Source: a virus (lineage: Duplodnaviria > Heunggongvirae > Uroviricota > Caudoviricetes). From it: DNA of 56,565 nt. Both the position numbers and the translations under genes were made by a program. The stretch covers positions 1 through 56,565 of IMG/VR virus record IMGVR_UViG_3300043788_000176; one strand, written 5' to 3'. Positions 1 through 56,565 of the stretch are shown here, in pieces. Below the pieces are notes generated by a model. That model was not told where the DNA came from. It saw only the letters and a list, made by a program, of their open reading frames with translations, and did not search any database. How positions within the stretch are numbered: the stretch's first letter is position 1; each line of letters opens with the position of its first letter.

Positions 1-201
1 GCGTGACCCGTAACGCTGTTAGCGACAAGACGGTGAGTGTCGCGGGCTCCATTTCCCGAACAACCCCGTCAGCCGACGGATGGTCGTGGAAACCTGTGGA
101 GCACCATCGTGGTCGGCACCCTTTGCGCGGGATCGACCGGCGTAGCCCCCGTAGCGAGTATGGGCCTCGCTAAGGTCTCCCCGGCCGGTCGATCCCGCGC
201 A
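1..201 (+). ncRNA. Unidentified highly structured RNA (probably truncated by window start)
   Basis: Nested hairpins: gcgaca/tgtcgc (22-43), gccgac..gatggt/accatc..gtcggc (72-117), 18-bp perfect stem 124-141/184-201 enclosing a tagcgag/ctcgcta hairpin. No convincing ORF. Confidence 0.45.
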
Positions 202-224
202 GAACCCGCAACCCGGAGGATGAG

Positions 225-422
225 ATGGCATCGGACGCCAAATCCGGTGATAAATGCCAAACCTGTGGTGGTTCTGGATGGAACCCCGCGATTCGGGTGA
301 AGCCGGTTCACATAGAGGGATTGATCGACGGCGACCGCCGCGCCCTCGAAACCCTGCACGATTATCTCAAGCGGCGGTTGTGCTGCCCCGATTGCGGCGG
401 CAGCGGGCACCGCGCAGAGTAG
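225..422 (+). CDS. Small protein with two DnaJ-type CxxCxGxG zinc-finger motifs
   Basis: CQTCGGSG and CPDCGGSG; GGAGG RBS upstream. The TAG stop is U8-A9-G10 of the next tRNA. Confidence 0.75.
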   Translation: MASDAKSGDKCQTCGGSGWNPAIRVKPVHIEGLIDGDRRALETLHDYLKRRLCCPDCGGSGHRAE

Positions 423-487
423 TTCAGTGGCAGAACGGCGTGCTCATAACGCGCAAGTCGGAGGTTCGATCCCTCCCTCTGCGACCA
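413..487 (+). tRNA. tRNA(CAT), elongator Met or Ile2
   Basis: cgcagag/ctctgcg acceptor, loop CT-CAT-AA, TTCGAT T-loop, encoded ACCA. Confidence 0.92.
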
Positions 488-494
488 GCATTGA

Positions 495-570
495 CGCGGG
501 AGGCAAGGGCCAGTGCCCTGGTCCGGCTCATAACCGGACAACCCGGAGGCAGCATCCGGTCCCGCCACCA
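495..570 (+). tRNA. Initiator-like tRNA(CAT) with atypical D and T arms
   Basis: C1xC72 mismatch, tccgg-CTCATAA-ccgga, T-loop GGCAGCA, ACCA end. Confidence 0.8.
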
Positions 571-572
571 AC

Positions 573-665
573 CCACTGGGATCGCCGACCCCCAACGGCG
601 AGGCTTTCGTGACGCGCCGGGGCAACGTCCACCTGTCCTCCCCATGCCACCCCGGTTCCCAGTGG
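573..665 (+). ncRNA. Unidentified multi-hairpin RNA closed by a 9-bp terminal stem
   Basis: ccactggga/tcccagtgg; internal tcgccg/cggcga and ccgggg/ccccgg helices. Confidence 0.5.
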
Positions 666-722
666 CCCTATCCCACGTTGGCGTCAATCTTGTCGTCAAC
701 GTTACTCTGCGAGAGAGTTGCG

Positions 723-1040
723 ATGACAACCGTGTTTGCCAAGCATGAGCCATACGATGACGGCCATCTAGGCGAGGTCGGATTGGACATGGATCACGCG
801 GGCGCTCCGACAATCCGCGCGGTACTAATTGCCGGTAATCTCTACGCCGTTGATGGTTCACATAGGCTGGCGCAGGCGCACTATCGCGGGCTGATCCTCA
901 AGGTGATAGTCTTGGAGAGCGATCTCCATGGCGATCCGCGCATTCCAGCTGATCTTCCGCGATATGACTTTGATTACGTCATTGCGCTCAGGGAGAGTGA
1001 TTTCGCCGATGAGGCAGTTGTGGTCAATGCACCTGTTTGA
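723..1040 (+). CDS. ParB/Sulfiredoxin-like domain protein
   Basis: LYAVDGSHRLAQA motif (DGxHR). Start moved to ATG 723; stop lies in the tRNA-Phe anticodon loop. Confidence 0.7.
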   Translation: MTTVFAKHEPYDDGHLGEVGLDMDHAGAPTIRAVLIAGNLYAVDGSHRLAQAHYRGLILKVIVLESDLHGDPRIPADLPRYDFDYVIALRESDFADEAVVVNAPV

Positions 1041-1080
1041 AGAACAGGCCAAGGTGGTTCGATTCCATCCATCGGCACCA
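1005..1080 (+). tRNA. trnF: tRNA-Phe(GAA)
   Basis: gccgatg/catcggc, cctgt-TTGAAGA-acagg, TTCGAT, ACCA. Confidence 0.9.
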
Positions 1081-1084
1081 GTTT

Positions 1085-1158
1085 GCGTCCATCGTCCAAA
1101 GGAAGGGCCTCAGATTTCCATTCTGAAGATCTCGGTTCGAGTCCGTGTGGACGCTCCA
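1085..1158 (+). tRNA. trnG: tRNA-Gly(TCC)
   Basis: gcgtcca/tggacgc, U73, loop TT-TCC-AT, TTCGAG. Confidence 0.92.
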
Positions 1159-1177
1159 GATACAAGGGGAACGCGCG

Positions 1178-1489
1178 ATGATGAAGCACAGCGACTTTCG
1201 GATCGGTGTCGAATTCACGACTGGCGCTGGGCGCTGGCGATGCACCGATATCGGGACGCGGGTCATTACCGCGATCCGCCTTGATGAGGTGCGGATCGCG
1301 ACGGTCAGCGGCGGTGTGAAATCCATGCGGGCTCTGTGCTATGCTGAGGCCAATGCCGAGGGTTGGTTCAACGGGCCACCCTATGCCGTCGCTGAGAGCG
1401 TATTTGACGAGGACGGCCAAGAGGGATGTACGTTTTATGCGGGTCCCCAAGGGGATAGCGAGCCCGAGAGTCGATCGCTCCCTCGGTAG
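1178..1489 (+). CDS. Conserved hypothetical protein
   Basis: WRCTDIGTRVITAIRLD motif recalled from mobile-element hypotheticals; ends TAG TAG. Confidence 0.7.
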   Translation: MMKHSDFRIGVEFTTGAGRWRCTDIGTRVITAIRLDEVRIATVSGGVKSMRALCYAEANAEGWFNGPPYAVAESVFDEDGQEGCTFYAGPQGDSEPESRSLPR

Positions 1490-1538
1490 TAGCGAATGCG
1501 CCGGTCCCTGCTCCCTCGGCCCAGCCCGCTCCAGACAT

Positions 1539-1616
1539 TGGCAGCTAGCAATCAGGGTGACTGCGCTCGCCTGTTAAGCGAGAATGAGTCCGGTTCGATC
1601 CCGGAGCTGCCAGCCA
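1539..1616 (+). tRNA. trnN: tRNA-Asn(GTT)
   Basis: tggcagc/gctgcca, G73, ctcgc-CTGTTAA-gcgag. Confidence 0.92.
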
Positions 1617-1687
1617 ATCTTCGTGCGCACGGAGCCGGAACGCCACGGGGTCGGCGTGACAGCCAGGAGAGCACTGGCAACTGAATT

Positions 1688-1760
1688 GCGGACGAGCAGC
1701 GGTCTGCCTGCGGGTCTCCAAAACCTGCCAGCGAGGGTTCGACACCTTCCGTCCGTGCCA
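1688..1760 (+). tRNA. trnW: tRNA-Trp(CCA), weak D arm
   Basis: gcggacg/cgtccgt, G73, loop CT-CCA-AA, TTCGAC. Confidence 0.85.
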
Positions 1761-1778
1761 GCTAAAGAGGAAACCGCG

Positions 1779-2057
1779 ATGACTGAGAAATCGTTCGGCG
1801 ACGATCCGCTGATCTACAGCGAGACCGCGAAACGGCAAATCGCGGAAGACCCGGAGTTGGCAGACGTGATGAAGGATGTCGCGGCGAAGATGCGGCAGGC
1901 GCTCCACGCATGGCAAAGCGGTCAGTACCCAAACTTCGAGACCGCGATGGCGGCGCTCGGTTGCGATATTGCGGAAGTTTCCCCTGGGGACGAGGATTAT
2001 GAGGCAGTCTTCGAAGGGATTGCGATCGAAAATATCCGCAAGGGGAACGCGAAATAA
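1779..2057 (+). CDS. Hypothetical protein
   Basis: AGAGG RBS then ATG 1779; fills the gap between tRNAs. Confidence 0.7.
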   Translation: MTEKSFGDDPLIYSETAKRQIAEDPELADVMKDVAAKMRQALHAWQSGQYPNFETAMAALGCDIAEVSPGDEDYEAVFEGIAIENIRKGNAK

Positions 2058-2065
2058 TTTCAGTC

Positions 2066-2141
2066 GTGCCGCGAGCCAGCTAGGGAAGGCGTCGAGTTGC
2101 AACCTCGATTCGGCAGGGTGCGATCCCCTGGCGGCACTCCA
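2066..2141 (+). tRNA. trnC: tRNA-Cys(GCA)
   Basis: gtgccgc/gcggcac, U73, tcgag-TTGCAAC-ctcga, T-loop TGCGATC. Confidence 0.88.
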
Positions 2142-2142
2142 G

Positions 2143-2254
2143 TTTCGTGCGGGTTATCGGGTGGGCGGGTCGGTTTGGATTTGTGTTGCTCCTGGCCGGG
2201 AAGCAGCGCAGACGCCGGTCTCTGGGAAGTTGAACCGTTCCCAGACGCACGAAA
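2143..2254 (+). ncRNA. Unidentified structured RNA between tRNA-Cys and tRNA-His
   Basis: tttcgtgcg/cgcacgaaa closing stem; tttgtgttgct/agcagcgcaga and tctgggaa/ttcccaga hairpins. Confidence 0.5.
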
Positions 2255-2264
2255 ACATCTCGAT

Positions 2265-2340
2265 GGCGAGGTTAGTGAACCAGTGGAAACGCCGCCCTGT
2301 GGAGGCGGAGCAGCGGGGCCAGCACCCGCACCTCGCCCCA
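2265..2340 (+). tRNA. trnH: tRNA-His(GTG) with encoded G-1:C73
   Basis: G-1 + gcgaggt/acctcgc + C73 + CCA; ccgcc-CTGTGGA-ggcgg; T-loop GCCAGCA. Confidence 0.88.
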
Positions 2341-2345
2341 TCTAG

Positions 2346-2421
2346 GCTGGATTGGCCGAGAGAATAGGCACTCGCCCTGTAAGCGATGACGACGTAGGTT
2401 AAAGTCCTACATCCAGCACCA
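2346..2421 (+). tRNA. trnT: tRNA-Thr(TGT), C33 variant
   Basis: gctggat/atccagc (G1-C72, C2-G71), loop CC-TGT-AA, T-loop TTAAAGT. Confidence 0.75.
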
Positions 2422-2440
2422 ATTTCAGGAGAGGCGAGAG

Positions 2441-2875
2441 ATGCGCACCATAATATTCGACATTGACGGGACTCTCGCCAATGGGGCGCACCGTCAGCAT
2501 CATTTGGCCGCCCTGAAAAAGGACTGGGATGCCTTCTACGCCGCGATGGGCGAGGACACGGCTATCCAGCCGATCATCGACTTGGCCAATCAACTCGCTT
2601 GCGACTACCACATTGTCCTCTGCACTGGGCGTCCCTCCAATTATCGCGAGGTGACCGAGCGCTGGCTCTACGACCACGATGTCCCGCGCTCGGCTCTCTA
2701 CATGCGTGCTGAAGGCGACTTTCGCGACGACACCATTGTGAAACGCGAGATGCTAGCGCAGATGCGGGCGGCTGGATTTGAGCCGTGTCTGGTCGTTGAC
2801 GATCGTACAAAAGTGGTTCGGATGTGGCGTGAGGAAGGATTGGTCTGTCTGCAATGTGCCGAGGGTGATTTCTGA
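2441..2875 (+). CDS. HAD-family phosphatase resembling the 3'-phosphatase domain of T4 PseT (Pnkp)
   Basis: FDIDGTLA motif I, CTGRP motif II, VVDDR motif IV; AGGAGAGG RBS. Confidence 0.88.
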   Translation: MRTIIFDIDGTLANGAHRQHHLAALKKDWDAFYAAMGEDTAIQPIIDLANQLACDYHIVLCTGRPSNYREVTERWLYDHDVPRSALYMRAEGDFRDDTIVKREMLAQMRAAGFEPCLVVDDRTKVVRMWREEGLVCLQCAEGDF

Positions 2876-3075
2876 TGGAAACTTGCGCGTGTCGCATTGA
2901 TTGGGTTTGCTGTTTTCGGCAAGATTGCCCGCGAGCGGCATACATTCGGCGGTTGCAGGAAGCGGCTTACGAGCAAGCGCGTGAGCTTTTAGGTGATCCG
3001 CGCGAGTGCGTTTCGGTGGGACAAGAAGCGGATTGTGATGGCGGATCGTTCAATGGCGAGGATCATGCGCTCTGA
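2875..3075 (+). CDS. Small Cys-rich hypothetical protein
   Basis: TGATG coupling to the upstream gene; stop falls in the tRNA-Gln anticodon loop. Confidence 0.5.
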   Translation: METCACRIDWVCCFRQDCPRAAYIRRLQEAAYEQARELLGDPRECVSVGQEADCDGGSFNGEDHAL

Positions 3076-3113
3076 CCGCATAGATTTGGGTTCGAATCCC
3101 AATCCGCCTGCCA
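3039..3113 (+). tRNA. trnQ: tRNA-Gln(CTG)
   Basis: tggcgga/tccgcct (U1xU72), G73, atgcg-CTCTGAC-cgcat. Confidence 0.9.
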
Positions 3114-3199
3114 ATCGCGGGTCAGAGCTTTGGGCCGTCGGTGACGGGCGGTCGTGGCCTTTGCACTTAGCTCTGGATCGAGCCCACCCTCCCCGCGAT
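3114..3199 (+). ncRNA. Unidentified structured RNA
   Basis: atcgcggg/cccgcgat outer stem, cagagct/agctctg inner stem. Confidence 0.4.
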
Positions 3200-3221
3200 T
3201 TCCAACAGAAAGGGGCGCATC

Positions 3222-3518
3222 ATGGCTGAGAACGAATACTTGACAGGAACGGGCCAGTGGCTCACCGGGGTCCATCCGCGCGAGATCTGCGTCGGCGAGC
3301 ATTGTGTGATCCACAACCCATCAGACCATTGCATGCGTGGGTTCCCGACCCACTGGCGTGCTGACCGCAAGTTGATGGAGCGCATCTGTCCGCACGGCAT
3401 CGGCCATCCCGACCCCGACGACATCGCGTTCAAGCGCGCCACCCGCGGCGACAAGTTTGCCGATACCGAGGTGGTTCACGGTTGCGACGGTTGCTGTTCG
3501 CCTCGGGGATTTGTCTGA
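3222..3518 (+). CDS. Conserved phage His/Cys-rich hypothetical protein
   Basis: CVIHNPSDH...ERICPHGIGHPDPD motif typical of a phage hypothetical family. Confidence 0.8.
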   Translation: MAENEYLTGTGQWLTGVHPREICVGEHCVIHNPSDHCMRGFPTHWRADRKLMERICPHGIGHPDPDDIAFKRATRGDKFADTEVVHGCDGCCSPRGFV

Positions 3519-3591
3519 GGCGGGTGGCCCAGGTGGGTACCGCCGGCTTTGACCCGGCGCGTGTTCGGATCGTGCCCGAAGCCCGCTTCCA
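3519..3591 (+). tRNA. trnQ: tRNA-Gln(TTG), atypical
   Basis: gccgg-CTTTGAC-ccggc, T-loop ATCGTGC, short D arm, TCCA end. Confidence 0.7.
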
Positions 3592-3592
3592 A

Positions 3593-3667
3593 CGCCCATT
3601 CCGCTACCGGCTAGGCGACCCGGTTCTCAGCCGGGCAAAGCGAGTTCGACCCTCGCATGGGCGACCA
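3593..3667 (+). tRNA. trnE: tRNA-Glu(CTC)
   Basis: cgcccat/atgggcg, cccgg-TTCTCAG-ccggg, TTCGAC. Confidence 0.88.
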
Positions 3668-3671
3668 ATAC

Positions 3672-3694
3672 GCGGGCGTGGGGGAACGGTAGAC
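3672..3694 (+). pseudogene. Orphan 5' fragment of a tRNA-Leu
   Basis: gcgggcgtgggggaacggtagac = acceptor strand plus Leu-type D arm; first 8 nt identical to the tRNA at 4205; no 3' half follows. Confidence 0.6.
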
Positions 3695-3737
3695 GGAAGA
3701 TGGTGCGGAAGAGGCGGGGTCATGATACGATCGCCTT

Positions 3738-4214
3738 ATGGATCGTCGCCGCTGGTCAGACGCGGATTTGATTAGAGCCGTAAGCGAGGCAAAATCGATT
3801 GCTTCGGTTTTGCATATCATTGGACTCGTGCCGGCCGGCGGAAACTACAGCTTGATAAAAAGCCACATTCGGCGACTGCGGTTGGATACGAATCACTTTA
3901 CTGGACAAGGATGGAGCCGCGGCTGGGAACTCCCATCAAGAGGAACGCCGCTTGCGGAATTGCTAGTAGCTGGAATTCACCTGAACACCGGCCACATCAA
4001 AAAGCGTTTGATTAAGGACAGACTGATCGAGGAGCGATGCGCCCGCTGTGGCATATCAGATTGGCTTGGACAGAAACTAAGTCTGCATCTTGACCACAAG
4101 AATGGCGCGCGAACAGATTTTCGAATGGAAAATCTGTGGCTGTTGTGTCCGAATTGTCATTCGCAGACCCCAACGTACTGCGGGCGTAACGCATCAAAAA
4201 TTGCGCGGGCGTAG
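3738..4214 (+). CDS. HNH endonuclease
   Basis: CARCG...LHLDHKNG..DFRMENLWLLCPNCH; stop is U8-A9-G10 of tRNA-Leu(TAA). Confidence 0.93.
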   Translation: MDRRRWSDADLIRAVSEAKSIASVLHIIGLVPAGGNYSLIKSHIRRLRLDTNHFTGQGWSRGWELPSRGTPLAELLVAGIHLNTGHIKKRLIKDRLIEERCARCGISDWLGQKLSLHLDHKNGARTDFRMENLWLLCPNCHSQTPTYCGRNASKIARA

Positions 4215-4281
4215 CCGAAGGTCAGGCGGAGAGATTTAAACCCTCTTGTCCTATGGGGTTCGATTCCCCGCGCCCGCACCA
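4205..4281 (+). tRNA. trnL: tRNA-Leu(TAA) without long variable arm
   Basis: gcgggcg/cgcccgc, A73, loop TT-TAA-AC, about 7-nt variable region. Confidence 0.8.
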
Positions 4282-4286
4282 ATTTT

Positions 4287-4371
4287 GTCCGAGTGGCGAA
4301 AATAGTAGACGCGCCTGTCTCATGAACAGGTGCCTCCGGGCGTGGGAGTTCAACTCTCCCCTCGCGCACCA
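4287..4371 (+). tRNA. Class II Leu-type tRNA body carrying a CAT anticodon
   Basis: D arm gtggcgaaaatagtagacgc, long variable arm, A73, loop CT-CAT-GA (G37). Confidence 0.8.
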
Positions 4372-4376
4372 GTTCA

Positions 4377-4466
4377 GGGCGGCTAACCGGACAAGCGCAC
4401 CGGCACCGGTCGGAAACCGGTTGGAGCCTTCATGGGCTTGTGGAGCGTGACCACAGCCGCCCGCCA
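4377..4466 (+). tRNA. trnS: tRNA-Ser(GGA), C33, atypical T-loop
   Basis: gggcggc/gccgccc, G73, long variable arm, loop TC-GGA-AA, T-loop AGCGTGA. Confidence 0.8.
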
Positions 4467-4473
4467 CACTAAC

Positions 4474-4561
4474 GGTTGGGTATCCGAGCCGGCGCTCGGC
4501 CTCGTCTTGAAAGCGAGTGGCACGGAGACGTGTGCGGGTCGGCACCAGCACCCAACCGCCA
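4474..4561 (+). tRNA. trnS: tRNA-Ser(TGA)
   Basis: ggttggg/cccaacc, G73, loop CT-TGA-AA, long variable arm, T-loop GTCGGCA. Confidence 0.82.
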
Positions 4562-4565
4562 ATAC

Positions 4566-4654
4566 GGGCAGTCAACCGCGAGGGCTCGCGGCCCAGCTTC
4601 GAAACCTGGTGGTGCGTGAGAGCGCATGGGACTCGGAATCTCGGCTGCCCGCCA
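4566..4654 (+). tRNA. trnS: tRNA-Ser(CGA)
   Basis: gggcagt/gctgccc, G73, loop TT-CGA-AA, long variable arm, T-loop CTCGGAA. Confidence 0.8.
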
Positions 4655-4658
4655 ATTT

Positions 4659-4747
4659 GGGGCGTGCAAGCAGACAGGCGCACTGCGCTGGATTGCTAAT
4701 CCGGGCGTACCTTCGGGTATCGGCTTCGAATGCCGGCCGCCCCGCCA
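4659..4747 (+). tRNA. trnS: tRNA-Ser(GCT)
   Basis: G73, ctgga-TTGCTAA-tccgg, long variable arm, TTCGAA. Confidence 0.85.
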
Positions 4748-4760
4748 TTCGGAGAAGGTG

Positions 4761-4934
4761 ATGGCTTGGGTCTTAGTCGCCTGCATGGTCGTTTCATTTG
4801 GCAAGCACGATATTTGCGTTACCCCGCAACCCGCCCAGCAATTTGCAACGGTTGCGGCCTGCAAAGCAGCGGCCAATAAGATTGGGCCACCTCATGACTA
4901 TTACGGGCTGTGCAAGCCCGCGGAATTCAAATGA
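4761..4934 (+). CDS. Small hydrophobic, possibly exported Cys-containing protein
   Basis: GGAGAAGG RBS, MAWVLVACMVVSFG N-terminus; stops 1 nt before tRNA-Tyr. Confidence 0.65.
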   Translation: MAWVLVACMVVSFGKHDICVTPQPAQQFATVAACKAAANKIGPPHDYYGLCKPAEFK

Positions 4935-4935
4935 T

Positions 4936-5020
4936 GGGTCGGGAAAGCTGGTGGTTCCAGCAGTCGGTCTGTAAAACCGACCTCGAATGAGGAGAGGATC
5001 GTAACCTCACCGACCCACCA
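4936..5020 (+). tRNA. trnY: tRNA-Tyr(GTA)
   Basis: gggtcgg/ccgaccc, A73, loop CT-GTA-AA, variable arm cctc/gagg, T-loop ATCGTAA. Confidence 0.88.
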
Positions 5021-5022
5021 AT

Positions 5023-5098
5023 GCCCTCGTAGCTCAAAGGTAGAGCATTCGGTTGATAACCGTACCCCCGCCCTGGTCAGTACAGGGCGGGGGTACCA
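5023..5098 (+). tRNA. trnI: tRNA-Ile(GAT) with a competing alternative hairpin
   Basis: Canonical D arm, loop TT-GAT-AA, T-loop GTCAGTA, ACCA; 5062-5096 also forms a perfect 14-bp hairpin. Confidence 0.8.
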
Positions 5099-5113
5099 GA
5101 ACAGGAGACGGCG

Positions 5114-5359
5114 ATGACATGGAACCACCGCGTGATGCGGATGGACTATCCCGACGAGACCCAATTCGAGATTCATGAGGTCCACTACGATACCCCTGAT
5201 GGTCCGCCGCGTTCCTACACCAAGCGCGCGGTCGGCGTCGTCGCTGAAGACCTCGCAGGATTGGAATGGACGCTCAAGGCGATGCTGTCGGCGCTTGAAA
5301 AGCCTGTGCTGACACCAGGCGATTTCCCCGATGGAGGCAAATCGTGCCCTACTTCATGA
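5114..5359 (+). CDS. Conserved phage hypothetical protein
   Basis: AGGAG RBS; WNHRV...IHEVHYD motif. Confidence 0.8.
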   Translation: MTWNHRVMRMDYPDETQFEIHEVHYDTPDGPPRSYTKRAVGVVAEDLAGLEWTLKAMLSALEKPVLTPGDFPDGGKSCPTS

Positions 5360-5409
5360 TCAACATTGAATCTTGGCCAAAAGAGGATTGGTTTGCCAGA
5401 TTGAGTTGA

Positions 5410-5483
5410 GGGGGTATAGCTCAGAGGGAGAGCAGTCGGCCCTTAACCGATCGATCAGGGTTCGAGCCCCTGTGCCCCTACCA
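5410..5483 (+). tRNA. trnK: tRNA-Lys(CTT), C33 variant
   Basis: Canonical D and T arms, loop CC-CTT-AA, ACCA. Confidence 0.85.
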
Positions 5484-5501
5484 ACTGAAAGGATATAGCC
5501 G

Positions 5502-5732
5502 ATGGCTTGGCGGCTTCTGGTTTACAGCGCAGAGACTGACCGACTGACAGCGTCGCTGGACATTCCAGAGTTGTTCTCGCCCGATGTCGAATTCCTTGCT
5601 GAGGTAAAACCGGAGGATGATGGGTTGGGCGAATACCCGCTAGGCGCGCATCAGGCGCGGATCATAGCCGAACGCGCTGGTCTGATTTTGCCAGTTGCCG
5701 AATCGGCCTATTCGGTCGAACTAATTGTCTAG
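5502..5732 (+). CDS. Small acidic hypothetical protein
   Basis: AAGGA RBS; ORF fits between tRNAs. Confidence 0.7.
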   Translation: MAWRLLVYSAETDRLTASLDIPELFSPDVEFLAEVKPEDDGLGEYPLGAHQARIIAERAGLILPVAESAYSVELIV

Positions 5733-5733
5733 T

Positions 5734-5807
5734 GGGCGTGTCTTCCAACGACAGGAAAGTCGGTTGTCTCCCGGCAAATCGGGGTTTGACTCCCCGCACG
5801 CTCGCCA
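5734..5807 (+). tRNA. trnD: tRNA-Asp(GTC)
   Basis: gggcgtg/cacgctc, G73, loop TT-GTC-TC. Confidence 0.85.
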
Positions 5808-5855
5808 GGTTTCCTAGTTGCATTTGTAGGGTAGGCCCACTAAGTTGCTACCCTA

Positions 5856-6389
5856 ATGGGATGGAAGCCAATTGATCTCAATACGGTGCCGATCCGCAGC
5901 CGCGGAGTTTATTTGGATGCCTATGTTCCAGAACATCCTTTTGCGGATCGGCGCGGGCGCGTGCTTCTCCATAGGCTGATTGTTGAAAACAAGGTCGGCC
6001 GTTACCTAACGGCCGCAGAGATAGTTCATCATGATAATGAGAACCCGAGAGATAATGATCCAGATAATCTTTTGATAAAATCCGCACAGGAGCATTCGGC
6101 GCATCATCATCCAAGAGTGAAACGCGTAGAGCTTAAGTGCCTGAATTGTGGATCATCAGTATATAGAAGGCCAAAGCAGATAAAAAACGAGAATGTATTT
6201 TGTGACCGGCGTTGTCGCGGTTTATACAGTCTTGGCCATGCCTTTGGCGGATGCGCGCCGCGCGAGCGCAAGACCCCGCATGGCTCTGCTGGTGACTATC
6301 GTGCTGGCTGTAGATGCGATCTCTGTAAAGCATCTCACGCAAGAAAGATGAGAGAGCGGAGATTGAGACTAAAACGGAGGCTAGGGTAA
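5856..6389 (+). CDS. HNH endonuclease with C-terminal zinc fingers
   Basis: HRLIVE..VGRYL...EIVHHDNENPRDNDPDNL, then CLNC/CDRRC/CRCDLC; lower GC; stop inside tRNA-Pro. Confidence 0.92.
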   Translation: MGWKPIDLNTVPIRSRGVYLDAYVPEHPFADRRGRVLLHRLIVENKVGRYLTAAEIVHHDNENPRDNDPDNLLIKSAQEHSAHHHPRVKRVELKCLNCGSSVYRRPKQIKNENVFCDRRCRGLYSLGHAFGGCAPRERKTPHGSAGDYRAGCRCDLCKASHARKMRERRLRLKRRLG

Positions 6390-6449
6390 CGGTAACCCGC
6401 TCGCTTTGGGGGCGAGAGAATCTCGGTTCGAACCCGAGGCTTCCGACCA
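6375..6449 (+). tRNA. trnP: tRNA-Pro(TGG)
   Basis: cggaggc/gcttccg, A73, loop TT-TGG-GG, TTCGAA. Confidence 0.92.
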
Positions 6450-6511
6450 GCTTTTCCTCTTTACAACCGCCGTTAGTTATCCTAACATGGCTTATCTGAG
6501 AGGGACGCAAT

Positions 6512-7183
6512 ATGACCATGGAAGTAAGTTTGCGACGGGCGTCGCAGATCATCAACGCGATTCAGAGGCGCATTGAGCCGCCACGTGAGGAGCCAGAGGA
6601 AGACTCGTATGGTCGTCGTCGGCGCCGCCACGCCAAGAGCGTAAATCCATTGGCGGCGGTCGTGTCGGTTGATGTTGACACGACGGTTGCGGCGGGGGTG
6701 CTCGCGCGCCGCGACGAGTTGCGCCGCAAAATGGAGGCGACTTGGCGGCTGATGGAAGTGCTGACGGCACTGCGTAATGCGGTCGGTGCCGCCAATCATC
6801 AGTATGGCATCGCGAGTCTTGTGACATCGCGCGCTGGCTTGCTTCGCAAGCAGCAAATCCTCGACGGCATGATCAAGGAACTGGCTGCGGCTGGCACTCT
6901 CGACGAGAACGAGTTGGAGAGGAAACTGGACGCGTTGCGTGATCGGATCGCCGCTATGGCGGCTCGTCCATCATCGCGCTATGGCGAACCGGAAACGCCC
7001 GCCGACAAACTGTCGGTGCCGTTGCTGACGGTTGCCGATCATCGGGAACTACAGCGCGACTTGCTGGCGGCCAATCGCCGCTTGGTCGAGATTGACGACC
7101 AGTTGTCTGCCAAGAATGCGAGCAACAAGATCGCGATCGACGGCGGCGATGTCGAGGTGTTGGAAGCGGAGGGCATCATCTGA
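6512..7183 (+). CDS. Coiled-coil hypothetical protein
   Basis: GAGG RBS, 223 aa heptad-rich ORF. Confidence 0.8.
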   Translation: MTMEVSLRRASQIINAIQRRIEPPREEPEEDSYGRRRRRHAKSVNPLAAVVSVDVDTTVAAGVLARRDELRRKMEATWRLMEVLTALRNAVGAANHQYGIASLVTSRAGLLRKQQILDGMIKELAAAGTLDENELERKLDALRDRIAAMAARPSSRYGEPETPADKLSVPLLTVADHRELQRDLLAANRRLVEIDDQLSAKNASNKIAIDGGDVEVLEAEGII

Positions 7184-7400
7184 GATCGGGGGTTCGCCCC
7201 TGATGGGCGGGCGGGTGAGTGAGTAGAGAAGCGGGCAAAATCTTCAACTCCGGGGTCGCCCACCGATCGTGTCTTTGGTAACCGCGCCGGTTTCCGTTAC
7301 GACGGACGATGACGTGGTAATCCGGGCACACCGGGCGTGCTGGTTGATGGTTGCTGATTGCTGTTTGATCCGTCCGATTCTCTGTTCCTCCCCGCCCGTT
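7184..7400 (+). ncRNA. Candidate structured RNA of about 215 nt
   Basis: gatcgg/ccgatc (7184/7268); purine-rich 7209-7230 complementary to pyrimidine-rich 7378-7397; internal tccgt/acgga hairpin. Confidence 0.35.
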
Positions 7401-7429
7401 TCCCTTGCCGGATAAAGGATGTCGGTAAA

Positions 7430-7687
7430 ATGGAAAGAACACTCACACTATCAGTGATGCCAGTAGGCACGCCTGTGTGGCTGATGACCACGAATTGGCA
7501 GATCCGTGCCACCTTCATCAAGAAAATCACGATCGCGGTGGAAAGTGAGTGGGGCGCTCCCATGATCACCTATGACACCTGTCACGATGATTTTTGGGGT
7601 CAGCATGCCCAGGTAGGTCAGACCATTTTCCTCAGTGAGGATGATGCCCGCGAGGAGGTTGATCGACGGAAGAAGTTGGGCCGCTAG
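7430..7687 (+). CDS. Hypothetical protein
   Basis: Start moved to ATG 7430 after AAGGA; ends TAG TAG inside tRNA-Val. Confidence 0.6.
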   Translation: MERTLTLSVMPVGTPVWLMTTNWQIRATFIKKITIAVESEWGAPMITYDTCHDDFWGQHAQVGQTIFLSEDDAREEVDRRKKLGR

Positions 7688-7753
7688 TAGACCGGCTTAG
7701 AACGGCGCGCCTACACCGCGCAGAACGGGGTTCGACTCCTCGGCGGCCTACCA
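7678..7753 (+). tRNA. trnV: tRNA-Val(TAC), C33 variant
   Basis: gggccgc/gcggcct, A73, gcgcg-CCTACAC-cgcgc, TTCGAC. Confidence 0.85.
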
Positions 7754-7787
7754 ATCGCACACGGCTTGCGTTGGCGGCGGCAATGCT

Positions 7788-8147
7788 ATGACAGAACTTG
7801 AGGCGTGTACCTATGCTGCCGATCTTCTCAAAAGAGTTGGGTTCGAGCATCGGTACACCTCGATGCAGAGCGAGGCGTGTTACTATGGGCTGCCGGGGCG
7901 ACGCGAAGTCGTCAGAATTGCAGGACATCGATACGGTGGTGCCGAATACGGGTTGGCCCCTGTTGTCACATGCCTGACAATCACCGCGAGCAAGGAATGG
8001 TCGGAGGTACAAATCTGTAATCTGACCGCCAGCGCTATCGGCAGTTATTTGCTTCGGTGCGCGGGGATCATGCCCCTTAGCGCTAAAGAGCGCGCCCGTC
8101 GGCAACATCGCGCGCGGCTAACCCAGAAGGAGGTTCCGATGACGTGA
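7788..8147 (+). CDS. Hypothetical protein
   Basis: 119-aa ORF in tandem gene run. Confidence 0.65.
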   Translation: MTELEACTYAADLLKRVGFEHRYTSMQSEACYYGLPGRREVVRIAGHRYGGAEYGLAPVVTCLTITASKEWSEVQICNLTASAIGSYLLRCAGIMPLSAKERARRQHRARLTQKEVPMT

Positions 8148-8169
8148 CGCTCAACATCGGAGGTAAATC

Positions 8170-8868
8170 ATGCGCTACGACATGCACGAGGTCGTCATCG
8201 AGCGACCTCGTACTGGCGGCGTGTATCGCTACCGCAACATCCGTTCGCGGACTAAATTGGAGGATTGGCCAGACAAGCAGGGGATGAGCCGTCCCTACCC
8301 TGAGCACAAGGAGTTTTCCGATCTGCTCGGACCGTTGCGGAGATTTTTAGTCAGACAGGTCGGTCGGACGTGGAACGATGTCTACTCCGAAATCCGGCAG
8401 CGGATCAGCCCGCGCTCGACGGTGCAAATCCACATTCTCGGGCACCTCGATGGCATGGTTTCGACCAAGCTGATCGAGCGCGGTGGCAAACTTTTTGTGT
8501 TCGGTCCGTACTGGGTCCACGAGGTATTTCCTGGCGATCTCTACGTCAATCCGCGCACCGGCATTTTGTGTCGGATGCCGGAACGGCGGCGCTATCCAAG
8601 ACCGACCCCACCGACCGATGTCGTGGTTCTAGCTCCAGAGAGCGAGCTGCGTTTGGTCAATGGGATTTGGTACTGGGCGGTGTTCGCCGGCGTGCCAGCG
8701 CCTTCTGTTGATGCCGAGGGTCGGACGATTCGCAGCATCGCGGTCGATTGCTTTACGGGCAAGGAAAGCCCCTATCCGGGGCGCTATCGGATCGGCAAGC
8801 GGCAAGCCAACCACGCCGATCTCAAACGCCACGGTCTCGAAAACAACGACGCGTTACGCTTCCGGTGA
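8170..8868 (+). CDS. Conserved basic hypothetical protein
   Basis: GGAGG RBS; DMHEVVIERPR..DLLGPLRRFL..QVGRTWNDVYSEI motif; stop in the tRNA-Glu D-loop. Confidence 0.85.
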   Translation: MRYDMHEVVIERPRTGGVYRYRNIRSRTKLEDWPDKQGMSRPYPEHKEFSDLLGPLRRFLVRQVGRTWNDVYSEIRQRISPRSTVQIHILGHLDGMVSTKLIERGGKLFVFGPYWVHEVFPGDLYVNPRTGILCRMPERRRYPRPTPPTDVVVLAPESELRLVNGIWYWAVFAGVPAPSVDAEGRTIRSIAVDCFTGKESPYPGRYRIGKRQANHADLKRHGLENNDALRFR

Positions 8869-8923
8869 GGCGCCCCGTCTTTCAAGCGGGAGAGGCTCGG
8901 TTCGACTCCGGCACGCGTCACCA
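8848..8923 (+). tRNA. trnE: tRNA-Glu(TTC)
   Basis: gacgcgt/acgcgtc, loop CT-TTC-AA, TTCGAC, ACCA. Confidence 0.9.
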
Positions 8924-8943
8924 AACCAAGCAGGAGGACGACG

Positions 8944-9255
8944 ATGCCCATCTCTCGACCACCACCAGTGTCGGATGTGCCCGAGGCTGAAATCACCCAC
9001 TGGCAAATACGACAGTTGGAAAATGGCGATCGGCATCTCGTTGGCGTCGTCCAGAACAGCGGTCACGATGGTCGGGTGTCTTCGAAGATCATGATGATCG
9101 GCGAGCGCATCGTGACCACGCGGAGTGGGCGCAGATATTTTCTGCGTGGGCAACCGGGGACTGCTCCGGTTGCCGAATACGTCTGGCAAATGTGGTGCCG
9201 ATACAACGGGGTTGACCCCGAGACGACGGTTGACGTGACCAAAGATTTTTCTTGA
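8944..9255 (+). CDS. Conserved hypothetical protein
   Basis: AGGAGG RBS; HLVG..GRVSS..TTRSGRRYFLRGQPG motif. Confidence 0.8.
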   Translation: MPISRPPPVSDVPEAEITHWQIRQLENGDRHLVGVVQNSGHDGRVSSKIMMIGERIVTTRSGRRYFLRGQPGTAPVAEYVWQMWCRYNGVDPETTVDVTKDFS

Positions 9256-9281
9256 CACCATAGGTCAGGGCGTCCTATATT
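9252..9281 (+). promoter_or_regulatory. Sigma70-type promoter for the Y RNA-rsr unit
   Basis: TTGACA-N18-TATATT about 10 nt upstream of the first Y RNA. Confidence 0.75.
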
Positions 9282-9291
9282 CCCCTCACAA

Positions 9292-9380
9292 GATCGGCGG
9301 CGTAGGGTAACGGTTACTTCGTTGCTGTGAACGACGATGGGCTTCGGTCCAGTTCCCGTTCCCGCCTGTTCCCCGATCGC
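9292..9380 (+). ncRNA. Y RNA 1 (Ro60-binding, two-hairpin insert)
   Basis: 5' gatcgg-cggcgtagggtaacgg-ttacttcg pairs with 3' ccgttccc-gcctgttcc-ccgatc; directly upstream of rsr. Confidence 0.8.
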
Positions 9381-9396
9381 GTGAAATAGAGGTTTT

Positions 9397-9505
9397 GACC
9401 GGCGGCGTTAGGCAACGGCTACTTCGAGTTCGACTCTCGATATCCCCGCCACCCTATGGGGATAGGGCTTCAGGGCCTTTCCGTTTCCGCTTGTTCCCCG
9501 GTCGC
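9397..9505 (+). ncRNA. Y RNA 2 (T-arm-like hairpin plus two hairpins)
   Basis: Same scaffold with compensatory changes (gaccgg/ccggtc); cgag-TTCGACT-ctcg T-arm mimic. Confidence 0.8.
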
Positions 9506-9514
9506 AGTTCTAGT

Positions 9515-9652
9515 GGACGGCAGACGGCGTAGGGCAGAGGTACTTCGTAGCTCAACTGGTAGAGCATCAGTCTATCAACTGACGGTAGTTGGTTCGAATC
9601 CAACCGACCCCGCAAGGGGTTAGCTCCTCTTCCCGCTTATTCCTCTGCCGCC
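9515..9652 (+). ncRNA. Y RNA 3, YrlA-type tRNA mimic
   Basis: Same scaffold plus D arm tagctcaactggtagagc, anticodon-like stem with 6-nt loop, T arm gttgg-TTCGAAT-ccaac, no CCA. Confidence 0.88.
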
Positions 9653-9693
9653 TATTCCTGCGATCGGTTCCTTTCAACAGAGGAGTAGGTCGT

Positions 9694-11097
9694 ATGGCAC
9701 GATTGAACGTCGCGGCCCGGAAGCCGCAAACTCCACCACAGGCTACCAATCCAATCTATCCGTCGAATGTCCAGCGTACCCATGAGGGTGCGCCTGCGGC
9801 AGAGATTCCGGTCGAACTCCAACTGCGTCGCGCTGTGTGTTCCTGCCTGTTGTGGGAGGACACCCACTACGAGAGCGGCAAGGACATCGGCGACCGCATT
9901 GTCGAACTCGTCGGCAAGGTGCCGGTGGGAGTCGCGACCAACTTGGCGATGGACGCCCGCAGTCATTTCCATTTGCGGCATGCGCCGCTGCTGGTCATGG
10001 CGGCTGTCGCGGCGCCGGGTCGAGGCGGTTCACGGATGATCGGCGAGGCGCTGGCGAACGTGATCCAGCGGCCTGACGAATTGACCGAATTCCTGGCGAT
10101 CTATGCCAAGGTCTACGGCGTGCCGCCAAATGCTGTCCGCAAGCGGCTGTCGGCACAGGTCAAGAAGGGTATCGCAGCGGCGTTCGGCAAGTTCGATCGC
10201 TATCAGCTCGGCAAGTATTTCTCGCCCTCTGGTGAGAAGGGTCAGCCGATCCGCGCCCGCGATGCGATGTTCTTGACGCACCCAAAGCCGCTCGACGAAG
10301 AGCAGGCCGCTCATTGGAAGCAGCTTGTCGCCAAAAAGATCGTCGAGGAGGGTGGGGCTGACACTTGGGAAACCAAGCTGTCGAGCGGCAAGGACAAGAA
10401 GGAGACCTTCGAAGAGCAGTTGCGTGCTGGGAAGCTCGGCTATCTCGCCCTATTGCGCAATCTGCGCAACATGACGCAGGCGGGGGTTGATGAAACCCTG
10501 ATTGCCGACGCAATCGTCGGTCGTCGTGGGGCTCGCCGGGTGTTGCCATTCCGCTATGTCACGGCGGCGCGCGCTTGCCCGCAGATGGCAAAGCCGCTTG
10601 ATCAAGCACTGCAGCAAGCGATTCTTGATCTTCCGGTATTGCCGGGCCGCACCGTGGTGCTGGTCGATGTCTCAGGTTCGATGGACGCGCCAATCTCAGG
10701 CAAGTCCGAACTGAACCGCATTGACGTGGCGGCGACATTGGGAGCGATCGTGCCTGGCGACTGTCAGACATTCTCGTTCTCGCACTCGGTAGTTGCAGTT
10801 GGCCAGCCGCGCGGTCTCTCTGGCATCGAGGCGATCAAGCGCAGCCAGCAGCACGGCGGAACGTATCTCGGTCAGGCTGTCGATTTCGTGAACAGGATTG
10901 ATCATGATCGGCTCATCGTGATCACCGATGAACAGAGTCATGACCACGTGCCGGCACCGAAGGCGAGCAAGGCTTACATCATCAACGTCGCCTCATATCG
11001 AAACGGCGTCGGCTATGGCGATCGGTGGATTCATCTGGATGGATTCTCCGAGCAGACACTCCGCTTCATTGCTGAGTTCGAGAAAATCCTGAATTGA
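9694..11097 (+). CDS. rsr: Ro60/TROVE-domain RNA-binding protein (Rsr)
   Basis: THEGAPA, LRRAVCSCLLWED, IQRPDELTEFLA, LLRNLRN, VLPFRY, VLVDVSGSM and VITDEQ (vWA MIDAS); AGGAG RBS before ATG 9694. Confidence 0.96.
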   Translation: MARLNVAARKPQTPPQATNPIYPSNVQRTHEGAPAAEIPVELQLRRAVCSCLLWEDTHYESGKDIGDRIVELVGKVPVGVATNLAMDARSHFHLRHAPLLVMAAVAAPGRGGSRMIGEALANVIQRPDELTEFLAIYAKVYGVPPNAVRKRLSAQVKKGIAAAFGKFDRYQLGKYFSPSGEKGQPIRARDAMFLTHPKPLDEEQAAHWKQLVAKKIVEEGGADTWETKLSSGKDKKETFEEQLRAGKLGYLALLRNLRNMTQAGVDETLIADAIVGRRGARRVLPFRYVTAARACPQMAKPLDQALQQAILDLPVLPGRTVVLVDVSGSMDAPISGKSELNRIDVAATLGAIVPGDCQTFSFSHSVVAVGQPRGLSGIEAIKRSQQHGGTYLGQAVDFVNRIDHDRLIVITDEQSHDHVPAPKASKAYIINVASYRNGVGYGDRWIHLDGFSEQTLRFIAEFEKILN

Positions 11098-11300
11098 CCC
11101 CTGACGATCTCCGGGAGGCTGGGCTCTATCTCTATGGTTGGGGATGGCAGACCCGGCTTTCCGAGACGCTTGGTGTCGCGGATCGCACCGTGCGGCGATG
11201 GGCGTCGGGTGCCGTCGAGGTTCCCGGTCCAGCGCGGTGCGCGATTCACTGCCTCGTCGAGAGCAAAAAGTTACGCATGGCCACGTCGTCAACTGGATAG
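11094..11300 (+). CDS. Small HTH DNA-binding protein
   Basis: QTRLSETLGVADRTVRRWASG; overlaps the rsr stop; stop in the tRNA-Arg D-loop. Confidence 0.8.
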   Translation: MTPDDLREAGLYLYGWGWQTRLSETLGVADRTVRRWASGAVEVPGPARCAIHCLVESKKLRMATSSTG

Positions 11301-11356
11301 ACACCGAGATTACGAATCTCGCATTAGTGTGGGTTCGAATCCCACCGTGGCCTCCA
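11279..11356 (+). tRNA. trnR: tRNA-Arg(ACG)
   Basis: ggccacg/cgtggcc, cgaga-TTACGAA-tctcg. Confidence 0.9.
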
Positions 11357-11364
11357 TACTCTAC

Positions 11365-11436
11365 GGCCCGCTACCTTGGACGGTGCCTCGGTCTTCTAAT
11401 CCGAGTGAGAGGGTTCGAATCCTTCGCGGGTCACCA
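11365..11436 (+). tRNA. trnR: tRNA-Arg(TCT)
   Basis: ggcccgc/gcgggtc, loop CT-TCT-AA. Confidence 0.88.
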
Positions 11437-11438
11437 CT

Positions 11439-11510
11439 GCGCTCGCCAGCGGATCTGGCGTCTGGCCTCCGAAGCCGGAATGCGGGGTCCGACTCCCCGC
11501 GGGCGCGCCA
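11439..11510 (+). tRNA. trnR: tRNA-Arg(CCG)
   Basis: gcgctcg/cgggcgc, loop CT-CCG-AA. Confidence 0.85.
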
Positions 11511-11512
11511 GA

Positions 11513-11590
11513 GCGCGACTAGCCCAATTTGGCAGAGGCGGCTGTTTCAAGAACAGCAGGTTCGGGGTTCGAATCCCCGGTCGCGTACCA
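11513..11590 (+). tRNA. trnL: tRNA-Leu(CAA) with short variable arm
   Basis: gcgcgac/gtcgcgt, A73, gctgt-TTCAAGA-acagc, 5-nt variable region. Confidence 0.85.
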
Positions 11591-11594
11591 TCAT

Positions 11595-11671
11595 GGGATC
11601 GTGACGCAATTGGATAGCGTAGCGGATTTTTAATCCGAAGGTTGTGAGTTCGAGCCTCACCGGTCCCACCA
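11595..11671 (+). tRNA. trnK: tRNA-Lys(TTT)
   Basis: gggatcg/cggtccc, loop TT-TTT-AA. Confidence 0.92.
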
Positions 11672-11672
11672 A

Positions 11673-11746
11673 GCCCACATAGCTCAGTGGTAGAGCAATG
11701 GATTCGTAACCCATAGACGCCTGTTCGATCCAGGCTGTGGGCACCA
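11673..11746 (+). tRNA. trnT: tRNA-Thr(CGT)
   Basis: gcccaca/tgtgggc, loop TT-CGT-AA. Confidence 0.92.
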
Positions 11747-11758
11747 CTAACTTTTCTC

Positions 11759-11787
11759 TTGACGCCATCGGGATCGCTGCTTATCTT
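11759..11787 (+). promoter_or_regulatory. Sigma70-type promoter for the suppressor tRNA-pth2 unit
   Basis: TTGACG-N17-TATCTT, 15 nt before the CUA tRNA. Confidence 0.75.
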
Positions 11788-11802
11788 GCGCTCTAGGAAC
11801 AA

Positions 11803-11876
11803 GCCTCGTTAGCTCAGCAGCCGAGCAGCCGGCTCTAACCCGGTGGAGGTGGGGGCGGCACCCACACGAGGCACCA
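11803..11876 (+). tRNA. Amber suppressor tRNA (CTA anticodon)
   Basis: gcctcgt/acgaggc, A73, CCA; D stem gctc/gagc; gccgg-CTCTAAC-ccggt; T arm gtggg-GGCGGCA-cccac. Confidence 0.88.
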
Positions 11877-11890
11877 GACAGGATGTCGAG

Positions 11891-12268
11891 ATGTCGTAGG
11901 TAGACCAAACTCTCCGCATTTACGCGATCCTGCGCGGAGACCTTGACATGCTTCCCGGTAAGGCTGCGAGCCAATCCGGGCACGCTTTCCTCGACTCGTT
12001 TCTCCAAGCCCATCCCGATATTCAACGCGCCTATCTCGCTGACGGTCACGGCACCAAGGTCGTACTCGTAGCTGAGGATGCGGCGGCATTGTTCGGCGCG
12101 CAGGCTGCGGCCCGTGCGGCGGGTTTGCCATGCGCGTTGGTCGAGGATAGCGGGCATATCATGCCGCCGCATTTTGACGGCTCTCTGATCACCACTGCGC
12201 TCGGCATCGGGCCAGCTACACGCGATCAAGTACGTCGCATCACCGAAAGGTTCGGCTGCATGCGATGA
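11891..12268 (+). CDS. pth2: Peptidyl-tRNA hydrolase type 2 (Pth2) with in-frame TAG at codon 3
   Basis: LRIYAILRGDLDMLPGKAASQSGHA, KVVLV and TALGIGP match Pth2. AGGA-N7-ATG(11891) TCG TAG is in frame; the track start at 11948 truncates the conserved N-terminal strand. Confidence 0.85.
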
Positions 12269-12272
12269 TCCT

Positions 12273-12350
12273 GGGGCGGTAGCTTACAGAAAGCGCCAAT
12301 GGCTCGAAAGAGCCTGCGGAGACGGCAGTTCGTCACTGTCCCGCCCACCA
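12273..12350 (+). ncRNA. tRNA-like RNA 1 lacking an anticodon loop
   Basis: gggcgg/ccgccc+ACCA, D arm gctt/aagc, T arm ggcag-TTCGTCA-ctgtc; anticodon arm ends in ggctc-GAAA-gagcc. Confidence 0.75.
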
Positions 12351-12358
12351 AATCCGAT

Positions 12359-12441
12359 GCGTCGGTAGCTCAGCGGTAGAGCGCTCGCGGCACCTCGGTG
12401 CTAAAGAGAGAGGGATGGTTCAACTCCTCCCCGACGCGCCA
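12359..12441 (+). ncRNA. tRNA-like RNA 2 lacking an anticodon loop
   Basis: gcgtcgg/ccgacgc+GCCA, canonical D arm, TTCAACT T-loop; anticodon arm has an internal loop capped by gcac-CTCG-gtgc. Confidence 0.75.
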
Positions 12442-12464
12442 CTCTCACACAGGGAACCTTAGTC

Positions 12465-13079
12465 ATGTCTCGCGCAGCGCTCAGAGAGCGAAGTAGTAGA
12501 TCGCTGCACTGGAGAACGCTCGCACTCAACGCAGACGGGCGACCGCTGTCTACATACCCACTTTCGATTGTAAGCGCACAAGATGCGGTATCGGCGATCT
12601 GGCGCCAGCGGGCCATCGTGATCGAAACGTGGGAAGGCGCGTTCTTCCGCTCGCCATCCACGACGATTGCGGTTCCCAAAGTCATGATGCTCAGGGAATA
12701 CGCCCCTATCTCCGGGGAACCGAAATTTTGTCGGCGCTCGATCCTGTTGCGGGACAAGTTCCGGTGTCAGTATTGTGGGCAGGAGTTTCCATCGCAGGAG
12801 TTAACCTACGATCATGTCATTCCGCGGTCGCTTGGCGGGAAGACGGTCTGGACGAACATTGTCACCGCCTGCCTACGGTGCAACGCCGCAAAGGCGAATA
12901 GCCTCCCGCATTACAGTGGCCGGAAGGGGGTCGTCCAAGCTGGCAAGATGCGTCCGCTGAAGGAGCCGCGTCGGCCGACGACCGCCGAATTGCTGCGCGC
13001 GGGGCTCCAGTTTTTGCCCAATGATTTGAAAGAGTCCTTCGGGGATTTCATCTATTGGGGCGTGGAATTGCACGCATGA
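12465..13079 (+). CDS. HNH endonuclease (McrA-like, proteobacterial family)
   Basis: TLALNADGRPLSTYPLS..LRDKFRCQYCG..LTYDHVIPRSLGGKTVWTNIVTACLRCN. Confidence 0.93.
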   Translation: MSRAALRERSSRSLHWRTLALNADGRPLSTYPLSIVSAQDAVSAIWRQRAIVIETWEGAFFRSPSTTIAVPKVMMLREYAPISGEPKFCRRSILLRDKFRCQYCGQEFPSQELTYDHVIPRSLGGKTVWTNIVTACLRCNAAKANSLPHYSGRKGVVQAGKMRPLKEPRRPTTAELLRAGLQFLPNDLKESFGDFIYWGVELHA

Positions 13080-13123
13080 CACTGTGGCGCGGATCGGCTA
13101 GAGTGAGGCGCTGATCCGCGCCA
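13077..13123 (+). promoter_or_regulatory. Putative promoter with overlapping 11-bp inverted repeat, start of virion module
   Basis: ATGACA-N17-TAGAGT; tggcgcggatc (13085) and gatccgcgcca (13113) flank the -10 box. Confidence 0.5.
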
Positions 13124-13174
13124 GATCGGTAAGACGACCCCTGACGGCCCGTCGCCGCTGCGGTCGCGGTCGCG

Positions 13175-13822
13175 ATGATGACAGCAGCATCTGGAGCGGT
13201 TGTCGGCCCAAATGGCGGGCTGATTCAGATCTCGGCCGCGAGTTACACGCTCTCGGCCGAGACGAATAATCTCATCCTTTCGTTTACCTCGGCCTCGGCC
13301 GTTACGGTCACGATCAATCCTGGCCTGCCAGTCGGGTTCAGCGTCACGGTGATCCAGGATGGTGCTGGGGCGATCACGTTTGTTGCCAGCTCGGGGGTTA
13401 CCCTAAACAACCTCAGCAGCGAACTGACCTCGGCTGGCCAGTACGCGCAGATGTTCCTGACCAGTGTCGGCCAGGACATCTACGTGCTCAGTGGCGGCGT
13501 CAGCGGATCTGGCGGCAGTGGCATTACGCAGTTGACTGGAGACGTGACCGCTGGTCCTGGCTCTGGGTCGGAAGCTGCGACACTCGCGACCGTCAATACC
13601 AATGTTGGCAGCTTTACGCTCGCCAACGTCACGGTAAACGCCAAGGGTTTGGTAACTGCCGCATCAAGCGGGTCGGCAGCACCTTTGGTACTAACTGGGC
13701 AGACCTCGACCCCAGGATCGTCGGCCGGCACGCTGACCAATGCGCCAGCGGTGGGCAATCCGACGCTGTGGCTCCAGATCAGCGTCAACGGCACGACCTA
13801 TTACATCCCCGGCTGGACCTGA
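13175..13822 (+). CDS. Virion structural protein with fibre-type beta domain
   Basis: SYTL..GFSVTVIQDGAGAITF..GVTL module common in phage fibres; S/T/G-rich. Confidence 0.75.
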   Translation: MMTAASGAVVGPNGGLIQISAASYTLSAETNNLILSFTSASAVTVTINPGLPVGFSVTVIQDGAGAITFVASSGVTLNNLSSELTSAGQYAQMFLTSVGQDIYVLSGGVSGSGGSGITQLTGDVTAGPGSGSEAATLATVNTNVGSFTLANVTVNAKGLVTAASSGSAAPLVLTGQTSTPGSSAGTLTNAPAVGNPTLWLQISVNGTTYYIPGWT

Positions 13823-13825
13823 TAA

Positions 13826-14491
13826 ATGCTCCCGATCACGTTAACGGTTGGGCCGCTGGTCGCGGGCGCTGCGGCATTTTATGCGGCCTCCGCAACTCCG
13901 GTCAGCGGCGTGCCCCTAACGCTCACGGGGGCAGTGCCAGTGGTCCCGCGCCAAGTGCTGCTCACATACGGTAATGAAGCTGCGGCGCGCACACTGGTCG
14001 TCACCGGGGCCAACGCCAGCGGCAATTCAATCCAAGAGACACTCGCCGTACCCTCTGGGGCTGGCGGCACCGTCGCAACGGTACAGTCCTTTGCGTCAGT
14101 GACCTCGGCATTGCCATTGGGTGGTGGTTGGACTGCAGCCGCATCGCTCGGCACGAACGGTGTCGCATCGAGCGATTGGAAAATCATCAACGCGCAGATG
14201 TTTGGCCCGACCGAGGTCGCATTCGCGGTGTCGGTCACTGGCACTGTAAATTGGTCGATCGAACTGACCTACACCAACCCAAACAACAACGCCAATCAGA
14301 TGGGTGGCGCATTTGGCAATGAACCGACGCCAGTTACGGTTTGGGCTGGGCCGACCGGGTTGACTGCACAAGCGGTGGCGGCGCAAGGCGTGATCAATGA
14401 TCCGTTCTACGCGTGGCGGCTAACGGTCAACAGCGGCACCGGCAGTGCGACCGTGACCGCGATAGAGGCTGGCATGGCGGCGGTTGCCTGA
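13826..14491 (+). CDS. Virion structural/decoration protein
   Basis: All-beta A/T/G/V-rich sequence within the structural operon. Confidence 0.7.
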   Translation: MLPITLTVGPLVAGAAAFYAASATPVSGVPLTLTGAVPVVPRQVLLTYGNEAAARTLVVTGANASGNSIQETLAVPSGAGGTVATVQSFASVTSALPLGGGWTAAASLGTNGVASSDWKIINAQMFGPTEVAFAVSVTGTVNWSIELTYTNPNNNANQMGGAFGNEPTPVTVWAGPTGLTAQAVAAQGVINDPFYAWRLTVNSGTGSATVTAIEAGMAAVA

Positions 14492-14500
14492 GAAAGCGCG

Positions 14501-15892
14501 ATGCCACAAGCCCTACTCGAATCATCCGGGACGACAAACTTTAATCCAAGTCTCGGCGAGTTTGTCATAGAGGCGTACAGTAGAATACAAGTACGCCCAC
14601 CGTCTCTAACGAGAGATCATTTTGTCCAGGCGCGACTTTCGAGTAATTTATTGTTTAGCGAGTGGGCCAATATTGGAATGCCGTTGTTATTTGCTGTACG
14701 GAGACTGCAAATACCGCTAATTCCTGGCATTTCGTCTTATACGTTACCTTCTAATGTCATTGCCCCCCTCGACGCTTTCGTCAGACAATACTTTACGGGC
14801 AATGATGTAAATTTCCTGCCGGCGTTCACAGCGCCTGCTGGATCGACGGTATGGAACGTGTATCAGCCACAGCACGGCTATCGGCTGGGCCAGATGGTCT
14901 GGTACCCTGGTCAGGTCTCGGCTGGCGGGATCGTCATTGGGGGCGCCTACATCATCAGCGGGATCGTTGATCCCAACAACTACCAGATCACGACCGCCGA
15001 GCCGTCATCTGGCACGGGCAACATTCTATTCGGCGACAATGGGCAACCTCTGACCAACGACAGCGGTCAGTTGCTGACGGACGGCACTGGGCTCTATCCG
15101 CCAGTCATGCCGACGTTTGCCGCCACGGCAGGAACCGACATCCTCACCGTCAATCTGCATGGGCACGGGATGTCGAACGGGCAGACATTCTACATCAACA
15201 TCACACTGAACATCGGCGGCATGATGCTGAACGGCGGTTTCACCGTGGTTGGCGTGCCAGACCAGAACAATTTTCAGATACAGGTCAACCAGGACGCCGT
15301 CTACGGTACTGGCGAGGGATCGCCGCCAGTCTATCTGACAGGCGACAATGGTCAGATTCTACTCGACGACAACGGCAACCCGATCATTGTCACGCTCGGC
15401 GTCCCTGGCACGCCGATCATGCTGAATGGCGGGTTCGCGCAGGCGCGGACGGAGTTGTATCACGATAACCACATTGACTTTATTTTGTACCCGATAAGCA
15501 GAACCGAATACGCAATGCAGCCAGAAAAGCAGGCGGAATTCCGGCCGACGACGTTTTGGGCAGAGCGCCTATCGAACTTGACCATCCACTTTTGGAATGT
15601 TCCAGATAACAATGGTCCGTATTTACTGAATCTATACGTGATGCAGCAGCAAGACGATGCGGTGATTGAGGGCGGCATCGGGATTGGGGTTCCGTTCCGC
15701 TGGTTCGATGCATTCTGTTCTGGTTTGGCATTACGGCTCTGCCGTAAATTCCCCCCCGATCCGCGGAGCGGTACGTCAATCGGAGATCTCCGAAACGAGT
15801 ACCAAGTTGCATTTCAGGCCGCATTAAAAGAGGATATTGAGAGGGGACCTGCCTTTATGTTAACCCCGGGCTTGGGATCTTATTTCAGATAA
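14501..15892 (+). CDS. Putative head-tail adaptor with inserted beta domains
   Basis: SSGTTNF...IEAY.RI N-terminus, PISRTEY..RPTTFW..WNVPDN..AFCSGLA C-terminus; central HG-containing repeats. Confidence 0.7.
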   Translation: MPQALLESSGTTNFNPSLGEFVIEAYSRIQVRPPSLTRDHFVQARLSSNLLFSEWANIGMPLLFAVRRLQIPLIPGISSYTLPSNVIAPLDAFVRQYFTGNDVNFLPAFTAPAGSTVWNVYQPQHGYRLGQMVWYPGQVSAGGIVIGGAYIISGIVDPNNYQITTAEPSSGTGNILFGDNGQPLTNDSGQLLTDGTGLYPPVMPTFAATAGTDILTVNLHGHGMSNGQTFYINITLNIGGMMLNGGFTVVGVPDQNNFQIQVNQDAVYGTGEGSPPVYLTGDNGQILLDDNGNPIIVTLGVPGTPIMLNGGFAQARTELYHDNHIDFILYPISRTEYAMQPEKQAEFRPTTFWAERLSNLTIHFWNVPDNNGPYLLNLYVMQQQDDAVIEGGIGIGVPFRWFDAFCSGLALRLCRKFPPDPRSGTSIGDLRNEYQVAFQAALKEDIERGPAFMLTPGLGSYFR

Positions 15893-16850
15893 GGCGTTTT
15901 TTCTTCCACTGCATTTTGTGAGCTTCACTTAATTTCTTGAGGTGCGCAGGCGACAGTTTCTTTCCGCGCCTGACATCAGCAGATTTCTTTGCGGCTTCTA
16001 GCATTTTCAGGCGATGTTCCGGTGATTTTGGTTTTCCCTTATGGGTCGCGCTCATTTTCGCGCGCACCTCCTCTGAGGCGAGCGCTGCCCGCATATTGGC
16101 CTTTGCCTGTTCAGTATGAGGGCCGCGCCTGGCATTGGCGCGAATCTTGGCTTTGTGTTCCTCGCTGTGGTGCTTGCCCAGATTGGCGACCCGTAATTTT
16201 TCCCTCGTCTCAGCGCTAGGTATTCTGCCCTGCGCCGCCACCGCCATTTTGGCCCGTTGCTCGGGCGGTTTTGGTACGCCTTTAAACCTCTTGCTCACCG
16301 CCGCCCTCACAGTCTGAGAAATCTCACGACCGAGAGTTGCCTCGCTGATTCTTTGTCGTGTTTCGGAAGGGCGTTTCCGCCCAGTCAAAGCGATGCGCAT
16401 CTTTTCGCGCTGCTCTAGCCCGACCTTGTGTCCCATATGAGATCGTCGCATGTTCTCCCGCGCTGCGGGAGAATGCTTAAAACCAGTTAGGGATGCCGCG
16501 ATCTTTGCTGCAACTTCGCCAGTGGCGTCATGCACGCCATCGCCGCCATCGGTTAGATTCGTCAGCGGTCCATGTGGATATCTGCCGATCGCCGTGACGA
16601 AGACCTCTTCAAGAGCGAGCGCTTCAAAATGTGAAAGATGTTCGGCAATTTTCACGCTGGGGATTTCTCCGAGAACCCGCAAAGTCTCCTGGGCTATTGC
16701 TAGTTTACGGGGGTTATTCGCACTGGCAGCGGGTGCCGCGTGGTCAAGATACCGACGACCGCGGCCTTTCCCAGCATAGAACGGGATGCCGAGCCAGTCG
16801 AACAGAAGATAGACGTAAGAATTTCTGAGGAGTATCGTTGGTGCAGGCAT
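15885..16850 (-). CDS. GIY-YIG-type homing endonuclease with NUMOD3 repeats
   Basis: YVYLL..PFYAGKG, LTNLTDGGDG, then repeated HSEEHKAKI/KSPEHRLKM motifs; start moved to ATG 16850. Confidence 0.9.
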   Translation of the reverse strand: MPAPTILLRNSYVYLLFDWLGIPFYAGKGRGRRYLDHAAPAASANNPRKLAIAQETLRVLGEIPSVKIAEHLSHFEALALEEVFVTAIGRYPHGPLTNLTDGGDGVHDATGEVAAKIAASLTGFKHSPAARENMRRSHMGHKVGLEQREKMRIALTGRKRPSETRQRISEATLGREISQTVRAAVSKRFKGVPKPPEQRAKMAVAAQGRIPSAETREKLRVANLGKHHSEEHKAKIRANARRGPHTEQAKANMRAALASEEVRAKMSATHKGKPKSPEHRLKMLEAAKKSADVRRGKKLSPAHLKKLSEAHKMQWKKKRLI

Positions 16851-16929
16851 TCGGGCGCGCTCCGCTCGGGTGTCGATGGGGATCGGCATCGCAGCAACGG
16901 TGTCGATCCCCGCTATTATAGGACGAATC

Positions 16930-17169
16930 ATGATCCCCGACACGATTGAAATCGACCTCGCGTCGCTGAAGACGCCAGAGAATGTGGATCGCCGCGCGCA
17001 CATCGCGACGCTGCTGCGGCAGATTCTATGCAGCGCCGAGGTGACGCCTTGCGCCAACGAGGCTGGCGAGTGGGTTTTGGATTTTGATTGGGAGCCGATC
17101 TTTGGCGCAGTGACGCTGCAGAAACTACCGCCCGCGACGTTCCGCCAGCGGGTGAAGGCGCAGGGCTGA
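16930..17169 (+). CDS. Hypothetical protein
   Basis: ATG 16930; divergent from the endonuclease. Confidence 0.5.
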   Translation: MIPDTIEIDLASLKTPENVDRRAHIATLLRQILCSAEVTPCANEAGEWVLDFDWEPIFGAVTLQKLPPATFRQRVKAQG

Positions 17170-17195
17170 CAACCCCGCGATCTTTCTGCTATATA
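17166..17195 (+). promoter_or_regulatory. Possible sigma70-like promoter
   Basis: CTGACA-N18-TATATA upstream of the tailspike gene. Confidence 0.4.
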
Positions 17196-17268
17196 AAGGT
17201 AGCGTTCCGCGTCTGAGCGCTGACGTTGCCGCCTGCCGCGCTGGATGGGTTGGTGCCAGGATTGGCGG

Positions 17269-19761
17269 ATGCGTTGGCATCTGGCGCTTGCGGCGGCACT
17301 GATAGGCGTCTGGGCGATCACGGCTCACGCCGCATCGACGATCGTCCCCAATTTATTGCCGATCGGCATTCCCGCCAATGCGGGGCTGATTAACCAAAAC
17401 TTCGGCAACGCGATCAACGACGTAAACGCGTTGCAGACGCAGAATGCGGGCGTCACGCCGCCGTCGAACCCGTCTCGGGGCTATTTCTGGTTGTCGACCC
17501 CGCAGAACGGTACGATCTATGAATTGAATGTCTGGGATGGCACAAAATGGTTGCCGATCGCCGGGCTTGATTCGGTCAATCACATTTGGATGCCGCCGAT
17601 CGGCGGTGGTGTGCCACCAACAATCCTCAGTGCGACCACGACTGATCTGGGCTCAGTACCGCAGGCGACCGTCTCTATCTCGGGCGTGAATGCGATCCAG
17701 AGCTTTGGTACCAGTGCCCCAGCAGGCACGATCAAGGTCGTGCTGTTCACGGCGGCGACGCCGCTGATCAATTCGGCCTCACTGGTTCTGCCGGGGAACA
17801 CAAATATCACGCAGACAGCAGGGGGCGTAGAGGCCGCGCTGGCGCAGGGCGGCGGCGCTTGGAAGGTCATTTTCGATTCGCAATCGGTGTTGGTTGGTAC
17901 TGGCGTCAATGGAGTGTTTGTCTGTCCGAGCATCACCGTTGCGAACGGCCTGATTTCGTCTGCCGCTGGAGCCGCTTGTCCGGTCAATGTCGCCACCAAT
18001 GCCGCGCTACAGGCGATAACCGCTCCCGCGGCCGGTACCGAGGTCTTCCGCGCGGGATTTTACGCTGCTGGCGATGGCGGGAAGGCAAACTATACATTCT
18101 CGACATCAGCATGCTCATTAAATGCTGGCACCGGGGATAACGGTTCGCAAGTTGCGCCGACTGCGGGCAGCGGCTGTTGGCTCGTCCAGGTCCCCCCCAC
18201 TGGTCTTAGCTTCAAGGTTTGGGGCGCTAAGATGGACGGCGCCACCAATGACGCGGCGGCAGATCAGGCCGCGCTTAACTGGGCGGGCCAGGTACCCGGA
18301 GGCACACTACAGGTCCCTGCAGGGGGGTTATCTTACACTGGATCGGCGCAGATTACCGATAATGGCCTTCCTGTCATCATCCACGGCAACAATCCGACAA
18401 ACGGCAACGACAACGGTGCCTGCACGAGCGGATTCACCGATGTTGCCGGCGGGATTGGGGCGAACATCAACATCCTCAGCCTAACGGGCACCGGGAGCAA
18501 GATCGACCACACCTGCATCCTGGCCGGGAGCGCCAGCACGCCCGCGACCGCTGGCACGGTGCTGACGATCGGCGGAACAGGCACCTCGAACGGCGTAAAC
18601 CAGGCCGCAACCTTCGATACGATAAAATTCCCGTACATCGGCATCGCCGCTGGCGGGTCGACGCACGGGTCGACGGACACCAATAGCCTACATCTCGAGA
18701 ACGATTGGGTCGTCAGTCCCAGCTTCGCCGGGATCGTGATCGGCCAATTCAGCTCCAACGCCACGACCGGGGGGCTGATCCTTAGAGGAGACCGCGTTAC
18801 TTGCGCGCCGCCCGACACGGCCGCCTATGGCATTGCCATCTATGATGGTGCCATTGACCACTACGATGGCACCGACATCACCAACTGTAATCAGAATCTG
18901 GCTGTTATCCCCGGCGCCGCTGGCGGCTCCGGCCAGACGGTCCTCGGGTTCTTCTACGACGTGCTTGGTGATACGGGCATCTTGAACCAGCTCTATATTG
19001 AGCCGCAGACATCTCAGGGCAAAGTCGAGTATTTCGATTGTAACGGCTGCTGGATCGGGATGAACAACAACACAACGGGTGCGGGCGCAGTGATCGCTAA
19101 CCGCAACGGCGGTGTCGTCCAAGGGATCACGTTCAGCGGAGGCATCGCCCACGGCAACAACAACAACGCGAACTCGCCGGAGGATATTTTCGACATCGAG
19201 GGCAATATTTGTGGCGTTACAATCGTGGGTATGCAGATCGCCGCCGATGGCGGCGGGGCCGACGCCAATAACGGGATAAATGACAATAGTACGTGCTCAA
19301 GTGCTATGGTCTACAGCAACGATAATTACAGCTTCAATGCCGGAACGCTTGGGATTGGTCTTCATATAACTTCAACGGCTGGCGATAACCGCACGATTGT
19401 TGGGAACAATTGGTCACAGACGTTCACGCCATTTCAATTCGATCCGACTTCGGCCATCTATCGGATGACCGAGACGAACAACTTTCCGTTGTCAACCAAT
19501 ACCCCCTCTGCCTTGACGGCCGCAGCCTCGATCGCCGCGCCGCTGTTCGACTGGTTTGGCATAAACGGCACGACGACAATCAGCAATATGTCTGGGTTCT
19601 GGCAGACACGATACGTCCGCATTCGGGCAAACTCGGCCGGACTCAACTTCGCGACCGGTGGTGGGACCGGTGGCTTCTGCATGGCCTTTGGGCCTACGAC
19701 ATCGGGGGAAATCGTGCAGGCTTACTGGAACGCGAACAATGCTTGCTGGGATTTGAAGTGA
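17269..19761 (+). CDS. Tailspike-like protein with pectate-lyase-type beta-helix and N-terminal signal peptide
   Basis: MRWHLALAAALIGVWAITAHA|A; virion-attachment-like N domain; WGAKMDGATNDAAADQAALN beta-helix start; N/G/T-rich coils. Confidence 0.85.
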   Translation: MRWHLALAAALIGVWAITAHAASTIVPNLLPIGIPANAGLINQNFGNAINDVNALQTQNAGVTPPSNPSRGYFWLSTPQNGTIYELNVWDGTKWLPIAGLDSVNHIWMPPIGGGVPPTILSATTTDLGSVPQATVSISGVNAIQSFGTSAPAGTIKVVLFTAATPLINSASLVLPGNTNITQTAGGVEAALAQGGGAWKVIFDSQSVLVGTGVNGVFVCPSITVANGLISSAAGAACPVNVATNAALQAITAPAAGTEVFRAGFYAAGDGGKANYTFSTSACSLNAGTGDNGSQVAPTAGSGCWLVQVPPTGLSFKVWGAKMDGATNDAAADQAALNWAGQVPGGTLQVPAGGLSYTGSAQITDNGLPVIIHGNNPTNGNDNGACTSGFTDVAGGIGANINILSLTGTGSKIDHTCILAGSASTPATAGTVLTIGGTGTSNGVNQAATFDTIKFPYIGIAAGGSTHGSTDTNSLHLENDWVVSPSFAGIVIGQFSSNATTGGLILRGDRVTCAPPDTAAYGIAIYDGAIDHYDGTDITNCNQNLAVIPGAAGGSGQTVLGFFYDVLGDTGILNQLYIEPQTSQGKVEYFDCNGCWIGMNNNTTGAGAVIANRNGGVVQGITFSGGIAHGNNNNANSPEDIFDIEGNICGVTIVGMQIAADGGGADANNGINDNSTCSSAMVYSNDNYSFNAGTLGIGLHITSTAGDNRTIVGNNWSQTFTPFQFDPTSAIYRMTETNNFPLSTNTPSALTAAASIAAPLFDWFGINGTTTISNMSGFWQTRYVRIRANSAGLNFATGGGTGGFCMAFGPTTSGEIVQAYWNANNACWDLK

Positions 19762-20018
19762 TGCTCAGATCCGTCGTCATCGCACTCTTATTTGTTACGG
19801 CGACGCTGCCCGGCGTTGCCGCAGCGCCTGCCTCCACCCCCGTCGTCGGCGATCCTATGCTGGCGCATGCTGGCTTCGATCGACAGTACCTGACCGATCT
19901 CAAGGCTAAATTTTCAGGTAACTATTGCCAGGGAACGCCCGCTCCCAAACCGGGCGAGGCGACGCATCTGGTGCTGAACACGGCCAGGAACTGCTTGGAG
20001 AGGCACAACCACAGGTGA
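19761..20018 (+). CDS. Small exported protein
   Basis: MLRSVVIALLFVTATLPGVAA signal peptide; TGATG coupling. Confidence 0.7.
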   Translation: MLRSVVIALLFVTATLPGVAAAPASTPVVGDPMLAHAGFDRQYLTDLKAKFSGNYCQGTPAPKPGEATHLVLNTARNCLERHNHR

Positions 20019-20749
20019 CCTACGAAGAGAATCTTCGCGTCCTAGCCGAGCTTGCTGGCGACAGCTCGCTGGAGAGCGATCCCGACTTTCTTTCGTTCCT
20101 GCCGTATTGCATTTCGTCGGCTGAGTTGAAGATATGCCGCGACCTCGATCTGCTGAGTACATACGTCACCGACAATTCCGGCAAATTGACCATCAACAGC
20201 AAGGTGTTCCAACTGCCGACCGACGTTGGGATCTTCATCGTGGTCTCACAACTCAGGGTGATCACCCCGAGTCCATCTGGCCCCGGCGCTGTCGGAATCT
20301 TCGGGCCGCCACTCCTGCCAGTGTCAAAGGATACAGTAGATTCATTGTGGCCGCTGGAAACCGCGCCGTCTTTCCCAAGCATCCCTACGATGTGGGCACC
20401 GATTGACCAAGCGAACGTGGTCGTGGCACCACCGCCAGACCAGGATTATTTTATCAGCGTCTTCGGGACGCAACGACCGGTGACGCTGGGTCCGAAAACG
20501 CCCCCTCCTGGCACGTTTATCAGCGTACAGTTGCGCGATCTGTTCGTGGCGGCCGAGATGTTAGAAATAAGCGCCCAGCAACGCAACTGGTCGGCTCATG
20601 GCGACGACCCGCAGATGGCAATAGGGTGGCGGAACGAGTACGATAAACTTATGGCACCCGCGTTGATTGAGGAATACCGCAAGAAATTGCAGAGCACAGG
20701 GTGGCATCCAGGTTTCCCACCTAGAGCCGCCACCCCGCCGCAGACATAA
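20015..20749 (+). CDS. Putative tail adaptor/connector
   Basis: GTG start overlapping the upstream stop; AELKICRDL, PPPDQDY motifs; precedes the nozzle gene. Confidence 0.7.
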   Translation: MTYEENLRVLAELAGDSSLESDPDFLSFLPYCISSAELKICRDLDLLSTYVTDNSGKLTINSKVFQLPTDVGIFIVVSQLRVITPSPSGPGAVGIFGPPLLPVSKDTVDSLWPLETAPSFPSIPTMWAPIDQANVVVAPPPDQDYFISVFGTQRPVTLGPKTPPPGTFISVQLRDLFVAAEMLEISAQQRNWSAHGDDPQMAIGWRNEYDKLMAPALIEEYRKKLQSTGWHPGFPPRAATPPQT

Positions 20750-20751
20750 TG

Positions 20752-21075
20752 TTAGACGCCAAAAATTTCCTTTGCTCGGTCCAGCCGCTCAAGCATCGCT
20801 TTGTTGCGTTTCTCTGCGAGCACAGAAACTCGGAATCTGTGTCCTGGCCACACCTCGGCTTGGTCCATCAATCCAAGGCTGACGAAGCGGCGGAGGTGAT
20901 TCCCAACCGTCTCTCGTCGCGAGCCTGTTGCGGCAACGACATCTTTCATCGTGACCCAGCGGTCGGCCTTTCGGACGAATTCGAAGATTTTGACTTGGTG
21001 CAGGCTGATTTCATTTGTTTCCATGGCGTCCCATTCTGTACCAGAAAGCCGCCATCTAATACCATCTTTCGCCAT
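20752..21075 (-). CDS. Winged-helix DNA-binding protein
   Basis: WVTMKDVVAATGSRRETVGNHLRRFVSLGLM. Confidence 0.7.
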   Translation of the reverse strand: MAKDGIRWRLSGTEWDAMETNEISLHQVKIFEFVRKADRWVTMKDVVAATGSRRETVGNHLRRFVSLGLMDQAEVWPGHRFRVSVLAEKRNKAMLERLDRAKEIFGV

Positions 21076-21092
21076 GTCACGCCATCAAAAAG

Positions 21093-23072
21093 ATGACCCT
21101 TGTCCCGATCAAGTTGCGCCCTGGCGTGACAACTCAGCCGACTCCTCTGCTAAATGAATCTGGCTGGTCCCAAAGTCAAAACATCCGCTGGAAAGATAGC
21201 TTGCCAGAAAAATACGGCGGCTATTTCCAGTTCGCGCAAGTGCCGTCTGACGCGGGCGTGCCCCTAGCATTACAGGCGTGGACCTCTCTGGCGAACCTAG
21301 ACTTTCTCGGCATCGCCTGCTTCCATGGTCTTGAGGTTTTCCTGTCGGAGCAGGTCTACGATATCACGCCGAACACCATCTTCTCGCTGGTGCCGCTGTC
21401 AATCTCGACCACCACCGGCAGTGCCGTCGTTGTGATCGCAGACTCGGTCAACGCGCCGATTGTCGGTGAGTGGTTTCAGATTCACGATCCAATTTCTGTT
21501 GGCGGGATCATCCTGCAAGGAAGTTACGGGGTCACCGCGATCGGCGCGGGCACCTATTCGATTATGTCGGCGGTTGAGGCGACATCTTCAGTGGTGGCTG
21601 GTGGCCAATCCCGCATTCTGACTACGGTTGCGGGGTCCAAGACAGTCACCGTCAATTTACCCAACCACGGCTTGTTCAATGGGCAAATCGCGAGCTTTCC
21701 GGACCCCACGCCGATCGGCGGTCTGACGCTGCAAGGCAATTATTTGACCGTCTACGTTAACTCTAGCACTTACGAGGTGACAGCCGCGACTGCGGCAACG
21801 TCGAGTGTAACCGAGCCTGAGCAGCAGGCTGCATTCGGCGCTGGCGAGGCAATGCAGATTACCTTCTTCAATCCCGCGACTGGTGGGACGCAAGTTGATA
21901 TGCACGCCTCGCAGGCGACGATGGCGAACTGGGGCGAGTTTCTGATGTGGTGCCCGCAGTTCGGTCCGGTGTTTGTCTGGATGCCGGCATCTGGGACATC
22001 AGTCCCAGCCCAGGACATCACGACCGCACCGCAGAGCAACGGCACCATTTTTGTCGCGACACAAGAGGAGCAACTTTTCTGCCTCGGCAGCGTCAATGCG
22101 GCGACTGGTCTGTTTGACCCAATGCTGATCAATTGGTCTGATGTTGCTGATTATACTGATTTTATTCCAACCGTTACCAATCAAGCGGGCGACTTTCGCT
22201 TGGTGACTGGCTCGCGAATTGTGGGTGGCTTGGCGTTGGCAGGCGGCAATATCATCTGGACCGACCTGTGTGCGTATTGGGCGCAGTATCTTGGGTCGCC
22301 TCTGGTTTGGGGGTTTCAGCCTATTGGGCTCAATTTTGGTTTGGTCGGGCCGCATGCTTTTGGCACATTGGGAGCCAATGTATTCTGGATGACCCAGCGT
22401 CAATTCGTGTTCGTGTCGCCGGGCGCGTCGCCGCAGGTCATGGCGTGTGCGGTCTGGGACTTGGTGTTCAAGAACATGGATCTGGCGAACCTCTCCAATG
22501 TCGTGTGCGAGACCAATTCCTTCTACAATGAGGTATCGTGGGAAGTGCCGCAGGCAGATGGCACCGTGACTCGTGCGACCATACAGATTGATACGGGGTT
22601 GTGGAGCTACACGGTTCTGCGTAATAACAGTGACGACGTGCCACGTAGGGCGTGGATTGACCAGTCGGTGTTTGGGGCGCCACTGGCAGCTGATGCAACC
22701 GGCATTATCTGGCAGCATGAAACGGGGAAGAATGCTGGGACACAGCCACTGGCGTGGTATCTGAAGACGGGTATTATCATGGTCGCCGAGGGCGACCAGA
22801 TTACGTTTTTTAGAGAAGTCAAGCCAGACTTCAAGTTTAGCGAAACCGGCCCTGGCCCTGGTGTTGTCCAATGCAAGATTTATGTCTATCAGGACCCGCT
22901 CGATTCCCCTACTGTGAAAGGACCTTTTTATATAACAGACAAGACAAGATCAATTCCTGGAGCTAGAGGAAGAGGAAGGGGTATCCAATTCGAATTTAGT
23001 GGCAATGACCTTTCGAGTTGGGTAAGAGGAGGAATGATCAGGTACAGAGGTAGTTCGGATGGACGAAGATAA
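21093..23072 (+). CDS. Tail nozzle / DNA-stabilisation protein (P22 gp10-like)
   Basis: MTLVPIKLRPGV..ESGW...RW..PEKYGG start; INWSDVADYTDF.P..TNQAGDFRL..GSRIVG; RARGRGRG-type C-terminus. Confidence 0.85.
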   Translation: MTLVPIKLRPGVTTQPTPLLNESGWSQSQNIRWKDSLPEKYGGYFQFAQVPSDAGVPLALQAWTSLANLDFLGIACFHGLEVFLSEQVYDITPNTIFSLVPLSISTTTGSAVVVIADSVNAPIVGEWFQIHDPISVGGIILQGSYGVTAIGAGTYSIMSAVEATSSVVAGGQSRILTTVAGSKTVTVNLPNHGLFNGQIASFPDPTPIGGLTLQGNYLTVYVNSSTYEVTAATAATSSVTEPEQQAAFGAGEAMQITFFNPATGGTQVDMHASQATMANWGEFLMWCPQFGPVFVWMPASGTSVPAQDITTAPQSNGTIFVATQEEQLFCLGSVNAATGLFDPMLINWSDVADYTDFIPTVTNQAGDFRLVTGSRIVGGLALAGGNIIWTDLCAYWAQYLGSPLVWGFQPIGLNFGLVGPHAFGTLGANVFWMTQRQFVFVSPGASPQVMACAVWDLVFKNMDLANLSNVVCETNSFYNEVSWEVPQADGTVTRATIQIDTGLWSYTVLRNNSDDVPRRAWIDQSVFGAPLAADATGIIWQHETGKNAGTQPLAWYLKTGIIMVAEGDQITFFREVKPDFKFSETGPGPGVVQCKIYVYQDPLDSPTVKGPFYITDKTRSIPGARGRGRGIQFEFSGNDLSSWVRGGMIRYRGSSDGRR

Positions 23073-23799
23073 GTTACCATCATCTCGGGCTGAAGCGGAA
23101 GCGTCTGGGTCTATGTTCTATTTCAACGGCCGTCTGTGTGTTCATGGTCATCGGAGCAAGCGATATAAATCCGGTCAATGCCACGCGTGCAAGACAGGAG
23201 TGCCGACAGTTGAAACCTGCCATGAGACGGAGGAATGGAAAACAGTCCCCGGATACGAGGGGTATTATGAAGCCTCACGAAGCGGCAAGGTGCGGGCATT
23301 ACCGCGCAAGACGCCATATGGTCCTGGTTTCAGATGCCGCCGCCCACGCCTCGTCCGTGGCAGTGTCAGGCATGGATGCATAATGGTAGGATTATCGCAC
23401 GATAAATATAAGTCAAAGCTTGTTACTCTGCACTCAGTGATAGCGCAAACCTTTATTGGGCCGCGTCCGCTAGGGAAATTGATCTGTCATAACAACGGCA
23501 ATTTTTTAGATAATCGGCCAGAAAATCTTAGGTACGATACTCACAAGGGCAATTCGCAAGATGCGATAAAGCACGGCACAATGCGCGGTGATAAGTGGAA
23601 ACGCACGAAACTCTCCGTGGCTGATGTGATAAAAATTCGCGTTCTTCTCAAAGAGAGAACGCAAGAATCAATTGCGAGGGAATTTGGGGTCAGTAACGGA
23701 GCGATACGCGCCATAATCGAGGGGCGGACATGGAAGTACGTTGCTGACCCGACTATCAAAATGGCAGATGGTCTCTTGTCCTACCTCATGTTCGGCTAG
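23059..23799 (+). CDS. NUMOD4-HNH homing endonuclease
   Basis: EWKTVPGYEGYYEASRSGKVR (NUMOD4), LHSVIAQTFIG..ICHNNGNFLDNRPENL (HNH). Confidence 0.93.
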   Translation: MDEDKLPSSRAEAEASGSMFYFNGRLCVHGHRSKRYKSGQCHACKTGVPTVETCHETEEWKTVPGYEGYYEASRSGKVRALPRKTPYGPGFRCRRPRLVRGSVRHGCIMVGLSHDKYKSKLVTLHSVIAQTFIGPRPLGKLICHNNGNFLDNRPENLRYDTHKGNSQDAIKHGTMRGDKWKRTKLSVADVIKIRVLLKERTQESIAREFGVSNGAIRAIIEGRTWKYVADPTIKMADGLLSYLMFG

Positions 23800-24432
23800 A
23801 TGTCTGGTATTCCTTCTGGCTCGATCCCGGCTGGCGCTCGTGGCGCGACCCCCGGTCTGACGCAGATCGACACCGACCTCCAGCAACTAATCAAGGCGAT
23901 CAACCGGCTGACCGAGACAACCGGTCAAATCCCAACCCTAGTGCTGGTGACCCAGGGGGGTACTGGGGCAACGACAGCGGCGGGCGCGCGCACGAACCTC
24001 GGTATCGGCACGCTTGGCACTGAGAATTCCAACAGCGTCGCGATCACTGGCGGCACGATTGACGGCACGAACATTGGCGAGACCACGCCCGCATTCCTAG
24101 CGGCGACGACATTGATCAACAATGGCGCATCCGCAGACGAGTCGGGAGACTATCACCAGCCGACGAGCGGCTTTACGATCACGGTGCCCAGCGGGTCATC
24201 ATGGCTGATCCTTGATCCGTCAGGAACGCTCGGCTTGGGCACGGTGGTGATGCCAGTGGGACCGATTGACGGACAGAACGTGATCATCTCGACCTCGCAT
24301 GCGATCACTGGGTTCACCGTGTCGCCAAACGGATCGCAGACCCTAAACGGTGCGCCGACAACGATTGTGGCGAACACCTCGATGTGGTGGCGCTATCGCC
24401 TCGCCAATACGACATGGTATCGACTATTATGA
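23800..24432 (+). CDS. Tail needle/fibre-like virion protein
   Basis: Short coiled coil, GGTGATTAAGARTNLG fibre motif, C-terminal beta domain. Confidence 0.75.
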   Translation: MSGIPSGSIPAGARGATPGLTQIDTDLQQLIKAINRLTETTGQIPTLVLVTQGGTGATTAAGARTNLGIGTLGTENSNSVAITGGTIDGTNIGETTPAFLAATTLINNGASADESGDYHQPTSGFTITVPSGSSWLILDPSGTLGLGTVVMPVGPIDGQNVIISTSHAITGFTVSPNGSQTLNGAPTTIVANTSMWWRYRLANTTWYRLL

Positions 24433-24635
24433 TCCGTCAGGAGTACAAAGACGCACTGACTGGAAATGTCGTGGCTGTCAATTACTACCAGCCACCAGAA
24501 GAATTTCGGTCGGCGAGGGCACCGCAAATTTATCATCGTCACGTCTGCCTTCGCTGCGGGCAATCTGAGGTCTATCAGGTCGGACAGGCTGAGTGCTGCC
24601 GTTGCGGCAGTATGTATCTTAGGCTAGACCGCTGA
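24429..24635 (+). CDS. Small zinc-ribbon protein
   Basis: CLRCG and CCRCG; ATGA overlap. Confidence 0.55.
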   Translation: MIRQEYKDALTGNVVAVNYYQPPEEFRSARAPQIYHRHVCLRCGQSEVYQVGQAECCRCGSMYLRLDR

Positions 24636-24636
24636 A

Positions 24637-25887
24637 ATGTTCATTGGTCGCGACTTCCCTGCGTTTGAAGACAACCAAAGTCGGGTATTGGGGTTCGACC
24701 TGACTGCGGTGTTGGCTGAAGGCGAGATCGTCAATTCGGCCACGTCGTCCCTGCTGGTCTGGAAGGGTACCGATGCCGTGCTGGCCAACAATCCGACAGC
24801 GCGATTTATCGGCACGACGCTGGTCAACAACAATGTTGTCACCCAGGGGATTATTCTCAACGATCCGCTGAGCACTCTGGTCGGCAATACCTATGCCTTG
24901 CAGTTGGCGGCTTTGACGAGTCTGGGGCAGACAATCTCCCCTTGGGCTCGGTTTACGGTTACGCAAAGCTTCGGCTCGCCTGCGCTACAGTTGATCTTTC
25001 TGACTAGCGACAGCGGCATGATTCTGACGGGGGATGACGGCACGCCGCTGACTTCTGATGGCGGGTCTGGTGTGCCGCCAACGTCAGCGCAGATCATCGT
25101 GTTGCCGGCAGCGCCACTGAAACTGACAATTCCGGGATTGGGTAGTTTCGCGGGTCAGAATTTCCCGACTGCCGATCCCGGCGAGGTGTGGTTTTACGGG
25201 TTCGATTTCTCGCCAGCGCTGAGCCCCAACGAGCAGATCACCAACGCTGCCGCCAGCCTGACCTGTGTTTACGGACCCGATCCGGTGCTGGCACTAAATC
25301 CGACAGCATATTTTGGCGGCAATGTCACGTTGACCAGCGACAGTGGAGAACCGCTGACGGGGGATGATGGTGGTCCGCTGACAGGTGCTGGCCCTATCGG
25401 GCCAGCGACCTCCGGTTCGGTCGTGCAGCAGATTGTGATGTGGCCGTCAGGACTGAATACGGTAGCTGGGAACACTTATATTTTAGGCATCGCCATCGCG
25501 ACGAATTACAGCCAAGCGATCTCACTATGGGCGCGGATCACGGTTGGAGTTGGGTTTGAAACGGCTGGCCCGCTGCCGCCACCATCAGCCCCGCTGCCAG
25601 TACCAGATCCCCCACCGGACCCGCCAGCGCCAACGGGCGGCATCCAACTTGCCGAGATCGGAGGCCAAAATCCATACACATTGGCCAATGGCACGGCGGT
25701 CAATCAAACCGTCCTGATCATTGACAACCTCGGCGTGGCGAGTCAGACGAATCCGATAACGGTCAATGGTGCTTTCAATATCGGTGGTGACTCTGTCGCC
25801 AGCATCATTATGATGCAGACTGGTCAGGGTATTCTGGCGGTGTGGAACGGATCGCAATGGGATGTGCCAAGCTTCTTGCTTGCGTGA
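24637..25887 (+). CDS. Virion protein with two tandem Ig-like fibre-associated domains and a Pro-rich linker
   Basis: Duplicated F.G.(D/N)FP..D....(L/Y)GFD(L/F)...L...E.I.(N/S)A module; LTSDSG-LTGDDG-LT motifs. Confidence 0.75.
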   Translation: MFIGRDFPAFEDNQSRVLGFDLTAVLAEGEIVNSATSSLLVWKGTDAVLANNPTARFIGTTLVNNNVVTQGIILNDPLSTLVGNTYALQLAALTSLGQTISPWARFTVTQSFGSPALQLIFLTSDSGMILTGDDGTPLTSDGGSGVPPTSAQIIVLPAAPLKLTIPGLGSFAGQNFPTADPGEVWFYGFDFSPALSPNEQITNAAASLTCVYGPDPVLALNPTAYFGGNVTLTSDSGEPLTGDDGGPLTGAGPIGPATSGSVVQQIVMWPSGLNTVAGNTYILGIAIATNYSQAISLWARITVGVGFETAGPLPPPSAPLPVPDPPPDPPAPTGGIQLAEIGGQNPYTLANGTAVNQTVLIIDNLGVASQTNPITVNGAFNIGGDSVASIIMMQTGQGILAVWNGSQWDVPSFLLA

Positions 25888-26198
25888 TGTTAGCGGCAAC
25901 AACCATTGTGGTGTCTGCGAACGCTTCGGAGATATGTAACGCAAAGGACAGTCCGAGCACATGCGCCATGCTCGACGCGTTTGCCACGACCTCGAAAGAA
26001 CTTTTCAATACCGAAGGGGCACGGCGCGCATTGGTGGCTGAGATGGACGCAAAGAATGCCTATTGGCAGAAGTACACATCTGGCGTTTCCGAGGTGCCTG
26101 GATTGCTCGCGCACGTTGTGCGGGCTTGTGCTTGGAAAGGCGTCCAAAACAAGCCCACCGCTGAACTATGCTCTTGGTGGAGAGGACTGAGGCCATGA
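25887..26198 (+). CDS. Hypothetical, possibly exported protein (start uncertain)
   Basis: Coupled ORF with hydrophobic N-terminus ending ANA|S. Confidence 0.55.
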   Translation: MLAATTIVVSANASEICNAKDSPSTCAMLDAFATTSKELFNTEGARRALVAEMDAKNAYWQKYTSGVSEVPGLLAHVVRACAWKGVQNKPTAELCSWWRGLRP

Positions 26199-26989
26199 CT
26201 GGCAGAGTTAAGATTGCGGTTGCCGTTGCCGCTGGGCTGTTGTTTTCGTTGCCTGCGGCGCGCGCGGCAAGCGTTATGACGCCAGGTCAGTTCCTGATCG
26301 TGCCTAACGGTGGCTCTGGTGCTGGCACGTTCACCGCACACGACGTTCTGGTTGGCGAGGGCACGAGTGCGTTTGCTGCAATTTCCCCTGGCGCCACGAG
26401 CGGCGTGCCTCTTATCTCGCAAGGTACCGGGACTGATCCGGTCTTCGGCACGGTTGTAGTGGCGGGCGGCGGCACCGGTCTCGCGACCCTGACCGCACAC
26501 GCGCTGATAATCGGTGAGGGTACCAGCAACGTTGCGTTCGCAGCGGCGGCAGCCGACAGCATCCCGCTGTGGCAATCGTCGGGGGTTGATCCAACCGTCA
26601 CTGCCATCAACAACTGCGCCACGGCGCTGACCTACGCGACATCGACCCACACCTTTGGGTGCAATGCCGCAGCTGGCATCATCCCGACCGAAGCCACCGC
26701 AACTGGCGCTTCGCCGATCACCATCACGGCAACCAATCTCTTGACCACGGTGGTCTCGATGGCGACACCTGCGGCATCGACGATCAATCTGCCGACAGCA
26801 GTACAGACGGCTGGCTGGCGGGAATGCGTCAAAGATGGCACGACTAACTTCGCCACCAACAACGCGACTATAAAGAGCCCCACCTCTGGAACGATTGACG
26901 GAATAGCAGGGTCAACCGGCGTCGTTCTGAACCAGAAAGGGCAGGAGCTTTGCGTAATGTCCGACGCCACCAATTGGTGGACTGAATAA
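26195..26989 (+). CDS. Tail-fibre-like protein with signal peptide
   Basis: MTGRVKIAVAVAAGLLFSLPAARA|A; GGTG/LIGEGTS fibre repeats. Confidence 0.8.
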   Translation: MTGRVKIAVAVAAGLLFSLPAARAASVMTPGQFLIVPNGGSGAGTFTAHDVLVGEGTSAFAAISPGATSGVPLISQGTGTDPVFGTVVVAGGGTGLATLTAHALIIGEGTSNVAFAAAAADSIPLWQSSGVDPTVTAINNCATALTYATSTHTFGCNAAAGIIPTEATATGASPITITATNLLTTVVSMATPAASTINLPTAVQTAGWRECVKDGTTNFATNNATIKSPTSGTIDGIAGSTGVVLNQKGQELCVMSDATNWWTE

Positions 26990-27044
26990 TTTATACAGCT
27001 ATTTCAATATGTTAGATACGCAAGCCGCCTGAACGAGCAGCAAT

Positions 27045-28493
27045 GTGCCTGTGTGCCGGACTATCCTGGCATGGCTATGTCTATTAGTCGGCGTCATTCT
27101 GTGTCCGACCGATGCGTTTGCGGCGAACATTATGACGCCCGGTCAGGCACTCATCGTACCCAACGGCGGCATTGGCAACACGACGGTGGCCCCCACTGCG
27201 CTGAGCAATGCGTCCACGGTCACAGTTCCGACCCTCACGGGCATCGGTAATAACTTCACGCTGTCAACGACAACCGCGGTCGGCGCTGTCACGATAGCCA
27301 ACCCGACGAGTTTCACCGTTGGGCAGGTGGTGAATTTTGTATTGCTGCAGGACGCGACCGGTGGGGAGGCCATCACTTTCGGATCTGACTATAATTTCAC
27401 GGCAGGCACGCCGTACTTCAATACGGCGGCAAACGCCAAGAACGTCGTTTCGTGCATAGCCGACACGTCATCGACCCTTCAGTGCTCCGCGACCTACATA
27501 AACGCTCTGAGCGTCGGCATCACGCCGATGCCGGGTGGCCGGATAAGCGACAACACCTCGTCGTGCGCGCACCAGACCGATTCGACCACGATCACGACGC
27601 TCTACTACCTGCCGTGCGTCGGCAACGCGCTGCCGATCTCGCCGAACGACGCGACGTTTTTGACTTATGCGATCCCATCGACATCTACCAGCCTGAGCAC
27701 GGCCAACTCGACGAACTTCCCGGCGAACGGCCTCTTCGATTTCTATGCGTTCATTCATTCTGGCGCGGTCACATATTGCGCGGTCAAATGGGGGACGAGC
27801 ACTGCTGGCGCGTCGTCGAGGGGTGGGTCGGCTGGGATCACGACCCTGCTCGGGCTGACCGTCAACAGCGGTGCGTGGACTTGCCTCAATGGTGCTACCT
27901 CGTACACTCTGACGACGGGCGAGGCGACGCTGCTTGGATCGTTTGTGATCTCGCCCACGGCCCAAGATGTCGCGGTGCAGTTCGTGCCTACGGCTGCAGC
28001 CGGTGGCCCGACGAACGGCTGCTACATTGGCTACGCGAATATCTACAATAGCCAGCCGGCCACCTGCCTTGCGCATGACAACACGTCGTCATGGACCTAC
28101 GGGACGGCCACATGGCAGGCATTAGATGCGGGAGCCACGGGGAGTGGGCTTTATAATCGGGTCTATTGGGTCGATCCTCTTGGCGCCAACAATATTCAGG
28201 CGGCGCTGACTATAGCGATGAAAAACACGACTGCGATTGACTTAGGTGCCGTAGGTATTGGTGTAAATGCGACGAGTACCCTGTCTGGGAATTACGCCGT
28301 AACTGGCGCGGTTAGCACCGCGCAGATGGGCACGGCCATTTATGAAGGTGGTGCGCCGCAAACCGGCGGCGGTCTCAACTACGTGCAGGCGATGCAGTAT
28401 GCAAATGCAACCGCTACCGTGACTTACTATGGTACGGGTGCTGGCGGTCCGACCGGGCAAACGGAGCAGCTCTCTCTGAGGGTGGCTTACTGA
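27045..28493 (+). CDS. Tail-fibre-like protein with signal peptide
   Basis: ...LAWLCLLVGVILCPTDAFA|A; N-terminus (IMTPGQALIVPNGG) paralogous to the 26195 gene; QDATGG fibre domain. Confidence 0.8.
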   Translation: MPVCRTILAWLCLLVGVILCPTDAFAANIMTPGQALIVPNGGIGNTTVAPTALSNASTVTVPTLTGIGNNFTLSTTTAVGAVTIANPTSFTVGQVVNFVLLQDATGGEAITFGSDYNFTAGTPYFNTAANAKNVVSCIADTSSTLQCSATYINALSVGITPMPGGRISDNTSSCAHQTDSTTITTLYYLPCVGNALPISPNDATFLTYAIPSTSTSLSTANSTNFPANGLFDFYAFIHSGAVTYCAVKWGTSTAGASSRGGSAGITTLLGLTVNSGAWTCLNGATSYTLTTGEATLLGSFVISPTAQDVAVQFVPTAAAGGPTNGCYIGYANIYNSQPATCLAHDNTSSWTYGTATWQALDAGATGSGLYNRVYWVDPLGANNIQAALTIAMKNTTAIDLGAVGIGVNATSTLSGNYAVTGAVSTAQMGTAIYEGGAPQTGGGLNYVQAMQYANATATVTYYGTGAGGPTGQTEQLSLRVAY

Positions 28494-28554
28494 CGAGTCT
28501 GGCTTTGCGGCACAGTCGCTGTTACACCTTGCCATCTGATATCTGAGGTCGGAG

Positions 28555-28830
28555 ATGCCAAACGAATCGGGGCTGACCATCTGCTGCGGTAGCTGCCCTT
28601 TCTACGTGGCGACCAGCGAGGTAATGGGGCTTTGCCACGAAGGCCCTGGGCAGGTTGTTGCTATGACGACACCGCAGGACGCTTTGGGGCGTTCTACATT
28701 CAGCACGCATACGGTTCTGCCGCCAAAGAAATTCACCGATTGGTGCGGTCGCCACCCGCTGTTCTCGTTACAGCACAATGTGCTGCCGTTGGATCGGCGA
28801 TTGGTGGCTGATGCGGAAGGCACCAGTTGA
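28555..28830 (+). CDS. Cys-rich hypothetical protein
   Basis: CCGSCPFY..CHEGP..WCGRH; GGAG RBS. Confidence 0.7.
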   Translation: MPNESGLTICCGSCPFYVATSEVMGLCHEGPGQVVAMTTPQDALGRSTFSTHTVLPPKKFTDWCGRHPLFSLQHNVLPLDRRLVADAEGTS

Positions 28831-29024
28831 TGGCTGGGCGCGCGCAGTTCCATTTGTTTCGCCGTTACGGTCTTGACCCAGTCAAGCTGCGCGAGGCGGT
28901 GCAAAGCGACCCCGCAGTGCGCGAGGAGGCCGAGGCTGAGTTGGCGGCGGTCGAGGGGATTGACCAAAATCGAAGCTCCGTCGCACATATGTATCGCGAG
29001 ATTTTGAGGGAGGCATTGGCTTAA
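28827..29024 (+). CDS. Small hypothetical protein
   Basis: Coupled ORF. Confidence 0.6.
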   Translation: MMAGRAQFHLFRRYGLDPVKLREAVQSDPAVREEAEAELAAVEGIDQNRSSVAHMYREILREALA

Positions 29025-29025
29025 A

Positions 29026-30021
29026 GTGCCGATGAGATCGCAATCTCAGCGAGGACTTTTTTATGCGACAGCGGAGGGCGCACATACTGGCGTGCCACTC
29101 TCTGTCGCCAAGGAATTCATCGCTTCTGACCGTCCCGGAAAGTTGCCACAGCATGTGCGTCCCAAACGGGCTGATGGCGGGATGGCAAACGACAACGATC
29201 CCGTCAGCAATGCGCTCGCTCTGCTGAGGCAATTGCCGGCGTCATCAACTGGCGACCTCGCTAAACAGACCGGAGCCGCAGGTCGTCCGTCACCACAGCG
29301 ACCGCCACTCGATCCAAGCGATCCTGTTCAGGCCGCGCTGCTGATGACGCGCCAGCACTTTGCGTTCGGCGGCGTGACACCAGAGATCCCTTCCTTCGAG
29401 AAGGCGGAGATGCGCGACATCTCCAATCCCTACGGGTTCTCGGCCGGCATAGGGGGTGGCAGGACCGACAAGAACCCAATTGACGTGGGTGCCGGTTCAT
29501 ACGTCCTGCCCGCTGACGTTGTGGCTGGTCTTGGTGAGGGCAATAGTCTTGCTGGTCCCAGAATCTGGGACAGCATCCTGCATTCTGGTGGCCCACACGG
29601 CATCGAGGCGCCACAGACTCATCCGCGCACTGGTCAAGGGATACCTCGGCCCCCGAGTGATCCAGAATTGGCCAAGGGAATGTTTGAGGGAGCGGAATCA
29701 GCGCCAATTTCACCGACTCTTGCCAAGGGTGGGCAGGCTGAAGAGAAGGGCGATGGCGAGGGCAAGGTGCCAATTCTCGCTGCTGATGGCGAACTCATTG
29801 TGAGCCCCGACGATGTGGCGCGCATTGGTGAGCGTTATTTCCCACGGCATCGCACCCCAACGCGTCGTGCTCTGATCACACACGGACATCGAATTTTGGA
29901 CGAATTTTGTCGAGAAATCCGGGGGCGTACCATCAAGAAATTGAAAGAACTTCCGGGTCCGGCAGGTTCGAGAAATCCGAAGGAGGGCCACACCCTCGCC
30001 GCGACAAAAGACGCCGCCTGA
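29026..30021 (+). CDS. Internal virion/pilot-associated protein
   Basis: RADGG/FAFGG/LAKGG motifs; GSYVLPADVVAGLGEGN and LAADGELIVSPDDV domain. Confidence 0.7.
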   Translation: MPMRSQSQRGLFYATAEGAHTGVPLSVAKEFIASDRPGKLPQHVRPKRADGGMANDNDPVSNALALLRQLPASSTGDLAKQTGAAGRPSPQRPPLDPSDPVQAALLMTRQHFAFGGVTPEIPSFEKAEMRDISNPYGFSAGIGGGRTDKNPIDVGAGSYVLPADVVAGLGEGNSLAGPRIWDSILHSGGPHGIEAPQTHPRTGQGIPRPPSDPELAKGMFEGAESAPISPTLAKGGQAEEKGDGEGKVPILAADGELIVSPDDVARIGERYFPRHRTPTRRALITHGHRILDEFCREIRGRTIKKLKELPGPAGSRNPKEGHTLAATKDAA

Positions 30022-30569
30022 TGAGTGTGATGCTTGGTCTGCCTCCGCCAGTTCGCATTCCTCGTCAGCGTCCCGCGCAACGACCGCCGCGCCCATTCTC
30101 GGATGTCAAGATGGCGACGGCGGAGGACGCTGACGATCTGATTTGGTTCCTGCGCTCGGTCGCTGATGAGATTGACGGGGGTGCCGCCGAGGACGATTTG
30201 ATGACGGCGATGGCCACGCAGTTGGCCTGCCGCGACGGTGGGATGGCGTTGATCGTGCGCGGATCGCGCGGCATTGAGGCGAGCATGGGGATCGTGTTTC
30301 TCCGACCGCTATTGTCGCGAAATTACTTTCTGCACACGGTCTGGCGGGTTGTGGCCCCAGAGGCGCGGATGACGGGGCACGCCAAATCGCTACTGGTCGA
30401 GGCCCGCAAATACGCCGACGGGATCGGGCGGCGGCTGCAAAACATCGAGTACGCTGCTGCGATTGACGCGCCTACCGTGCGGCTCTGCGCACGGCATTTG
30501 AAGATCAGCGGCGCTGTTTTTTCCTATGTGCCGGGACAAGAACCGGATGGTCCACATGGACCAGTTTAG
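30021..30569 (+). CDS. GNAT-like acyltransferase fold protein
   Basis: MATAEDADDL..WRVVAPEARMTGHAKSLL (RxxGxA acetyl-CoA motif). Confidence 0.6.
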   Translation: MSVMLGLPPPVRIPRQRPAQRPPRPFSDVKMATAEDADDLIWFLRSVADEIDGGAAEDDLMTAMATQLACRDGGMALIVRGSRGIEASMGIVFLRPLLSRNYFLHTVWRVVAPEARMTGHAKSLLVEARKYADGIGRRLQNIEYAAAIDAPTVRLCARHLKISGAVFSYVPGQEPDGPHGPV

Positions 30570-30877
30570 TAAGGCAGCAAAGATATTCGCCAGAACGGGA
30601 CCTGCCTCGCTGCCCCTATCGCCACCCCGCCGCCACCGCAAGCCGAGGCGTCCCTCTCCTTTGATTCGGGTTGCCGAATCGCAGAATTGGCGCTGCGCGA
30701 TGGCAGCGCATTTGCAACGGTGCTTGGTTGAACTAGAGAGCTGCGACTTGCACGCATTTCTATTTTATCCTTACACTTACGATGACATCGTCGTGTGTTG
30801 CCCTGCTTGCGCCGCCATGAACCCGCGTGGCCTGAAGCGCGTTGTCAGACGCGGCAATTCATTATTCTATTGCGGCG

Positions 30878-31351
30878 ATGACGGTTACGGTCGTCAGATT
30901 AGCTGAGCCAGCGGACGAGGAGCCGCTCTTTGCGTTGTTGACGGCGCTCGCGGCGGATAACAACTCTTTTGGGGATGAACTCGACGAACGCCGCATCCGT
31001 GAGCACATCCAGCTTGGCACTGAGCGACGCGGCGGATTGCATGGAGTGATTGATGGCGATGGCGAATTGGCGGCCAGTATCGGGATCATCTGGGATCGTT
31101 GGTGGTACGCCAAGCAGTACATGCTATCGCAGATTTGGTTGTTTGTGAGACCGGCGTATCGGCACTTTCCCTACGAGCGAGAGTTGATCGAATGGGCTAA
31201 GCAGAAGCGGCGGCAGATCGAGGCGGGGGCAGGACAAAAGGTGCCGTTAGCTCACACAGTGATCTCGCAGACGCGGCTCCCTACCAAGCTCAGACTGTGG
31301 CGCAGGCGGTCAGGCAGTGAGATGATCGGCGGGGTATTCCTGATTCGCTAA
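30878..31351 (+). CDS. GNAT-like acyltransferase fold protein
   Basis: VVRLAEPADEEPL..WLFVRPAYRH; paralogous to the 30021 gene. Confidence 0.65.
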   Translation: MTVTVVRLAEPADEEPLFALLTALAADNNSFGDELDERRIREHIQLGTERRGGLHGVIDGDGELAASIGIIWDRWWYAKQYMLSQIWLFVRPAYRHFPYERELIEWAKQKRRQIEAGAGQKVPLAHTVISQTRLPTKLRLWRRRSGSEMIGGVFLIR

Positions 31352-31443
31352 GAATTATGGTACTGTGCTGCGTTCCCCGTGTCTGGGAGCCTTGACCCAA
31401 GTCTGAGCGCCGCCCCGTTCAGCCGGGCTCCGGCAGCGCGGCG

Positions 31444-34400
31444 ATGGGAAAATCTTCGGGCGGCACAAATACCGTAGAAACACAAAGTGCACCTCCAGCT
31501 CAGTTCCTCAATGCCTATTCGGGGGCGGTGAGCAATGCCCAGAATCTGGCGGCGCAGCCCTATCAGCAATATTCTGGCTCTCTGCTAGCCCCGCTCAACA
31601 ATGAGCAATTGAACGCCGCTTATAACGCGCCGAGCCTTTCCAGCAACGCAACGCCGTATCTCAACGAGGCGCAGCAGTATTTTCAAAATGCGGCGACGCC
31701 GATTACCGCAACGCCGTTTTCAACATCACAAGTCAACCAATATCTGTCGCCGTACACCCAGGACGTTACGTCGTCGCTGCAAAATTTGTTCAATCAGCAG
31801 AATGCGACGCAGTTGAGCCAAGTGCAGGGTAATGCTGCGGCACAAGGTGCCTTTGGCGGTGACCGTGAGGCGGTGGCGGCGGCACAGACGGCAGGGCAGC
31901 AGCAGGCTCAAGAAGCGCCAGTTCTCGCGCAAAACCTACAGACTGGTTACAACACGGCGCTTGGCGAATTCAATGCACAACAGCAGGCCAACCTGCAAGC
32001 GCAGCAAGCCACTGGCTGGCTACAGCAAGGTGCCGGGTATGGTGTCGGCAATCTTGGCCAAGAAAATTACAACATTGGCCAGGGAACGCTTGGCACCGAG
32101 GCGAGTCTCGGTGGTCTCCTCCAGCAACAAGCGCAGGAGGGGCTCAATATCCCCTACGAGCAGTTCATCGCTCAGCAATCTTACCCGTACCAAGAGGCAG
32201 GATGGGAGGCCAACATCGCCGAGGGGCTGGGCGGGGCATCGGGGGGCACGTCGTCAACGCAATATCCGGGGCCAAGCGCACTGTCACAGGTTGCTGGGTT
32301 GGGGTTGACGGGAACCGGCATCCTGGGCGCGACGGGAGCGTTTGGGTCGGGCGGCTATCTTACTGGCGCTGGCGGGCTGGCCGACGAATTGCTCGGCAAT
32401 GCTGGTAGCTTTGCGCCCGCCGCTGGCGCGGCGAGTGATGCTGCGCTCGCGCTCGGTCCAGAACTTGCCACTGCCACCGACTTCTCAGGGGGGCTCGCGG
32501 GCGCTGGGGCGGCGATTCTGGGTGCCCAGAGCGGCGGTCGTATCCCGCGCCAAGACGGAGGTGGCAGCAATTCATCCGCCGCTCCGACGCCCACATCGAA
32601 CGCATTGCAGAGTTTGCTGGTCAATCAGTTGCTCTACGGGGGCGGCTCGGGCAGCGATTACGCGGCGGGGGGCAGGATCAGACGGCAAGCGGGTGGCCCG
32701 CTGAGCACGCCGTATTCGGGTCTGACGATCCCTGGCATGCCCACATTGCAATCGGCGATGGGGCAGGCGAACGCGCCGCAAGGACCGCAGCCGTCGCAGC
32801 CGCCAAATCTGTCGAGCGGCTATGTTCCAACACCGCCGCCATCGGCGGGGGGACGCGGGATACCGACTGGGGCTGGCGCTGGAATGCAACAGCAACAGCA
32901 GCAGCCGGTCATGCAGGCATTGCAGACCCTCCAAGCGCTGAAGGGGCTGAAAGGGCTGTTCCCTGGCGATTCCTCCGACACGCCTGCGGCTTCGGCAGGC
33001 GGTGCCGTGACGCTGGGCACGCCATACCAAGGTTTTGATGACGGCGGTGCTGCCATACAGCAGGCGGGGCAATCCGGGACTGGCGGGGGCACCCCGTTAT
33101 CGCAAGGGTTGCTACAGCAATATCTACAGCTGCCGCTGGAGCAATTGCAGGAACTGGCGCAACGCGCCCCGCCGACAACCCCGCAGGGTCAGTCGATCCA
33201 GCGCGCCCTACAGTTGAAGCACATGAACCCTGGATCGGGGATCGGGGGGGCTGGTGCACCGCAGCCGCCGGCATCCCCGCAGGGTCTCGCGGCGACACCG
33301 GCACCAACTGGCCCCGCGACTTCGGGGCTTTCCCCAGTGCTGGCGGCGAATTGGAAAGGCGGTCGCATCGGACGCCAAGAAGGCGGTGATATCCCAGGGC
33401 TTTCGGTTGCGGCTGATTCGGCATTTGCGCAGCCGCAGTCGCCAGACGTGGACATTCCTGGTGTCTCGATCGCGACGGCACCAAACGCGCAAGTCCTGAC
33501 CCAGAAAGGTGACGAGGCTCCGCAGAAGGCTGCGTCACAGATGGTTCCCGGCGGGGCTGGGCTTACTGCGCCGCCAAAAGCTAATGCAACATCTGATCTG
33601 CCAACGCCCTCCTTGGCTAACCCACCCCGGCCTGAAAGCTCGACGGCAGCAACAACGCTCGACAACAATGCGCCGCCCAGCCTTGGTGGGCGCGGGTCTT
33701 TACCGGACGCGAAGAGCATCGGCGTCAACCCGCTGGTCTACAACTATCTCGTGAACCACGTTGCGCCAGGCGAATCGCGTGGCAATCCCAATGCGCTTTA
33801 CGGCAGCGGCACTTTCTCAGATATGTCGCAGCATCCGGCTGATGCTGGCTGGAAAGGTGGCACTGGCCCTGGTGGGCAACCCACTCACGCAGCAGGGCTT
33901 TTGCAGGACGAGCCAGACACTTGGCATCGCATCCAACTGGCGACTGGGGTTTCTGACTTCTCGCCCGCATCGCAGATCAAGGGCAATGCGTGGCTGGCGC
34001 AGCAGACGTATCACGACCGCACTGGACGCGATCTCGCGACCGATCTCGCGGCGGGGAAAACCGCACAGGTTGACCAAGCGCTATCAGGCCAGTGGCCGTC
34101 ACTGGCATCAAAACAGGGCGGCAAACCCTCGTTGGCGAACGGTCCGCAGCTTGGCACTGGAGCTGGCGCTGGCCCGGCGCTGACCGCGCCATTCTCGCAA
34201 GACAATAGTGGAGGTGGGGGCGGCGGGCTGGACCTGAGCCAGCTATCCAGACTGACGGGAACTCAGCGCACGGCAACAGGCGACTTCTACTCAAGCCCGT
34301 GGATGCCGCTGATTGCAGCGGGGGCTGGGATGCTGGCGTCGCGGTCGCCATACCCAGGGGTGGCGCTTGGTGAAGGGCTGGAAACTGGGCTCAAGACGCT

Positions 34401-35859
34401 CGGCAGTCAGCAGTCCGAGATCCCAGAGAACCAGCTGCGAGAGGCCCAAGCGCAGACCGCGCAGATTACCAATGCGCTATTGCCAATCCAAATGCAGGCG
34501 TTGGCGGGTGGCCAAGGGGCACCATCAGGCGGACCGTTAGGCCAGCCCAGCGGCACAACGGGCACGAGTGGAGCGGGGTCTGCTGCGGTGACAGGAAGCC
34601 CAGCATCGGCGGCTGGGGCAATGCCGTCTGGCCCACCCCTGACGCCCGGTTCCGTACAGGGCGCAAGCGGCATGCCTGAGCCGGCCAATCTCGGTCAGAA
34701 CCCACAGTTCGCAGGGCTGGACAGCCAATATCAGGCGATTGGCGCACAGATAGCGCAGTTGAAGCGGATCATTCCGCTGTACCCACAGCACGCGCCAGAA
34801 CTGACGGCGTCGCTGGCGAGCCAGATGGACAACTACACCAAGTTGATGCTTGGTGATCCGCGGATGCAGGCGCAGGCCGAGGCAATGAAGGACTGGGCTG
34901 CAGTTGCGCCGAAGGCGGTGCAGTCCGAGAATGAGGCAGAGTCTCGATACAACAACACAGCAACGCGAGCCCCGCCAGGCAGCTATATGTATAGAGGCAG
35001 TCAGGTGGTTGGTGCGACTCCGACCGTGCGCACAGTCACCGATCCGGGTAGCGGGGCTAAGTCGGAGCAATTCTTTGCGCCACCGCTGCCTGGGCAACAG
35101 GGCGCATCACCCGCACCGCAGCAGGGGCCAGCCGCAACCCAATCGCCAGCGGGGGCCGGCGCCCCGGCTGAGGATGGCGCGCTGGGCAAGTCTTGGCAGA
35201 CCGAACTTGGCCCTGGGCAGAAAGTATCTCTGGAGGATCGCGCTAAAATTGAGCAGGCTGGACGAGAGGAGACGCTGAAAGAAGCGCAGTCGGCGCAAAA
35301 CCAGCAGTCCACCCTGAACGTGATGAAGGACAACGCCGCTAATATCTATACTGGCCCTGGGGCAAGCTACGTCGGCGACTTCAACAAAATTGCTCGGCTA
35401 GTAGACCCAGCTTACGATGATACTGTTGCGGCCCGCGAAAGCTTCTTGAAGAATGGCGGGAATTTGATCCGGCAGGCGACCCGCGAATTGTCACCGCGCG
35501 CGGCATTCCAAGAAGTGCGATTTGTCCAGTCCACGCTGCCGAACCCAGATATGTCCCCGAAGGGACTGAATGCGGTCATTGGCGAACTGCAGGGTCTGAA
35601 CGACTACAAAATCGCCAAGGCGAACGCCCAAGCGCAGTGGGAAGATCAGCACGGCGGCGTCGGGCATGTCGAAGGCTTCGAAAGCAATTGGCAGGCGAAA
35701 GCGCCGGTGACCCCGTACACCTTCATCATTTCGAGGATGCCGCAGAACGAACGGCAAGAGTTATTTGGCAGAATGGCCACGACCGATGAGGGGCGGGCGC
35801 AATTGCAGCGTTTTGCGCAAGAGCGCCAAACCGCAACAGCGAACGGGTGGACGCCGTGA
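31444..35859 (+). CDS. Large DNA-ejection/internal virion protein with lysozyme-like domain
   Basis: MGKSSGG, Q-rich pilot N-terminus (AFGGDREAV), low-complexity linkers, GESRG..HAAGLLQ..TW..DFSPASQ lambda-lysozyme-like motif. Confidence 0.85.
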   Translation: MGKSSGGTNTVETQSAPPAQFLNAYSGAVSNAQNLAAQPYQQYSGSLLAPLNNEQLNAAYNAPSLSSNATPYLNEAQQYFQNAATPITATPFSTSQVNQYLSPYTQDVTSSLQNLFNQQNATQLSQVQGNAAAQGAFGGDREAVAAAQTAGQQQAQEAPVLAQNLQTGYNTALGEFNAQQQANLQAQQATGWLQQGAGYGVGNLGQENYNIGQGTLGTEASLGGLLQQQAQEGLNIPYEQFIAQQSYPYQEAGWEANIAEGLGGASGGTSSTQYPGPSALSQVAGLGLTGTGILGATGAFGSGGYLTGAGGLADELLGNAGSFAPAAGAASDAALALGPELATATDFSGGLAGAGAAILGAQSGGRIPRQDGGGSNSSAAPTPTSNALQSLLVNQLLYGGGSGSDYAAGGRIRRQAGGPLSTPYSGLTIPGMPTLQSAMGQANAPQGPQPSQPPNLSSGYVPTPPPSAGGRGIPTGAGAGMQQQQQQPVMQALQTLQALKGLKGLFPGDSSDTPAASAGGAVTLGTPYQGFDDGGAAIQQAGQSGTGGGTPLSQGLLQQYLQLPLEQLQELAQRAPPTTPQGQSIQRALQLKHMNPGSGIGGAGAPQPPASPQGLAATPAPTGPATSGLSPVLAANWKGGRIGRQEGGDIPGLSVAADSAFAQPQSPDVDIPGVSIATAPNAQVLTQKGDEAPQKAASQMVPGGAGLTAPPKANATSDLPTPSLANPPRPESSTAATTLDNNAPPSLGGRGSLPDAKSIGVNPLVYNYLVNHVAPGESRGNPNALYGSGTFSDMSQHPADAGWKGGTGPGGQPTHAAGLLQDEPDTWHRIQLATGVSDFSPASQIKGNAWLAQQTYHDRTGRDLATDLAAGKTAQVDQALSGQWPSLASKQGGKPSLANGPQLGTGAGAGPALTAPFSQDNSGGGGGGLDLSQLSRLTGTQRTATGDFYSSPWMPLIAAGAGMLASRSPYPGVALGEGLETGLKTLGSQQSEIPENQLREAQAQTAQITNALLPIQMQALAGGQGAPSGGPLGQPSGTTGTSGAGSAAVTGSPASAAGAMPSGPPLTPGSVQGASGMPEPANLGQNPQFAGLDSQYQAIGAQIAQLKRIIPLYPQHAPELTASLASQMDNYTKLMLGDPRMQAQAEAMKDWAAVAPKAVQSENEAESRYNNTATRAPPGSYMYRGSQVVGATPTVRTVTDPGSGAKSEQFFAPPLPGQQGASPAPQQGPAATQSPAGAGAPAEDGALGKSWQTELGPGQKVSLEDRAKIEQAGREETLKEAQSAQNQQSTLNVMKDNAANIYTGPGASYVGDFNKIARLVDPAYDDTVAARESFLKNGGNLIRQATRELSPRAAFQEVRFVQSTLPNPDMSPKGLNAVIGELQGLNDYKIAKANAQAQWEDQHGGVGHVEGFESNWQAKAPVTPYTFIISRMPQNERQELFGRMATTDEGRAQLQRFAQERQTATANGWTP

Positions 35860-38800
35860 GCGACCCGGTTTTAGACGACATCGGAGCTGCACTCCAGCAA
35901 ACACCCCAGCCCCGCCCAGCGTCTGGCAACGCGGCGCCATCACTACCGGCCGCGACCACCACCGACCCAATGCTCGGCGATATCCACGCCGCGTTATCAG
36001 GACGACAAGCCGTTCCCAGCCAAGCCAAGGCTGCGGGCAAGCCCGAGCCATCGGCCGCGCGGGATGTCGCTTCGGGATTGGTGACTGGAATTGGCGCCCA
36101 AACTCTCGGCGCGCCAGTTGATCTGGCATCCGAGACAATTAACGCTGTCACTGGGGCTGCGCGTAGTCTAGCCTCAGACGTTGCCCATCCAGTTGATACG
36201 CTGACCGGAATGCTGCCCGTCGTGGGCGAGGCAATCAATCCGGGAGGCGCGACGCGAGATATTCAGCGGCAAAGAGATATCTTAGCCACGCCATTGATTG
36301 GTGCAGGTAACTCACAAAAAGCCCAGACCCTGAGCGGGCTGGTGACTGGCAATAAGCTGGAGTCCCAACCTACTGCGCCAATTCCTGGCGGGTCGGAATG
36401 GTTCAATCAGGTGCTCGGTGCCGCAGGATTGCCGACAACTGAGAATACGCAACCAACGACGGCGGCTGGCAAATTGCTACAACAAGGAAGTCGGGCCGCT
36501 GGTGCGTTTGCGGGGCCTGGGATCGCCGGCAAACTAGCAGGCGCTGCGGGATTGCCTGCTGCTGACGAAGCGCTGTCGGCATTGGCTCCCGGCAATATTA
36601 CGCAAAATCTGGCGTATGGTGCGGCGTCTGGCGTGGCCGGGGAAGCAGGCAAGGAATTGGCCCCTCCAGGTTACGAGCGCGCAGGCGAGACCATTGGCAG
36701 TCTGGCCGGCGGCATCGTTCCGGCTGGCGCTATCGCAGGAACTGTCGGACTCGCGCGGGGGGCACAGCATATTTTGCCACCGCTGACCGCAGCAGGGCGC
36801 GAGGCGGCGGCTGGCAACCTCGCATCACAGGCACTTGAACGCAGTGCTGCCGATCCGAATGCGGCGTTTGACGCGTTGCAGGATCGGGTCGAGGCAGACA
36901 ATGCCGAACTGATCCCTGGCTCAAAACCGACGACCGCTGAGTTGGCCAATGATCCCGGCTTGGCCACGCTAGCGCGGACGCGCGCCCGCCAAAACCCAGA
37001 GATGGCGACAGCGGTCACCGAGCAGCGCGCCGAGAACAATGAGGCTCGTGTCAAAGCGTTGAAGGGTATGGCCCCAGAGACCGCGACGCCAGAGGCCGCG
37101 CAAACCGCATTAAGTCAGCATTTACAGAACATTGACGATTTGGGGGCGAAAAATCTGGAGGCGGCGCGACAGGGTGTCGAAAACACCTTCGAGCCAGCCA
37201 CTACAGCGTTGGAACAGCAGGAAAATCAGGCGCAGCCCGAAGCAACGGATGCCGTCAATAGCTTAGGCGGCGCTGAGGCGATGGGGTCGGCAGAGGAACG
37301 CGCCGCTGCCCCCGCCGCTTACGGGGCCGCGATGCGCGACCCGGCACAAGAAGCCTACGTTGCCGAGCGCAGCCGACTCAACGACTTACGGCAAGCTGTT
37401 GATCCCTCGGGCACGATGGGAATGCGCCCCGATGCCGCAAAAGCGGCGGTGGGCAGCATCATTGATACCTTCAAGCCGGAAGGCGGGGTGATGTATAGCG
37501 GTGCCGAGCGGCACCTTTACGACACGGTGAACGAGTGGGGACCGCTGATTCCGATCGACCAGGCATTCCAGATGCGCGCCAACATCAACGGTCGGCTGGC
37601 GCAGGCGATGGACCATTCGCCGCAGGAAGCCAAGCGGCTTCTGATGCTAAAACAAGGGGTTGACCAGTCCATCTCGGACGCGGTCGGCGACACGCAAGTG
37701 GCTGAGCAGGCTGGTGCTATCAACAAGGATGCGCCGCCGATCGAGGACCGCATCGCGGGGCTTGCGTCAACCCCAGGGATGGGGCCATCTTTCATCCAAG
37801 ATGTCGCTAGAGCATACGCATCCAACCCCACCGCTCTCCGGGCCGCAAGAGGAGACGAGACGGGGCGTGGCATACTTGCAGCGGCAGACCGCCAAGCTGA
37901 GCCCGTTCCAGCGGGAACAGTGGTTGGCGGTGGTGGAGAGGGGCGCGATCCGAACGGGGGATCTAGCGGTGGTGCGGGCGGTGAGGGAGTTCCGCAAGAG
38001 CCTGCGCTAACGCCGCTGACCGACGAGGCGCGCCAGCGTTTCGCCCAATGGAATCAAGAATATGCCGAGATGAAGCGGCAATTCCAGGGGGAGACTGCTG
38101 GGAAGCTGCACGCCGTCGGCAAGATGCTGCAAAAGGGCGGTGCCTACGACAGCTTCAAACTGGCTGATTCTCAAGTGCCTTGGCTGTTTGTTGACGGCAA
38201 GCAAACTGCCAAAGAAGGCATTCAGCGGTTTCTCGCCGCGACGCCGCCAGAGGCGCACCAAGCACTTGATAACGCCTATAGTTTTTCCCTGCGCCGCGCG
38301 GCCCAAAACCCCGACACAGGGGCGCTTGACCTGCCAAAGTACAATCGCTGGCTGACGGCGCATGAGGCAGGACTTTCTGAACGTCCTGAACTACTTAACC
38401 AGTTTAATACCGCCGCCAAGGCGCAGCAGCGACTGAACGACATCCGAAGCAATCTGGCTGATTTGCAGAAGTCATATGCCGATGCCCTGAAGGGAGCGGA
38501 GAAGGGGGCGACCAGCGATCACCTCGATGCGCGGAATGCCTTCACCAAATCGGTTGCTGGGCAATTCATCGGCGACGATCCCGACAAGGCAATCATGCGG
38601 GTGTTCACTGGCCCCGATCGGGCGCAGAAAGCCCAGACCTTGATGGGGCTTATGTCGGGGAACAAGCCAGCAGTCGAGGGTCTGCAGCGCGCTGCGATTG
38701 ATCACATCATCGAAAAATATTCAGGTTCGGCAATGGCGGGCGCCGAGAGCGGCTATCTCAAAGCGCAAAAGCTGCAGGATTTTATCGCAGCCAACCGCAG

Positions 38801-39563
38801 TGTTCTTGATGTGCTGTTTCCGAATGGCCTGTCAAAGAATTTTGACGCGCTGGTCGATGACCTGAAGCGCTCCCAGTTGGTGCCGAACGCCAAATTACCG
38901 GGTGGTTCCGACACCATGCAATTGCAGAACGCCGCGAAAGAACATGAGGTCGAGCCGGACAAAGGGAATCTTCTCCAACTGGCGACAGCTTTCGCCGCTG
39001 AGCGGGCTGGCGAGGCGCTGACTGGCATTCCCGGTGCTGCCATCGCTGTACCGCTGACAATGCGCTGGCTGAAAGGCAAGTCGAGCGCATTGCAGTTGCG
39101 CTCCAATCAGATGCTCGACCAGATGCTGCTTGATCCAAAATACGCCGTTGAGATGCGCAACGCTTACCCAGCAAAAGGTGAAGTCGTGCGCCCAGCCGTG
39201 ATGAACCGCTTCGCCGCGCGGGTCGCGCAGAACGCAGTACAGTCGGCGCACGGCACAGATTTAACAACGCCTCAGCAGAGGGCTGGCTACAAAGCGGGCG
39301 GCTCAGTCGCTGACGACCCAGTGCGGGGGATGTCAACCGAGATGCAAGGCAAGCACCTCGCCGATCTCGCAATGAAGATTCGCCAGCAGCATTTCGCCGA
39401 TGGCGGCGGTGTTGCCGGTGACGACGAGTCAGACCAAGACGGCACCGAGGATGATCCGCGCGGTCTCCCAATCGCCGCTCAGGGTGCCCATCTTGCTGAT
39501 ATGGCCGAGAAATACCGCAAGGAAATGCGCGCTCGCGACGAGGCTGCGGTGCCGGCCGATTGA
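35847..39563 (+). CDS. Large DNA-ejection/internal virion protein
   Basis: 1238 aa A/Q-rich helical protein following the pilot protein; GTG start (35847 or 35856). Confidence 0.85.
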   Translation: MDAVSDPVLDDIGAALQQTPQPRPASGNAAPSLPAATTTDPMLGDIHAALSGRQAVPSQAKAAGKPEPSAARDVASGLVTGIGAQTLGAPVDLASETINAVTGAARSLASDVAHPVDTLTGMLPVVGEAINPGGATRDIQRQRDILATPLIGAGNSQKAQTLSGLVTGNKLESQPTAPIPGGSEWFNQVLGAAGLPTTENTQPTTAAGKLLQQGSRAAGAFAGPGIAGKLAGAAGLPAADEALSALAPGNITQNLAYGAASGVAGEAGKELAPPGYERAGETIGSLAGGIVPAGAIAGTVGLARGAQHILPPLTAAGREAAAGNLASQALERSAADPNAAFDALQDRVEADNAELIPGSKPTTAELANDPGLATLARTRARQNPEMATAVTEQRAENNEARVKALKGMAPETATPEAAQTALSQHLQNIDDLGAKNLEAARQGVENTFEPATTALEQQENQAQPEATDAVNSLGGAEAMGSAEERAAAPAAYGAAMRDPAQEAYVAERSRLNDLRQAVDPSGTMGMRPDAAKAAVGSIIDTFKPEGGVMYSGAERHLYDTVNEWGPLIPIDQAFQMRANINGRLAQAMDHSPQEAKRLLMLKQGVDQSISDAVGDTQVAEQAGAINKDAPPIEDRIAGLASTPGMGPSFIQDVARAYASNPTALRAARGDETGRGILAAADRQAEPVPAGTVVGGGGEGRDPNGGSSGGAGGEGVPQEPALTPLTDEARQRFAQWNQEYAEMKRQFQGETAGKLHAVGKMLQKGGAYDSFKLADSQVPWLFVDGKQTAKEGIQRFLAATPPEAHQALDNAYSFSLRRAAQNPDTGALDLPKYNRWLTAHEAGLSERPELLNQFNTAAKAQQRLNDIRSNLADLQKSYADALKGAEKGATSDHLDARNAFTKSVAGQFIGDDPDKAIMRVFTGPDRAQKAQTLMGLMSGNKPAVEGLQRAAIDHIIEKYSGSAMAGAESGYLKAQKLQDFIAANRSVLDVLFPNGLSKNFDALVDDLKRSQLVPNAKLPGGSDTMQLQNAAKEHEVEPDKGNLLQLATAFAAERAGEALTGIPGAAIAVPLTMRWLKGKSSALQLRSNQMLDQMLLDPKYAVEMRNAYPAKGEVVRPAVMNRFAARVAQNAVQSAHGTDLTTPQQRAGYKAGGSVADDPVRGMSTEMQGKHLADLAMKIRQQHFADGGGVAGDDESDQDGTEDDPRGLPIAAQGAHLADMAEKYRKEMRARDEAAVPAD

Positions 39564-39592
39564 CCTGCATGTTCCACTCTAGGAGATACCCA

Positions 39593-40012
39593 ATGGATTT
39601 TAATTTCGTGAATCGCAAACTCGGCGAAAAGTCCGATGCCGAGAAGAGGCTGGATGCTGCGGTTTCTCAGCTTCAGAAGATAATCGTCTGCGAGGATGGG
39701 CTTCCCGGCCCGTACTGTCAGACGGGAATGGCCTATACCGAAATTCGGTCAGGCTGTGTCTGTCAAGAAGGTTCGGGAGTTACAATTCTTTATAAGACTG
39801 GCGCTCTGGCTGTTTCTGCGTGGCTGGATGCGGTCAAGGGATGCCTCCCGACCCTTTGCAAGGATGACTATTGCCTTTATTGGCGCACGCCACCGCGGCT
39901 GTCTCAAGTGTCGGTTGATCTGCTTGACTCGGAAGGCGAGCCCGAAATTTGGTATTCAGTCTACTGCCATTTGGCGGTTGACCGTCGGCCTGCGGTCAGA
40001 ACCGTGGTATAA
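39593..40012 (+). CDS. Hypothetical protein
   Basis: AGGAG RBS, ATG 39593. Confidence 0.6.
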   Translation: MDFNFVNRKLGEKSDAEKRLDAAVSQLQKIIVCEDGLPGPYCQTGMAYTEIRSGCVCQEGSGVTILYKTGALAVSAWLDAVKGCLPTLCKDDYCLYWRTPPRLSQVSVDLLDSEGEPEIWYSVYCHLAVDRRPAVRTVV

Positions 40013-40013
40013 T
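40003..40013 (+). promoter_or_regulatory. Extended -10 promoter (TGnTATAAT)
   Basis: cgTGgTATAAT about 90 nt upstream of the GIY-YIG gene. Confidence 0.55.
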
Positions 40014-40105
40014 CAACGGTCGCCCCACGCTTGGGCGGCGCGAGCAATGTCCCGATGTCGGCTTTGCCAATCTCAACCGCAATCAACCACCTTCGGAGGT
40101 GCCCG

Positions 40106-40951
40106 ATGCCTATCGTCTACAAAGCGACTAACAAGGTTAATGGCCATCACTACGTTGGGATGACGCGAAAGACGCTGGTTGCCCGACGCAGGCGGCATGA
40201 ATCGGTGGCTTTTTCCAGAAACGCTAGGGATCAAGCGCCGCGGCTGTGTTCCGCCTTGCGCAAATATGGGCGAGGCGTTTTTGAATGGGAGGTTATCGGG
40301 GAGTTTGAGACCGCCGAAGAGGCCATTGTTGCCGAGGCCAAGGCGATAGCGGCCCAGCGCCCAGAGTACAACGTCAAAGAGGGCGGAGAATTTACCCCTG
40401 TCGGCGCTGGGCAGAATCGTATTTCGATCATTTGCCTCGACCGTGGCGAAATTTTTCCAAGCATGACAGTTGCCGCCAAGGAATATGGTCTGTGTCTTTC
40501 GGAGGTTTCGGCCGCGTGTAGAGGCGACGCGCTGAGCGTCAAGGGACTGCACTTCATGGTTGCCGAACGGCCTATGTCTCTGGAGGACTGCGCTGAGGCG
40601 ATCAGAACGAAGATTGCCACCCACGTCCTGCAGAGGTCTTGGCGGTCGCGCTCTGTTGAATGGCGGCAACAAGAGATGCGCCGCCGCACAAACGGCAACC
40701 ACGACGCCGTTAACCCCGGCAACCAGTATCGCGGGGTCGAAGATGGTAGGGATGTTAAGGGTCGATCGGCGGCTGGTCCCATACGTTTGTCGCGTGCAGT
40801 CGTGTGCCTGGACGATGGCATCGTGTATCCGAGCGCCAGCGCCGCCGCCCGCGCATACGGGGCGGCACGAAGTGCCGTGATCGAATTATGTCTCGGCAAA
40901 AATGGTCGCCGAACCGCTAGTGGCCATCGCTTTTCTTATCAGGACTACTAA
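40106..40951 (+). CDS. GIY-YIG homing endonuclease with two NUMOD1-like domains
   Basis: IVYKATNKVNGHHYVGMT; two IICLD.G.I(F/Y)PS...AA repeats; GGAGGT RBS. Confidence 0.92.
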   Translation: MPIVYKATNKVNGHHYVGMTRKTLVARRRRHESVAFSRNARDQAPRLCSALRKYGRGVFEWEVIGEFETAEEAIVAEAKAIAAQRPEYNVKEGGEFTPVGAGQNRISIICLDRGEIFPSMTVAAKEYGLCLSEVSAACRGDALSVKGLHFMVAERPMSLEDCAEAIRTKIATHVLQRSWRSRSVEWRQQEMRRRTNGNHDAVNPGNQYRGVEDGRDVKGRSAAGPIRLSRAVVCLDDGIVYPSASAAARAYGAARSAVIELCLGKNGRRTASGHRFSYQDY

Positions 40952-40953
40952 TA

Positions 40954-41445
40954 ATGGCATGGCGTTATCACGGTCGCGCTCGGGTAGATGCAAGATATCC
41001 AGAATCGTTTGGCGTCTGCGATAGATGCAATTTTTGGTTTAATTTGGTTGACCTCGCTTACCAGTATGACTATCGCGGCCCCCAACTAGCGAACCTAAGA
41101 TTGCGAGTATGTCCGAAATGTATAGACCGCGCGTTCGTTTTCTACCGTCCGTTGATTTACCCGCCAGACCCTGTTCCCGTAAACGACCCTCGGTTGCAAA
41201 ACTTCGCCGCCGCCAACCAGGGCACCTACCCGTTACCGCCGTTGCCGTGGCCGACGGTGCCGATTGGCCCGCAGCCGACGCTGACTCTCAGCAGCGATAC
41301 GGGAGTCGGGTTGACTGGGGACACTGGGACGCCGTTGACGCCGGACAATCCGTATGCGCTGCCGCCGTCTGACCCAGCGAATAGCGGGATTGGGGGCAAT
41401 CCTCCGCCGCCATTGGATGTGGGGGCGCTGTTTTCTGAGCCGTAG
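40954..41445 (+). CDS. Conserved virion-module zinc-finger protein
   Basis: GVCDRCNFWF..VCPKC; Pro-rich tail with LTGDTG motif. Confidence 0.8.
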   Translation: MAWRYHGRARVDARYPESFGVCDRCNFWFNLVDLAYQYDYRGPQLANLRLRVCPKCIDRAFVFYRPLIYPPDPVPVNDPRLQNFAAANQGTYPLPPLPWPTVPIGPQPTLTLSSDTGVGLTGDTGTPLTPDNPYALPPSDPANSGIGGNPPPPLDVGALFSEP

Positions 41446-41460
41446 TCACTGCGGCGTGGG

Positions 41461-41471
41461 CGTGGTATAAG
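41461..41471 (+). promoter_or_regulatory. Extended -10 promoter-like motif
   Basis: cgTGgTATAAG, first 10 nt identical to 40003-40012. Confidence 0.45.
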
Positions 41472-41545
41472 GGCTATGCCCCTCGCCTTGGGCATTAGGA
41501 AGCTGGCATCTCGCGCGCTGCGGCGGTGTCGCGGACTAGCCACTA

Positions 41546-43648
41546 ATGACCCGAGCAAAGCGCTGGTTTCTGATTGCCGCAGCGACCGTTGCGTCTGGTT
41601 TGTACGCTGGGGCGGCGCATGCGCAGAGCGAGACCTGGTCTAATTTTGTTACCAATGCGCCATCATTGACGCTGCCGTGTCTGAGTTCCGATTTTGTCCC
41701 GGTTGTTCGTGGCAACACGACATTTCACATCGCGGCAACCAACGCCTGTAGTGGTGGGGGTGGGGGCAGCGGCACGGTCACCAGCATCGGCACGACGGCA
41801 CCGCTATCTGGCGGGACAATTACGACGGCGGGTACGCTCTCGCTGACTGGGCCTTCGGATCTGACGACATTTACGGCTAACGCGATCCCGATCGGCGCTG
41901 GCGCTTCGCCATTCGGCGCGATCGGCCCCACGGCAAGCAGTCTGGCTGGGTGGAACGCGAGCGGCGTGGGCTCGGTTATCGCGCTCGGCACGAACTTGTC
42001 GATGTCGGGATCGACGCTGAATGCGACAGGCGGCGGTTCCGTCAGCGTTACGGCGGGCGACACCAGCATTGTCGTGTCGCCTTCTCCGCTTACGGGAACG
42101 GGTACGATTGAGGTCGGCGGCCCCTCGCACCTGACGACATTCGCGACCGGCGCGTTGCCTCTCGGCAACGGCACGTCGCCATTCTCCGCGCTTGCTGCCA
42201 TCAACGGCGATTGTGTGATCGGTAGCGCGGGGGCGTGGACTGCCGGCAGTTGCACGGGTGCGGGCACAGCTTTCAGCGCTCTTGGCGGCGGGACTAACAC
42301 CACTGCCGCGATGCTTGTGGGCTCTGGCGCATCGCTAGGTGCCACGGGATCAGGAACGCTCACGGCGACGGCGGTTCCGTTGAGCGGGATTACTGGGTTC
42401 GGGGCTGGCGTTGCCACGGCGCTCGGAATAGCGCCAGGAACCACAGGATCATTTGCGACACAGGATGGCTCAATCACGACTGGGCACTGCTTGGAGTGGG
42501 GACCTGGTGTTGAGGACGCCGGGTCCGCGTGCGGAAGCGGGGGATCAAGCGCCTTCAGTGCCCTCACCGGGAGCACAAATACGACAGCGGCGATGGTCGT
42601 CGGCTCTGGTGCCTCACTTACCTTCACTGGCTCCGGCACCATCAATGCGTCCGCAGTGCCACTGAGCGGTTTGACGGGCCTTGGCACTGGCGTCGCGACG
42701 GCCCTCGCGATAGCGCCTGGGACCACGGGGTCGTTCACGACGCAGGACGGGGCGATCACGACGGGGAATTGCTTGAAGTGGGGGCCGGGCGTCCAGGATA
42801 ATGGCTCCGCTTGCGGCGGCTCGACGACGATCACCCTCGGCCCCGGCCTTGGCAACTCGCAGACGACCCTCAACGGTACGAGCACGGCGCAGACAGTCAC
42901 GAACTCCTCGACCCTTTATACCCAACTAGGCACCTACGCGCAGACCGCATCTTACACGCTCAATGCCACGTCGGGCGGCACCGCACCATGCTCGGCCGGC
43001 GTTCTGTGCGACCTATCGCGTGGCCTGCTGGCAAACGGTTCCGGGTCGATCGCCTACACCGCACCGAACCCGGCCGGGACGCTGGGCGTCTACCAGATCG
43101 GCGACGAGAGCGGGCACGGCTATACGGTCACGACGGTTGGCGGCACCGCGACTTTCTTCGGCTGCGCTACCGGCTCTCCGACGACGATCACGGTCCCAGC
43201 CAACAATCAGGTCGCGCTTTCGGACCAAGGCTCGTCGGCCAATTCCTACTATTGCTCGATGCAGCCACAGAGCGGCGCGGTGGGGCTCTCGTCGGCGAAT
43301 ACCTTCACCAACACGAACACCTTCACCGGCAACGTGATCGCGCCACACCCGGCGGCGCTGACTGCAACCGGGAACCTCGACCCGACCTCAACGAATATGT
43401 GCGGCGGCTCGATCGCCTATAACAGCAGCTCGGCTGGAACGCTTTCCGTCCTTAGCTCTTGGCCGATCGGCTGCAATGTCAGTGTCGTCGCGATCGGAAC
43501 GGGGTTGGCGACGATCGCGGCGGGAACGGGCACCGTTCACTCGGCCTGCACGACGGTTCGCACACGCGCGCAATACTCGATCATCTGGATACGAAACGAC
43601 GCCGATGCTGGGGCCGGGGTCGTCGAGGTTGGGGGGGATTGCGGCTGA
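41546..43648 (+). CDS. Long tail-fibre-like protein with signal peptide
   Basis: MTRAKRWFLIAAATVASGLYAGAAHA|Q; G/S/T-rich repeats; C-terminal RAQYSI module. Confidence 0.85.
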   Translation: MTRAKRWFLIAAATVASGLYAGAAHAQSETWSNFVTNAPSLTLPCLSSDFVPVVRGNTTFHIAATNACSGGGGGSGTVTSIGTTAPLSGGTITTAGTLSLTGPSDLTTFTANAIPIGAGASPFGAIGPTASSLAGWNASGVGSVIALGTNLSMSGSTLNATGGGSVSVTAGDTSIVVSPSPLTGTGTIEVGGPSHLTTFATGALPLGNGTSPFSALAAINGDCVIGSAGAWTAGSCTGAGTAFSALGGGTNTTAAMLVGSGASLGATGSGTLTATAVPLSGITGFGAGVATALGIAPGTTGSFATQDGSITTGHCLEWGPGVEDAGSACGSGGSSAFSALTGSTNTTAAMVVGSGASLTFTGSGTINASAVPLSGLTGLGTGVATALAIAPGTTGSFTTQDGAITTGNCLKWGPGVQDNGSACGGSTTITLGPGLGNSQTTLNGTSTAQTVTNSSTLYTQLGTYAQTASYTLNATSGGTAPCSAGVLCDLSRGLLANGSGSIAYTAPNPAGTLGVYQIGDESGHGYTVTTVGGTATFFGCATGSPTTITVPANNQVALSDQGSSANSYYCSMQPQSGAVGLSSANTFTNTNTFTGNVIAPHPAALTATGNLDPTSTNMCGGSIAYNSSSAGTLSVLSSWPIGCNVSVVAIGTGLATIAAGTGTVHSACTTVRTRAQYSIIWIRNDADAGAGVVEVGGDCG
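42272..42817 (+). repeat. Tandem intragenic duplication, period 282 nt (94 aa)
   Basis: FSAL.G.TNTTAAM.VGSGASL...GTTGSF.TQDG.ITTG.CL.WGPGV.D.GSACG occurs twice. Confidence 0.9.
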
Positions 43649-44361
43649 TGTGGCGCTTTCGCTTCCTCGCCACGCTGCTGCCGTTGTTATGGGGGATACC
43701 TGCCTCTGCGCAGTTCTTGCCGCTCGGGTCGGGGCCGATTCAGAGCGGTGGCCCGGTTGGCCCCCAGATCGTTCACCAGACCAACTCCTTTTTCTCAAGC
43801 GGCTGCGGAAGTGGTTGCGTAGTAACCATTCCATCTACTGCTTCCGGCAATGCCCTGACGATTGGCGTCGTCGCGTATAGCGGCGTCGCAACATTTACTT
43901 ATAGCGATACACATTCTGACACATGCACAAGTTTGACTGCCGGCGTATCCGGGGGCAGTAGCCTTGCCGGAGGCGGGATCGGCGGGTGCGTGAATATTGC
44001 TTCCGGCAACACCTCGGTAACAGTTATATCTTCTTCGGGAACCGACTTTAATATTGACGTAATAGAATGGTCTAATGTGACCGCGTCACCATTTGAGCAG
44101 GCGGCCAGCACTCCCACTGTTGCGACAAGTACGATCACATGCACGACAGCCGGAGCAACCACTGTCGCTAATGATGCGATATATTTGGTAGGCGGCGGGC
44201 CTAACGGATCGGCCTATACGTCGCCGACAAGTCCTTGGGGTACCACCGGGTCGGGTTTTGATTTTTACCAGATCGGGGCGGCGCTCACAAGTTATAGCGG
44301 GACGGTCACTTATACTTCGGCCACGGCAATGTCCTGTTCAATTGTGGCGATAAAGCCATGA
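43648..44361 (+). CDS. Exported Ser/Thr-rich beta protein
   Basis: MWRFRFLATLLPLLWGIPASA|Q signal peptide; TGATG coupling. Confidence 0.8.
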   Translation: MWRFRFLATLLPLLWGIPASAQFLPLGSGPIQSGGPVGPQIVHQTNSFFSSGCGSGCVVTIPSTASGNALTIGVVAYSGVATFTYSDTHSDTCTSLTAGVSGGSSLAGGGIGGCVNIASGNTSVTVISSSGTDFNIDVIEWSNVTASPFEQAASTPTVATSTITCTTAGATTVANDAIYLVGGGPNGSAYTSPTSPWGTTGSGFDFYQIGAALTSYSGTVTYTSATAMSCSIVAIKP

Positions 44362-45512
44362 AGCGGCTTGCCTTCCTCGCCGCGCTCTTGGCGCTGTGCG
44401 CGTTTAGCCCGCACAGGTTCGCGGGCGGCAACGTCAACAACGGCCCCGGCTGGATTGCCGTCTTCGACGATCAATTTAGCTGTGCGAACAACATGGTGGT
44501 CTGCACCCAGACGCAGACCCCGACCTCGATCACATGGGACAACAGCAACAGCGGGCTCGGCGAGGGCGTCGTCGTGCTCCCGGCCGCATCGAACGTCACC
44601 GGGGTCGGGCAGATCATCAGCTTGTTCGGCTTCACGAACTCCGGCTCGGGAGGCTCTGCGGCGATCAACATCACGAGCGCGGTGGTCGCCTATACTGACA
44701 GCCAGCACTTCAAGATTTGGCTACCCGCGTCTACCGGGGTGTTCGGGACGATTGGCACTTCGGGAGCGGAGCTTGGCTCTGGGGCGTGGTACGGGACTTT
44801 CAGCGGCGGCGGTGGCCCGATCGAGTGGTGCAACTGCATGGGCAACGGCGACACCGAGGGCTGGAACCCCGCTAATCTGACCGTTGGCGCGAGCGGCCTG
44901 TCGATTGCCTTGGTTGATGCCGCCTGGACCGACCCGCTCGACAACGCCCACACCTACAACTATGGCCACATCGACCAGTCAGCCTATCCCGCCGCGACCA
45001 CGACCGAGCCATTCGCGATCGACACCTACGCGCAATTCCCCTACGGCCAAGGATTTCACACAACCTTCTGGGCACTGGGCAGCAATTCGCCAGACGAGCT
45101 TGATGCCGCCGAGAGCTATGGGTTAGGCGATCCCGTCACGCCGATGCACGGCAACATTCACAACTCAAGCGGCTTTAGCACCTACATGAGTTCGACGCTC
45201 TATTCCGATTTCTCGACTGCCTTTCATCAATACACCGGCATTCAAACAGCCACATCGACGACGAGTTACATCGACGGGACTCAAGAGGGCACGACGACCT
45301 CGAACCAGCCAAATCCAACTAGTGTCTGGTATCCGCTTTACGATGTGACCAGCGACAGCCTGTCGGGAGCGCCGGATTTCGCGTGCTCAGGCGGCTCGCC
45401 GTGCCACACGCTGTTGCGGTATTACCGCATCTACAAGTTCGTCAATAGTTGCTCGCGATACGCGACCATCCCATCTCACTCCACTTCGATAGTGCTGGGG
45501 CCAACATGCTGA
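44358..45512 (+). CDS. Exported GH16-like glycoside hydrolase
   Basis: MKRLAFLAALLALCAFSP; VFDDQF; TFWALG..ELDAAE (ExDxxE); FHQYT..YIDG. Confidence 0.75.
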   Translation: MKRLAFLAALLALCAFSPHRFAGGNVNNGPGWIAVFDDQFSCANNMVVCTQTQTPTSITWDNSNSGLGEGVVVLPAASNVTGVGQIISLFGFTNSGSGGSAAINITSAVVAYTDSQHFKIWLPASTGVFGTIGTSGAELGSGAWYGTFSGGGGPIEWCNCMGNGDTEGWNPANLTVGASGLSIALVDAAWTDPLDNAHTYNYGHIDQSAYPAATTTEPFAIDTYAQFPYGQGFHTTFWALGSNSPDELDAAESYGLGDPVTPMHGNIHNSSGFSTYMSSTLYSDFSTAFHQYTGIQTATSTTSYIDGTQEGTTTSNQPNPTSVWYPLYDVTSDSLSGAPDFACSGGSPCHTLLRYYRIYKFVNSCSRYATIPSHSTSIVLGPTC

Positions 45513-45748
45513 AAATTGTCCCGGCTGCTCTCGTGGCAATGACGCTTGCGGCCCCGGCTTGGGCCTCGACCCGGCTGAATGACGCCTACCAGAACTGCAT
45601 TCCGATCATGTCGGCCCATCAGCCGGCGAGCCCCGAAGTCATCAAGGAATGCCAGATGATCGAGCAAAAATACAAGGTGCAGCCGCAAGACAGGCAGTTG
45701 CAGAAGGCACCCCCGATCGACCCTGCCATGAGGGGTGGCCCGAAATGA
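45506..45748 (+). CDS. Small exported protein
   Basis: MLKIVPAALVAMTLAAPAWA|S. Confidence 0.7.
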   Translation: MLKIVPAALVAMTLAAPAWASTRLNDAYQNCIPIMSAHQPASPEVIKECQMIEQKYKVQPQDRQLQKAPPIDPAMRGGPK

Positions 45749-46431
45749 AGTTTCTATTTCGGCTGGTCCTGCTCGTGGGCCTGATATCGACGGCGGCGCA
45801 GGCCCAGACTATCACTGCTCCGACTGGAACCGTTGCGACATCGGACGGGGCTTCGTGGAGCTGGGGCGGGACCGCACCGCAGGCCGGGCAGTACTACGTC
45901 CTGCGCAACGGCGCATCCGCCGACGGCGGTGAGGCCGCGGTCATGGAAGTGTCCGGCGGCGCGCTGTACGCCGAGAACACCTCGGTCTCTCCGGGCGTGT
46001 GGTTCCTGTGGAACGGCTCCGGCTGGACCCAAGAGGCAAGCGCGCCTTCGCCATCGACCGGGGGCGGCACTACCACGACCGGCGGCTCCTCTGGCGGTAG
46101 CACCACGACGCAGCCGAGCGGCAGCGGCCCTACGCTGTTGACGGGGAGCATCACCCTGACAGCGCCGCTCGCGAACTGGTATCTGATGAACTCGTCTTCT
46201 CTTGCGACGGTCACGTTGCCGCCCTGTTCCGCCATCTCTGCCCCTAGCTACTTTGATACAACCGGGGTGGGGCCGCTGGTGCTACAGCTATCGTCAGGAT
46301 CGTGGGTCGATCAGCCGCCTGGTGCTCAGACAGTCGGACTGTGGGTCTATGGCCCCAGCGCAACTGCTTGGGTTTCGAGCGACGGGACGAACTGTCATAT
46401 CTCCTTTGGGGGCGCTCCCCCCGCGTCATGA
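45745..46431 (+). CDS. Exported two-domain beta protein
   Basis: MKFLFRLVLLVGLISTAAQA|Q; S/T/G linker. Confidence 0.8.
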   Translation: MKFLFRLVLLVGLISTAAQAQTITAPTGTVATSDGASWSWGGTAPQAGQYYVLRNGASADGGEAAVMEVSGGALYAENTSVSPGVWFLWNGSGWTQEASAPSPSTGGGTTTTGGSSGGSTTTQPSGSGPTLLTGSITLTAPLANWYLMNSSSLATVTLPPCSAISAPSYFDTTGVGPLVLQLSSGSWVDQPPGAQTVGLWVYGPSATAWVSSDGTNCHISFGGAPPAS

Positions 46432-49400
46432 GCGAAGTCGCCAAAGCCGCCCTGCGGTTCACGACGCGCCGCAATTTTCTGCTCGGTTCGACCAGCGCGG
46501 TTGCGATCGGCGTATTGCCGCTGAAGGCGCGGGCGTTTCAGCGGCTTGGGCATGATTTCGGCGGCGGTGCCGCTGGCTCCGGGCCGCCGCCCCAGATGAT
46601 CGCGTCGATCACTCTCTCGCCGACAACCTATACGGCCGGGGTAGCGAACGGCGTCGTCGGCACCGTCACGGTGCTGATGAGCAACGGCAACTCGCCGGGG
46701 CCGAGCGGCACCCTGTCGATCACCGGAACGAACAGTGGCGGATTCCATCTGTCGGGTACGTCGTCGGGTGCGTCCCTGCTGCAAAACTCGGGGGGTACCA
46801 CTGGCGTCGGGCCGTATAGCGACTTCAACATCGTCTATACGCAAGCCGGCATCTCGAACTCGCCGCAGCAGATCACGCCGACGGTGGAGCAAACAGCGCC
46901 GCTGTCGTTCACGCTTACGAATGACGGCAGTTCGACGCAGGCTGCTGGCGTTGCGACGCAGACCATCGGCCTGCCCTTCAAGCAGGGGGACATCGCCTCT
47001 GGGAACGTCCCCGAGTTCACCGTCAGCAGCGTCGCGCAGCCCTTCTCAGCCGGCTTGCAGAGCTACTGGACCGACGGATCGCTGAAGTTCGTCTCGGTCA
47101 TGCTGCTGCCGACATTCAGCCTCGCCGCTGGTATATCCCAACAGATCACGATCACCCCGGTCAGCGGCTCATGGCCCGCTGCGTCCAGCCGATCTCTGAC
47201 CGAGGTCTACGCCCAAAACCTCGTGGTGAATGCGCCGCCGCTCGCCATAGCCGATACCAGCGGCTACGCAAATGGTCAGCAGCCGGGCGGCGGCGTGGCG
47301 ATGCACGCTTGGCTGAACGGTGATGCGAACACCTACAACGTCTCGGTGTGGATGGACGGGGCGGCAGGGAAAATCTGGCGCATCAGCACGAAGATGGCGG
47401 CGACACAGGGCGGCTCGCCCGACAGCTTCCTGCGCTTTGACCACTATATAGCGGCGCTCAACAATTCGAGCGGCGGTCTCGCGGGGTTTCGCTGGCTTGG
47501 CCGGATGCGGATGCCAAGCTACGCGGCAACAAACGCGAGCAACTGCAACTTCTTCTGCCAACCCCCAAACAGCGGGAGCCCGACAAGCGGCCTGAACTGG
47601 CAGGCCGCCGGGACTACCTACCTGCCGCCGTGGCCGTTTGCTGCGGCGACCGACATGACATCGAATGTCAAATGGGCCACCACCAACGGCACGGTTTCCA
47701 ATGGTTCGGGCGGAGCCGGCAACACCTTTACTACCGGATCGGGCTTAACGGGAACGATCTCAATTGATGATAACGTCACCGGCGCCGGGATAGGTGGCGG
47801 GGCATATATCGCAAGTCAGCTTACTGGACCAACCGGCGGCCAAGGCACATACGCTTTGGGCAACATCCCCGGTGGCGGGATCAACGTCGGCCCAGAACTA
47901 ATTTCTATTCCTGGCGTGTTCGGCAGTACACAAGCGCTTTCCTGGATTACTACGAATAACAACAACTTGGTGCCTGTGCAGTGGTCAGGCTCAACGATCA
48001 CGCTAGAAGGCACCAGCACGGTCATAGCCTCCGGCGGCTGCTGGTGGGGCGCGATAAATAATGCCGCAGCTTCCACCGGCAATTTTACCTTCTCCGCTAC
48101 CGCAAATCTGCTGGCCCCCGCAACACCTCTTAATCCGGTCACAGGCACGGCGACTCCAGTAGTTGGGCTTACGCCGTTCACGTCGCTAATCTTCGACACC
48201 GTTGACGCGGAGTACAACTATTTCCAGGGAAGCGGTAGCCAGGCCGCGGAAACGACACTGCGGTCGCAGATCAATCAGACTTACTGGCTATTGACGAGGG
48301 TGATGCCGCCGTATACGCTCAACAGCACTATCACTGGGGCCACGTTCGGCGGCATCATCACTGATACCACCTATCCGTTCAACCGCAATTTCTACAACTC
48401 CCTGACGATTGAGTCGAATATCAGTGGCGCTGGAGATAGCGAGTTCATCGGCGCGCTCACATCATTTAACCTCATCGAGTTCTACAACCAGAGCAAGCTG
48501 AGCCTGAAGATCAATCGCATCGTGAGCCACTCGGCGAGCATGATGTGCTCGGACTTCAAAGACCCGACCCTCGACACCGCGCCTAACCTGACTGATGTCG
48601 CGTACACGGGGCTGTCCGCACCTAACACAACGACGAACTTAGCGCTCTCCTGGAACGGCAATTCGCAGGATGCTGTCGGGTTTACTGGGCCGGGGCCAAC
48701 AGGATTGCCCAATGGCGCCTTGTTCTATGCCGCCACCGACCCGTCGCACGTCCCTTTCTTCAACTACTACACCTATCTCCGCACCGGGGAGCTTCAGCAT
48801 TACGACCTGTTGTGCGAATTGGCGCTAGGATATCTGTTGGGGACAGCAGCCAGGAACCCCCGCGCCGCAAACGGCGACAGCCCTTACGATGCCAATGCCA
48901 TCGCCACTTATGAAATCCAGGAAAACCGAGCGACGGGATGGATGCTGCGGACGCTCGCCGCTGCTGCTCATGTCGCACCCTGGAATCCATCGAGTCCCAG
49001 CACGCCGGATTTCGACGGCACTCAGCGATCGAAGTATTTCAATGACCTGACAGACGCCAACGCCTCATTCTTGATCGACTGCTGGAACGCGAACCCGAGC
49101 GGCACCTTCACGCCATACGCGGCCGGCGCGAGTATGTGGACACAGTACAATGTGAATGACAACGGCAATCCTGTGTACTGGGGTAATGGACCGCTGTGGG
49201 AGCAGTGCTACATCGGGCTCGGGGCCTGCTACGCCGCGCTGCGAAACAACGGTGCCGTGACGACGAAGGCGCTCGCGTTTGCCGAATTGCTCATCACACG
49301 CATGAATTACATCAACACGACCTATGGCGGCTATTATCCGTGCTACGGCTATGGGCAGTCGGTTGTGGTTAATAACACAAACCAAGGCCCCAACGGCGGC

Positions 49401-49982
49401 TATCCGCTGATTAGCGCCGACGATCAGTATGTAATAAGCCAAATCTTCGCGATGCCGTCCGGCCCGAATTGGGCACCAAACTCCGGCGGCAGCACCAATG
49501 CATTTACGTTCCCCAGCGTGCTGCCGCAGGGGTGGCAGCCGGCGAATGGGGACGTGCTGATACCCTATGAGCAGAACGGGCCGCCCTACCCGCCCGAGAT
49601 GACTCAGCCTGGCCCGTGGTACATCGTTGGGATCAACTTTGCGCCAGGCGGTGGGAATTATTGCAGCTTCAATGTGTCAGCGACGCGGGGCGGCTCCCCG
49701 CTCGCCATCACAAGCTCCGGAAGTACGGCGATCCTCAGCTACATGCCTGGACCAACGAACATGCCCGCGACCGCGACTCCCTATTCTGGCAACTTCATGT
49801 GGCAGTGTGGGTATCTCACCGCGTGGGGCACAGCGCTCGGGGTGTCGGGTGGGAGCGCCATAATAACAGATATCGCGGCTCGCAATACAGCGACAGGCAA
49901 CCCGAACAGCATCCACCAACTGCTCTTTGGCGACCCGTATAATACGGTAGATGCCAGGTATGCTTGGACAGATGCCTACTGA
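46428..49982 (+). CDS. Large Tat-signal protein, probable polysaccharide lyase/glycanase (PcRGLX/YetA-like)
   Basis: TTRRNFLLG..KARA|F twin-arginine signal; GLPFKQGDI..YWTDGSLKF; YLRTGE and ENRATGWMLRTL helical-toroid-like motifs. Confidence 0.75.
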   Translation: MSEVAKAALRFTTRRNFLLGSTSAVAIGVLPLKARAFQRLGHDFGGGAAGSGPPPQMIASITLSPTTYTAGVANGVVGTVTVLMSNGNSPGPSGTLSITGTNSGGFHLSGTSSGASLLQNSGGTTGVGPYSDFNIVYTQAGISNSPQQITPTVEQTAPLSFTLTNDGSSTQAAGVATQTIGLPFKQGDIASGNVPEFTVSSVAQPFSAGLQSYWTDGSLKFVSVMLLPTFSLAAGISQQITITPVSGSWPAASSRSLTEVYAQNLVVNAPPLAIADTSGYANGQQPGGGVAMHAWLNGDANTYNVSVWMDGAAGKIWRISTKMAATQGGSPDSFLRFDHYIAALNNSSGGLAGFRWLGRMRMPSYAATNASNCNFFCQPPNSGSPTSGLNWQAAGTTYLPPWPFAAATDMTSNVKWATTNGTVSNGSGGAGNTFTTGSGLTGTISIDDNVTGAGIGGGAYIASQLTGPTGGQGTYALGNIPGGGINVGPELISIPGVFGSTQALSWITTNNNNLVPVQWSGSTITLEGTSTVIASGGCWWGAINNAAASTGNFTFSATANLLAPATPLNPVTGTATPVVGLTPFTSLIFDTVDAEYNYFQGSGSQAAETTLRSQINQTYWLLTRVMPPYTLNSTITGATFGGIITDTTYPFNRNFYNSLTIESNISGAGDSEFIGALTSFNLIEFYNQSKLSLKINRIVSHSASMMCSDFKDPTLDTAPNLTDVAYTGLSAPNTTTNLALSWNGNSQDAVGFTGPGPTGLPNGALFYAATDPSHVPFFNYYTYLRTGELQHYDLLCELALGYLLGTAARNPRAANGDSPYDANAIATYEIQENRATGWMLRTLAAAAHVAPWNPSSPSTPDFDGTQRSKYFNDLTDANASFLIDCWNANPSGTFTPYAAGASMWTQYNVNDNGNPVYWGNGPLWEQCYIGLGACYAALRNNGAVTTKALAFAELLITRMNYINTTYGGYYPCYGYGQSVVVNNTNQGPNGGYPLISADDQYVISQIFAMPSGPNWAPNSGGSTNAFTFPSVLPQGWQPANGDVLIPYEQNGPPYPPEMTQPGPWYIVGINFAPGGGNYCSFNVSATRGGSPLAITSSGSTAILSYMPGPTNMPATATPYSGNFMWQCGYLTAWGTALGVSGGSAIITDIAARNTATGNPNSIHQLLFGDPYNTVDARYAWTDAY

Positions 49983-50183
49983 GTGCATGAGGCCCAGAAG
50001 ATGATCATCCGCGAGCACGTCTTCAACAACACCCCGGCGAGCGACAAATGCACGGTGCCCGGCTGCGGGGTGGCGTATGCCGAGCGACTCGATCATGCCT
50101 GCCAGGAGCGCACGGCATCGCAGCGGGGAACCGTGAGAAGGATCGAGATCGACGGTATCGTCATCGAGGGACCGGATGCGTGA
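49983..50183 (+). CDS. Small hypothetical protein
   Basis: HVF..CTVPGCG; overlaps the next gene. Confidence 0.5.
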   Translation: MHEAQKMIIREHVFNNTPASDKCTVPGCGVAYAERLDHACQERTASQRGTVRRIEIDGIVIEGPDA

Positions 50184-50832
50184 ACTGCCTATGGCTGGGG
50201 CGCTCTCGGCCCTACTTGCACTGGCGGCGTGCTCGTCCGTTCCGGCACCGCCGACTCAGCCGACCTCAGCCAACATCGTCGCCATACAGCAGGAACTCGC
50301 GGCCGAGCAGGTCGCCGGGCTGACGCCGCTGCAGGCGCTGGAATACGGTATCCTCGGCGAGCAGCGGGCTTGCGACGCGTGGCTGGAGGCGTCGGCGTCG
50401 CGGGCGAACAAGATCGCGAACGCGCAGAACGCGCTGTCGACCGCGACCGGTGCGACGGCCGGGATTATGGGTATCCTCGGTGCCGGTGGCCCAGCAGTCG
50501 CGGGCGCCGCGGTGGGTGGGACGTTCCTCGGAAACCTCCTGACGACGCAAGCCGGTGCCGGGTTGTCCGATGGCGATGCGTATCTGATCGCGAACGCCCT
50601 ACAGCAGTACGAGGCGAACCTAACGATGCCGACCGATCTGGCATCGGCGAGCCTCCAGATCGAGGGAGCCTGGATGACGTGCAATCAGTTTGCGGCGAAC
50701 CAGTACGGCGAGCGCGCCAAGCTGACGGCGCAGGTGACGGCATCGAGTTCGTCGCTTTCGCAAGCACTGCAGCGCAACACGGGGCTGTACGTGCTGCCGC
50801 CGGTGCCGGTAGTGTCGATCAACGGGCATTAA
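50176..50832 (+). CDS. Lipoprotein
   Basis: LLALAA|C lipobox. Confidence 0.75.
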   Translation: MRELPMAGALSALLALAACSSVPAPPTQPTSANIVAIQQELAAEQVAGLTPLQALEYGILGEQRACDAWLEASASRANKIANAQNALSTATGATAGIMGILGAGGPAVAGAAVGGTFLGNLLTTQAGAGLSDGDAYLIANALQQYEANLTMPTDLASASLQIEGAWMTCNQFAANQYGERAKLTAQVTASSSSLSQALQRNTGLYVLPPVPVVSINGH

Positions 50833-50844
50833 GGAAGAAACCTC

Positions 50845-51249
50845 ATGACCTCTGAGACGCTCGCCACTCTGGTGGACGAGGTGCGCTGCAAGCCAGGCTG
50901 GTCTTTCCGCGTCGTTGAAGAGGACGGCGCGGGACGATTGGTAATAACGGTGGCGGGTTACGATAGCAGCCAACCGTCCAAAAGGGTGCCGTTCACGGTG
51001 CGGCACTTCTTCCCGATACCACAGGCCACGTACAACGAGAAAACGTGGCGGCGGTGGATCTTCGAGCAATGCCGACGGCTGGAGAATCACGAACTTGGAG
51101 AATGGTTCAGGATCGGGGCGGAGCGGCCCTTTCAGCCCCTGCACGGCCCGGGCGAAGACCCGTACACGGTTCATGAGTTTCGTCCCGAGACCGACGCGCT
51201 GACGACTCAGGACGGTTCCATGCGAGAACCGTATGGCGATCAGAAATGA
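50845..51249 (+). CDS. Conserved phage hypothetical protein
   Basis: AAGGAAG RBS; E.HELGEWF..RPF.PLHGPGEDPY motif. Confidence 0.75.
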   Translation: MTSETLATLVDEVRCKPGWSFRVVEEDGAGRLVITVAGYDSSQPSKRVPFTVRHFFPIPQATYNEKTWRRWIFEQCRRLENHELGEWFRIGAERPFQPLHGPGEDPYTVHEFRPETDALTTQDGSMREPYGDQK

Positions 51250-51691
51250 TGAGAAAGGTAGCAAAGTGAACCTGCGCGATTTCGAGTTCGGCAACCCGAA
51301 AGTGAACGCTGCGGGCTTCTCGTGTTGCGGTAAGCCGGTGGGCTGCACGATCAAAAGCGACGGCTGTGCGTATCTGCATCATCCCTGGAAGCGCGCGCAT
51401 GTCTTCGGCGATCCAACGGTACGCTGCCAAGCTAAAAGCATAGGACCATACCCCATTGATGCGACGCCACATTCTTGGATCGGGACGGCGTTAGACCGGA
51501 AGACCTGCAAAAAATGTGGGATTACTATACGTCAGGATGGGCGTGTGTACCCCGAAAACTACTCTGTGCTTTCTGGTCCGCAGCCTTATGCTGCTCCTCC
51601 TTGTGGCGGCGGTGACATCATGGAATGGCCATGCTCTTTGAAACACGGACACGAGGGCGAGTGTGTCCCTGAGCCGATCCGGGTGCGCTGA
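51233..51691 (+). CDS. Cys/His-rich hypothetical protein
   Basis: Multiple CxxC and CxLxxGHxGxC motifs. Confidence 0.6.
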   Translation: MAIRNDEKGSKVNLRDFEFGNPKVNAAGFSCCGKPVGCTIKSDGCAYLHHPWKRAHVFGDPTVRCQAKSIGPYPIDATPHSWIGTALDRKTCKKCGITIRQDGRVYPENYSVLSGPQPYAAPPCGGGDIMEWPCSLKHGHEGECVPEPIRVR

Positions 51692-51879
51692 TGATCATTA
51701 CGTTGACGGCATTTGATGGGGTCGAATATGGAACGGCCGATGTCGCCGAAGGACTCTATCCGTCTGTGATCATTTGGAAGGGGAAAGCGTTTACACCCGC
51801 CCCTGGAGAAAATGCTTACCAGCAAGAGTCGGTGAACTTCCTGGCAGACGACGACGTGACGGGGCCGATCACGCCATGA
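51691..51879 (+). CDS. Small hypothetical protein
   Basis: TGATG coupling. Confidence 0.6.
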   Translation: MIITLTAFDGVEYGTADVAEGLYPSVIIWKGKAFTPAPGENAYQQESVNFLADDDVTGPITP

Positions 51880-52079
51880 AATTCTCCCGCGTCACCCTTG
51901 CCGAATTCAAGGTCTGCGTGCGCGCGATCTACGCCTTCGGCTCCGGCTACAAGCTCGGCGAGAACTACCGCCTCGGAGCGATCGAAGAGTCGCCCGCCAA
52001 GAAAGCCGATCCCGAGGCTTGGCAACTCGGCTACGATCTGGCAACTAAGCGTCACGTTTACTCTAGGAGCGGCCCATGA
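51876..52079 (+). CDS. Small hypothetical protein
   Basis: ATGA overlap chain. Confidence 0.6.
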   Translation: MKFSRVTLAEFKVCVRAIYAFGSGYKLGENYRLGAIEESPAKKADPEAWQLGYDLATKRHVYSRSGP

Positions 52080-52276
52080 CCTATTCCGTGGACGAATTGC
52101 GGTACTTACTGGCAAACATCGAGGGGGACCGCAGTTATAGCGGTCCGGTGCTTCAAACCGTGGACAGCACGCGAGTTCTGATCGGCGGTGTCAGAATGTT
52201 GGGCGAGTATCCGAGGGATCAGTGGGGCGACAAGGTGCGCGAGATGATCGCGGCGGCGACATGCCCTACGACATAA
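52076..52276 (+). CDS. Small hypothetical protein
   Basis: AGGAG RBS, ATGA overlap. Confidence 0.6.
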   Translation: MTYSVDELRYLLANIEGDRSYSGPVLQTVDSTRVLIGGVRMLGEYPRDQWGDKVREMIAAATCPTT

Positions 52277-52479
52277 GCACCCCGGCGGCCGAGGAACGCT
52301 GCCGCTACTCTTGTAAAGACCCGCGCTGTCGTCCAGATGGCTGCGGCTATCGGCAGTGGCGAGAGGCGAACGGTTGGGTTCGGTCAGTATCGGATCAAAC
52401 GCCGGCGGAATCATTGCGTGATTTGGCGCGGGGCCAAGATGACGATGATGGCGTGATCGTTACTGGACCGCCATCGTGA
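52261..52479 (+). CDS. Small Cys-containing hypothetical protein
   Basis: Overlapping tandem ORF. Confidence 0.5.
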   Translation: MPYDISTPAAEERCRYSCKDPRCRPDGCGYRQWREANGWVRSVSDQTPAESLRDLARGQDDDDGVIVTGPPS

Positions 52480-52498
52480 CCATTTGCGGAGCAGACTC

Positions 52499-52672
52499 AT
52501 GACAAAATCGCCTGAGTTCGAGAAGATCACGGCCGACACTATCAAGAGCATCAAGGAGGACTTTCAGAAGTCGCTCGAACCGAACGTCGCGCATCGGCGG
52601 AATCTCGACAAAGCGATCGTCGAGCAGGTCGAGGCCGATCTCGATGGGCTGGTGAAGAAGCATAGCGAATGA
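52499..52672 (+). CDS. Small helical hypothetical protein
   Basis: GGAG RBS, ATG 52499. Confidence 0.6.
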   Translation: MTKSPEFEKITADTIKSIKEDFQKSLEPNVAHRRNLDKAIVEQVEADLDGLVKKHSE

Positions 52673-52863
52673 TCGTAGATAAACTTCCGCCCGGTCCGGC
52701 TTTTATCCAAGGGCCATATTGCTTGTATTGTCGCAAAGTCGGGTTTTGGCATTGCGGGTCGGGGGCCGAGTATTGCGGAGGGACGCCACCGATCCCCGGC
52801 TATATCTGGCAGCCGGCAACGATTGGCACTGCGGCCGGTTGGATACGGGGGAAAGCTGAATGA
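52669..52863 (+). CDS. Small zinc-finger hypothetical protein
   Basis: CLYC..HC..C; ATGA overlap. Confidence 0.55.
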   Translation: MIVDKLPPGPAFIQGPYCLYCRKVGFWHCGSGAEYCGGTPPIPGYIWQPATIGTAAGWIRGKAE

Positions 52864-53522
52864 TCGTCGCCACCGCCGTCCCAAGCCTTGGTTTCGACAG
52901 CGACACGGTGGTGTCAGCCGCTGTCGCTAAGCAATTCTTTAGCTTGGGATATCGGTGGTGTGCACGGTATGTCTCGCGCAGCGCGCCAGAGGCCGGGGAT
53001 CTGACACCCGAGGAAATCTCCACTATCCTCGCTGCCGGTCTGGCATTGATCGTCGTGCAGCATGCGCCTGAGCCGAACTGGACGCCGAATGACGCTGAGG
53101 GTTTGGCTTGGGGCCACGCTGCTGTTGCCAATGTCAGGGCGCTCGGCATCCCGCCGGGGCTGTCGATCGCCAAAGATCACGAAGGCGTCAATGTGAGCGG
53201 CAGGGCGAGCACGGTTGCGGCGGTTTCGGCGGCGCACATCAATTCATGGTCTGCGGTGGTGAGAACCGCCGAGTACCAGCCATTGCTCTATGTGGGGTTC
53301 GACTGCGGTCTCGACGCGACACAATTGTACGACAATCTGACGCCGACCCGCTATTGGAAATCGGCCTCTAATGTGCCCACGCCAGTAAAGCGCGGGTACT
53401 GCATGGAGCAGTTGAACATCAACCAAACGCGTGTGGTAGACGGACAGCCATTCTCCTATGATGAGGACGTAATCATGGCAGACGCGCTGGGCGGTTTGCC
53501 GAAATGGGCAGTGGGGGGATGA
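52860..53522 (+). CDS. DUF1906-family glycoside hydrolase, putative endolysin
   Basis: GYRWCARYVS..DLTPEEI..AGLALIVV..G...G..AV..ALGIPPG..EG..LYVG. Confidence 0.8.
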   Translation: MIVATAVPSLGFDSDTVVSAAVAKQFFSLGYRWCARYVSRSAPEAGDLTPEEISTILAAGLALIVVQHAPEPNWTPNDAEGLAWGHAAVANVRALGIPPGLSIAKDHEGVNVSGRASTVAAVSAAHINSWSAVVRTAEYQPLLYVGFDCGLDATQLYDNLTPTRYWKSASNVPTPVKRGYCMEQLNINQTRVVDGQPFSYDEDVIMADALGGLPKWAVGG

Positions 53523-53683
53523 GATATTTGATAACCTTCTGGCGTGCGCTGCGGAAGCACCGTAAGCGGGGCAACATCCGCATCCCGCCGCTTGGCTTCA
53601 TCAAGGCTCGCCGAATGGCGCAGGCCGAGCGGATGATCCTGCGTGGCCCCCCGTATCGTAAGCCGCGTTGGTGGGCGACGTGA
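53519..53683 (+). CDS. Small basic protein
   Basis: ATGA overlap, 54 codons, not in the supplied track (under 60 aa). Confidence 0.45.
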   Translation: MRYLITFWRALRKHRKRGNIRIPPLGFIKARRMAQAERMILRGPPYRKPRWWAT

Positions 53684-53889
53684 CCGAAACCGAACGTGAG
53701 TGCCACAAATCTTGGCATGAGGCGGCGCTGGGTCGCTTGGAAAAGGGCGGGTTCACCGACATGGACGAGTGGACCGTTCACCTGATCCTCTTCTACTATT
53801 GTGATCACCCTGAGATGCTCGCCCCGCCCGGTGAGCGCTATCGGCGATATCTGGGCGATGCGAGGCGCAAATTGGGAATGCCGCCTTGA
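53668..53889 (+). CDS. Small hypothetical protein
   Basis: Tandem ORF (start may be GTG 53680). Confidence 0.55.
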   Translation: MVGDVTETERECHKSWHEAALGRLEKGGFTDMDEWTVHLILFYYCDHPEMLAPPGERYRRYLGDARRKLGMPP

Positions 53890-54236
53890 GTGATATTGTG
53901 TCCCTTGCATTGATCTCGGCGTCATCTGTGATCGCGACCCCAATAATAGTGTCCTATCTGAACGGACGGCAGATGAAGGCCAAAGAAATTCGTGATTACG
54001 CCCGTCAGGATGAGGTGAGCGCCCGCGTTGAGGCGCTCAGGATAGAGGCGGCACAGCACGCGCGTGACACGGTCCAAGCTGTTAATGTCATGGCTGAGAA
54101 CGTCGATAAGGTCGAGAAAGCGACTAATTCGATGATGGCGCAGGCGACCAAGATAGCATTGGAGAAAGCCGAGGCAGACAAGGAGCGCGCATACGCTGCT
54201 GGGTTGGCGGATGGCATTGCCAAGAAAAACGGTTAA
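53886..54236 (+). CDS. Membrane-anchored coiled-coil protein (holin or i-spanin-like)
   Basis: N-terminal TM helix then coiled coil. Confidence 0.65.
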   Translation: MSDIVSLALISASSVIATPIIVSYLNGRQMKAKEIRDYARQDEVSARVEALRIEAAQHARDTVQAVNVMAENVDKVEKATNSMMAQATKIALEKAEADKERAYAAGLADGIAKKNG

Positions 54237-54239
54237 TTC

Positions 54240-54500
54240 ATGGACCCGAAACTCGTTGCCCTATACGGACAGATTGTCACGTCGATCCTGACGCTCATCG
54301 CCCTTTTCGGTTGCCTGATTGTTTCGTTCTTGCTGCGAGACAACCAACTCGAACTGCTTGTCGTGGGGGCGGTGATTGCCATGGCGACAACGGTCGTGAA
54401 CTACTGGCTTGGGTCCAGTAGCGGAAGTCAGAAGAAGGATGATATAATGGCGGCGCAGGCCGCAGCAGGGTCTCGCGAAACAGGAAGACCGTCACCATGA
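54240..54500 (+). CDS. Holin-like two-TM protein
   Basis: Two TM helices then VVNYWLGSSSGSQKKD, a holin-associated motif. Confidence 0.8.
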   Translation: MDPKLVALYGQIVTSILTLIALFGCLIVSFLLRDNQLELLVVGAVIAMATTVVNYWLGSSSGSQKKDDIMAAQAAAGSRETGRPSP

Positions 54501-54841
54501 AGATGTATCCGTTACTCGCCTCCATCGCAGTCCTCGCTCTTGCGACGGCGTGTTCCACGGCAGAGCCAGCACCCCCTCCGGCCGCAACATTCACGCCTCT
54601 GCCAGCGCCGATGCCGGTGCCAGCGCCACCCACTGCGGGCGAGATTCACCACAGTGCATTCATGTTCGAGGTGCAGCATCGTCTGAAGGCGCTCGGCTAC
54701 TACGAGGGACAGGTTGATGGCGCCAACGGACCGCTGACGCGCGCGGCAGTGAAGCATTTCCAGCGGGACAACCACCTAAATCCGACAGGCGTTGTTGACC
54801 AGCACACCGACTCAGCGCTGGGGCTCAGCTCAGGGAAGTGA
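54497..54841 (+). CDS. Pro-rich lipoprotein with peptidoglycan-binding domain
   Basis: LALATA|C lipobox; VQHRLKALGYY.GQVDG..GPLTRAAVKHFQ (PG_binding_1). Confidence 0.85.
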   Translation: MKMYPLLASIAVLALATACSTAEPAPPPAATFTPLPAPMPVPAPPTAGEIHHSAFMFEVQHRLKALGYYEGQVDGANGPLTRAAVKHFQRDNHLNPTGVVDQHTDSALGLSSGK

Positions 54842-55084
54842 GTGCGTCCGCCCTTCTCAATGAAGGCGCTGCGAGACACGCACCGCCGCGTGGTTGCGGC
54901 GCGTGAGGGTTGGCGGGATCGCCGACGAACATCCAGTCCCGTCTTTCCGTTTCGGCGCAATGAGCCTGAGCCCGAGCCTGAGCCCCCGCCAACCAGAGAC
55001 CTCGGCGGCATGGTGGGGTGCACGATCCTGATTGTCATTGGCGTGGGGATCATTGCCCTGATCGTATGGGCAGTGAGCGGTTGA
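54842..55084 (+). CDS. Small protein with C-terminal TM helix
   Basis: EPEPEPEPPP then hydrophobic helix. Confidence 0.55.
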   Translation: MRPPFSMKALRDTHRRVVAAREGWRDRRRTSSPVFPFRRNEPEPEPEPPPTRDLGGMVGCTILIVIGVGIIALIVWAVSG

Positions 55085-55149
55085 TTGGTGCCACTCCATT
55101 GTGGTAAATTGCGGCAGGTCAATTGGGACCTCCGTGAGATTGTTTATCA

Positions 55150-55860
55150 TTGTCTTATCCTTGGGTGATTTGGACAGACCCGCGCACGGCGGGGACAGCA
55201 TTGTCTGCGGCCCTCAAATCAATTTCCGAGTATCCGTCTGTCGTCGACGAACCATTCCAATACGGACCTAACCCGAAGGCACTGGGATACGTCTACGAGA
55301 ACTGGTGCATTAACGGCGACCCTACAGTGCTCTACCAAGCACTCGCCAGGCACATACTGATCAAGCACATTCCCGAAGCGTTTGACGATAATTTCAATGC
55401 CGATCTAGCGCGCGCCGCTGAGTACAACGGCTATCGGCACATCCGGTTGATCCGCTGCGATACATTTGCGCGGTTAGCCAGCCGGGGCATCGCTGAGCAG
55501 ATCGACGTTTGGGTGGCGGACAAGGCAACGCTGGACGATTTGCATGCGGGTGACCTCGCCCCGCTCGACGTACCCCATCTGATCTCGGACTTGCGGCTTG
55601 ACGCGGCACGCTGGGATGCAGTGCAGCCGCACCTCACCAGCATCTTGACGGTGCGCACCGAGGATGTGGTCAGCCCGATGCGGAAACGGCGGCACGCGTG
55701 TCTGCGCCGCATTCTGCGGTTCCTCGAACTGTCCCCAGAGGGATTGGGTGTAATCGACGAAGCGCTGGCGCGCGGTGGTCAGAATACGTCACGTATATGG
55801 CGGCTATTGCCAAATCTTGGTGAGTTGCGGACGGCCCTGATATTGGAAGGTGTAGTATGA
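55150..55860 (+). CDS. Sulfotransferase-like (Stf0-type) protein
   Basis: PRTAGTAL 5'-PAPS loop-like motif, DEPF, IRLIR..LAS, TEDV. Confidence 0.65.
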   Translation: MSYPWVIWTDPRTAGTALSAALKSISEYPSVVDEPFQYGPNPKALGYVYENWCINGDPTVLYQALARHILIKHIPEAFDDNFNADLARAAEYNGYRHIRLIRCDTFARLASRGIAEQIDVWVADKATLDDLHAGDLAPLDVPHLISDLRLDAARWDAVQPHLTSILTVRTEDVVSPMRKRRHACLRRILRFLELSPEGLGVIDEALARGGQNTSRIWRLLPNLGELRTALILEGVV

Positions 55861-56565
55861 GATCGTCAGATTTTCAGCATGAACAGCGGATTGTTCGTCG
55901 ACCCCACGCCGTTACCCCGACGCTTGCCAGTGTCGTTCTCAGGCTGATCGTGCAAGCCCAGTACCCGCCGACATCAGGCAGCGGAATGGGGCTGTCAATA
56001 ACATCACTAATGACGGCCATTGTGCTGCGCGCAGCGGGCGTGGACTGCGAAGTGTGGACCGTCGCCAACGCCGAACAACTAAAGCAGATGCTGAAATCCT
56101 ACAAATATCAGACGGAGCGTCCAATAACCCATGTCGTGATTAACACGCCAGAGTTCATTGGACCGCTCGATTACGGATTGTTGTCCAATGCGTGGCCGAA
56201 CATCAGCTTTGTCATGCTCAACCATACGGGATTGGCCTACCTGTCGATTGATCACGACGGGTGGCGCAACATCCGCTGGGATTTGCGTCTGCAAAGGTCA
56301 ACCGACAACATTTTCGTAGCAGGAAACAACCCTCGCTTTGCTGCCAGCATACTAGCGCAGGACGGGGTTGCGGCATTGTGGCTGCCTAACCTCTACGACA
56401 CCTCGACGTTTCGGAAGCTCCGCGCCCCCCGTCCTTCCTATTCGCCATTGCGGATCGGTTCTTTTGCCGAGGGACGCCCTTGGAAAAATCAGCTGGTTGC
56501 GGCACAGGCAGCATTGGCAATTGCCAGAACCCTCGACGCGGATCTGGAATTGTACGTCAACCAAG
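55857..56565 (+). CDS. Glycosyltransferase (GT-B/GT4-like), runs off window end
   Basis: Open frame from ATG 55857 to the end; WLPNLYD..LRIGSFAEGRPWKNQLVAAQAA. Confidence 0.7.
   Translation, partial: MRSSDFQHEQRIVRRPHAVTPTLASVVLRLIVQAQYPPTSGSGMGLSITSLMTAIVLRAAGVDCEVWTVANAEQLKQMLKSYKYQTERPITHVVINTPEFIGPLDYGLLSNAWPNISFVMLNHTGLAYLSIDHDGWRNIRWDLRLQRSTDNIFVAGNNPRFAASILAQDGVAALWLPNLYDTSTFRKLRAPRPSYSPLRIGSFAEGRPWKNQLVAAQAALAIARTLDADLELYVNQ

Follow-up and report, generated by a model that had tools for sequence, protein, structure and literature searches.

Nine of the 34 decoder genes (26%) in the tRNA array of a soil phage, whose 120.6-kb genome carries terminal repeats, have T54-A58 of the T-loop replaced, and these nine are probably genuine phage tRNA genes with natural alternative T-loops, the elbow being apparently preserved by compensatory change. 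Five of the loops carry G54..G58 together with A60, three A54..T58 and one C54..G58. Judged by sequence comparison, the variants are best read as isofunctional T-loops that are enriched in some phage arrays. Unless stated otherwise, positions refer to the window, the whole stretch of 56,565 nucleotides that was analysed, and to its plus strand; individual genes are named by their first position.

The tRNA array

Besides the nine variant genes, the array comprises 23 other decoder tRNAs with T54/A58 within the window (413..11746, plus strand) and a tRNA-Ala and a tRNA-Gly, also with T54/A58, across the genome ends, just ahead of position 1 of the window (120250-120403 of the genome). An earlier note on this DNA had quoted nine T-loop heptamers of the classes G..G with A60, A..T and C..G, with C56 throughout; all were confirmed in cloverleaf register, the heptamers corresponding exactly to T-loop positions 54-60 at all nine loci. 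Every variant gene has C56 and a purine at position 57, A60 is present in five of five G..G loops, and an encoded NCCA terminates the cloverleaf at each of the nine loci. The closing pair is G53:C61 in four of the five G54..G58 genes, and A:T in 495. None of the nine has the canonical T54-U55-C56-R57-A58 loop. At least 6/7 acceptor pairs and 4/5 pairs in each of the other two stems were found in eight of the nine, the exception being 4474 with one T-stem bulge, and U33 with a purine at position 37 likewise in eight, the exception being 4377 (C33). As a match to GNCRGYA is expected in about 1 in 1000 heptamers, the five such loops in 34 genes are not due to chance.

For a scan blind to the T-loop, at least 6/7 pairs in the acceptor stem, at least 4/5 in the T and anticodon stems, T33, R37 and NCCA were demanded. 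Applied to the two strands of the 120.6-kb genome, this yielded 25 matches, all on the plus strand inside the array, and none outside the array. Seven of the nine variant genes passed in this strict form; 4377 failed solely for the C at position 33, and 4474 because its T stem requires a bulged A at 4547.

The variant genes are the array's sole source of His, Tyr, Ile (GAT), an amber-suppressor anticodon and three of the four Ser anticodons, and with them included the array serves all 20 amino acids. Six of the nine are represented in contigs of four soil RNA libraries, at low depth and perhaps through DNA carry-over; we take this coverage as weak support for working variant tRNAs, and the parts of the array that these contigs leave uncovered carry no information. 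An altered elbow at position 55 or 56 was also observed in the array genes 2066, 2346, 5734, 11439 and 120250, the last of which lies beyond the window.

ARAGORN at default settings reported only 3519 and 11803 of the nine variant genes, and the Rfam tRNA model (RF00005, gathering threshold 29 bits) 5023 alone, at 36.4 bits; the other eight gave no Rfam tRNA match, even when short slices were searched at E<=10. Neither method detects six of the nine, as anticipated by the earlier note, which had warned that standard finders may miss these genes. The array genes 3593, 4659, 2066 and 5734, with canonical T-loops, were likewise missed by the Rfam model, which is therefore insensitive to this array generally.

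Individual genes

Gene 495 (495..570, plus strand; T-loop-blind scan) has the anticodon CAT and the T-loop GGCAGCA at 548-554. It has a C1.C72 mismatch and a D-loop with CAG in place of GG, and its cloverleaf is the minimum-free-energy fold; the copies in the close relatives L003 and L004 differ at base 1 only. The tRNA-His (GTG; 2265..2340, plus strand; T-loop-blind scan), with the T-loop GCCAGCA at 2318-2324, had been given a start at 2265; the variant gene is real, with 2265 as its G-1, the tRNA body beginning at 2266, and C73 present. Its D stem is weak, with only two Watson-Crick pairs. The L003 ortholog shows a single difference, C to A at position 59, and the tRNA-His of L004 is a different gene with a canonical T-loop. 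The tRNA-Gln (TTG; 3519..3591, plus strand; ARAGORN default and T-loop-blind scan) combines the T-loop ATCGTGC at 3569-3575 with a very small D-loop and has an identical copy in L004.

Three class II tRNA-Ser genes follow. The first (GGA; 4377..4466, plus strand; T-loop AGCGTGA at 4444-4450), reported by ARAGORN only at -ps85/-ps80, has C33 and the D-loop motif AAG without GG; L004 holds an identical copy. The second (TGA; 4474..4561, plus strand; T-loop GTCGGCA at 4538-4544) was recognised by manual reading and is the weakest of the nine, with its bulged T stem, having been missed by every detector and by the strict scan; its acceptor stem is paired 7/7, G73 and CCA are present, and L004 carries an identical copy. 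The third (CGA; 4566..4654, plus strand; T-loop-blind scan) has the T-loop CTCGGAA at 4632-4638, the only C54..G58 case.

The class II tRNA-Tyr (GTA; 4936..5020, plus strand; T-loop-blind scan), with the T-loop ATCGTAA at 4998-5004 and the D-loop TGGTT, has its cloverleaf as minimum-free-energy fold (z = -3.85). The tRNA-Ile (GAT; 5023..5098, plus strand; Rfam, see above) has the T-loop GTCAGTA at 5076-5082. A perfect 14-bp hairpin at 5062-5096 competes with its cloverleaf and is favoured by 12.7 kcal/mol (-40.0 vs -27.3 kcal/mol); in the L004 ortholog the T-loop is kept and this hairpin is absent. The last gene (11803..11876, plus strand; ARAGORN default and T-loop-blind scan) is of amber-suppressor type (CTA), with the T-loop GGCGGCA at 11854-11860 and the D-loop AGCAGCC (A18, without GG).

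Comparative analysis of phage tRNAs

Related arrays supplied 128 unique tRNAs, in which the 54:58 combinations were T:A in 111, G:G in 9, A:T in 4, A:A in 2, and C:G and T:T in one each, and the two positions are strongly associated (Fisher p = 1e-15); A60 is present in all nine G:G loops. A survey of 54 and 58 in phage tRNAs, which the earlier note had suggested, was run on 1677 unique sequences and gave T:A 1391, A:T 148, G:G 60 and A:A 24, with at most 10 of any other combination. Independent variation of the two positions was not seen in this larger alignment, and their covariation in both sets fits the note's proposal of a selected alternative elbow. The same survey links further positions. 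A60 was found in 53/56 G:G, 123/141 A:T and 14/19 A:A loops, against 41/1330 canonical ones; C56 is kept in 53/56 G:G and 140/141 A:T loops, and G53:C61 in 50/56 G:G loops; position 59 in G:G loops is C or T in 47/56 and A in 9/56. A D-loop without GG accompanies G55 in 41/47 tRNAs, as compared to 51/1507 of the others (p = 2e-48). Other linked elbow changes are A18 with G55 and a swapped 19:56 pair. A60, A18 with G55 and the 19:56 swaps also fit a selected alternative elbow, in which 54, 58 and 60 shift jointly, 55 with 18, and 56 with 19.

As their sequences are mostly identical, the close relatives L003 and L004 contribute little covariation signal. The tRNA-Tyr of the present phage (G000; 4936) and its L004 ortholog share the same stems, with the T-loop changed from ATCGTAA to GGCAGCA and the D-loop from TGG to CAG. 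For His, Tyr and Ile, canonical and variant genes of the same anticodon are exchanged between closely related phages. Beyond these relatives, variant T-loops recur in dozens of IMG/VR arrays, including those of unrelated phages, with 13/28 genes in L078, 9/14 in L046 and 7/15 in another array; many phage arrays have none (L017 0/21, L021 0/10). The cultured Erythrobacter phage vB_EliS-L02 also carries variant loops, and D-stem changes in its tRNA-Tyr are compensated.

When the array was compared with 50,697 phage records by megablast, the sole match was 42 bases long and chance-like, and a distant search using the tRNA-His alone gave none. Pth2-linked loci (L019-L025) added few extra arrays. 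A pattern combining an A18-type D arm with GGCRGYA proved too narrow and was discarded: it matched no viral contig and gave 12 cellular matches, 11 of them clearly non-tRNA and the twelfth (a Woesearchaeota contig) with its loop out of T-loop register.

Cellular genomes

The same loops are found in cells. In two Patescibacteria genomes the only detected tRNA-Asp has GTCAGCA, and on the complete 6.0-Mb chromosome of a Reyranella the only tRNA-Lys(UUU) among 45 distinct detected tRNAs has ATCGTAC; the three cellular genomes examined hold 1/45, 2/37 and 1/42 variant genes. In wide pattern scans, which were confined to tRNAs sharing a single common D-arm sequence, perfect cloverleaves with these loops came from at least 65 plus at least 91 cellular contigs (at least 156 together); these are lower bounds, from which frequencies in cells and viruses are not comparable. 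GTCAGCA occurs in Patescibacteria tRNA-Asp, DPANN tRNA-Met and Acidimicrobiaceae tRNA-Val, and the tRNA-Lys(UUU) loops are ATCGTAC in Alphaproteobacteria and ATCGTAA in Microbacterium.

With the same loops in three cellular genomes and at least 156 contigs, the variants are not peculiar to viruses. The variant loops work in ordinary cellular translation, as some bacteria appear to be without any other tRNA for the codon concerned, and these sole-tRNA cases, together with the many lineages involved, indicate that the designs function as T-loops generally and are not by themselves a means of viral evasion.

Interpretation

In standard tRNAs, T54 and A58 form a reverse-Hoogsteen pair that stacks on G53:C61 and extrudes residues 59-60, which lets 55-57 dock on the D-loop. 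In the variant genes, T54-A58 is substituted by G54.G58 with A60 (five genes), by A54.U58, usually with A60 (three), or by C54.G58 (one), with C56 and, in most genes, G53:C61 retained; a change of position 55 to G is accompanied by a change of the D-loop GG to AG. The elbow, and hence the L-shape on which RNase P, EF-Tu and the ribosome depend, would thereby be preserved. We infer this preserved elbow from the covariation and from what is known of reverse-Hoogsteen G.G, A.A and U.A pairs, and the covariation by itself suggests that 54.58 has reverse-Hoogsteen geometry; A54.U58 and U54.A58, however, are not obviously isosteric, which counts against the reading as isofunctional T-loops. The high frequency in this array (9/34) most likely reflects a looser or different constraint on phage arrays, with relaxed constraint being assumed, together with frequent swapping of tRNA cassettes among related phages, and a defence-evasion function is unnecessary to explain it. 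Also against this reading stand the defects in 5023 (hairpin), 4474 (bulge), 4377 (C33) and 2265 (D stem), and the proportion of variants here, in L078 and in L046, which is far above the one or two per genome in the three cellular genomes.

This enrichment is also what speaks for the explanation offered in the earlier note, escape from T-loop-recognising nucleases or modifying enzymes. The variants would then have been selected to resist a host nuclease, toxin or surveillance activity that reads T54/Psi55/A58, or to avoid dependence on TrmA, TruB and TrmI, as the elbow-level counterpart of the anticodon-loop changes in T5 tRNAs, and phage arrays would be systematically enriched in alternative elbows (G54.G58/A60, A54.U58, A18.G55, swapped 19:56) to escape an activity that reads the canonical T-loop, perhaps a nuclease acting in defence or as a toxin, perhaps a modification-dependent surveillance step. 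We consider this unlikely. In its favour, variants are much commoner in four phage arrays (9/34, 13/28, 9/14 and 7/15 genes) than in the three cellular genomes; the exchange of canonical and variant His, Tyr and Ile genes between close phages is a pattern that an arms race might produce; T-loop cleavage has a precedent in the nuclease CdiA-CT of Burkholderia pseudomallei E479 (PMC9086364); evasion of anticodon nucleases by phage tRNAs has been documented (PMC10264068, PMC11555353); and a PNKP-type phosphatase gene within the array hints at RNA repair. Against it, only a quarter of the array is altered, many phage arrays are variant-free, and a search of the phage genome for RtcB, an Rnl2-type RNA ligase and a CCA-adding enzyme found none encoded. 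Free-living and symbiotic cells, moreover, have these loops in the sole tRNA detected for a codon, and the loops are spread over many cellular lineages, so that a viral rationale is unneeded; escape as originally stated is thus unsupported and is weakened by these sole-tRNA cases. The enrichment in phage arrays may leave room for an adaptive component.

Less probable still is a different local fold, in which an extended hairpin takes the place of the T-loop, either with G54 pairing to Y59 around a tetraloop or with A54-U58 or C54-G58 as a Watson-Crick pair closing a triloop, and in which the elbow is lost or built quite differently. The predominance of C or T at position 59 of G:G loops is consistent with such a fold, as are the Watson-Crick nature of the A:T and C:G combinations and the energy model for 4474, whose T arm is given as a 3-bp helix with a tetraloop. 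The G54-Y59 pair carries little weight given the G:G loops with A59, among them that of the L003 tRNA-His ortholog, and the conserved A60 would become an unpaired bulge. C56 is near-invariant and position 55 covaries with the D-loop, which is sensible only if 55-56 still touch 18-19 and thus argues against the different fold.

Decay of the nine into degenerating or non-decoding tRNA-like genes, tolerated since host tRNAs do the work, is very improbable: the defects listed above, the eight genes missed by the Rfam model and the non-decoding tRNA look-alikes in the same genome would suit it, but compensation extends over at least three interacting positions, the loops belong to a small number of recurrent, non-random classes, the acceptor, anticodon and T stems are intact, CCA is encoded, the tRNA-His keeps G-1:C73, and the same loops work in cells.

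Comparison with known tRNAs

Reviews treat U54-A58 as universal, with the exception of eukaryotic initiators (PMC7912444). The eukaryotic initiator tRNA-Met (A54, m1A58, A60) has a purine-purine Hoogsteen-type 54-58 pair with A60 (PMC7912444; PMC3950347), and the phage G:G class, with five of the nine genes, resembles it in having purines at 54 and 58 and A60. Unlike the initiator, the phage tRNAs are bacterial-type elongators or suppressors of many specificities, have G.G or A.U in place of A.A, and show no link to initiation. The A:A-class loops of phages read ATCGAAA or ATCGACA, which we take to be the loop sequence of the eukaryotic initiator.

Zagryadskaya, Doyon and Steinberg, writing in Nucleic Acids Res in 2003, reportedly recovered, by selection, working suppressor tRNAs of E. 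coli that carried G54-G58 or G54-A58, and G54-G58 is said to have replaced the reverse-Hoogsteen U54-A58 functionally and to have been modelled as its close mimic. Their paper is reference 150 of PMC7912444. Those clones were synthetic, whereas the G54-G58 described here is natural, recurs in hundreds of genes and carries the A60 signature; the second natural class, A54-U58, is not known to have come out of that selection. In the literature searched, a scope without Zagryadskaya 2003 and Marck and Grosjean 2002, natural T-loops with G54/G58 or A54/U58 were not described, and a paper on an Anabaena tRNA operon leaves T-loops unmentioned. The cellular single-copy variants share the phage loops, but amount to one or two per genome, with each fixed in a single isoacceptor, in contrast to the nine variant genes over eight specificities in this phage.

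The tRNAs of T5-type phages have anticodon-loop changes, and resistance to PrrC- or retron-type nucleases has been shown for them (PMC10264068; PMC11555353). Like these, the array tRNAs depart from host tRNAs at conserved positions; unlike them, they are changed in the T-loop, and their variants also occur in cells. The CdiA-CT(E479) tRNase of Burkholderia pseudomallei, which cuts the T-loop between the conserved T and Psi (PMC9086364), is an enzyme of the sort that the earlier note envisaged, but it is an interbacterial toxin and not a phage defence.

The small, closed set of natural elbow alternatives in hundreds of phage and cellular genes provides a covariation data set for the tRNA elbow. 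Genes such as the natural amber suppressor with G54.G58 are ready test objects for what RNase P and the ribosome, as well as T-loop enzymes and nucleases, require. Should the phage enrichment be adaptive, the tRNA-centred conflict between phage and host would extend to the elbow, as a second front beside the anticodon loop. The variants also account for the undercounting of phage-array tRNAs by annotation pipelines.

In one GenBank phage record, a tRNA array of 8 kb is wholly unannotated.

Identification of the variant tRNA genes

tRNA genes were checked in the 120,565-base source record (IMG/VR, direct terminal repeats, rated complete, 59% G+C, found in soil metagenomes; the window is its first 56,565 bases) with a blind scan requiring ≥6/7 acceptor pairs, ≥4/5 pairs in the T and anticodon stems, T33, R37 and NCCA; T-loop sequence was ignored to avoid circularity. 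Across the full genome, with both strands scanned, it returned 25 hits, every one on the plus strand within the tRNA array at the left end of the window, and none outside the array. The array runs over the genome ends, with Ala(TGC) at genome positions 120250-120323 and Gly(GCC) at 120328 before the window start and a stretch from 413 to 11876 inside the window. Its 34 decoder tRNAs cover all 20 amino acids and include a CTA (amber-reading) anticodon.

The nine genes in which the earlier note had seen a rewired 54:58 pair, named here by their start position in the window, all have a cloverleaf layout and encode their NCCA end; the 7-mers it had quoted lie exactly at positions 54-60. Five carry G54..G58 with A60 (495, CAT, GGCAGCA; 2265, His, GCCAGCA; 4474, Ser TGA, GTCGGCA; 5023, Ile, GTCAGTA; 11803, CTA, GGCGGCA), three carry A54..T58 (3519, Gln TTG, ATCGTGC; 4377, Ser GGA, AGCGTGA; 4936, Tyr, ATCGTAA) and one carries C54..G58 (4566, Ser CGA, CTCGGAA), with C56 retained in 9/9; the loop sequences are as the note had read them. 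The blind scan was passed by 7/9; 4377 fails because of C33, and 4474 because of a bulged A required in the T stem. Energy folding ranked the full cloverleaf as most stable in 495 and 4936 and gave a T arm with a 7-nt loop in 5/9 genes (495, 2265, 4377, 4566, 4936). The C at position 33 of tRNA-Ser(GGA) (4377-4466) stands against a near-universal U. The gene at 495-570 is a second CAT tRNA with a C1.C72 mismatch (A1.C72 in the related phage L003); bacterial initiators are likewise mismatched at 1:72, but the initiator-type set of three G:C pairs is missing from the anticodon stem of this gene, which may encode an initiator, an elongator Met or an Ile2 tRNA.

Judging from its predicted folding, it is questionable whether the tRNA-Ile gene at 5023 yields a functional tRNA in this phage. 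Its variable region can pair with the 3' acceptor strand; together with the T arm, the two make up a perfect 14-bp inverted repeat (window 5062-5096), and the hairpin is favoured over the cloverleaf by 12.7 kcal/mol (-40.0 vs -27.3 kcal/mol). The hairpin may disable this copy, or may serve as a signal where the Ser-Tyr-Ile block ends; the ortholog in the related phage L004 has the identical T-loop and no hairpin.

That standard finders may miss such genes was borne out, as 6/9 escape both ARAGORN and the Rfam tRNA model. ARAGORN at default settings detected only 3519 and 11803 among the nine, and the Rfam model only 5023, even when slices some 2 kb long were searched at E≤10. Low-depth soil metatranscriptome contigs (four studies) cover 495, 2265, 3519, 4377, 4474 and 4566; with DNA in the libraries a possible source, they give a weak hint of expression and are uninformative on processing.

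Covariation of elbow positions

Pairs at 54:58 were counted in two sets. The first, from arrays that accompany relatives of the Ro60-like or Pth2 gene, was put through the same blind scan and gave 128 unique tRNAs (T:A 111, G:G 9, A:T 4, A:A 2, C:G 1, T:T 1), in which non-T 54 co-occurs with non-A 58 (Fisher p = 1e-15) and G54 is associated with G58 (p = 4e-4). The second comprised 1677 unique tRNAs from 166 IMG/VR loci (T:A 1391, A:T 148, G:G 60, A:A 24, C:A 10, other combinations ≤8 each); its absolute frequencies are biased, because every locus was chosen for containing one variant tRNA. On the counts in both sets, 54 and 58 are therefore not independent, and the covariation proposed from the nine genes extends to larger alignments.

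Further positions vary in concert. A60 was present in 53/56 G:G, 123/141 A:T and 14/19 A:A loops versus 41/1330 canonical loops. G55 is coupled to an AG (no GG) D-loop (41/47 vs 51/1507, p = 2e-48; 1587 phage tRNAs), and in 495, 4377 and 11803 it is accompanied by a CAG or AAG D-loop. Where 56 is T, A or G, the D-loop base that follows the G18-like purine is complementary to it in most loops. Within the array, changes at 55 or 56 are also found in Cys (window 2066-2141, TGCGATC, G55), Thr (2346-2421, TTAAAGT, A56), Asp (5734-5807, TTTGACT, T56), Arg(CCG) (11439-11509, TCCGACT, C55) and Ala (genome 120250-120323, TTGGACT, G56); in Ala and Asp, the D-loop position-19 site carries the base complementary to the altered 56. 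The sharpest single case of covariation is tRNA-Tyr, which has the same acceptor and T stems in this phage and in L004, and the loops ATCGTAA with a TGG D-loop in the former and GGCAGCA with a CAG D-loop in the latter.

Within the A54..T58 class, T53.T61 replaces G53:C61 in 58/141 (loci L215, L222, L228 and others in Microbacterium, and many viral Asn and Lys tRNAs). The nine nucleotides resemble TTCGAAT with one A and one T inserted and, by sequence, may represent a T-loop with one extra base-pair layer on a 4-bp stem.

Occurrence in other phages and in cells

The variant T-loop designs are not confined to this phage. Among distant phages, the AT-rich L006 has a His gene with GGCAGTA and L010 a Glu gene with ATCGTGA; from the cultured Erythrobacter phage vB_EliS-L02 come a Val(GAC) gene that combines GGCAGCA with an AGCAG D-loop and is likewise missed by ARAGORN, and a Gly(GCC) gene with ATCGTAA. 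In the record of the latter phage (GenBank OL955261), about 8 kb (68300-76600) are without annotated features; this stretch holds a tRNA array of about 32-33 genes or more. A wide pattern search (common D arm, then GNCRGYA or ANCGTR at the exact T-loop distance) gave 46 viral contigs with 39 perfect cloverleaves for GNCRGYA, and at least 120 viral contigs for ANCGTR, with 117 perfect cloverleaves among the matches listed. Variants make up 9/34 (26%) of the array studied here; richer arrays have 13/28 (L078), 9/14 (L046) and 7/15 (L042), and some others have none. The 13 non-T:A tRNAs of L078 (IMGVR_UViG_3300043411_000601, 4088-9218) fall into the classes G:G, A:A, A:T and C:A. In L003 and L004 (98%-related phages), the genes for His, Tyr and Ile differ, some being variant and others canonical.

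In cellular contigs, each pattern matched at least 120, with 65 perfect cloverleaves among 80 parsed for GNCRGYA and 91 among the matches listed for ANCGTR. These genes form lineage-wide families, namely GTCAGCA in Patescibacteria tRNA-Asp, DPANN tRNA-Met and Acidimicrobiaceae tRNA-Val(CAC); Micromonospora and mycobacterial tRNA-His; tRNA-Lys(UUU) with ATCGTAC in Alphaproteobacteria and ATCGTAA in Microbacterium; and Burkholderiales tRNA(CAU) and tRNA-Val(CAC). Three genomes were checked completely with the Rfam model plus ARAGORN. The sole detected tRNA-Asp carries GTCAGCA in both the Nomurabacteria (37 tRNAs) and the Saccharibacteria genome (42 tRNAs), and in the complete 6.0-Mb Reyranella chromosome 1/45 distinct detected tRNAs is variant, the sole detected tRNA-Lys(UUU). 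In each of the three genomes the only detected tRNA for a codon thus has a variant loop, which means that loops of this kind serve normal translation. Elbow variants seem frequent in Patescibacteria; the Nomurabacteria genome also has a tRNA-His with AGCATAA (locus L486; A54, G55, T58) and G55 in several further tRNAs (TGCAAAT, TGCGATT, TGCAACT).

Proposed structure and evolution

The variant tRNAs keep C56 and mostly also G53:C61. The variant 54.58 pair would keep stacking on 53:61 with 59-60 still ejected, which would let 55-57 dock on the D-loop. Three reverse-Hoogsteen pairs are known in purine-motif triplexes, G.G, A.A and U.A. tRNAs with a non-U.A 54.58 pair are already known, with the initiator A.A and laboratory-selected G.G clones as precedents; in work of Zagryadskaya et al. 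from 2003, G54-G58 and G54-A58 were reportedly selected as functional in E. coli. The eukaryotic initiator has an A54-A58 pair together with A60 (PMC7912444; PMC3950347). Apparently new are T-loops with G54.G58/A60 or A54.U58 that occur in nature, follow set rules, are common in phage arrays and have become fixed in certain isoacceptors of cells; no description of them was found in the incompletely covered literature.

The earlier note had explained the loops as escape from nucleases or modifying enzymes that recognise the T-loop. tRNases acting on the T-loop do exist (PMC9086364), anticodon nucleases are evaded by phage tRNAs (PMC10264068, PMC11555353), and this phage encodes a PNKP-type phosphatase; we nevertheless consider escape unlikely, as the single-copy cellular cases show that the designs call for no explanation specific to viruses, and searches of the phage genome for RtcB, an Rnl2-type ligase and a CCA-adding enzyme found none. 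The simplest reading of the high variant share is compensatory evolution under constraints unlike those on cellular tRNAs, to which cassette exchange between phages would add.

Small ORFs between the tRNAs include three HNH endonucleases, the PNKP-type phosphatase, a Ro60/TROVE-VWA protein and a Pth2 peptidyl-tRNA hydrolase. For the PNKP-type ORF (window 2441-2875), the match (HAD_PNKP, E = 1e-33) is to the phosphatase part of polynucleotide kinase-phosphatase, with no kinase domain seen in the ORF. The region 9290-11097 looks like a phage Ro60/Y-RNA-like system: upstream of the Ro60/TROVE-VWA ORF (9694-11097) lie three repeated modules, each starting GGCGGCGTAGGG, one of which contains a tRNA-like element at 9545-9607 that scores 43 bits with the Rfam tRNA model and aligns to positions 5-66 of it only.

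What the first reader, a model, noticed from the sequence alone, without database searches (positions are those of the whole stretch)
4287..4371. Leucine-type tRNA body with a methionine (CAU) anticodon: candidate missense tRNA
Seen: Leu-type D arm (GGCGAAA..GUAGACGC), long variable arm, A73, and loop CU-CAU-G37-A, one base from Leu(CAG). Two other CAU tRNAs are already present (413, 495). Established: bacterial LeuRS largely ignores the anticodon, and Met/Ile tRNAs have A37 and short variable arms. Inference: it could insert Leu at AUG, or at AUA if lysidine-modified.
Basis: partly seen in the sequence, partly recalled or inferred. Interest (0 to 1): 0.78.

Follow-up and report, generated by a model that had tools for sequence, protein, structure and literature searches.

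The report
Leucine-type phage tRNA with methionine anticodon
A soil phage carries a real tRNA gene built like a leucine tRNA but with the methionine anticodon CAU; it is a one-off with several uncorrected defects, so it is more likely a drifting or methionine-charged leftover than a tool for putting leucine at methionine codons.

Summary
Window 4287-4371 (+) is an 85-nt class II tRNA gene with a Leu-type D arm, a hairpin variable arm, A73, encoded CCA and the loop CU-CAU-GA. A covariance model trained only on true class II Leu tRNAs scores it 77 bits, inside their 75-93 range.

The missense reading is neither shown nor favoured.
- The gene departs from canonical Leu tRNAs at four places: U36, A18 in place of the invariant G18, an internal C3xC70 mismatch, and a U2.G71 wobble.
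- Published mutagenesis says bacterial LeuRS ignores the anticodon but needs the G18-U55 contact and a regular acceptor helix. MetRS needs little more than CAU.
- It is the only reader of A-starting codons in the array with G37.
- Other phage tRNAs with A18 pair it with G55; this one keeps U55.
- The two close relatives carry an unrelated Leu(UAG) tRNA in the same slot, and I found no orthologue.
- 23,604 codons aligned to a relative show no drift of ATG onto Leu sites.

Best reading: a tRNA of Leu(CAG/UAG) descent, shifted in anticodon, now silent (Met-charged) or crippled.

The scan has noted remodelled phage tRNAs on other DNA before. Here too, Leu-like bodies carry Pro, Asn, Gly and Ile-like anticodons elsewhere.

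The parts
4287..4371 (+). Class II, Leu-type tRNA gene with anticodon CAU, G37, A73 and encoded CCA
4321..4323 (+). Anticodon CAT (C34 A35 U36). U36 (4323) is the one base that separates it from CAG or CAA.
   Evidence: Position 36 is G or A in all 20 reference Leu tRNAs.
4324..4324 (+). G37. This fits a reader of CUN codons and is atypical for a reader of ANN codons.
   Evidence: 10 of 10 other ANN readers in the array have A37.
4304..4304 (+). A18 in place of the invariant G18. U55 (4350) is kept, so the elbow contact is not compensated.
   Evidence: G18 is invariant in alignment A3. A18 pairs with G55 in other phage tRNAs.
4288..4289 (+). U2 and C3 of the acceptor stem. They give U2.G71 and the C3xC70 mismatch with 4365-4366.
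   Evidence: this is the only internal acceptor mismatch in the array.
4205..4281 (+). Upstream neighbour: a short-armed (77-nt) tRNA-Leu(UAA), 5 nt before the target
3738..4214 (+). HNH endonuclease ORF that abuts the tRNA pair. It is absent from relatives and from soil-run contigs.
   Evidence: Pfam HNH match is weak, below Pfam's own cut-off. Contig joints 3680>4214 and 3694>4368. No homologue in viral contigs.

Best explanation
The gene descends from a class II tRNA-Leu of the CUN-reading kind (CAG or UAG). It sits in the array slot where close relatives keep their Leu(UAG) tRNA. Its position 36 changed from G to U, giving CAU.

It also carries uncompensated changes at two features that bacterial LeuRS uses: G18 to A with U55 kept, and a C3xC70 mismatch beside U2.G71. 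It keeps G37, which TrmD should no longer methylate because G36 is gone (recalled knowledge).

The transcript, if processed, would pair with AUG. It has the full MetRS set (CAU, A73) and a damaged LeuRS set. It is therefore most likely either charged mainly with Met, which is silent, or poorly charged and decoding weakly.

In short, it is a drifting member of a fast-turnover tRNA array, not a dedicated missense tRNA.

Shown: the anatomy, the Leu descent, the lesions, the lack of an orthologue, and the lack of a codon footprint. Inferred: which enzyme charges it, and how well it decodes.
For: - Leu-type body: R1 gives 77.2 bits, against 75-93 for true class II Leu tRNAs and at most 66.7 for Ser/Tyr. 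Nearest sequences are Leu(UAG) at 76.8% and Leu(CAG) at 74%. The same T arm occurs in Leu(UAG/CAG/UAA) tRNAs.
- Slot homology: the downstream flank is the same, and relatives carry Leu(UAG) there. Phage arrays repeatedly hold the trio UAA/UAG/CAA. This phage lacks any CUN reader.
- Lesions: G18 and G19 are invariant in 20 of 20 reference Leu tRNAs. The target is the only tRNA with an internal acceptor mismatch and one of two tRNAs in the array without GG in the D loop.
- A18 goes with G55 in 9 of the 10 A18 tRNAs examined (L024 twice, L026, L083 twice, L107, L101, L090, L052). The target, the tenth, keeps U55.
- Literature: in Aquifex, G18C cuts leucylation about 10-fold, and a single wobble in the acceptor helix cuts it about 40-fold (PMC2377443). 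Deleting G18 leaves 21% activity and fails to complement in Streptomyces (PMC6614811). CAU on a tRNA-Val body gives full MetRS activity (PMC9976931).
- No recoding footprint: window ATG opposite relative Leu 7 times, the reverse 12 times, ATG kept 372 times, over 23,604 codons.
Against: - The cloverleaf, the 7-nt loop with U33, the CCA and the 5-nt spacing are intact, and the model score is high. Any decay is therefore slight or recent.
- Phage genomes tend to lose dead genes.
- Leu-like class II bodies with non-Leu anticodons recur in other phages and in one bacterial contig, so a selected new role is possible.
- In S. coelicolor, LeuRS tolerates many tRNA changes (PMC6614811). The host is unknown, so the cost of A18 and C3xC70 to leucylation is inferred, not measured.
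Confidence: 0.5

Rival explanations
1. Dedicated missense tRNA. Host LeuRS charges it through the Leu-type body and A73, and it inserts Leu at AUG at a low level. A18 and C3xC70 would act as attenuators that keep toxicity tolerable.
For: LeuRS ignores the anticodon (PMC2377443). The body scores as Leu. An engineered tRNA-Leu(CAU) is active enough to slow yeast growth (PMC11028032). Natural mistranslating tRNAs exist, such as allo-tRNAs and the tRNA-Pro variants discussed in PMC7609411 and PMC11415595.
Against: Two LeuRS determinants are damaged. MetRS should compete for CAU. It is a singleton with no conserved orthologue. There is no ATG-for-Leu drift. No benefit to the phage is evident.
Confidence: 0.14
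2. AUA reader. Host TilS converts C34 to lysidine, so the tRNA reads AUA, carrying Ile if IleRS accepts it or Leu if LeuRS does.
For: AUA is used 189 times in the ORF set (5.6 per thousand). A relative carries Ile(UAU). Three CAU tRNAs would match the usual bacterial trio of fMet, Met and Ile2.
Against: G37 replaces A37, and t6A37 is a strong determinant for bacterial IleRS (PMC9976931). The phage encodes no TilS. The relative's Ile(UAU) sits in the slot of the window's 413 CAU tRNA, which is therefore the better Ile2 candidate.
Confidence: 0.07
3. Non-decoding tRNA-like RNA, for example a decoy or sponge for a host tRNA-targeting nuclease or a tRNA-binding protein. It would be kept for its shape, not for its anticodon.
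For: The same array holds tRNA look-alikes without an anticodon and a Y-RNA-like element beside Rsr. L024 has two Leu-like RNAs with aberrant loops.
Against: The anticodon loop here is fully canonical. Nothing links the gene to a partner protein.
Confidence: 0.1
4. Artefact or minority allele. The true population sequence is CAG (or CAA), and T at 4323 is an assembly error or a rare variant.
For: It is a single metagenome-assembled genome, and one base decides the reading.
Against: Three further departures (A18, U2, C3) would also have to be errors. Consensus errors are rare in Illumina assemblies (general knowledge).
Confidence: 0.05

Closest known systems
Bacterial and phage class II tRNA-Leu (CAG/UAG isoacceptors)
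   Same: D arm, A14, A15:U48, G19:C56, hairpin variable arm, T arm, A73, G37, and a model score in the Leu range.
   Different: Anticodon CAU, A18, the C3xC70 mismatch and U2.G71.
Anticodon variants of tRNA-Leu that mistranslate (engineered yeast tRNA-Leu(CAU), human variants; PMC11028032)
   Same: A Leu body with a Met anticodon. The principle is that LeuRS does not read the anticodon.
   Different: Those are single-site variants of fully competent tRNAs, and their mischarging has been shown. This one is natural, phage-borne, untested, and carries extra lesions.
Natural mistranslating tRNAs: allo-tRNAs (PMC5389517, PMC7609411), nematode V-arm tRNAs charged with Leu (recalled), tRNAProX (PMC11415595)
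   Same: A long-armed tRNA whose body and anticodon disagree.
   Different: Allo-tRNAs have 8/4 or 9/3 acceptor/T stems and Ser identity, whereas this one is 7/5. Those families are conserved across genomes, whereas this one is a singleton.
Remodelled phage tRNAs (class II arms on class I anticodons, short-armed Leu tRNAs), noted earlier in this scan
   Same: The same array has short-armed Leu(UAA) and Leu(CAA). Other phages have Leu-like bodies with Pro, Asn and Ile-like anticodons.
   Different: In those, A18 is paired with G55. In L052 and L090 the discriminator fits the anticodon's amino acid. Here A73 fits both Leu and Met, and U55 is unchanged.
Elongator tRNA-Met
   Same: CAU, A73, U33, a 7-nt loop.
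   Different: Class II body, G37 rather than A37, Leu-type D arm.

Membership tests
Bacterial class II tRNA-Leu | Overall sequence and structure profile of class II Leu tRNAs | tested here: met
   R1 was trained on 20 Leu tRNAs without the target. It gives 77.2 bits, against 75-93 for members and at most 66.7 for Ser/Tyr.
Bacterial class II tRNA-Leu | Anticodon NAG or NAA | tested here: not met
   The anticodon is CAU.
Bacterial class II tRNA-Leu | A73 discriminator, U8:A14, A15:U48, G19:C56 | tested here: met
   Read: T8, A14, A15, the last variable base T, G19, C56 and A73.
Bacterial class II tRNA-Leu | G18:U55 elbow contact | tested here: not met
   A18 (4304) with U55. G18 is invariant in A3. 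Its role in leucylation is described in PMC2377443 and PMC6614811.
Bacterial class II tRNA-Leu | Regular acceptor helix | tested here: not met
   C3xC70 and U2.G71.
Elongator tRNA-Met | CAU anticodon plus A73 (the MetRS determinants) | tested here: met
   PMC9976931.
Elongator tRNA-Met | Class I body with A37 | tested here: not met
   13-nt variable arm and G37.
tRNA-Ile2 (lysidine) | CAU with A37 (t6A), and a TilS enzyme available | tested here: not met
   G37. The phage has no PF01171 match. Host TilS cannot be tested.
Initiator tRNA-fMet | Mismatch at 1:72 | tested here: not met
   G1:C72 is paired.
Allo-tRNA | 8/4 or 9/3 acceptor/T-stem layout | tested here: not met
   7-bp acceptor and 5-bp T stem. 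An eighth pair, T8-C65, does not form.
Selected natural missense tRNA (any kind) | Conservation of the mismatched anticodon across diverged genomes | tested here: not met
   No orthologue in viral, metagenome or genome collections by four exact patterns, none among cultured phages, and none in the close relatives.
Selected natural missense tRNA (any kind) | Charged with the amino acid of the body, not of the anticodon | not testable with these tools
   Needs aminoacylation assays or charged-tRNA sequencing.

The most novel reading that the evidence does not exclude
The phage makes an attenuated but leucine-accepting tRNA that reads AUG. During infection a fraction of methionine positions in host and phage proteins would then receive leucine. 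This would be the first natural bacterial-virus example of deliberate Met-to-Leu mistranslation.
Probability: 0.12. Interest if true: 0.8.

Novelty: new member of a known kind. Interest (0 to 1): 0.4.

Why it matters
If the tRNA really carried Leu to AUG, it would be a natural viral case of programmed missense decoding, and it could be tested directly.

As the evidence stands, it shows how phage tRNA arrays evolve. Slots are refilled by unrelated cassettes, here next to an HNH endonuclease gene. A single anticodon change on a scaffold whose enzyme ignores the anticodon can shift a tRNA's meaning.

It is also a warning for annotation. ARAGORN calls the gene 'Met', and the same tools miss five neighbouring class II tRNAs entirely.

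Tried and rejected
- **Exact-pattern scans for orthologues.** The D arm plus anticodon stem found nothing. The D arm alone found only L019 (the same sequence as L021 and L024) in viral contigs and L026 in metagenome contigs, plus chance hits. The anticodon stem with a free anticodon found only two Tyr(GUA) tRNAs. The T arm found ordinary Leu tRNAs.
- **HNH neighbour as bait.** No relatives in viral contigs.
- **Soil runs.** Only contigs were available, and the best run holds 0.29 of the sampled words. None demonstrably spans the anticodon. Depth of about 3 over 4302-4355 in one run, with no listed difference, cannot be taken as confirmation, and that run may be the source sample. Parts without cover say nothing.
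- **L026-type tRNA in 401 sampled genomes of one bacterial class.** Only one 73% match, an ordinary Leu tRNA.
- **Idea dropped: A18 marks non-Leu anticodons.** L083 has A18:G55 on Leu(CAA) and Leu(UAG).
- **Idea rejected: 8/4 allo-tRNA fold.**
- **Unconstrained MFE folding.** It does not give the cloverleaf. This is common for tRNAs and I gave it no weight.

Full report
**Setting.** The window is the first 56.5 kb of a complete 120,565-bp uncultured soil phage with 127-bp terminal repeats. A tRNA array runs from about 120250, across the genome end, to about 12440. ARAGORN finds 24 tRNAs and Rfam finds others. All the tRNAs are on the + strand and nearly all encode CCA. The phage encodes no TilS, no class Ia synthetase core and no MetRS core, so charging and modification depend on the host.

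**The observation.** Window 4287-4371 is a tRNA by three methods:
- ARAGORN calls 'Met'(cat), 85 nt.
- Rfam tRNA gives 41.4 bits.
- A covariance model (R1) built from 20 class II tRNAs with Leu anticodons, taken from phages and bacteria and excluding the target, gives 77.2 bits.

True class II Leu tRNAs score 75-93 bits with R1, and the best Ser or Tyr tRNA scores 66.7. Among cultured phages, every annotated hit that covers at least three quarters of the gene is tRNA-Leu, apart from one weak tRNA-Ser hit. The nearest sequences are a Leu(UAG) at 76.8% and Caulobacter-phage Leu(CAG) tRNAs at 74%. The T arm is shared with Leu(UAG), Leu(CAG) and Leu(UAA) tRNAs of other phages. The loop is CU-CAU-GA, the discriminator is A73, and the variable arm is a 3-bp hairpin. 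With the acceptor stem enforced, the RNA folds as a full class II cloverleaf.

In alignment A3, G18 and G19 are invariant in 20 of 20 class II Leu tRNAs. By eye, all 48 Leu-anticodon tRNAs listed show GG in the D loop. The target has A18 (4304). Its acceptor stem has U2.G71 and a C3xC70 mismatch. Among the array members with clear boundaries, it is the only one with an internal acceptor mismatch. It is also the only reader of an A-starting codon with G37; the 10 others have A37.

A degenerate D-arm scan found other phage tRNAs with A18. In nine of the ten A18 tRNAs examined, position 55 is G rather than U: L083 Leu(CAA) and Leu(UAG), L107, L101, L026, both L024 RNAs, L052 and L090. A18:G55 therefore looks like a compensated swap of the G18:U55 contact. 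The target, the tenth, keeps U55 and so is uncompensated.

**Context in relatives.** Two close relatives (Rsr protein 98% identical; genome 82-97% identical over about 85 kb) keep the same order: Glu(CUC), Leu(UAA), a 5-nt spacer, then a second tRNA, followed in one of them (L004) by the same downstream flank. Their second tRNA is an unrelated 79-nt short-armed Leu(UAG). Neither relative has a second class II Leu-type tRNA anywhere.

Soil-run contigs show further versions of this slot, some of them without the HNH endonuclease ORF (3738-4214) that abuts the pair in the window. The slot is thus a cassette site. Its usual occupant reads CUN codons, and the window phage has no CUN reader although CUG is its commonest Leu codon. 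The simplest history is a class II Leu(CAG or UAG) cassette whose position 36 became U.

**Who would charge it.** Published mutagenesis shows the following.
- Bacterial LeuRS is indifferent to the anticodon. It depends on A73, U8-A14, G18-U55, G19-C56 and a regular acceptor helix.
- In Aquifex, G18C leaves about 10% of activity and a single wobble at 4:69 leaves about 3% (PMC2377443).
- In S. coelicolor, deleting G18 from the class II tRNA-Leu(UAA) leaves 21% and abolishes complementation (PMC6614811).
- MetRS reads the anticodon. A tRNA-Val carrying CAU is as good a substrate as tRNA-Met, and unmodified tRNA-Ile2 accepts Met (PMC9976931).
- Bacterial IleRS relies strongly on t6A37 (same review), which G37 excludes.

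The target therefore has the complete Met set and a damaged Leu set. I infer that Met charging, or poor charging, is more likely than efficient leucylation. This is inference: the host is unknown, and LeuRS requirements vary between species. In Streptomyces, for example, A73 is dispensable.

**Test for recoding.** I aligned 23,604 codons of the window phage to relative G403. ATG in the window faces a Leu codon in the relative 7 times, the reverse occurs 12 times, and ATG is conserved 372 times. ATG is not drifting onto Leu positions. This excludes reassignment of the codon but not low-level mistranslation.

**Wider pattern.** Leu-like class II bodies with other anticodons do recur:
- L026, a soil bacterial contig, has a well-formed one with CCC and A73.
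- L024, a 570-kb contig of 37% GC, has two with aberrant loops, CAUAUGG and a 6-nt loop.
- L107 and L090 carry UGG (Pro), both with A73; that fits Pro by recalled identity rules, though L107 has other Leu-type features and an anomalous T stem.
- L052 carries GUU (Asn) with G73.

In L052 and L090 at least, the discriminator fits the anticodon's own amino acid, which suggests scaffold re-use rather than missense. Earlier notes of this scan describe the same habit on other DNA. This keeps a selected new role for the target possible. But the target differs from these by its uncompensated A18, its acceptor mismatch, and its being a singleton.

**Verdict.** This is a real and unusual gene. It is best read as a Leu(NAG)-derived tRNA with an anticodon shift and uncorrected lesions, so it is silent or weak in function. 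I put the dedicated Leu-at-AUG reading at roughly one in seven.

Noticed in passing
window 4377-5020: Five class II tRNAs that ARAGORN and Rfam both miss: Ser(GGA) at about 4377, Ser(UGA) at about 4474, Ser(CGA) at about 4566, Ser(GCU) at about 4658 (the Ser genes end in G-CCA) and Tyr(GUA) at about 4936 (A73). Several have non-canonical T loops.
   Followed up: partly
window 4205-4281 and 11513-11590: Leu(UAA) and Leu(CAA) tRNAs with short variable regions (77-78 nt). The relatives' Leu(UAG) and Leu(CAA) are short-armed too. Type I tRNA-Leu is documented in Streptomyces (PMC6614811). In addition, 31-nt matches to the target's 3' end lie unannotated in many mycobacteriophages. Both hint at an actinobacterial host.
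   Followed up: partly
window 1005-1080, 4314-4330, 11513-11590: Phe(GAA), the CAU tRNA and Leu(CAA) share almost the same anticodon arm: a CTGT/ACAG stem with G37 and A38. Two Tyr(GUA) tRNAs of unrelated phages have the identical stem.
   Followed up: no
window 9545-11097: A Ro60/TROVE-VWA (Rsr-like) gene, preceded by a tRNA-like element that lacks an acceptor stem (Rfam tRNA positions 5-66). This looks like a Y-RNA/Rsr module inside the tRNA array.
   Followed up: no
window 3738-4214: An HNH endonuclease ORF whose stop codon lies inside the next tRNA. It is missing in relatives and in soil-run contigs that join 3680>4214 or 3694>4368. It may drive the cassette exchange at this slot.
   Followed up: partly
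L026:536-620: A soil bacterial contig (62% GC, with a pterin-4a-carbinolamine dehydratase-like ORF (recognised by eye, not searched) nearby) carries a well-formed Leu-like class II tRNA. It has anticodon CCC, A73, A18:G55 and no encoded CCA. I did not find it in 401 sampled genomes of one class.
   Followed up: partly
L024:1109-1204 and L024:1842-1934: Two Leu-like class II RNAs in a 570-kb, 37% GC contig. Both have A18, T loops CGCAAAT/TGCAAAT, A73-CCA and abnormal anticodon loops (CAUAUGG with A33, and a 6-nt AUUACG).
   Followed up: partly
L083:727-813, 1463-1548; L107:2354-2458; L052:332-416; L090:2681-2788: A18 covaries with G55 in phage class II tRNAs that have a Leu-type D arm. The anticodons are Leu(CAA), Leu(UAG), Pro(UGG) twice and Asn(GUU). 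For Asn the discriminator is G73.
   Followed up: partly
L002:110-291 (Caulobacter phage CcrRogue) and L006:4615-4700: Class II tRNAs (86-90 nt) with Lys anticodons CUU/UUU and a U73 discriminator, in unrelated phages.
   Followed up: no
L010:7943-8034 and L017:14101-14194: Ile(UAU) tRNAs of 92-94 nt.
   Followed up: no
L033:1999-2070: A Leu-like tRNA look-alike with acceptor, D and T arms but only about 15 nt where the anticodon and variable arms should be (R1 55 bits).
   Followed up: no

What the first reader, a model, noticed from the sequence alone, without database searches (positions are those of the whole stretch)
11759..12268. Amber-suppressor tRNA co-transcribed with a peptidyl-tRNA hydrolase gene that appears to need amber readthrough
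Seen: a sigma70-like promoter (TTGACG-N17-TATCTT), then a full tRNA with anticodon CUA (11803-11876), then AGGA-N7-ATG TCG TAG GTA GAC CAA ACT CTC CGC ATT TAC... in frame with Pth2. The conserved LRIYAILRGDL strand lies upstream of the next ATG (11948), and no ATG/GTG/TTG occurs between the TAG and it. Established: Pth2 starts with a hydrophobic strand followed by R.DL.M..GK...Q..HA and recycles peptidyl-tRNA. The window is not globally recoded, since several genes end at TAG. Inference: Pth2 synthesis is gated by the phage's own suppressor, reporting that phage tRNA is matured and charged, and supplying hydrolase when suppression or stalling raises peptidyl-tRNA drop-off. I know of no description of this arrangement.
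Basis: partly seen in the sequence, partly recalled or inferred. Interest (0 to 1): 0.95.

Follow-up and report, generated by a model that had tools for sequence, protein, structure and literature searches.

The report
Amber-gated phage Pth2 gene with its suppressor tRNA
A soil phage keeps a UAG stop as the third codon of its small tRNA-hydrolase (Pth2-like) gene, right behind its own UAG-reading tRNA; the pairing recurs in many unrelated phages, and the stop codon changes together with the tRNA, so the enzyme is very probably made only when that tRNA reads through the stop.

Summary
A promoter-like site (11759-11787) precedes a tRNA with anticodon CUA (11803-11876). Then come AGGA, seven bases, and ATG TCG TAG (TAG at 11897-11899), in frame with a Pth2-family ORF ending at 12268. 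The first beta strand of the fold lies upstream of the next start codon (ATG 11948).

The TAG is real. An independent metagenome contig and soil DNA and RNA-library contigs carry it.

The genome is not recoded. Coding density is 0.90 under the standard code, and TAG ends ordinary genes.

Comparison is decisive. Of 36 non-redundant viral Pth2 loci at about 45-63% identity, 33 have TAG as the first in-frame stop just upstream of the domain (p about 1e-18). Most have an SD-ATG one to nine codons before it, and many have a tRNA-CUA nearby. TGA-gated loci, including cultured Agrobacterium phage Atu_ph07, carry tRNA-UCA instead. Frame-shifted leaders carry tRNAs with 8-nt loops whose four bases match the shift site.

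So the gating inference is supported. Its physiological purpose, and the function of this oddly shaped tRNA, remain untested.

I found no published description. This scan has flagged the same module on other DNA many times (242 notes, 187 genomes).

The parts
11759..11787 (+). sigma-70-like promoter: TTGACG, 17 bases, TATCTT
   Evidence: Only promoter-like site in 11400-12700; 0.2 expected from shuffles. In the near relative L048 both hexamers are identical while the spacer differs at three or four bases. Function not tested.
11803..11876 (+). tRNA with anticodon CUA (amber-reading), 74 nt, discriminator A, encoded CCA; non-canonical D-loop (AGCAGCC) and T-loop (GGCGGCA)
   Evidence: ARAGORN. 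It fits the cloverleaf of 43 gate tRNA-CUA genes, in which 18 of 20 pairs show compensatory changes. L048 changes A-U to G.U in the acceptor stem, keeping the pair. Not matched by Rfam RF00005. L063 has a similarly odd D-loop and T-loop.
11880..11883 (+). Shine-Dalgarno-like AGGA, 7 nt before ATG 11891
   Evidence: Read from the sequence. The same SD-ATG-short-leader-stop layout occurs in 32 of 36 non-redundant relatives.
11891..11899 (+). two-codon leader ATG TCG followed by the gate codon TAG (11897-11899); the next base is G
   Evidence: TAG confirmed in L048 and in soil runs X1, X3 and X4. L052 has the identical ATG TCG TAG G directly after its tRNA-CUA. The base after the gate TAG is a purine in 29 of 33 loci.
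11900..12268 (+). Pth2-like coding sequence after the gate (122 codons plus TGA stop at 12266-12268); the full read-through ORF is 11891-12268
   Evidence: PF01981 E 1.2e-16. PDB profile match to archaeal and human Pth2, E 1.7e-21, starting at chain residue 2. AlphaFold model pLDDT 94.5. Foldseek TM 0.84-0.90 to 3erj, 2zv3 and 1q7s.
11912..11935 (+). codons for strand beta-1 (LRIYAILR), upstream of the first canonical start
   Evidence: DSSP on the model gives strand E5-12. It aligns to the N-terminal strand of solved Pth2 proteins.
11948..11950 (+). conserved internal Met codon (the M of the DL.M..GK motif), the start that gene callers use; not the functional start
   Evidence: the ORF listing. 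54 of the 120 best database homologues are called at 104-110 aa, from this Met. This Met is invariant in the family alignment.

Best explanation
This is a two-part translational lock. One transcript, probably started at the promoter at 11759-11787, carries a dedicated UAG-reading tRNA and, 14 nt behind it, the mRNA for a Pth2-like hydrolase. Ribosomes start at SD-ATG 11891, read one codon (TCG) and meet UAG.

Without the phage tRNA, release factor 1 ends translation after a dipeptide and no enzyme is made. There is no start codon before ATG 11948, and a product begun there would lack the first strand of the fold. When the tRNA-CUA is made, processed and charged, it inserts an unknown residue at UAG and the full 125-residue protein is made.

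The genome otherwise uses the standard code, and this gene is the only evident target of the tRNA in it.

Shown: the anatomy, the reality of the TAG, the need for the upstream strand, the conservation of the gate, and the co-variation of gate and tRNA.

Inferred: read-through by this tRNA, co-transcription, and the purpose. My preferred purpose is that hydrolase output is tied to the functional, charged state of a private phage tRNA. That would act as a checkpoint or feedback on tRNA status rather than as a sensor of release factor, because relatives use sense-codon four-base gates as well.
For: - Anatomy and reading frame.
- Strand beta-1 lies upstream of ATG 11948.
- The TAG is confirmed in independent data.
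- Conservation: TAG is the first in-frame upstream stop in 33 of 36 non-redundant viral loci, against a null frequency of 0.22 (binomial p about 1e-18). 32 of 36 have an ATG leader of 1-9 codons.
- In the metagenome set, 37 loci have an ATG leader followed by TAG, and 23 of these have a tRNA-CUA within the locus, most often starting 91-133 nt before the TAG, as here.
- Co-variation with opal: L026/L030 have a TGA leader, and their only tRNA is UCA. Cultured phage Atu_ph07 has a TGA leader, and its paper reports UCA as its only suppressor (PMC6102473).
- Co-variation with four-base sites: L049 has UAGC with loop UUGCUAAC. L053 and L110 have UGAA with loops CCUUCAAA and CCUUCAAC. L015 has UAGA with loop CCUCUAAU. 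In each the leader ATG is one frame off.
- The loci and this genome are not recoded.
- No other SD-ATG-short-leader-TAG-ORF exists in the 120-kb genome.
- The tRNA-CUA family shows compensatory changes in 18 of 20 pairs, and the window's tRNA fits it.
- Two RNA-library contigs bridge the tRNA and pth2. This is a weak hint only.
Against: - Nothing is experimental. Expression, processing, charging and the amino-acid identity of the tRNA are unknown.
- This tRNA has an aberrant elbow (T-loop GGCGGCA, D-loop without GG) and is not recognised by the Rfam tRNA model, so it could be weak or inactive.
- About a fifth of crude ORF calls in this genome end in TAG, so a strong suppressor would be costly.
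- About a third of gated loci show no suppressor tRNA within the 3-4 kb flanks.
- One TAG-gated locus (L113) has only a tRNA-UCA in its flank.
- ATT, ATC, CTG or GTG follows the TAG in 14 of 33 relatives, which leaves some room for re-initiation there, though not in this window, where GTA follows.
Confidence: 0.82

Rival explanations
1. Termination and re-initiation. ATG-TCG-TAG is a tiny upstream ORF, and after release at TAG the ribosome restarts at a non-canonical codon just downstream. The neighbouring tRNA-CUA is then coincidental or serves other genes.
For: In 14 of 33 TAG-gated relatives the codon after TAG is a near-cognate start: ATT 10, ATC 1, CTG 2, GTG 1. Gene callers used the GTG after the TAG in L052.
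Against: In this window the following codons are GTA GAC CAA ACT CTC CGC. None is a near-cognate start before ATT 11918, which lies inside strand beta-1 and has no SD. 18 of 33 relatives have GTT, GAA, GTA, GAC and similar codons after the TAG. Re-initiation does not explain why TGA leaders come with tRNA-UCA, or why out-of-frame leaders come with tRNAs whose four loop bases match the shift site.
Confidence: 0.06
2. The annotated short protein is the real one. Translation starts at ATG 11948 (106 aa), and the upstream in-frame similarity is a relic.
For: ATG 11948 is the first canonical start. 54 of the 120 best database homologues are called from this Met.
Against: This Met is an invariant internal residue of the DL.M..GK motif. 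The 8-residue strand beta-1 upstream is conserved, open and in frame in all loci. It aligns with the N-terminal strand of solved Pth2 proteins. There is no SD before 11948.
Confidence: 0.04
3. The cassette is decaying. The TAG is a nonsense mutation and the odd tRNA-CUA is a pseudogene, so nothing is made.
For: The tRNA has non-canonical D- and T-loops and no Rfam match. A second tRNA-like gene at 12359-12441 resembles a relative's tRNA-CUA but has lost its anticodon loop.
Against: The same early stop sits at the same place in dozens of lineages with 45-63% protein identity and 31-66% GC, while the rest of the ORF stays intact. The window's tRNA keeps all four stems, and the family shows compensatory changes. 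L048 keeps the TAG while the neighbouring codon changed.
Confidence: 0.05
4. The phage uses TAG as a sense codon generally (code 15), and pth2 is just one recoded gene.
For: A phage-encoded tRNA-CUA is the hallmark of TAG-recoded phages (bioRxiv 10.1101/2021.08.26.457843).
Against: Coding density is 0.90 in code 11 and gains no more from TAG-as-sense than from TGA or TAA. No split genes are joined by TAG. No other leader-TAG-ORF exists in the genome. TAG ends real genes, for example the HNH gene at 23059-23799, whose TAG is followed directly by the next gene's ATG.
Confidence: 0.02

Closest known systems
Stop-codon recoding in phages with phage-encoded suppressor tRNAs (TAG to Gln 'code 15', TGA to Trp 'code 4'; crAss-like, Lak and other gut phages; Borges et al., bioRxiv 10.1101/2021.08.26.457843; Peters et al., PMC9523058)
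   Same: A phage-encoded suppressor tRNA reads an in-frame stop, so a phage gene is translated only when the tRNA is active. Those authors also proposed this as post-transcriptional regulation.
   Different: There, many late genes carry many in-frame stops and standard-code coding density drops. Here the genome is standard-code and one small gene carries one stop at codon 3. The tRNA is cis-linked to it, and the same gene family is gated by TAG, TGA, TAA or four-base sites in different phages. That paper does not mention a hydrolase.
'Orphan' suppressor tRNAs of standard-code jumbo phages (Xanthomonas phage XacN1, PMC5852040; Agrobacterium phage Atu_ph07, PMC6102473)
   Same: These are standard-code phages with tRNA-CUA or tRNA-UCA and a Pth gene. 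Atu_ph07 carries a homologue of this Pth2-like gene (46% identity).
   Different: The XacN1 authors state that they could not identify target genes. The Atu_ph07 homologue is annotated from the internal Met as a hypothetical protein. Its leader ATG ATT GGC GAA CAC TTT TGA, matching the reported UCA suppressor, is not noted.
prfB (release factor 2) autoregulation through an early in-frame UGA and +1 frameshift
   Same: A conserved in-frame stop near the start of a translation-factor gene makes synthesis depend on the state of the decoding machinery. Relatives of this cassette even use a +1 shift.
   Different: prfB needs no special tRNA, and its product acts on its own stop codon. Here a dedicated tRNA is the key, and no feedback of Pth2 on the gate has been shown.
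Lambda bar minigenes and Pth (from my own knowledge: two-codon ORFs AUG AUA UAA whose expression is toxic in pth-defective E. coli through peptidyl-tRNA drop-off)
   Same: An SD-AUG-one codon-stop mini-ORF in a phage, functionally tied to peptidyl-tRNA hydrolase biology.
   Different: The bar minigenes stand alone and poison hosts low in Pth. Here the mini-ORF is in frame with, and fused to, a hydrolase gene.
Laboratory frameshift-suppressor and UAGN-decoding tRNAs (sufD, sufA6, sufJ; evolved UAGN tRNAs, PMC4764823)
   Same: Relatives of this cassette (L049, L015, L053, L110) pair 8-nt anticodon loops with UAGC, UAGA or UGAA sites.
   Different: Those are mutants or engineered tRNAs. This window itself uses the plain three-base amber form.
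Canonical Pth2 (archaeal and eukaryotic peptidyl-tRNA hydrolase; PDB 2zv3, 1q7s, 1xty, 3erj)
   Same: Same fold (TM 0.84-0.90) and the same GK...Q..HA and D.GH motifs.
   Different: This is a phage-specific subfamily with a 4-residue insertion and an invariant H.(M/L)PPHF(D/T)G motif. Activity is untested. A more canonical phage Pth2 (phiM12, 30% identity) has an ordinary start and no gate.

Membership tests
PTH2 peptidyl-tRNA hydrolase family (PF01981) | Sequence match above the curated Pfam threshold over the whole domain | tested here: met
   61.4 bits against a cut-off of 23, profile positions 3-112 of 115. PDB profile search gives 2zv3 at E 1.7e-21.
PTH2 peptidyl-tRNA hydrolase family (PF01981) | Pth2 alpha/beta fold | tested here: met
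   Model pLDDT 94.5, pTM 0.88. Foldseek TM 0.84-0.90 and rmsd about 2 A to 3erj, 2zv3, 1q7s and 1xty.
PTH2 peptidyl-tRNA hydrolase family (PF01981) | Conserved active-site residues (Lys of the GK motif and Asp of D.G; assignment recalled from the S. solfataricus work, not re-read here) | tested here: inconclusive
   K21, Q25 and H28 are invariant and D/E-x-x-H86 is conserved, but the Thr after G-H in canonical enzymes is Ile or Val, and 4 residues are inserted.
PTH2 peptidyl-tRNA hydrolase family (PF01981) | Hydrolysis of peptidyl-tRNA | not testable with these tools
   Needs an enzyme assay or complementation of pth(ts).
Amber suppressor tRNA | Cloverleaf with 7-nt anticodon loop, U33, anticodon CUA, purine 37 | tested here: met
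   ARAGORN structure with loop CUCUAAC. It fits the family consensus, in which 18 of 20 pairs co-vary.
Amber suppressor tRNA | Canonical tRNA elbow (G18 G19 in the D-loop, T-Psi-C-R-A in the T-loop) and a match to the general tRNA model | tested here: not met
   D-loop AGCAGCC and T-loop GGCGGCA. No RF00005 match at E <= 10. L063 has a similar variant.
Amber suppressor tRNA | Is charged and decodes UAG in vivo | not testable with these tools
   Supported only indirectly, by co-variation of gate codon and anticodon across loci.
Stop-codon-recoded (code 15) phage | Many genes with in-frame TAG; low coding density under the standard code that is restored by TAG-as-sense | tested here: not met
   0.90 against 0.92, with the same gain for TGA or TAA. 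No TAG-joined gene halves.
Stop-codon-recoded (code 15) phage | TAG no longer used as a terminator | tested here: not met
   32 of 144 crude ORFs end in TAG, including an HNH gene with PHROG support.
Programmed recoding site (conserved read-through gate) | The in-frame stop is conserved in position across diverged homologues, with coding sequence conserved on its far side | tested here: met
   33 of 36 viral loci and 49 of 79 metagenome loci have TAG as the first upstream in-frame stop, and the conserved strand follows.
Programmed recoding site (conserved read-through gate) | Read-through product demonstrated | not testable with these tools
   Needs mass spectrometry, Ribo-seq or a reporter.
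Sigma-70 promoter | -35 and -10 hexamers with 16-18 nt spacing | tested here: met
   9 of 12 matches, spacer 17. The hexamers are unchanged in L048 while the spacer varies. Activity not tested.

The most novel reading that the evidence does not exclude
Phages have evolved a private decoding channel as a regulatory device. A dedicated tRNA reads a codon no host tRNA reads (UAG, UGA, UAA or a four-base word), and its one conserved job is to unlock a Pth2-like tRNA-ester hydrolase. The enzyme's synthesis would then be fed back on the charged or peptidyl state of tRNA in the infected cell. This would give the 'orphan' suppressor tRNAs of standard-code jumbo phages their function, and it would include natural quadruplet decoding.
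Probability: 0.35. Interest if true: 0.92.

Novelty: new variant of a known kind. Interest (0 to 1): 0.82.

Why it matters
Suppressor tRNAs in phages that use the standard code have had no known target. The XacN1 authors say so explicitly (PMC5852040). This cassette supplies a specific, conserved and testable target.

It also shows that many database Pth2 entries from phages are mis-started at an internal Met. 54 of the 120 best homologues are called from that Met.

If the lock works as inferred, it is a compact natural tRNA-and-codon switch. Cultured examples exist (Atu_ph07, Sinorhizobium phage Phosso), so it can be tested at the bench. It is also relevant to how phages monitor or manipulate host translation, and to orthogonal-codon tools.

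Tried and rejected
- Global recoding: rejected. A codon-score test for genes split by TAG, TGA or TAA found only antisense shadows or adjacent genes. Coding density showed no TAG-specific gain.
- Other amber-gated genes in the 120-kb genome: none with an ATG and a clear SD besides pth2.
- Nucleotide similarity to GenBank phages: only short tRNA matches, so no close cultured relative.
The single-protein query gave one distant archaeal MAG hit. So I cannot say how common the family is in cells.
- Amino-acid identity of the tRNA: no tRNA in the genome is more than 64% identical to it, and it is closer (74%) to other phages' CUA tRNAs. No assignment is possible.
- mRNA structure around the gate: MFE z-score -1.66, not remarkable.
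- Avoidance of TAG as the terminator of TAG-gated pth2 genes: 5 of 69 against 26 of 187 for neighbouring ORFs. A weak trend that I do not rely on.
- YrlA-like reading of 12299-12407: 17.5 bits, E 0.86, far below threshold. It is probably an effect of two adjacent tRNA-like genes.
- Read laying: only short contigs at low depth. Parts of the stretch are uncovered, and contigs cannot give RNA ends or expression levels.
- ARAGORN's '(tc)' tRNA at 8847-8922 looked like a possible odd-loop decoder, but it reads better as tRNA-Glu(UUC) with a normal 7-nt loop.

Full report
**1. What is in the window**

The window is the first 56.5 kb of a single 120,565-bp virus record with 59% GC. The first 12.5 kb is a tRNA array: ARAGORN finds 23 tRNAs in the window.

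- TTGACG, 17 bases, TATCTT at 11759-11787. This is the only sigma-70-like site in 11400-12700, with 0.2 expected by chance.
- A 74-nt tRNA with anticodon CUA and encoded CCA at 11803-11876.
- AGGA at 11880-11883, then ATG 11891, TCG, TAG 11897-11899.
- Then, in the same frame, GTA GAC CAA ACT CTC CGC ATT TAC and onward to TGA at 12266-12268.

No ATG, GTG or TTG lies between the TAG and ATG 11948.

**2. The ORF is a Pth2-fold protein and needs the part upstream of ATG 11948**

- Pfam PTH2 matches at E 1.2e-16 from residue 10 of the read-through product, which is upstream of the internal Met.
- A profile of 18 homologues matches solved archaeal and human Pth2 chains end to end (2zv3 at E 1.7e-21). 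The alignment begins at chain residue 2.
- An AlphaFold model (pLDDT 94.5) puts strand beta-1 at residues 5-12 after the TAG, which is 11912-11935. The model superposes on 3erj, 2zv3 and 1q7s at TM 0.84-0.90.
- The Met at 11948 is the invariant internal Met of the DL.M..GK motif.

So a protein begun at 11948 would lack a core strand. The family is a phage subfamily with an invariant H.(M/L)PPHF(D/T)G insertion. Whether it hydrolyses peptidyl-tRNA is untested.

**3. The TAG is real and the genome is not recoded**

- An independent JGI metagenome contig (L048, 98% identical over this stretch) has ATG TTG TAG. The codon beside the TAG changed and the TAG did not. Its tRNA has an A-to-G change that turns an A-U pair into G.U.
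- Contigs from four soil runs of four studies lie on the stretch. A DNA contig starts at 11897 with no differences. Two contigs from RNA libraries (11815-12026 and 11802-11952) cross the TAG and bridge the tRNA and pth2. These may contain DNA, so they are only a weak hint of co-transcription.
- Coding density is 0.90 under the standard code and 0.92, 0.91 and 0.91 with TAG, TGA or TAA as sense.
- No gene halves are joined by TAG.
- TAG ends about a fifth of crude ORF calls. One is an HNH gene (23059-23799, PHROG E 8e-39) whose TAG is followed at once by the next gene's ATG.
- No other SD-ATG-short-leader-TAG-ORF exists in the 120 kb.

**4. Relatives**

Five IMG/VR loci found with the window's protein, at only about 50% identity and 35-63% GC, all had an SD-ATG, one to five codons, and TAG in frame just before the conserved strand.

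A wider scan gave 40 viral loci. With two GenBank phages and two further contigs, this makes 36 non-redundant sequences at 90% identity.
- The first in-frame stop upstream of the domain is TAG in 33, TGA in 3 and TAA in 0. The null TAG share is 0.22, giving a binomial p of about 1e-18.
- 32 have an ATG 1-9 codons before the stop, most often two codons.
- The base after the TAG is a purine in 29 of 33.
- These loci are not recoded either.

A metagenome scan gave 80 more loci.
- 37 have an ATG leader followed by TAG.
- 23 of those have a tRNA-CUA in the locus, usually starting 91-133 nt before the TAG, exactly as in the window.
- L052 has the identical ATG TCG TAG G directly after its tRNA-CUA.

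Of the 120 best database homologues, 54 are called at 104-110 aa, that is from the internal Met. The gate is therefore routinely missed by gene callers.

**5. The gate and the tRNA change together**

This is the strongest evidence for function.
- L026/L030 have the leader M-x-HLDHR-TGA, and the only tRNA in each 8-kb locus has anticodon UCA.
- Cultured Agrobacterium phage Atu_ph07 has the leader ATG ATT GGC GAA CAC TTT TGA before its homologue. Its genome paper reports a UCA suppressor as the single non-canonical tRNA (PMC6102473).
- Sinorhizobium phage Phosso has ATG AAG TAT TAG.
- In other loci the leader ATG is one frame off, and the frame is restored at a four-base site that matches an 8-nt anticodon loop of the adjacent tRNA. 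L049 has UAGC with loop UUGCUAAC. L053 and L110 have UGAA with loops CCUUCAAC and CCUUCAAA. L015 has UAGA with loop CCUCUAAU.
- Three loci have ATG TTG TAA leaders.
- A more canonical phage Pth2 (phiM12, 30% identity) has an ordinary start and no gate. A small subclade with a long N-terminal extension also looks ungated.

**6. The tRNA**

Forty-three gate tRNA-CUA genes fold into one cloverleaf, with compensatory double changes in 18 of 20 pairs. The window's tRNA keeps every stem.

Its elbow is abnormal, with D-loop AGCAGCC and T-loop GGCGGCA, and the Rfam tRNA model misses it even on a 691-base search. L063 carries a similar D-loop and T-loop pair, so this may be a variant and not decay. It remains the main weakness for this particular window.

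The tRNA is no closer than 64% to any other tRNA of the genome, so the inserted residue cannot be predicted.

**7. How it most likely works**

Ribosomes start at ATG 11891 and reach UAG at codon 3. Release factor 1 gives a dipeptide, while the phage tRNA-CUA gives the full enzyme.

Placing the gate at the very start means that failure wastes almost nothing and yields no truncated domain. The purine after the stop is the context known, from my own knowledge of E. coli suppression studies, to favour suppressor tRNAs.

Because relatives use UGA, UAA and four-base sites for the same gene, what is conserved is dependence on a private tRNA, not competition with one release factor. I therefore favour a checkpoint or feedback on the functional or charged state of tRNA over a release-factor sensor. 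This step is inference.

Rivals:
- Re-initiation fails here, because GTA follows the TAG. It also cannot explain the co-variation.
- The short 106-aa product lacks strand beta-1.
- Decay is contradicted by conservation.
- Code 15 is contradicted by coding density and by TAG terminators.

**8. Comparison with what is known**

Phage stop-codon recoding with suppressor tRNAs is the nearest known kind. This case differs in having a standard-code genome, a single gene, a single early, cis-linked gate, and interchangeable gate types.

Published genome papers list the parts without linking them. [quoted passage not shown] Atu_ph07's homologue is annotated as a hypothetical protein from the internal Met. 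A jumbo-phage survey notes PTH2 but says nothing of suppressors (PMC7824862).

Four literature searches found no paper that joins PTH2 to suppressor tRNAs or quadruplet decoding in phages.

Inside this scan the module has been reported often: 242 notes on the amber form and 63 on the four-base form. I reached the TAG conservation and the UAGC and UGAA pairs before reading those notes. I took the CAUU/AAUG reading of the 'M..SH' leaders from them and checked it on one locus only (L104).

**9. Verdict**

The purpose and the activity of this tRNA are untested. This window is a typical member, in the amber and directly-upstream-tRNA form, of a widespread and apparently unpublished phage recoding cassette.

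Noticed in passing
window 9290-11097: A TROVE/Ro60 plus vWA gene lies at 9589-11097 (PF05731 E 1e-9; phrog_850 'RNA-binding protein' E 7e-47). It is preceded by three repeated Y-RNA-like modules, and the last carries a tRNA-like domain (Rfam tRNA 43 bits at 9545-9607, partial model). It looks like a phage Ro60/Y-RNA module and is conserved in L048.
   Followed up: partly
window 12275-12352 and 12359-12441: Directly after pth2 lie two tRNA-like genes with acceptor, D and T arms and CCA, but with tetraloop hairpins where the anticodon loop should be. The second (Rfam tRNA 41.9 bits, missed by ARAGORN) is 71% identical to the tRNA-CUA of relative L007, so it may be a remodelled copy of a gate tRNA. 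Function unknown.
   Followed up: partly
L041 3906-3980; L100 373-450; L126 2906-2980: In these relatives the tRNA-CUA gene lies inside the open frame, between the gate TAG and the Pth2 domain, in frame and without stops. Releasing the tRNA would therefore cut the mRNA. In L041 the motif ACGTAGGTT is repeated on both sides of the tRNA.
   Followed up: partly
L049 4680-5000; L053 4783-5000; L110; L015 3773-4046; L013; L055: Frame-shifted (+1) forms of the gate occur: the leader ATG is one frame off, with a UAGC, UGAA, UAGA or UAGG site. In four of them an adjacent tRNA has an 8-nt anticodon loop carrying the exact four-base complement. Many metagenome loci have 'M..SH' leaders ending CAT TGA C, possibly a CAUU four-base codon.
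   Followed up: partly
L077, L087, L096: Ochre-gated leaders (ATG TTG TAA) occur before the same gene. No tRNA-UUA was seen in the 3-kb flanks.
   Followed up: no
window 11803-11876 and L063 64-138: Two gate tRNAs from different phages share an unusual D-loop (CAGC in place of GG) and T-loop (GGCGG.. in place of TTCGA..). This hints at an alternative, co-varying elbow.
   Followed up: no
window 1-12500: Many tRNAs of the array are divergent. ARAGORN calls at 2066, 3519, 3593, 5734 and 11803 get no Rfam match at E <= 1, while Rfam finds tRNA-like genes at 5023-5095, 9545-9607 and 12359-12438 that ARAGORN misses. ARAGORN's '(tc)' at 8847-8922 reads better as tRNA-Glu(UUC).
   Followed up: partly
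window 23797-23802: The TAG that ends an HNH endonuclease gene (23059-23799) is followed at once by the ATG of a 210-aa gene in the same frame. Read-through by the suppressor would fuse the two. This is probably incidental.
   Followed up: partly
window 12465-13079: An HNH endonuclease gene (PF14279 E 5e-18) flanks the cassette. Relative L052 has an HNH gene on the other side of its tRNA-CUA/pth2 pair.
   Followed up: no

What the first reader, a model, noticed from the sequence alone, without database searches (positions are those of the whole stretch)
12273..12441. Two tandem CCA-ended tRNA-like RNAs with the anticodon loop replaced by a tetraloop hairpin
Seen: immediately after the pth2 stop, two RNAs keep the acceptor stem, U8-A9, D arm, T arm and NCCA. 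Their anticodon arm is lengthened, with an internal loop capped by ggctc-GAAA-gagcc (RNA 1) or gcac-CTCG-gtgc (RNA 2). The two sequences are dissimilar yet share the architecture, which argues against random decay. They cannot decode. Inference: tRNA mimics acting as decoys or inhibitors of anticodon nucleases, synthetases, RelA or Pth2, or as partners of Ro60 or the downstream HNH protein.
Basis: partly seen in the sequence, partly recalled or inferred. Interest (0 to 1): 0.87.

Follow-up and report, generated by a model that had tools for sequence, protein, structure and literature searches.

The report
Anticodon-less tRNA look-alikes beside phage Pth2
Two small RNAs in this soil phage keep the shape and amino-acid-accepting end of a tRNA but have a capped hairpin where the anticodon should be; similar RNAs follow a stop-codon-gated peptidyl-tRNA hydrolase gene in many unrelated phages, so they are selected non-decoding tRNA mimics whose job is still unknown.

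Summary
RNA1 (12273-12350) and RNA2 (12359-12441) are tRNA-shaped, with U8-A9, D arm, T arm and ACCA/GCCA ends. Each has a tetraloop-capped helix (GAAA, CUCG) in place of the anticodon loop.

They are not decayed tRNAs. The segment 11790-12464 (tRNA-CUA, TAG-gated pth2, RNA1, RNA2) is a swappable cassette. The same layout recurs in phages whose Pth2 is only 50-66% identical.

- **RNA2-type (16 members):** 13 have G73, 12 encode CCA, and 12 have a tetraloop (7 GNRA) on a stem of about 8 bp. Acceptor stems covary (96.9% of cells paired; 0 of 500 shuffles as good).
- **Position:** all ten anticodon-less hits in 52 viral pth2 loci lie downstream of pth2.
- **RNA1-type:** a smaller, looser family, with convincing members in L091 and L096 and divergent candidates in L093 and L092.

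Ro60 and the HNH protein are unlikely partners. Both genes persist in relatives that lack these RNAs, and Y-RNA-like candidates sit directly upstream of rsr.

My best reading (about 35%) is that these are RNase P-matured, non-decoding tRNA surrogates working with the cassette's Pth2 through their acceptor/T-arm half. A decoy for host tRNA-targeting toxins is the main rival.

I found no published description. This scan has noted the same family before on other genomes.

The parts
11759..11787 (+). Sigma-70-like promoter of the cassette (TTGACG, 17-nt spacer, TATCTT)
   Evidence: Pattern scan (9 of 12 matches). No terminator-like site was found up to 13200. Similar TTGAC(G/A) boxes precede the cassettes in L091, L093, L094 and L096 (read by eye).
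11790..12464 (+). Swappable cassette: tRNA-CUA, gated pth2, RNA1, RNA2
   Evidence: The blastn breakpoints against L002, L010, L003 and L011 lie at 11789 and 12465. L002, L010 and L003 carry a DUF7873 ORF plus two permuted tRNA-like RNAs at this place instead. In L011 tRNA-Thr abuts the HNH start codon.
11803..11876 (+). Amber-suppressor tRNA (anticodon CUA, A73, CCA encoded)
   Evidence: Aragorn. Model R1 scores it at 35.2 bits.
11891..12268 (+). pth2 (Pfam PTH2), starting ATG-TCG-TAG, with the in-frame TAG at 11897-11899
   Evidence: Pfam PF01981, 50.2 bits; sequence. The same early in-frame stop occurs in most of 59 pth2 loci.
12273..12350 (+). RNA1: tRNA-shaped RNA with a weak 1:72 position, A then CCA, and a GAAA-capped arm
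   Evidence: Homologs: L090 (partial), L091 1920-1992 and L096 1732-1804.
12296..12319 (+). RNA1 anticodon-arm substitute: 2 bp, a 3x3 internal loop, 5 bp, then the GAAA tetraloop (12306-12309)
   Evidence: The homologs have 6 bp plus GCAA (L091) or GCGA (L096).
12359..12441 (+). RNA2: tRNA-shaped RNA with canonical D and T arms, G73-CCA and a CUCG-capped arm
   Evidence: Rfam tRNA 41.9 bits; model R1 75 bits. It belongs to a family of 16 members.
12384..12408 (+). RNA2 anticodon-arm substitute: 3 bp, a GC/AAA internal loop, 5 bp, then the CUCG tetraloop (12394-12397)
   Evidence: L096 has the same design (CUG / GC / GGUCU-CUUG-GGACC / AA / UAG) with compensatory changes.
12465..13079 (+). HNH endonuclease gene. 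It is a neighbour, not part of the cassette.
   Evidence: Pfam HNH_5 and HNH. The gene is retained in L002, L003, L010 and L011, which lack RNA1 and RNA2.

Best explanation
RNA1 and RNA2 belong to a conserved, so far undescribed group of phage RNAs. These RNAs keep the tRNA L-shape (acceptor stem, D/T elbow, NCCA end). The anticodon stem-loop is replaced by a rigid, tetraloop-capped helix of about the same length.

Proposed pathway:
- They are transcribed from the cassette promoter together with the amber-suppressor tRNA and the TAG-gated pth2.
- They are cut out like tRNAs by RNase P and 3' trimming.
- They persist as stable CCA-ended RNAs that cannot read codons.

They are functional parts of the suppressor-tRNA/Pth2 module. 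They most likely act through the acceptor/T-arm half as dedicated ligands of the cassette's Pth2-family hydrolase, in one of two ways:
- as acyl- or peptidyl-carriers that Pth2 discharges;
- as competitive buffers that keep Pth2 off ordinary charged tRNAs.

Shown: the anatomy, the conservation, the covariation and the linkage to pth2. Inferred: the processing, the stability, and any contact with Pth2.
For: **Anatomy**
- The cloverleaf anatomy and the tetraloop caps can be read directly from the sequence.

**Cassette behaviour**
- The segment 11790-12464 is replaced or absent as a block in near relatives that keep the flanking HNH gene (and rsr, where the locus reaches it).

**Recurrence of the layout (suppressor tRNA, early-stop pth2, tRNA-like RNAs) at 50-97% Pth2 identity**
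- The same order of parts occurs in L090, L091, L092, L093, L094, L095, L096 and L007.
- It also occurs in L099, L101, L102, L106, L110, L125, L126 and L141.

**RNA2-type family (16 members)**
- 96.9% of helix cells are paired.
- 5 of 7 acceptor pairs show changes on both sides.
- 0 of 500 shuffles reach the observed values.
- 13 of 16 have G73 and 12 of 16 encode CCA.
- 12 of 16 have U at position -1, which from my own knowledge is a base RNase P favours.
- 12 of 16 carry tetraloops, 7 of them GNRA.
- The modal stem length is 8 bp.

**RNA1**
- It is recognised by models built without it.
- Its D stem, its acceptor pairs 4:69 and 5:68, and its capped stem all covary with L091 and L096.

**Position**
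- All ten anticodon-less hits in 52 viral pth2 loci lie downstream of pth2, 4-12 nt or one tRNA after its stop codon. None lies upstream, although the flanks are of equal length.

**Reduced forms**
- In L092 and L133 the RNA is cut down to an acceptor stem plus T arm.
- The CCA-acceptor-T domain is all that bacterial Pth1 contacts (PMC3488237).

**Expression**
- RNA-library contigs from one soil metatranscriptome bridge pth2 into RNA1 (12147-12297) and RNA1 into RNA2 (12316-12466).
- Their only indels fall in the inter-RNA spacer and in an internal loop.
- This is weak evidence: depth is about 2 and DNA carry-over is not excluded.
Against: - No experiment or read-level data show processing, stability, aminoacylation or Pth2 binding.
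- Pth2 is unrelated to Pth1, and what it contacts on tRNA was not established here.
- Only about a fifth of viral pth2 loci show such RNAs within 700 nt. Cultured relatives (Atu_ph07, Phosso) have none beside pth2. Pth2 therefore does not need them.
- Linkage could reflect a shared theme, such as an anti-defence island, or co-mobility, rather than physical partnership.
- The D/T elbow and the arm length of about 8 bp are conserved although a Pth-type enzyme would not need them. This points to a partner that reads the whole L-shape.
Confidence: 0.35

Rival explanations
1. Decoys or sponges for host tRNA-targeting immunity. The RNAs offer the tRNA body and CCA end to anticodon nucleases, or to acceptor-end toxins such as toxSAS pyrophosphokinases, MenT-type nucleotidyltransferases and GNAT acetyltransferases. 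They would be uncleavable or sacrificial. Pth2 sits beside them because it cleans up N-blocked aminoacyl-tRNAs made by such toxins.
For: - A stable tetraloop replaces exactly the loop that anticodon nucleases cut.
- The whole L-shape, the arm length and the NCCA end are conserved, as expected for a mimic of an intact tRNA.
- The cassette lies in a large phage tRNA array.
- Pth reverses tRNA acetylation by TacT (PMC9241777).
- The toxSAS FaRel2 selects tRNAs by their acceptor stem and is linked to anti-phage immunity (10.1101/2024.07.05.602228, abstract).
- The two different types (A73 and G73) could mimic two target classes.
Against: - The acceptor-stem sequences are highly variable between phages. 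That is not expected if one isoacceptor is mimicked.
- No defence gene or toxin partner was identified.
- A stoichiometric decoy needs high expression, which is not shown.
- This reading does not by itself explain the strict position downstream of pth2.
Confidence: 0.25
2. Cis-acting processing or stability signals. In this reading the tRNA-shaped modules serve only as RNase P/RNase Z cutting sites or 3' protective structures. They would define the end of the pth2 mRNA and separate cistrons, like the t-elements of plant mitochondria.
For: - RNA1 starts 4 nt after the pth2 stop codon and RNA2 ends 23 nt before the HNH start codon.
- No terminator-like site lies in between.
- U at -1 and an encoded RCCA fit good RNase P substrates (the preference itself is from my own knowledge).
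- The first downstream element always lies 4-12 nt after the stop codon.
Against: - In L094, L099, L106 and L125 an ordinary suppressor tRNA already occupies the first downstream place, yet an anticodon-less RNA still follows it.
- In L091, L095 and L096 the RNAs are followed by a convergent gene, so there is no cistron to separate.
- Any tRNA would serve this purpose. The reading does not explain the conserved G73, the elbow, the 8-bp tetraloop arm, or the pairing of two distinct types.
Confidence: 0.15
3. Y-RNA-type partners of the phage Ro60 (Rsr), that is, tRNA mimics of the YrlA or Yrn1 kind.
For: - rsr (TROVE) lies 1.2 kb upstream on the same strand.
- There is a weak YrlA hit at 12299-12407 (17.5 bits).
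- The alternative cassette in L003 and L002 holds two permuted tRNA-like modules with long closing helices, as in M. smegmatis YrlA (PMC4201824).
Against: - The YrlA score is far below the gathering score (17.5 against 69).
- The order of arms is that of a normal tRNA, not permuted.
- There is no long terminal helix and no exact GNCGAAN0-1G motif.
- rsr is kept at 96% identity in L003 and L011, which lack RNA1 and RNA2.
- Homologous cassettes elsewhere show no TROVE gene nearby.
- Three better candidates lie directly upstream of rsr.
Confidence: 0.05
4. Decaying tRNA pseudogenes, or tRNAs with a small intron in the anticodon loop.
For: - Phage tRNA arrays often hold degenerate copies.
- RNA1 has several non-canonical features: a G1 x A72 mismatch, a small D loop and an odd T loop.
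Against: - Homologs at 50-66% Pth2 identity keep paired stems through compensatory changes.
- The homologs again carry tetraloops, 7 of 12 being GNRA against about 3% expected for random 4-mers.
- No excision restores a 5-bp stem with a 7-nt loop. There is no bulge-helix-bulge motif and no group I intron hit.
Confidence: 0.03

Closest known systems
YrlA / Yrn1 bacterial Y RNAs (Rfam RF02553; Chen et al. 2014, PMC4201824)
   Same: Both are non-coding tRNA mimics with T arm, D arm and acceptor-like stem. The M. smegmatis form has a 7-bp acceptor, is cut by RNase P and gains CCA. Both are encoded near rsr, and such RNAs are also found in phages.
   Different: - YrlA is circularly permuted: the ends lie in a long Ro-binding helix and the acceptor is closed by a loop. 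Here the ends are at the acceptor and the anticodon side is closed by a tetraloop.
- There is no Ro-binding motif, and the Rfam score is far below threshold.
- The linkage is to pth2, not to rsr.
tRNA-like domain of tmRNA
   Same: Both have an acceptor stem, T arm and CCA end, lack an anticodon, and have a function tied to the peptidyl-tRNA and ribosome-rescue field.
   Different: - tmRNA has G3:U70 for alanylation, a reduced D arm, a long connecting helix and a coding part, and it needs SmpB.
- RNA1 and RNA2 have G3-C70, a full cloverleaf and no ORF.
- Aragorn finds no tmRNA here.
Processed tRNA-like RNAs of other systems: murine gammaherpesvirus 68 vtRNAs, MALAT1 mascRNA and plant mitochondrial t-elements (recalled from my own knowledge, not checked here)
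   Same: All are cloverleaf-like RNAs without decoding ability that are excised by RNase P/RNase Z. Some receive CCA but are not aminoacylated.
   Different: - Those are eukaryotic or organellar.
- None has a conserved tetraloop-capped arm of fixed length.
- None is tied to a peptidyl-tRNA hydrolase or a suppressor tRNA.
Frameshift-suppressor and quadruplet-decoding tRNAs with 8-9-nt anticodon loops
   Same: Both are non-standard anticodon arms in tRNA genes next to phage pth2. Such tRNAs occur in the same module, for example upstream of pth2 in L095 and L096.
   Different: Those tRNAs keep an open loop with U33 and an anticodon. RNA1 and RNA2 have closed 4-nt loops on extended stems and cannot pair with any codon.

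Membership tests
Canonical tRNA (Rfam RF00005) | Cloverleaf with a 7-bp acceptor stem, D arm, T arm and a discriminator followed by CCA | tested here: met
   RNA2 meets all of these (41.9 bits against a gathering score of 29). RNA1 meets them only loosely: 6 pairs plus G x A, no G18-G19 and no Rfam hit. It is matched by R1 (32.1 bits) and R2 (24.8 bits).
Canonical tRNA (Rfam RF00005) | A 5-bp anticodon stem with a 7-nt loop, U33 and an anticodon | tested here: not met
   The arms are 24-25 nt long with 4-nt loops, GAAA and CUCG. Aragorn calls neither RNA.
YrlA Y RNA (RF02553) | Score at or above the Rfam gathering threshold | tested here: not met
   17.5 bits against 69, and the match spans parts of both RNAs.
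YrlA Y RNA (RF02553) | Permuted order (T arm, closed acceptor stem-loop, D arm) inside a long terminal helix with the GNCGAAN0-1G motif | tested here: not met
   The arm order is that of a normal tRNA, and each RNA has its own open acceptor stem. The strands between RNA1 and RNA2 pair at only 4 of 7 positions. The nearest motif is CUCGAAAG, which has the wrong first base (criteria from PMC4201824).
YrlA Y RNA (RF02553) | Encoded within 4 kb of rsr on the same strand | tested here: met
   The rsr ORF is at 9694-11097 and the RNAs at 12273-12441, on the same strand. The linkage is not kept in other cassettes.
tmRNA tRNA-like domain | G3:U70 pair, a tag reading frame, and detection by Aragorn | tested here: not met
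   Both RNAs have G3-C70. Aragorn reports no tmRNA in the window.
Phage Pth2-linked anticodon-less tRNA-like RNAs (informal family defined here and in earlier notes of this scan) | Lies directly downstream of a pth2 gene that has an early in-frame stop and a matching suppressor tRNA | tested here: met
   In the window the order is tRNA-CUA, ATG-TCG-TAG pth2, RNA1, RNA2. The same layout occurs in L091-L096, L007, L099, L101, L106, L125 and other loci.
Phage Pth2-linked anticodon-less tRNA-like RNAs (informal family) | Canonical D/T elbow, 7-bp acceptor stem, G73-CCA, and an arm of about 8 bp capped by a tetraloop (RNA2-type) | tested here: met
   RNA2 has 3 + 5 bp with an internal loop and a CUCG cap, plus G73-CCA. 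It scores 75 bits with R1, and L096 has the same design.
Archaeal or eukaryal intron-containing pre-tRNA | A bulge-helix-bulge motif whose excision restores a 7-nt anticodon loop | tested here: not met
   The internal loops are symmetric 3x3 (RNA1) or 2x3 (RNA2). No excision leaves a 5-bp stem, and the homologs have perfect 8-9-bp stems.

The most novel reading that the evidence does not exclude
The anticodon-less RNAs are charged, or otherwise acylated, at their CCA end and act as codon-independent acceptors. Together with Pth2 they would form a minimal phage-encoded system that takes nascent or blocked acyl groups off the translation apparatus and hydrolyses them. One example is the relief of ribosomes stalled at mRNA ends created by suppressor read-through or by tRNA excision. 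In this reading the two RNA types (A73 and G73) are two dedicated carriers.
Probability: 0.1. Interest if true: 0.92.

Novelty: new variant of a known kind. Interest (0 to 1): 0.72.

Why it matters
- tRNA mimics are known (tmRNA, Y RNAs, viral tRNA-like structures). A conserved phage family that keeps the whole L-shape and CCA end but swaps the anticodon loop for a tetraloop does not appear in the literature I could search.
- The family is locked to a peptidyl-tRNA hydrolase whose own translation needs a phage suppressor tRNA. That combination also seems undescribed.
- The finding points to an unexplored layer of phage manipulation of, or defence at, the acceptor end of tRNA.
- It supplies compact natural tRNA bodies that are blind to codons and probably immune to anticodon nucleases.
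- It also affects annotation. Aragorn mislabels several family members as tRNA-His, Cys, Pro, Val or Tyr, or as '???'.

Tried and rejected
- **Cultured phages, DNA search:** blastn of 11800-13100 against cultured phage genomes found no match.
- **Nearest relatives, DNA search:** a search for the RNAs in L003 and L002 gave only a 14-nt chance hit.
- **Rfam at permissive E-values:** only tRNA (RNA2) and sub-threshold YrlA, raiA-hairpin and plastid hits.
- **Folding z-scores:** not significant, so they were not used as evidence.
- **YrlA reading across RNA1 and RNA2:** rejected. The inter-RNA acceptor strands pair at 4 of 7 positions, whereas each RNA has its own 6-7-bp stem.
- **Small-intron reading:** rejected, because no anticodon loop can be restored.
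- **RNA1 search with R2:** no further convincing RNA1-type members in 63 loci. The other hits were RNA2-type RNAs or ordinary tRNAs.
- **Cultured jumbo phages Atu_ph07 and Phosso:** both have pth2 but no tRNA-like RNA beside it.
- **Metatranscriptome contigs:** they touch the cassette at a depth of about 2 and cannot show RNA ends, strand or level. The lack of cover over HNH and the upstream tRNAs means nothing, because the runs were chosen by words of the cassette.
- **Isotype origin:** unresolved. RNA2 scores nearest to tRNA-Thr and tRNA-Met of the same phage. Some relatives have tRNA-Asn-like acceptor stems (UCCUC...G73). The D arms of RNA1 in L091 and L096 resemble tRNA-Glu.
- **Literature:** six searches found no description of the family.

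Full report
**Setting**

The window is the first 56.5 kb of a complete 120,565-bp virus record with direct terminal repeats. Soil metagenome and metatranscriptome runs hold pieces of it.

- Positions 413-11876 carry an array of at least 23 tRNA genes, all with encoded CCA.
- A Ro60/TROVE gene lies at 9694-11097.
- A Pth2-family gene ends at 12268.
- An HNH endonuclease gene lies at 12465-13079.

**The observation**

RNA2 is the cleaner of the two.

RNA2:
- a perfect 7-bp acceptor stem;
- a textbook D arm (GCUC-AGCGGUA-GAGC);
- a T loop UUCAACU on a T stem with one bulged U;
- a G73-CCA end.

Rfam's tRNA model scores RNA2 at 41.9 bits, with 19 nt where it expects 11. Its arm is 3 bp, a GC/AAA internal loop, 5 bp and a CUCG loop.

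RNA1 is looser:
- six acceptor pairs plus G1 x A72;
- a 5-nt D loop without GG;
- a T loop UUCGUCA;
- an arm of 2 bp, a 3x3 internal loop, 5 bp and a GAAA loop.

RNA1 has no Rfam tRNA hit. It is, however, matched end to end by two models built without it: R1 from RNA2-type sequences (32.1 bits) and R2 from two foreign RNA1-type sequences (24.8 bits, E 0.0024). Folding energies alone are not significant.

**A swappable cassette**

- Near relatives L002 and L010 have HNH 96.5% identical in DNA. L003 has HNH 73% identical in protein (72% by tblastn).
- All three lose homology to the window exactly between 11789 and 12465.
- In place of the cassette they carry a DUF7873 ORF and two permuted tRNA-like modules.
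- In L011, tRNA-Thr(CGU) runs straight into the HNH start codon.
- So tRNA-CUA, pth2, RNA1 and RNA2 are gained or lost as one unit.
- A promoter-like site lies just upstream of the cassette, in sequence shared with L002 and L003, and no terminator-like site lies before HNH.
- HNH persists in all four of these relatives without the RNAs, and rsr does so in L003 and L011.

**The same cassette elsewhere**

I fetched the contexts of Pth2 homologs.

| Locus | Pth2 identity | What is there |
|---|---|---|
| L090 | 97% | Start of RNA1, with U1 in place of G1, which would pair with A72 |
| L091 | 64% | tRNA-CUA, GTG-TCA-TAG pth2, an RNA1-type and an RNA2-type RNA |
| L096 | 63% | A tRNA with an 8-nt anticodon loop upstream, an early-TAG pth2, an RNA1-type and an RNA2-type RNA |
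| L093 | 64% | tRNA-CUA, ATG-ACG-TAG pth2, an RNA1-like RNA with two GNRA hairpins, an RNA2-type RNA |
| L092 | 66% | tRNA-UCA, ATG-ACC-TGA pth2, a mini acceptor/T-arm RNA, an RNA2-type RNA with a 5-nt loop, then an HNH gene |
| L094, L095, L007 | 64%, 66%, 54% | One RNA2-type RNA each |

- In L094, L095 and L007 the arm is about 8 bp long and is capped by GCAA, UUCG and GUAA respectively.
- A model of RNA2-type sequences found further members behind pth2 in L099, L101, L102, L106, L110, L125, L126 and L141.
- It also found a mini form in L133.
- Together these are ten anticodon-less hits in 52 IMG/VR pth2 loci, counting L108, which is the same place as L007.
- All ten lie downstream of pth2, although the flanks are of equal length.

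**Evidence of selection**

On the 8-sequence alignment A3:
- 96.9% of helix cells are paired.
- Five of seven acceptor pairs change on both sides.
- No shuffle or slid register comes close to the observed values.

Across 16 RNA2-type members:
- 13 have G73.
- 12 encode CCA.
- 12 have U at -1.
- 12 have 4-nt loops, 7 of them GNRA; the rest include UUCG, CUUG twice, CUCG and UCAC.
- The stem is usually 8 bp.

Two further points:
- The window's RNA2 and L096's RNA2 share the unusual design of 3 bp, GC/AA(A) internal loop, 5 bp and a CUYG loop, with compensatory changes in the inner helix.
- RNA1 in the window, L091 and L096 shares an N-GG-N-GGG acceptor with A then CCA, a covarying D stem, and a GNRA-capped stem (GAAA, GCAA, GCGA).

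Pseudogene decay and small introns are rejected.

**What they are not**

- They are not decoders, because their loops are 4 nt.
- They are not YrlA: the score is 17.5 against 69 bits, the arm order is normal, and there is no Ro-binding helix or motif.
- Three Y-RNA-like units with long terminal helices lie directly upstream of rsr. The third has a tRNA-like core. They are better Ro60 candidates.
- They are not tmRNA-like, because they lack G3:U70 and a tag.

**How they most likely work**

The constant parts are the acceptor stem, the NCCA end, the T arm and usually the D/T elbow. The most reduced relatives keep only the acceptor stem and T arm. That is the domain used by RNase P and by acceptor-end enzymes, and it is all that bacterial Pth1 contacts (PMC3488237).

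Taking this together with the strict co-inheritance and the fixed position behind pth2, I favour the following at about 0.35. The RNAs are excised like tRNAs and serve the cassette's Pth2, either as carriers or substrates or as a competitive buffer.

The main rival, at about 0.25, is a decoy for host tRNA-targeting toxins.
- Pth is known to undo TacT acetylation (PMC9241777).
- The toxSAS FaRel2 reads acceptor stems (abstract).
- A capped arm would resist anticodon nucleases.

A purely cis-acting processing role (about 0.15) fits the tight spacing. It does not explain why anticodon-less forms persist behind an ordinary tRNA, or at operon ends.

None of these steps is shown experimentally. RNA-library contigs bridge pth2/RNA1 and RNA1/RNA2, but at a depth of about 2 and without end information.

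**Novelty**

Six literature searches found no description of the family. Notes of this scan record the same family, and the suppressor-gated pth2, on other genomes. I re-derived both here from independent loci.

Noticed in passing
window 11891-11899; L092 1945-1953; loci L097-L148: In 47 of 59 phage pth2 loci, the first in-frame stop upstream of the conserved Pth2 N-terminal strand is TAG. It usually lies 2-7 codons after an ATG. In many loci no other start codon lies before the conserved strand.

The stop codon covaries with the neighbouring suppressor tRNA:
- TAG goes with CUA in many loci.
- TGA goes with UCA in L092.
- TAA goes with UUA in L136.

   Followed up: partly
window 9285-9665: Three tandem RNAs lie directly upstream of rsr/Ro60.
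- They share the 5' motif GGCGGCGUAGGG.A..GG.UACUUCG.
- They share a complementary pyrimidine-rich 3' strand, and each folds into a long terminal helix.
- The third unit encloses a tRNA-like core with D arm, a 7-nt-loop arm and T arm (Rfam tRNA 43 bits, model positions 5-66).

They look like Yrn1-type Y RNAs. L003 has the same element at 204-267.
   Followed up: partly
L003 3624-3910 (the same in L002 and L010): The alternative cassette at the same site holds a DUF7873 protein and two circularly permuted tRNA-like modules.
- Each module reads T arm, acceptor 3' strand with ACCA or GCCA, linker, acceptor 5' strand, D arm.
- Each is closed by a long imperfect helix, as in M. smegmatis YrlA.
- A strong terminator hairpin follows them.
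   Followed up: partly
L095 1342-1418; L096 1234-1310: In these two loci the tRNA upstream of pth2 has an 8-nt anticodon loop (UUUUCUAA and CUCUUAAA) rather than a plain CUA loop. These are possible four-base decoders, as other notes of this scan propose. I did not work out the frames.
   Followed up: no
L094 1903-1978; L125 996-1150; L093 1383-1938: D loops that lack GG and end in GCA go together with T loops that read UGCAA (G55 in place of U55). This holds both in tRNA-like RNAs and in neighbouring suppressor tRNAs. It may be a compensatory change in the elbow tertiary pairs.
   Followed up: no
window 12465-13079; L012, L054, L092: Homologs of the HNH gene sit repeatedly inside or at the edge of phage tRNA arrays, as expected for a homing-type endonuclease of tRNA regions.
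   Followed up: no
window 23038-23799 (+): A long ORF ends in TAG and the frame stays open for 210 more codons. This is a possible read-through target of the phage amber suppressor. Overall the window uses TGA (31), TAA (9) and TAG (7) as stops of long ORFs, so the code is not globally changed.
   Followed up: no
L091 1920-1992; L096 1732-1804: In these loci the RNA1-type D arm (UC-GUCU-AAGAGAA-GGAC) and the T loop that begins AUCG resemble phage tRNA-Glu, for example L147 276-349. This hints that RNA1-type RNAs derive from tRNA-Glu.
   Followed up: no
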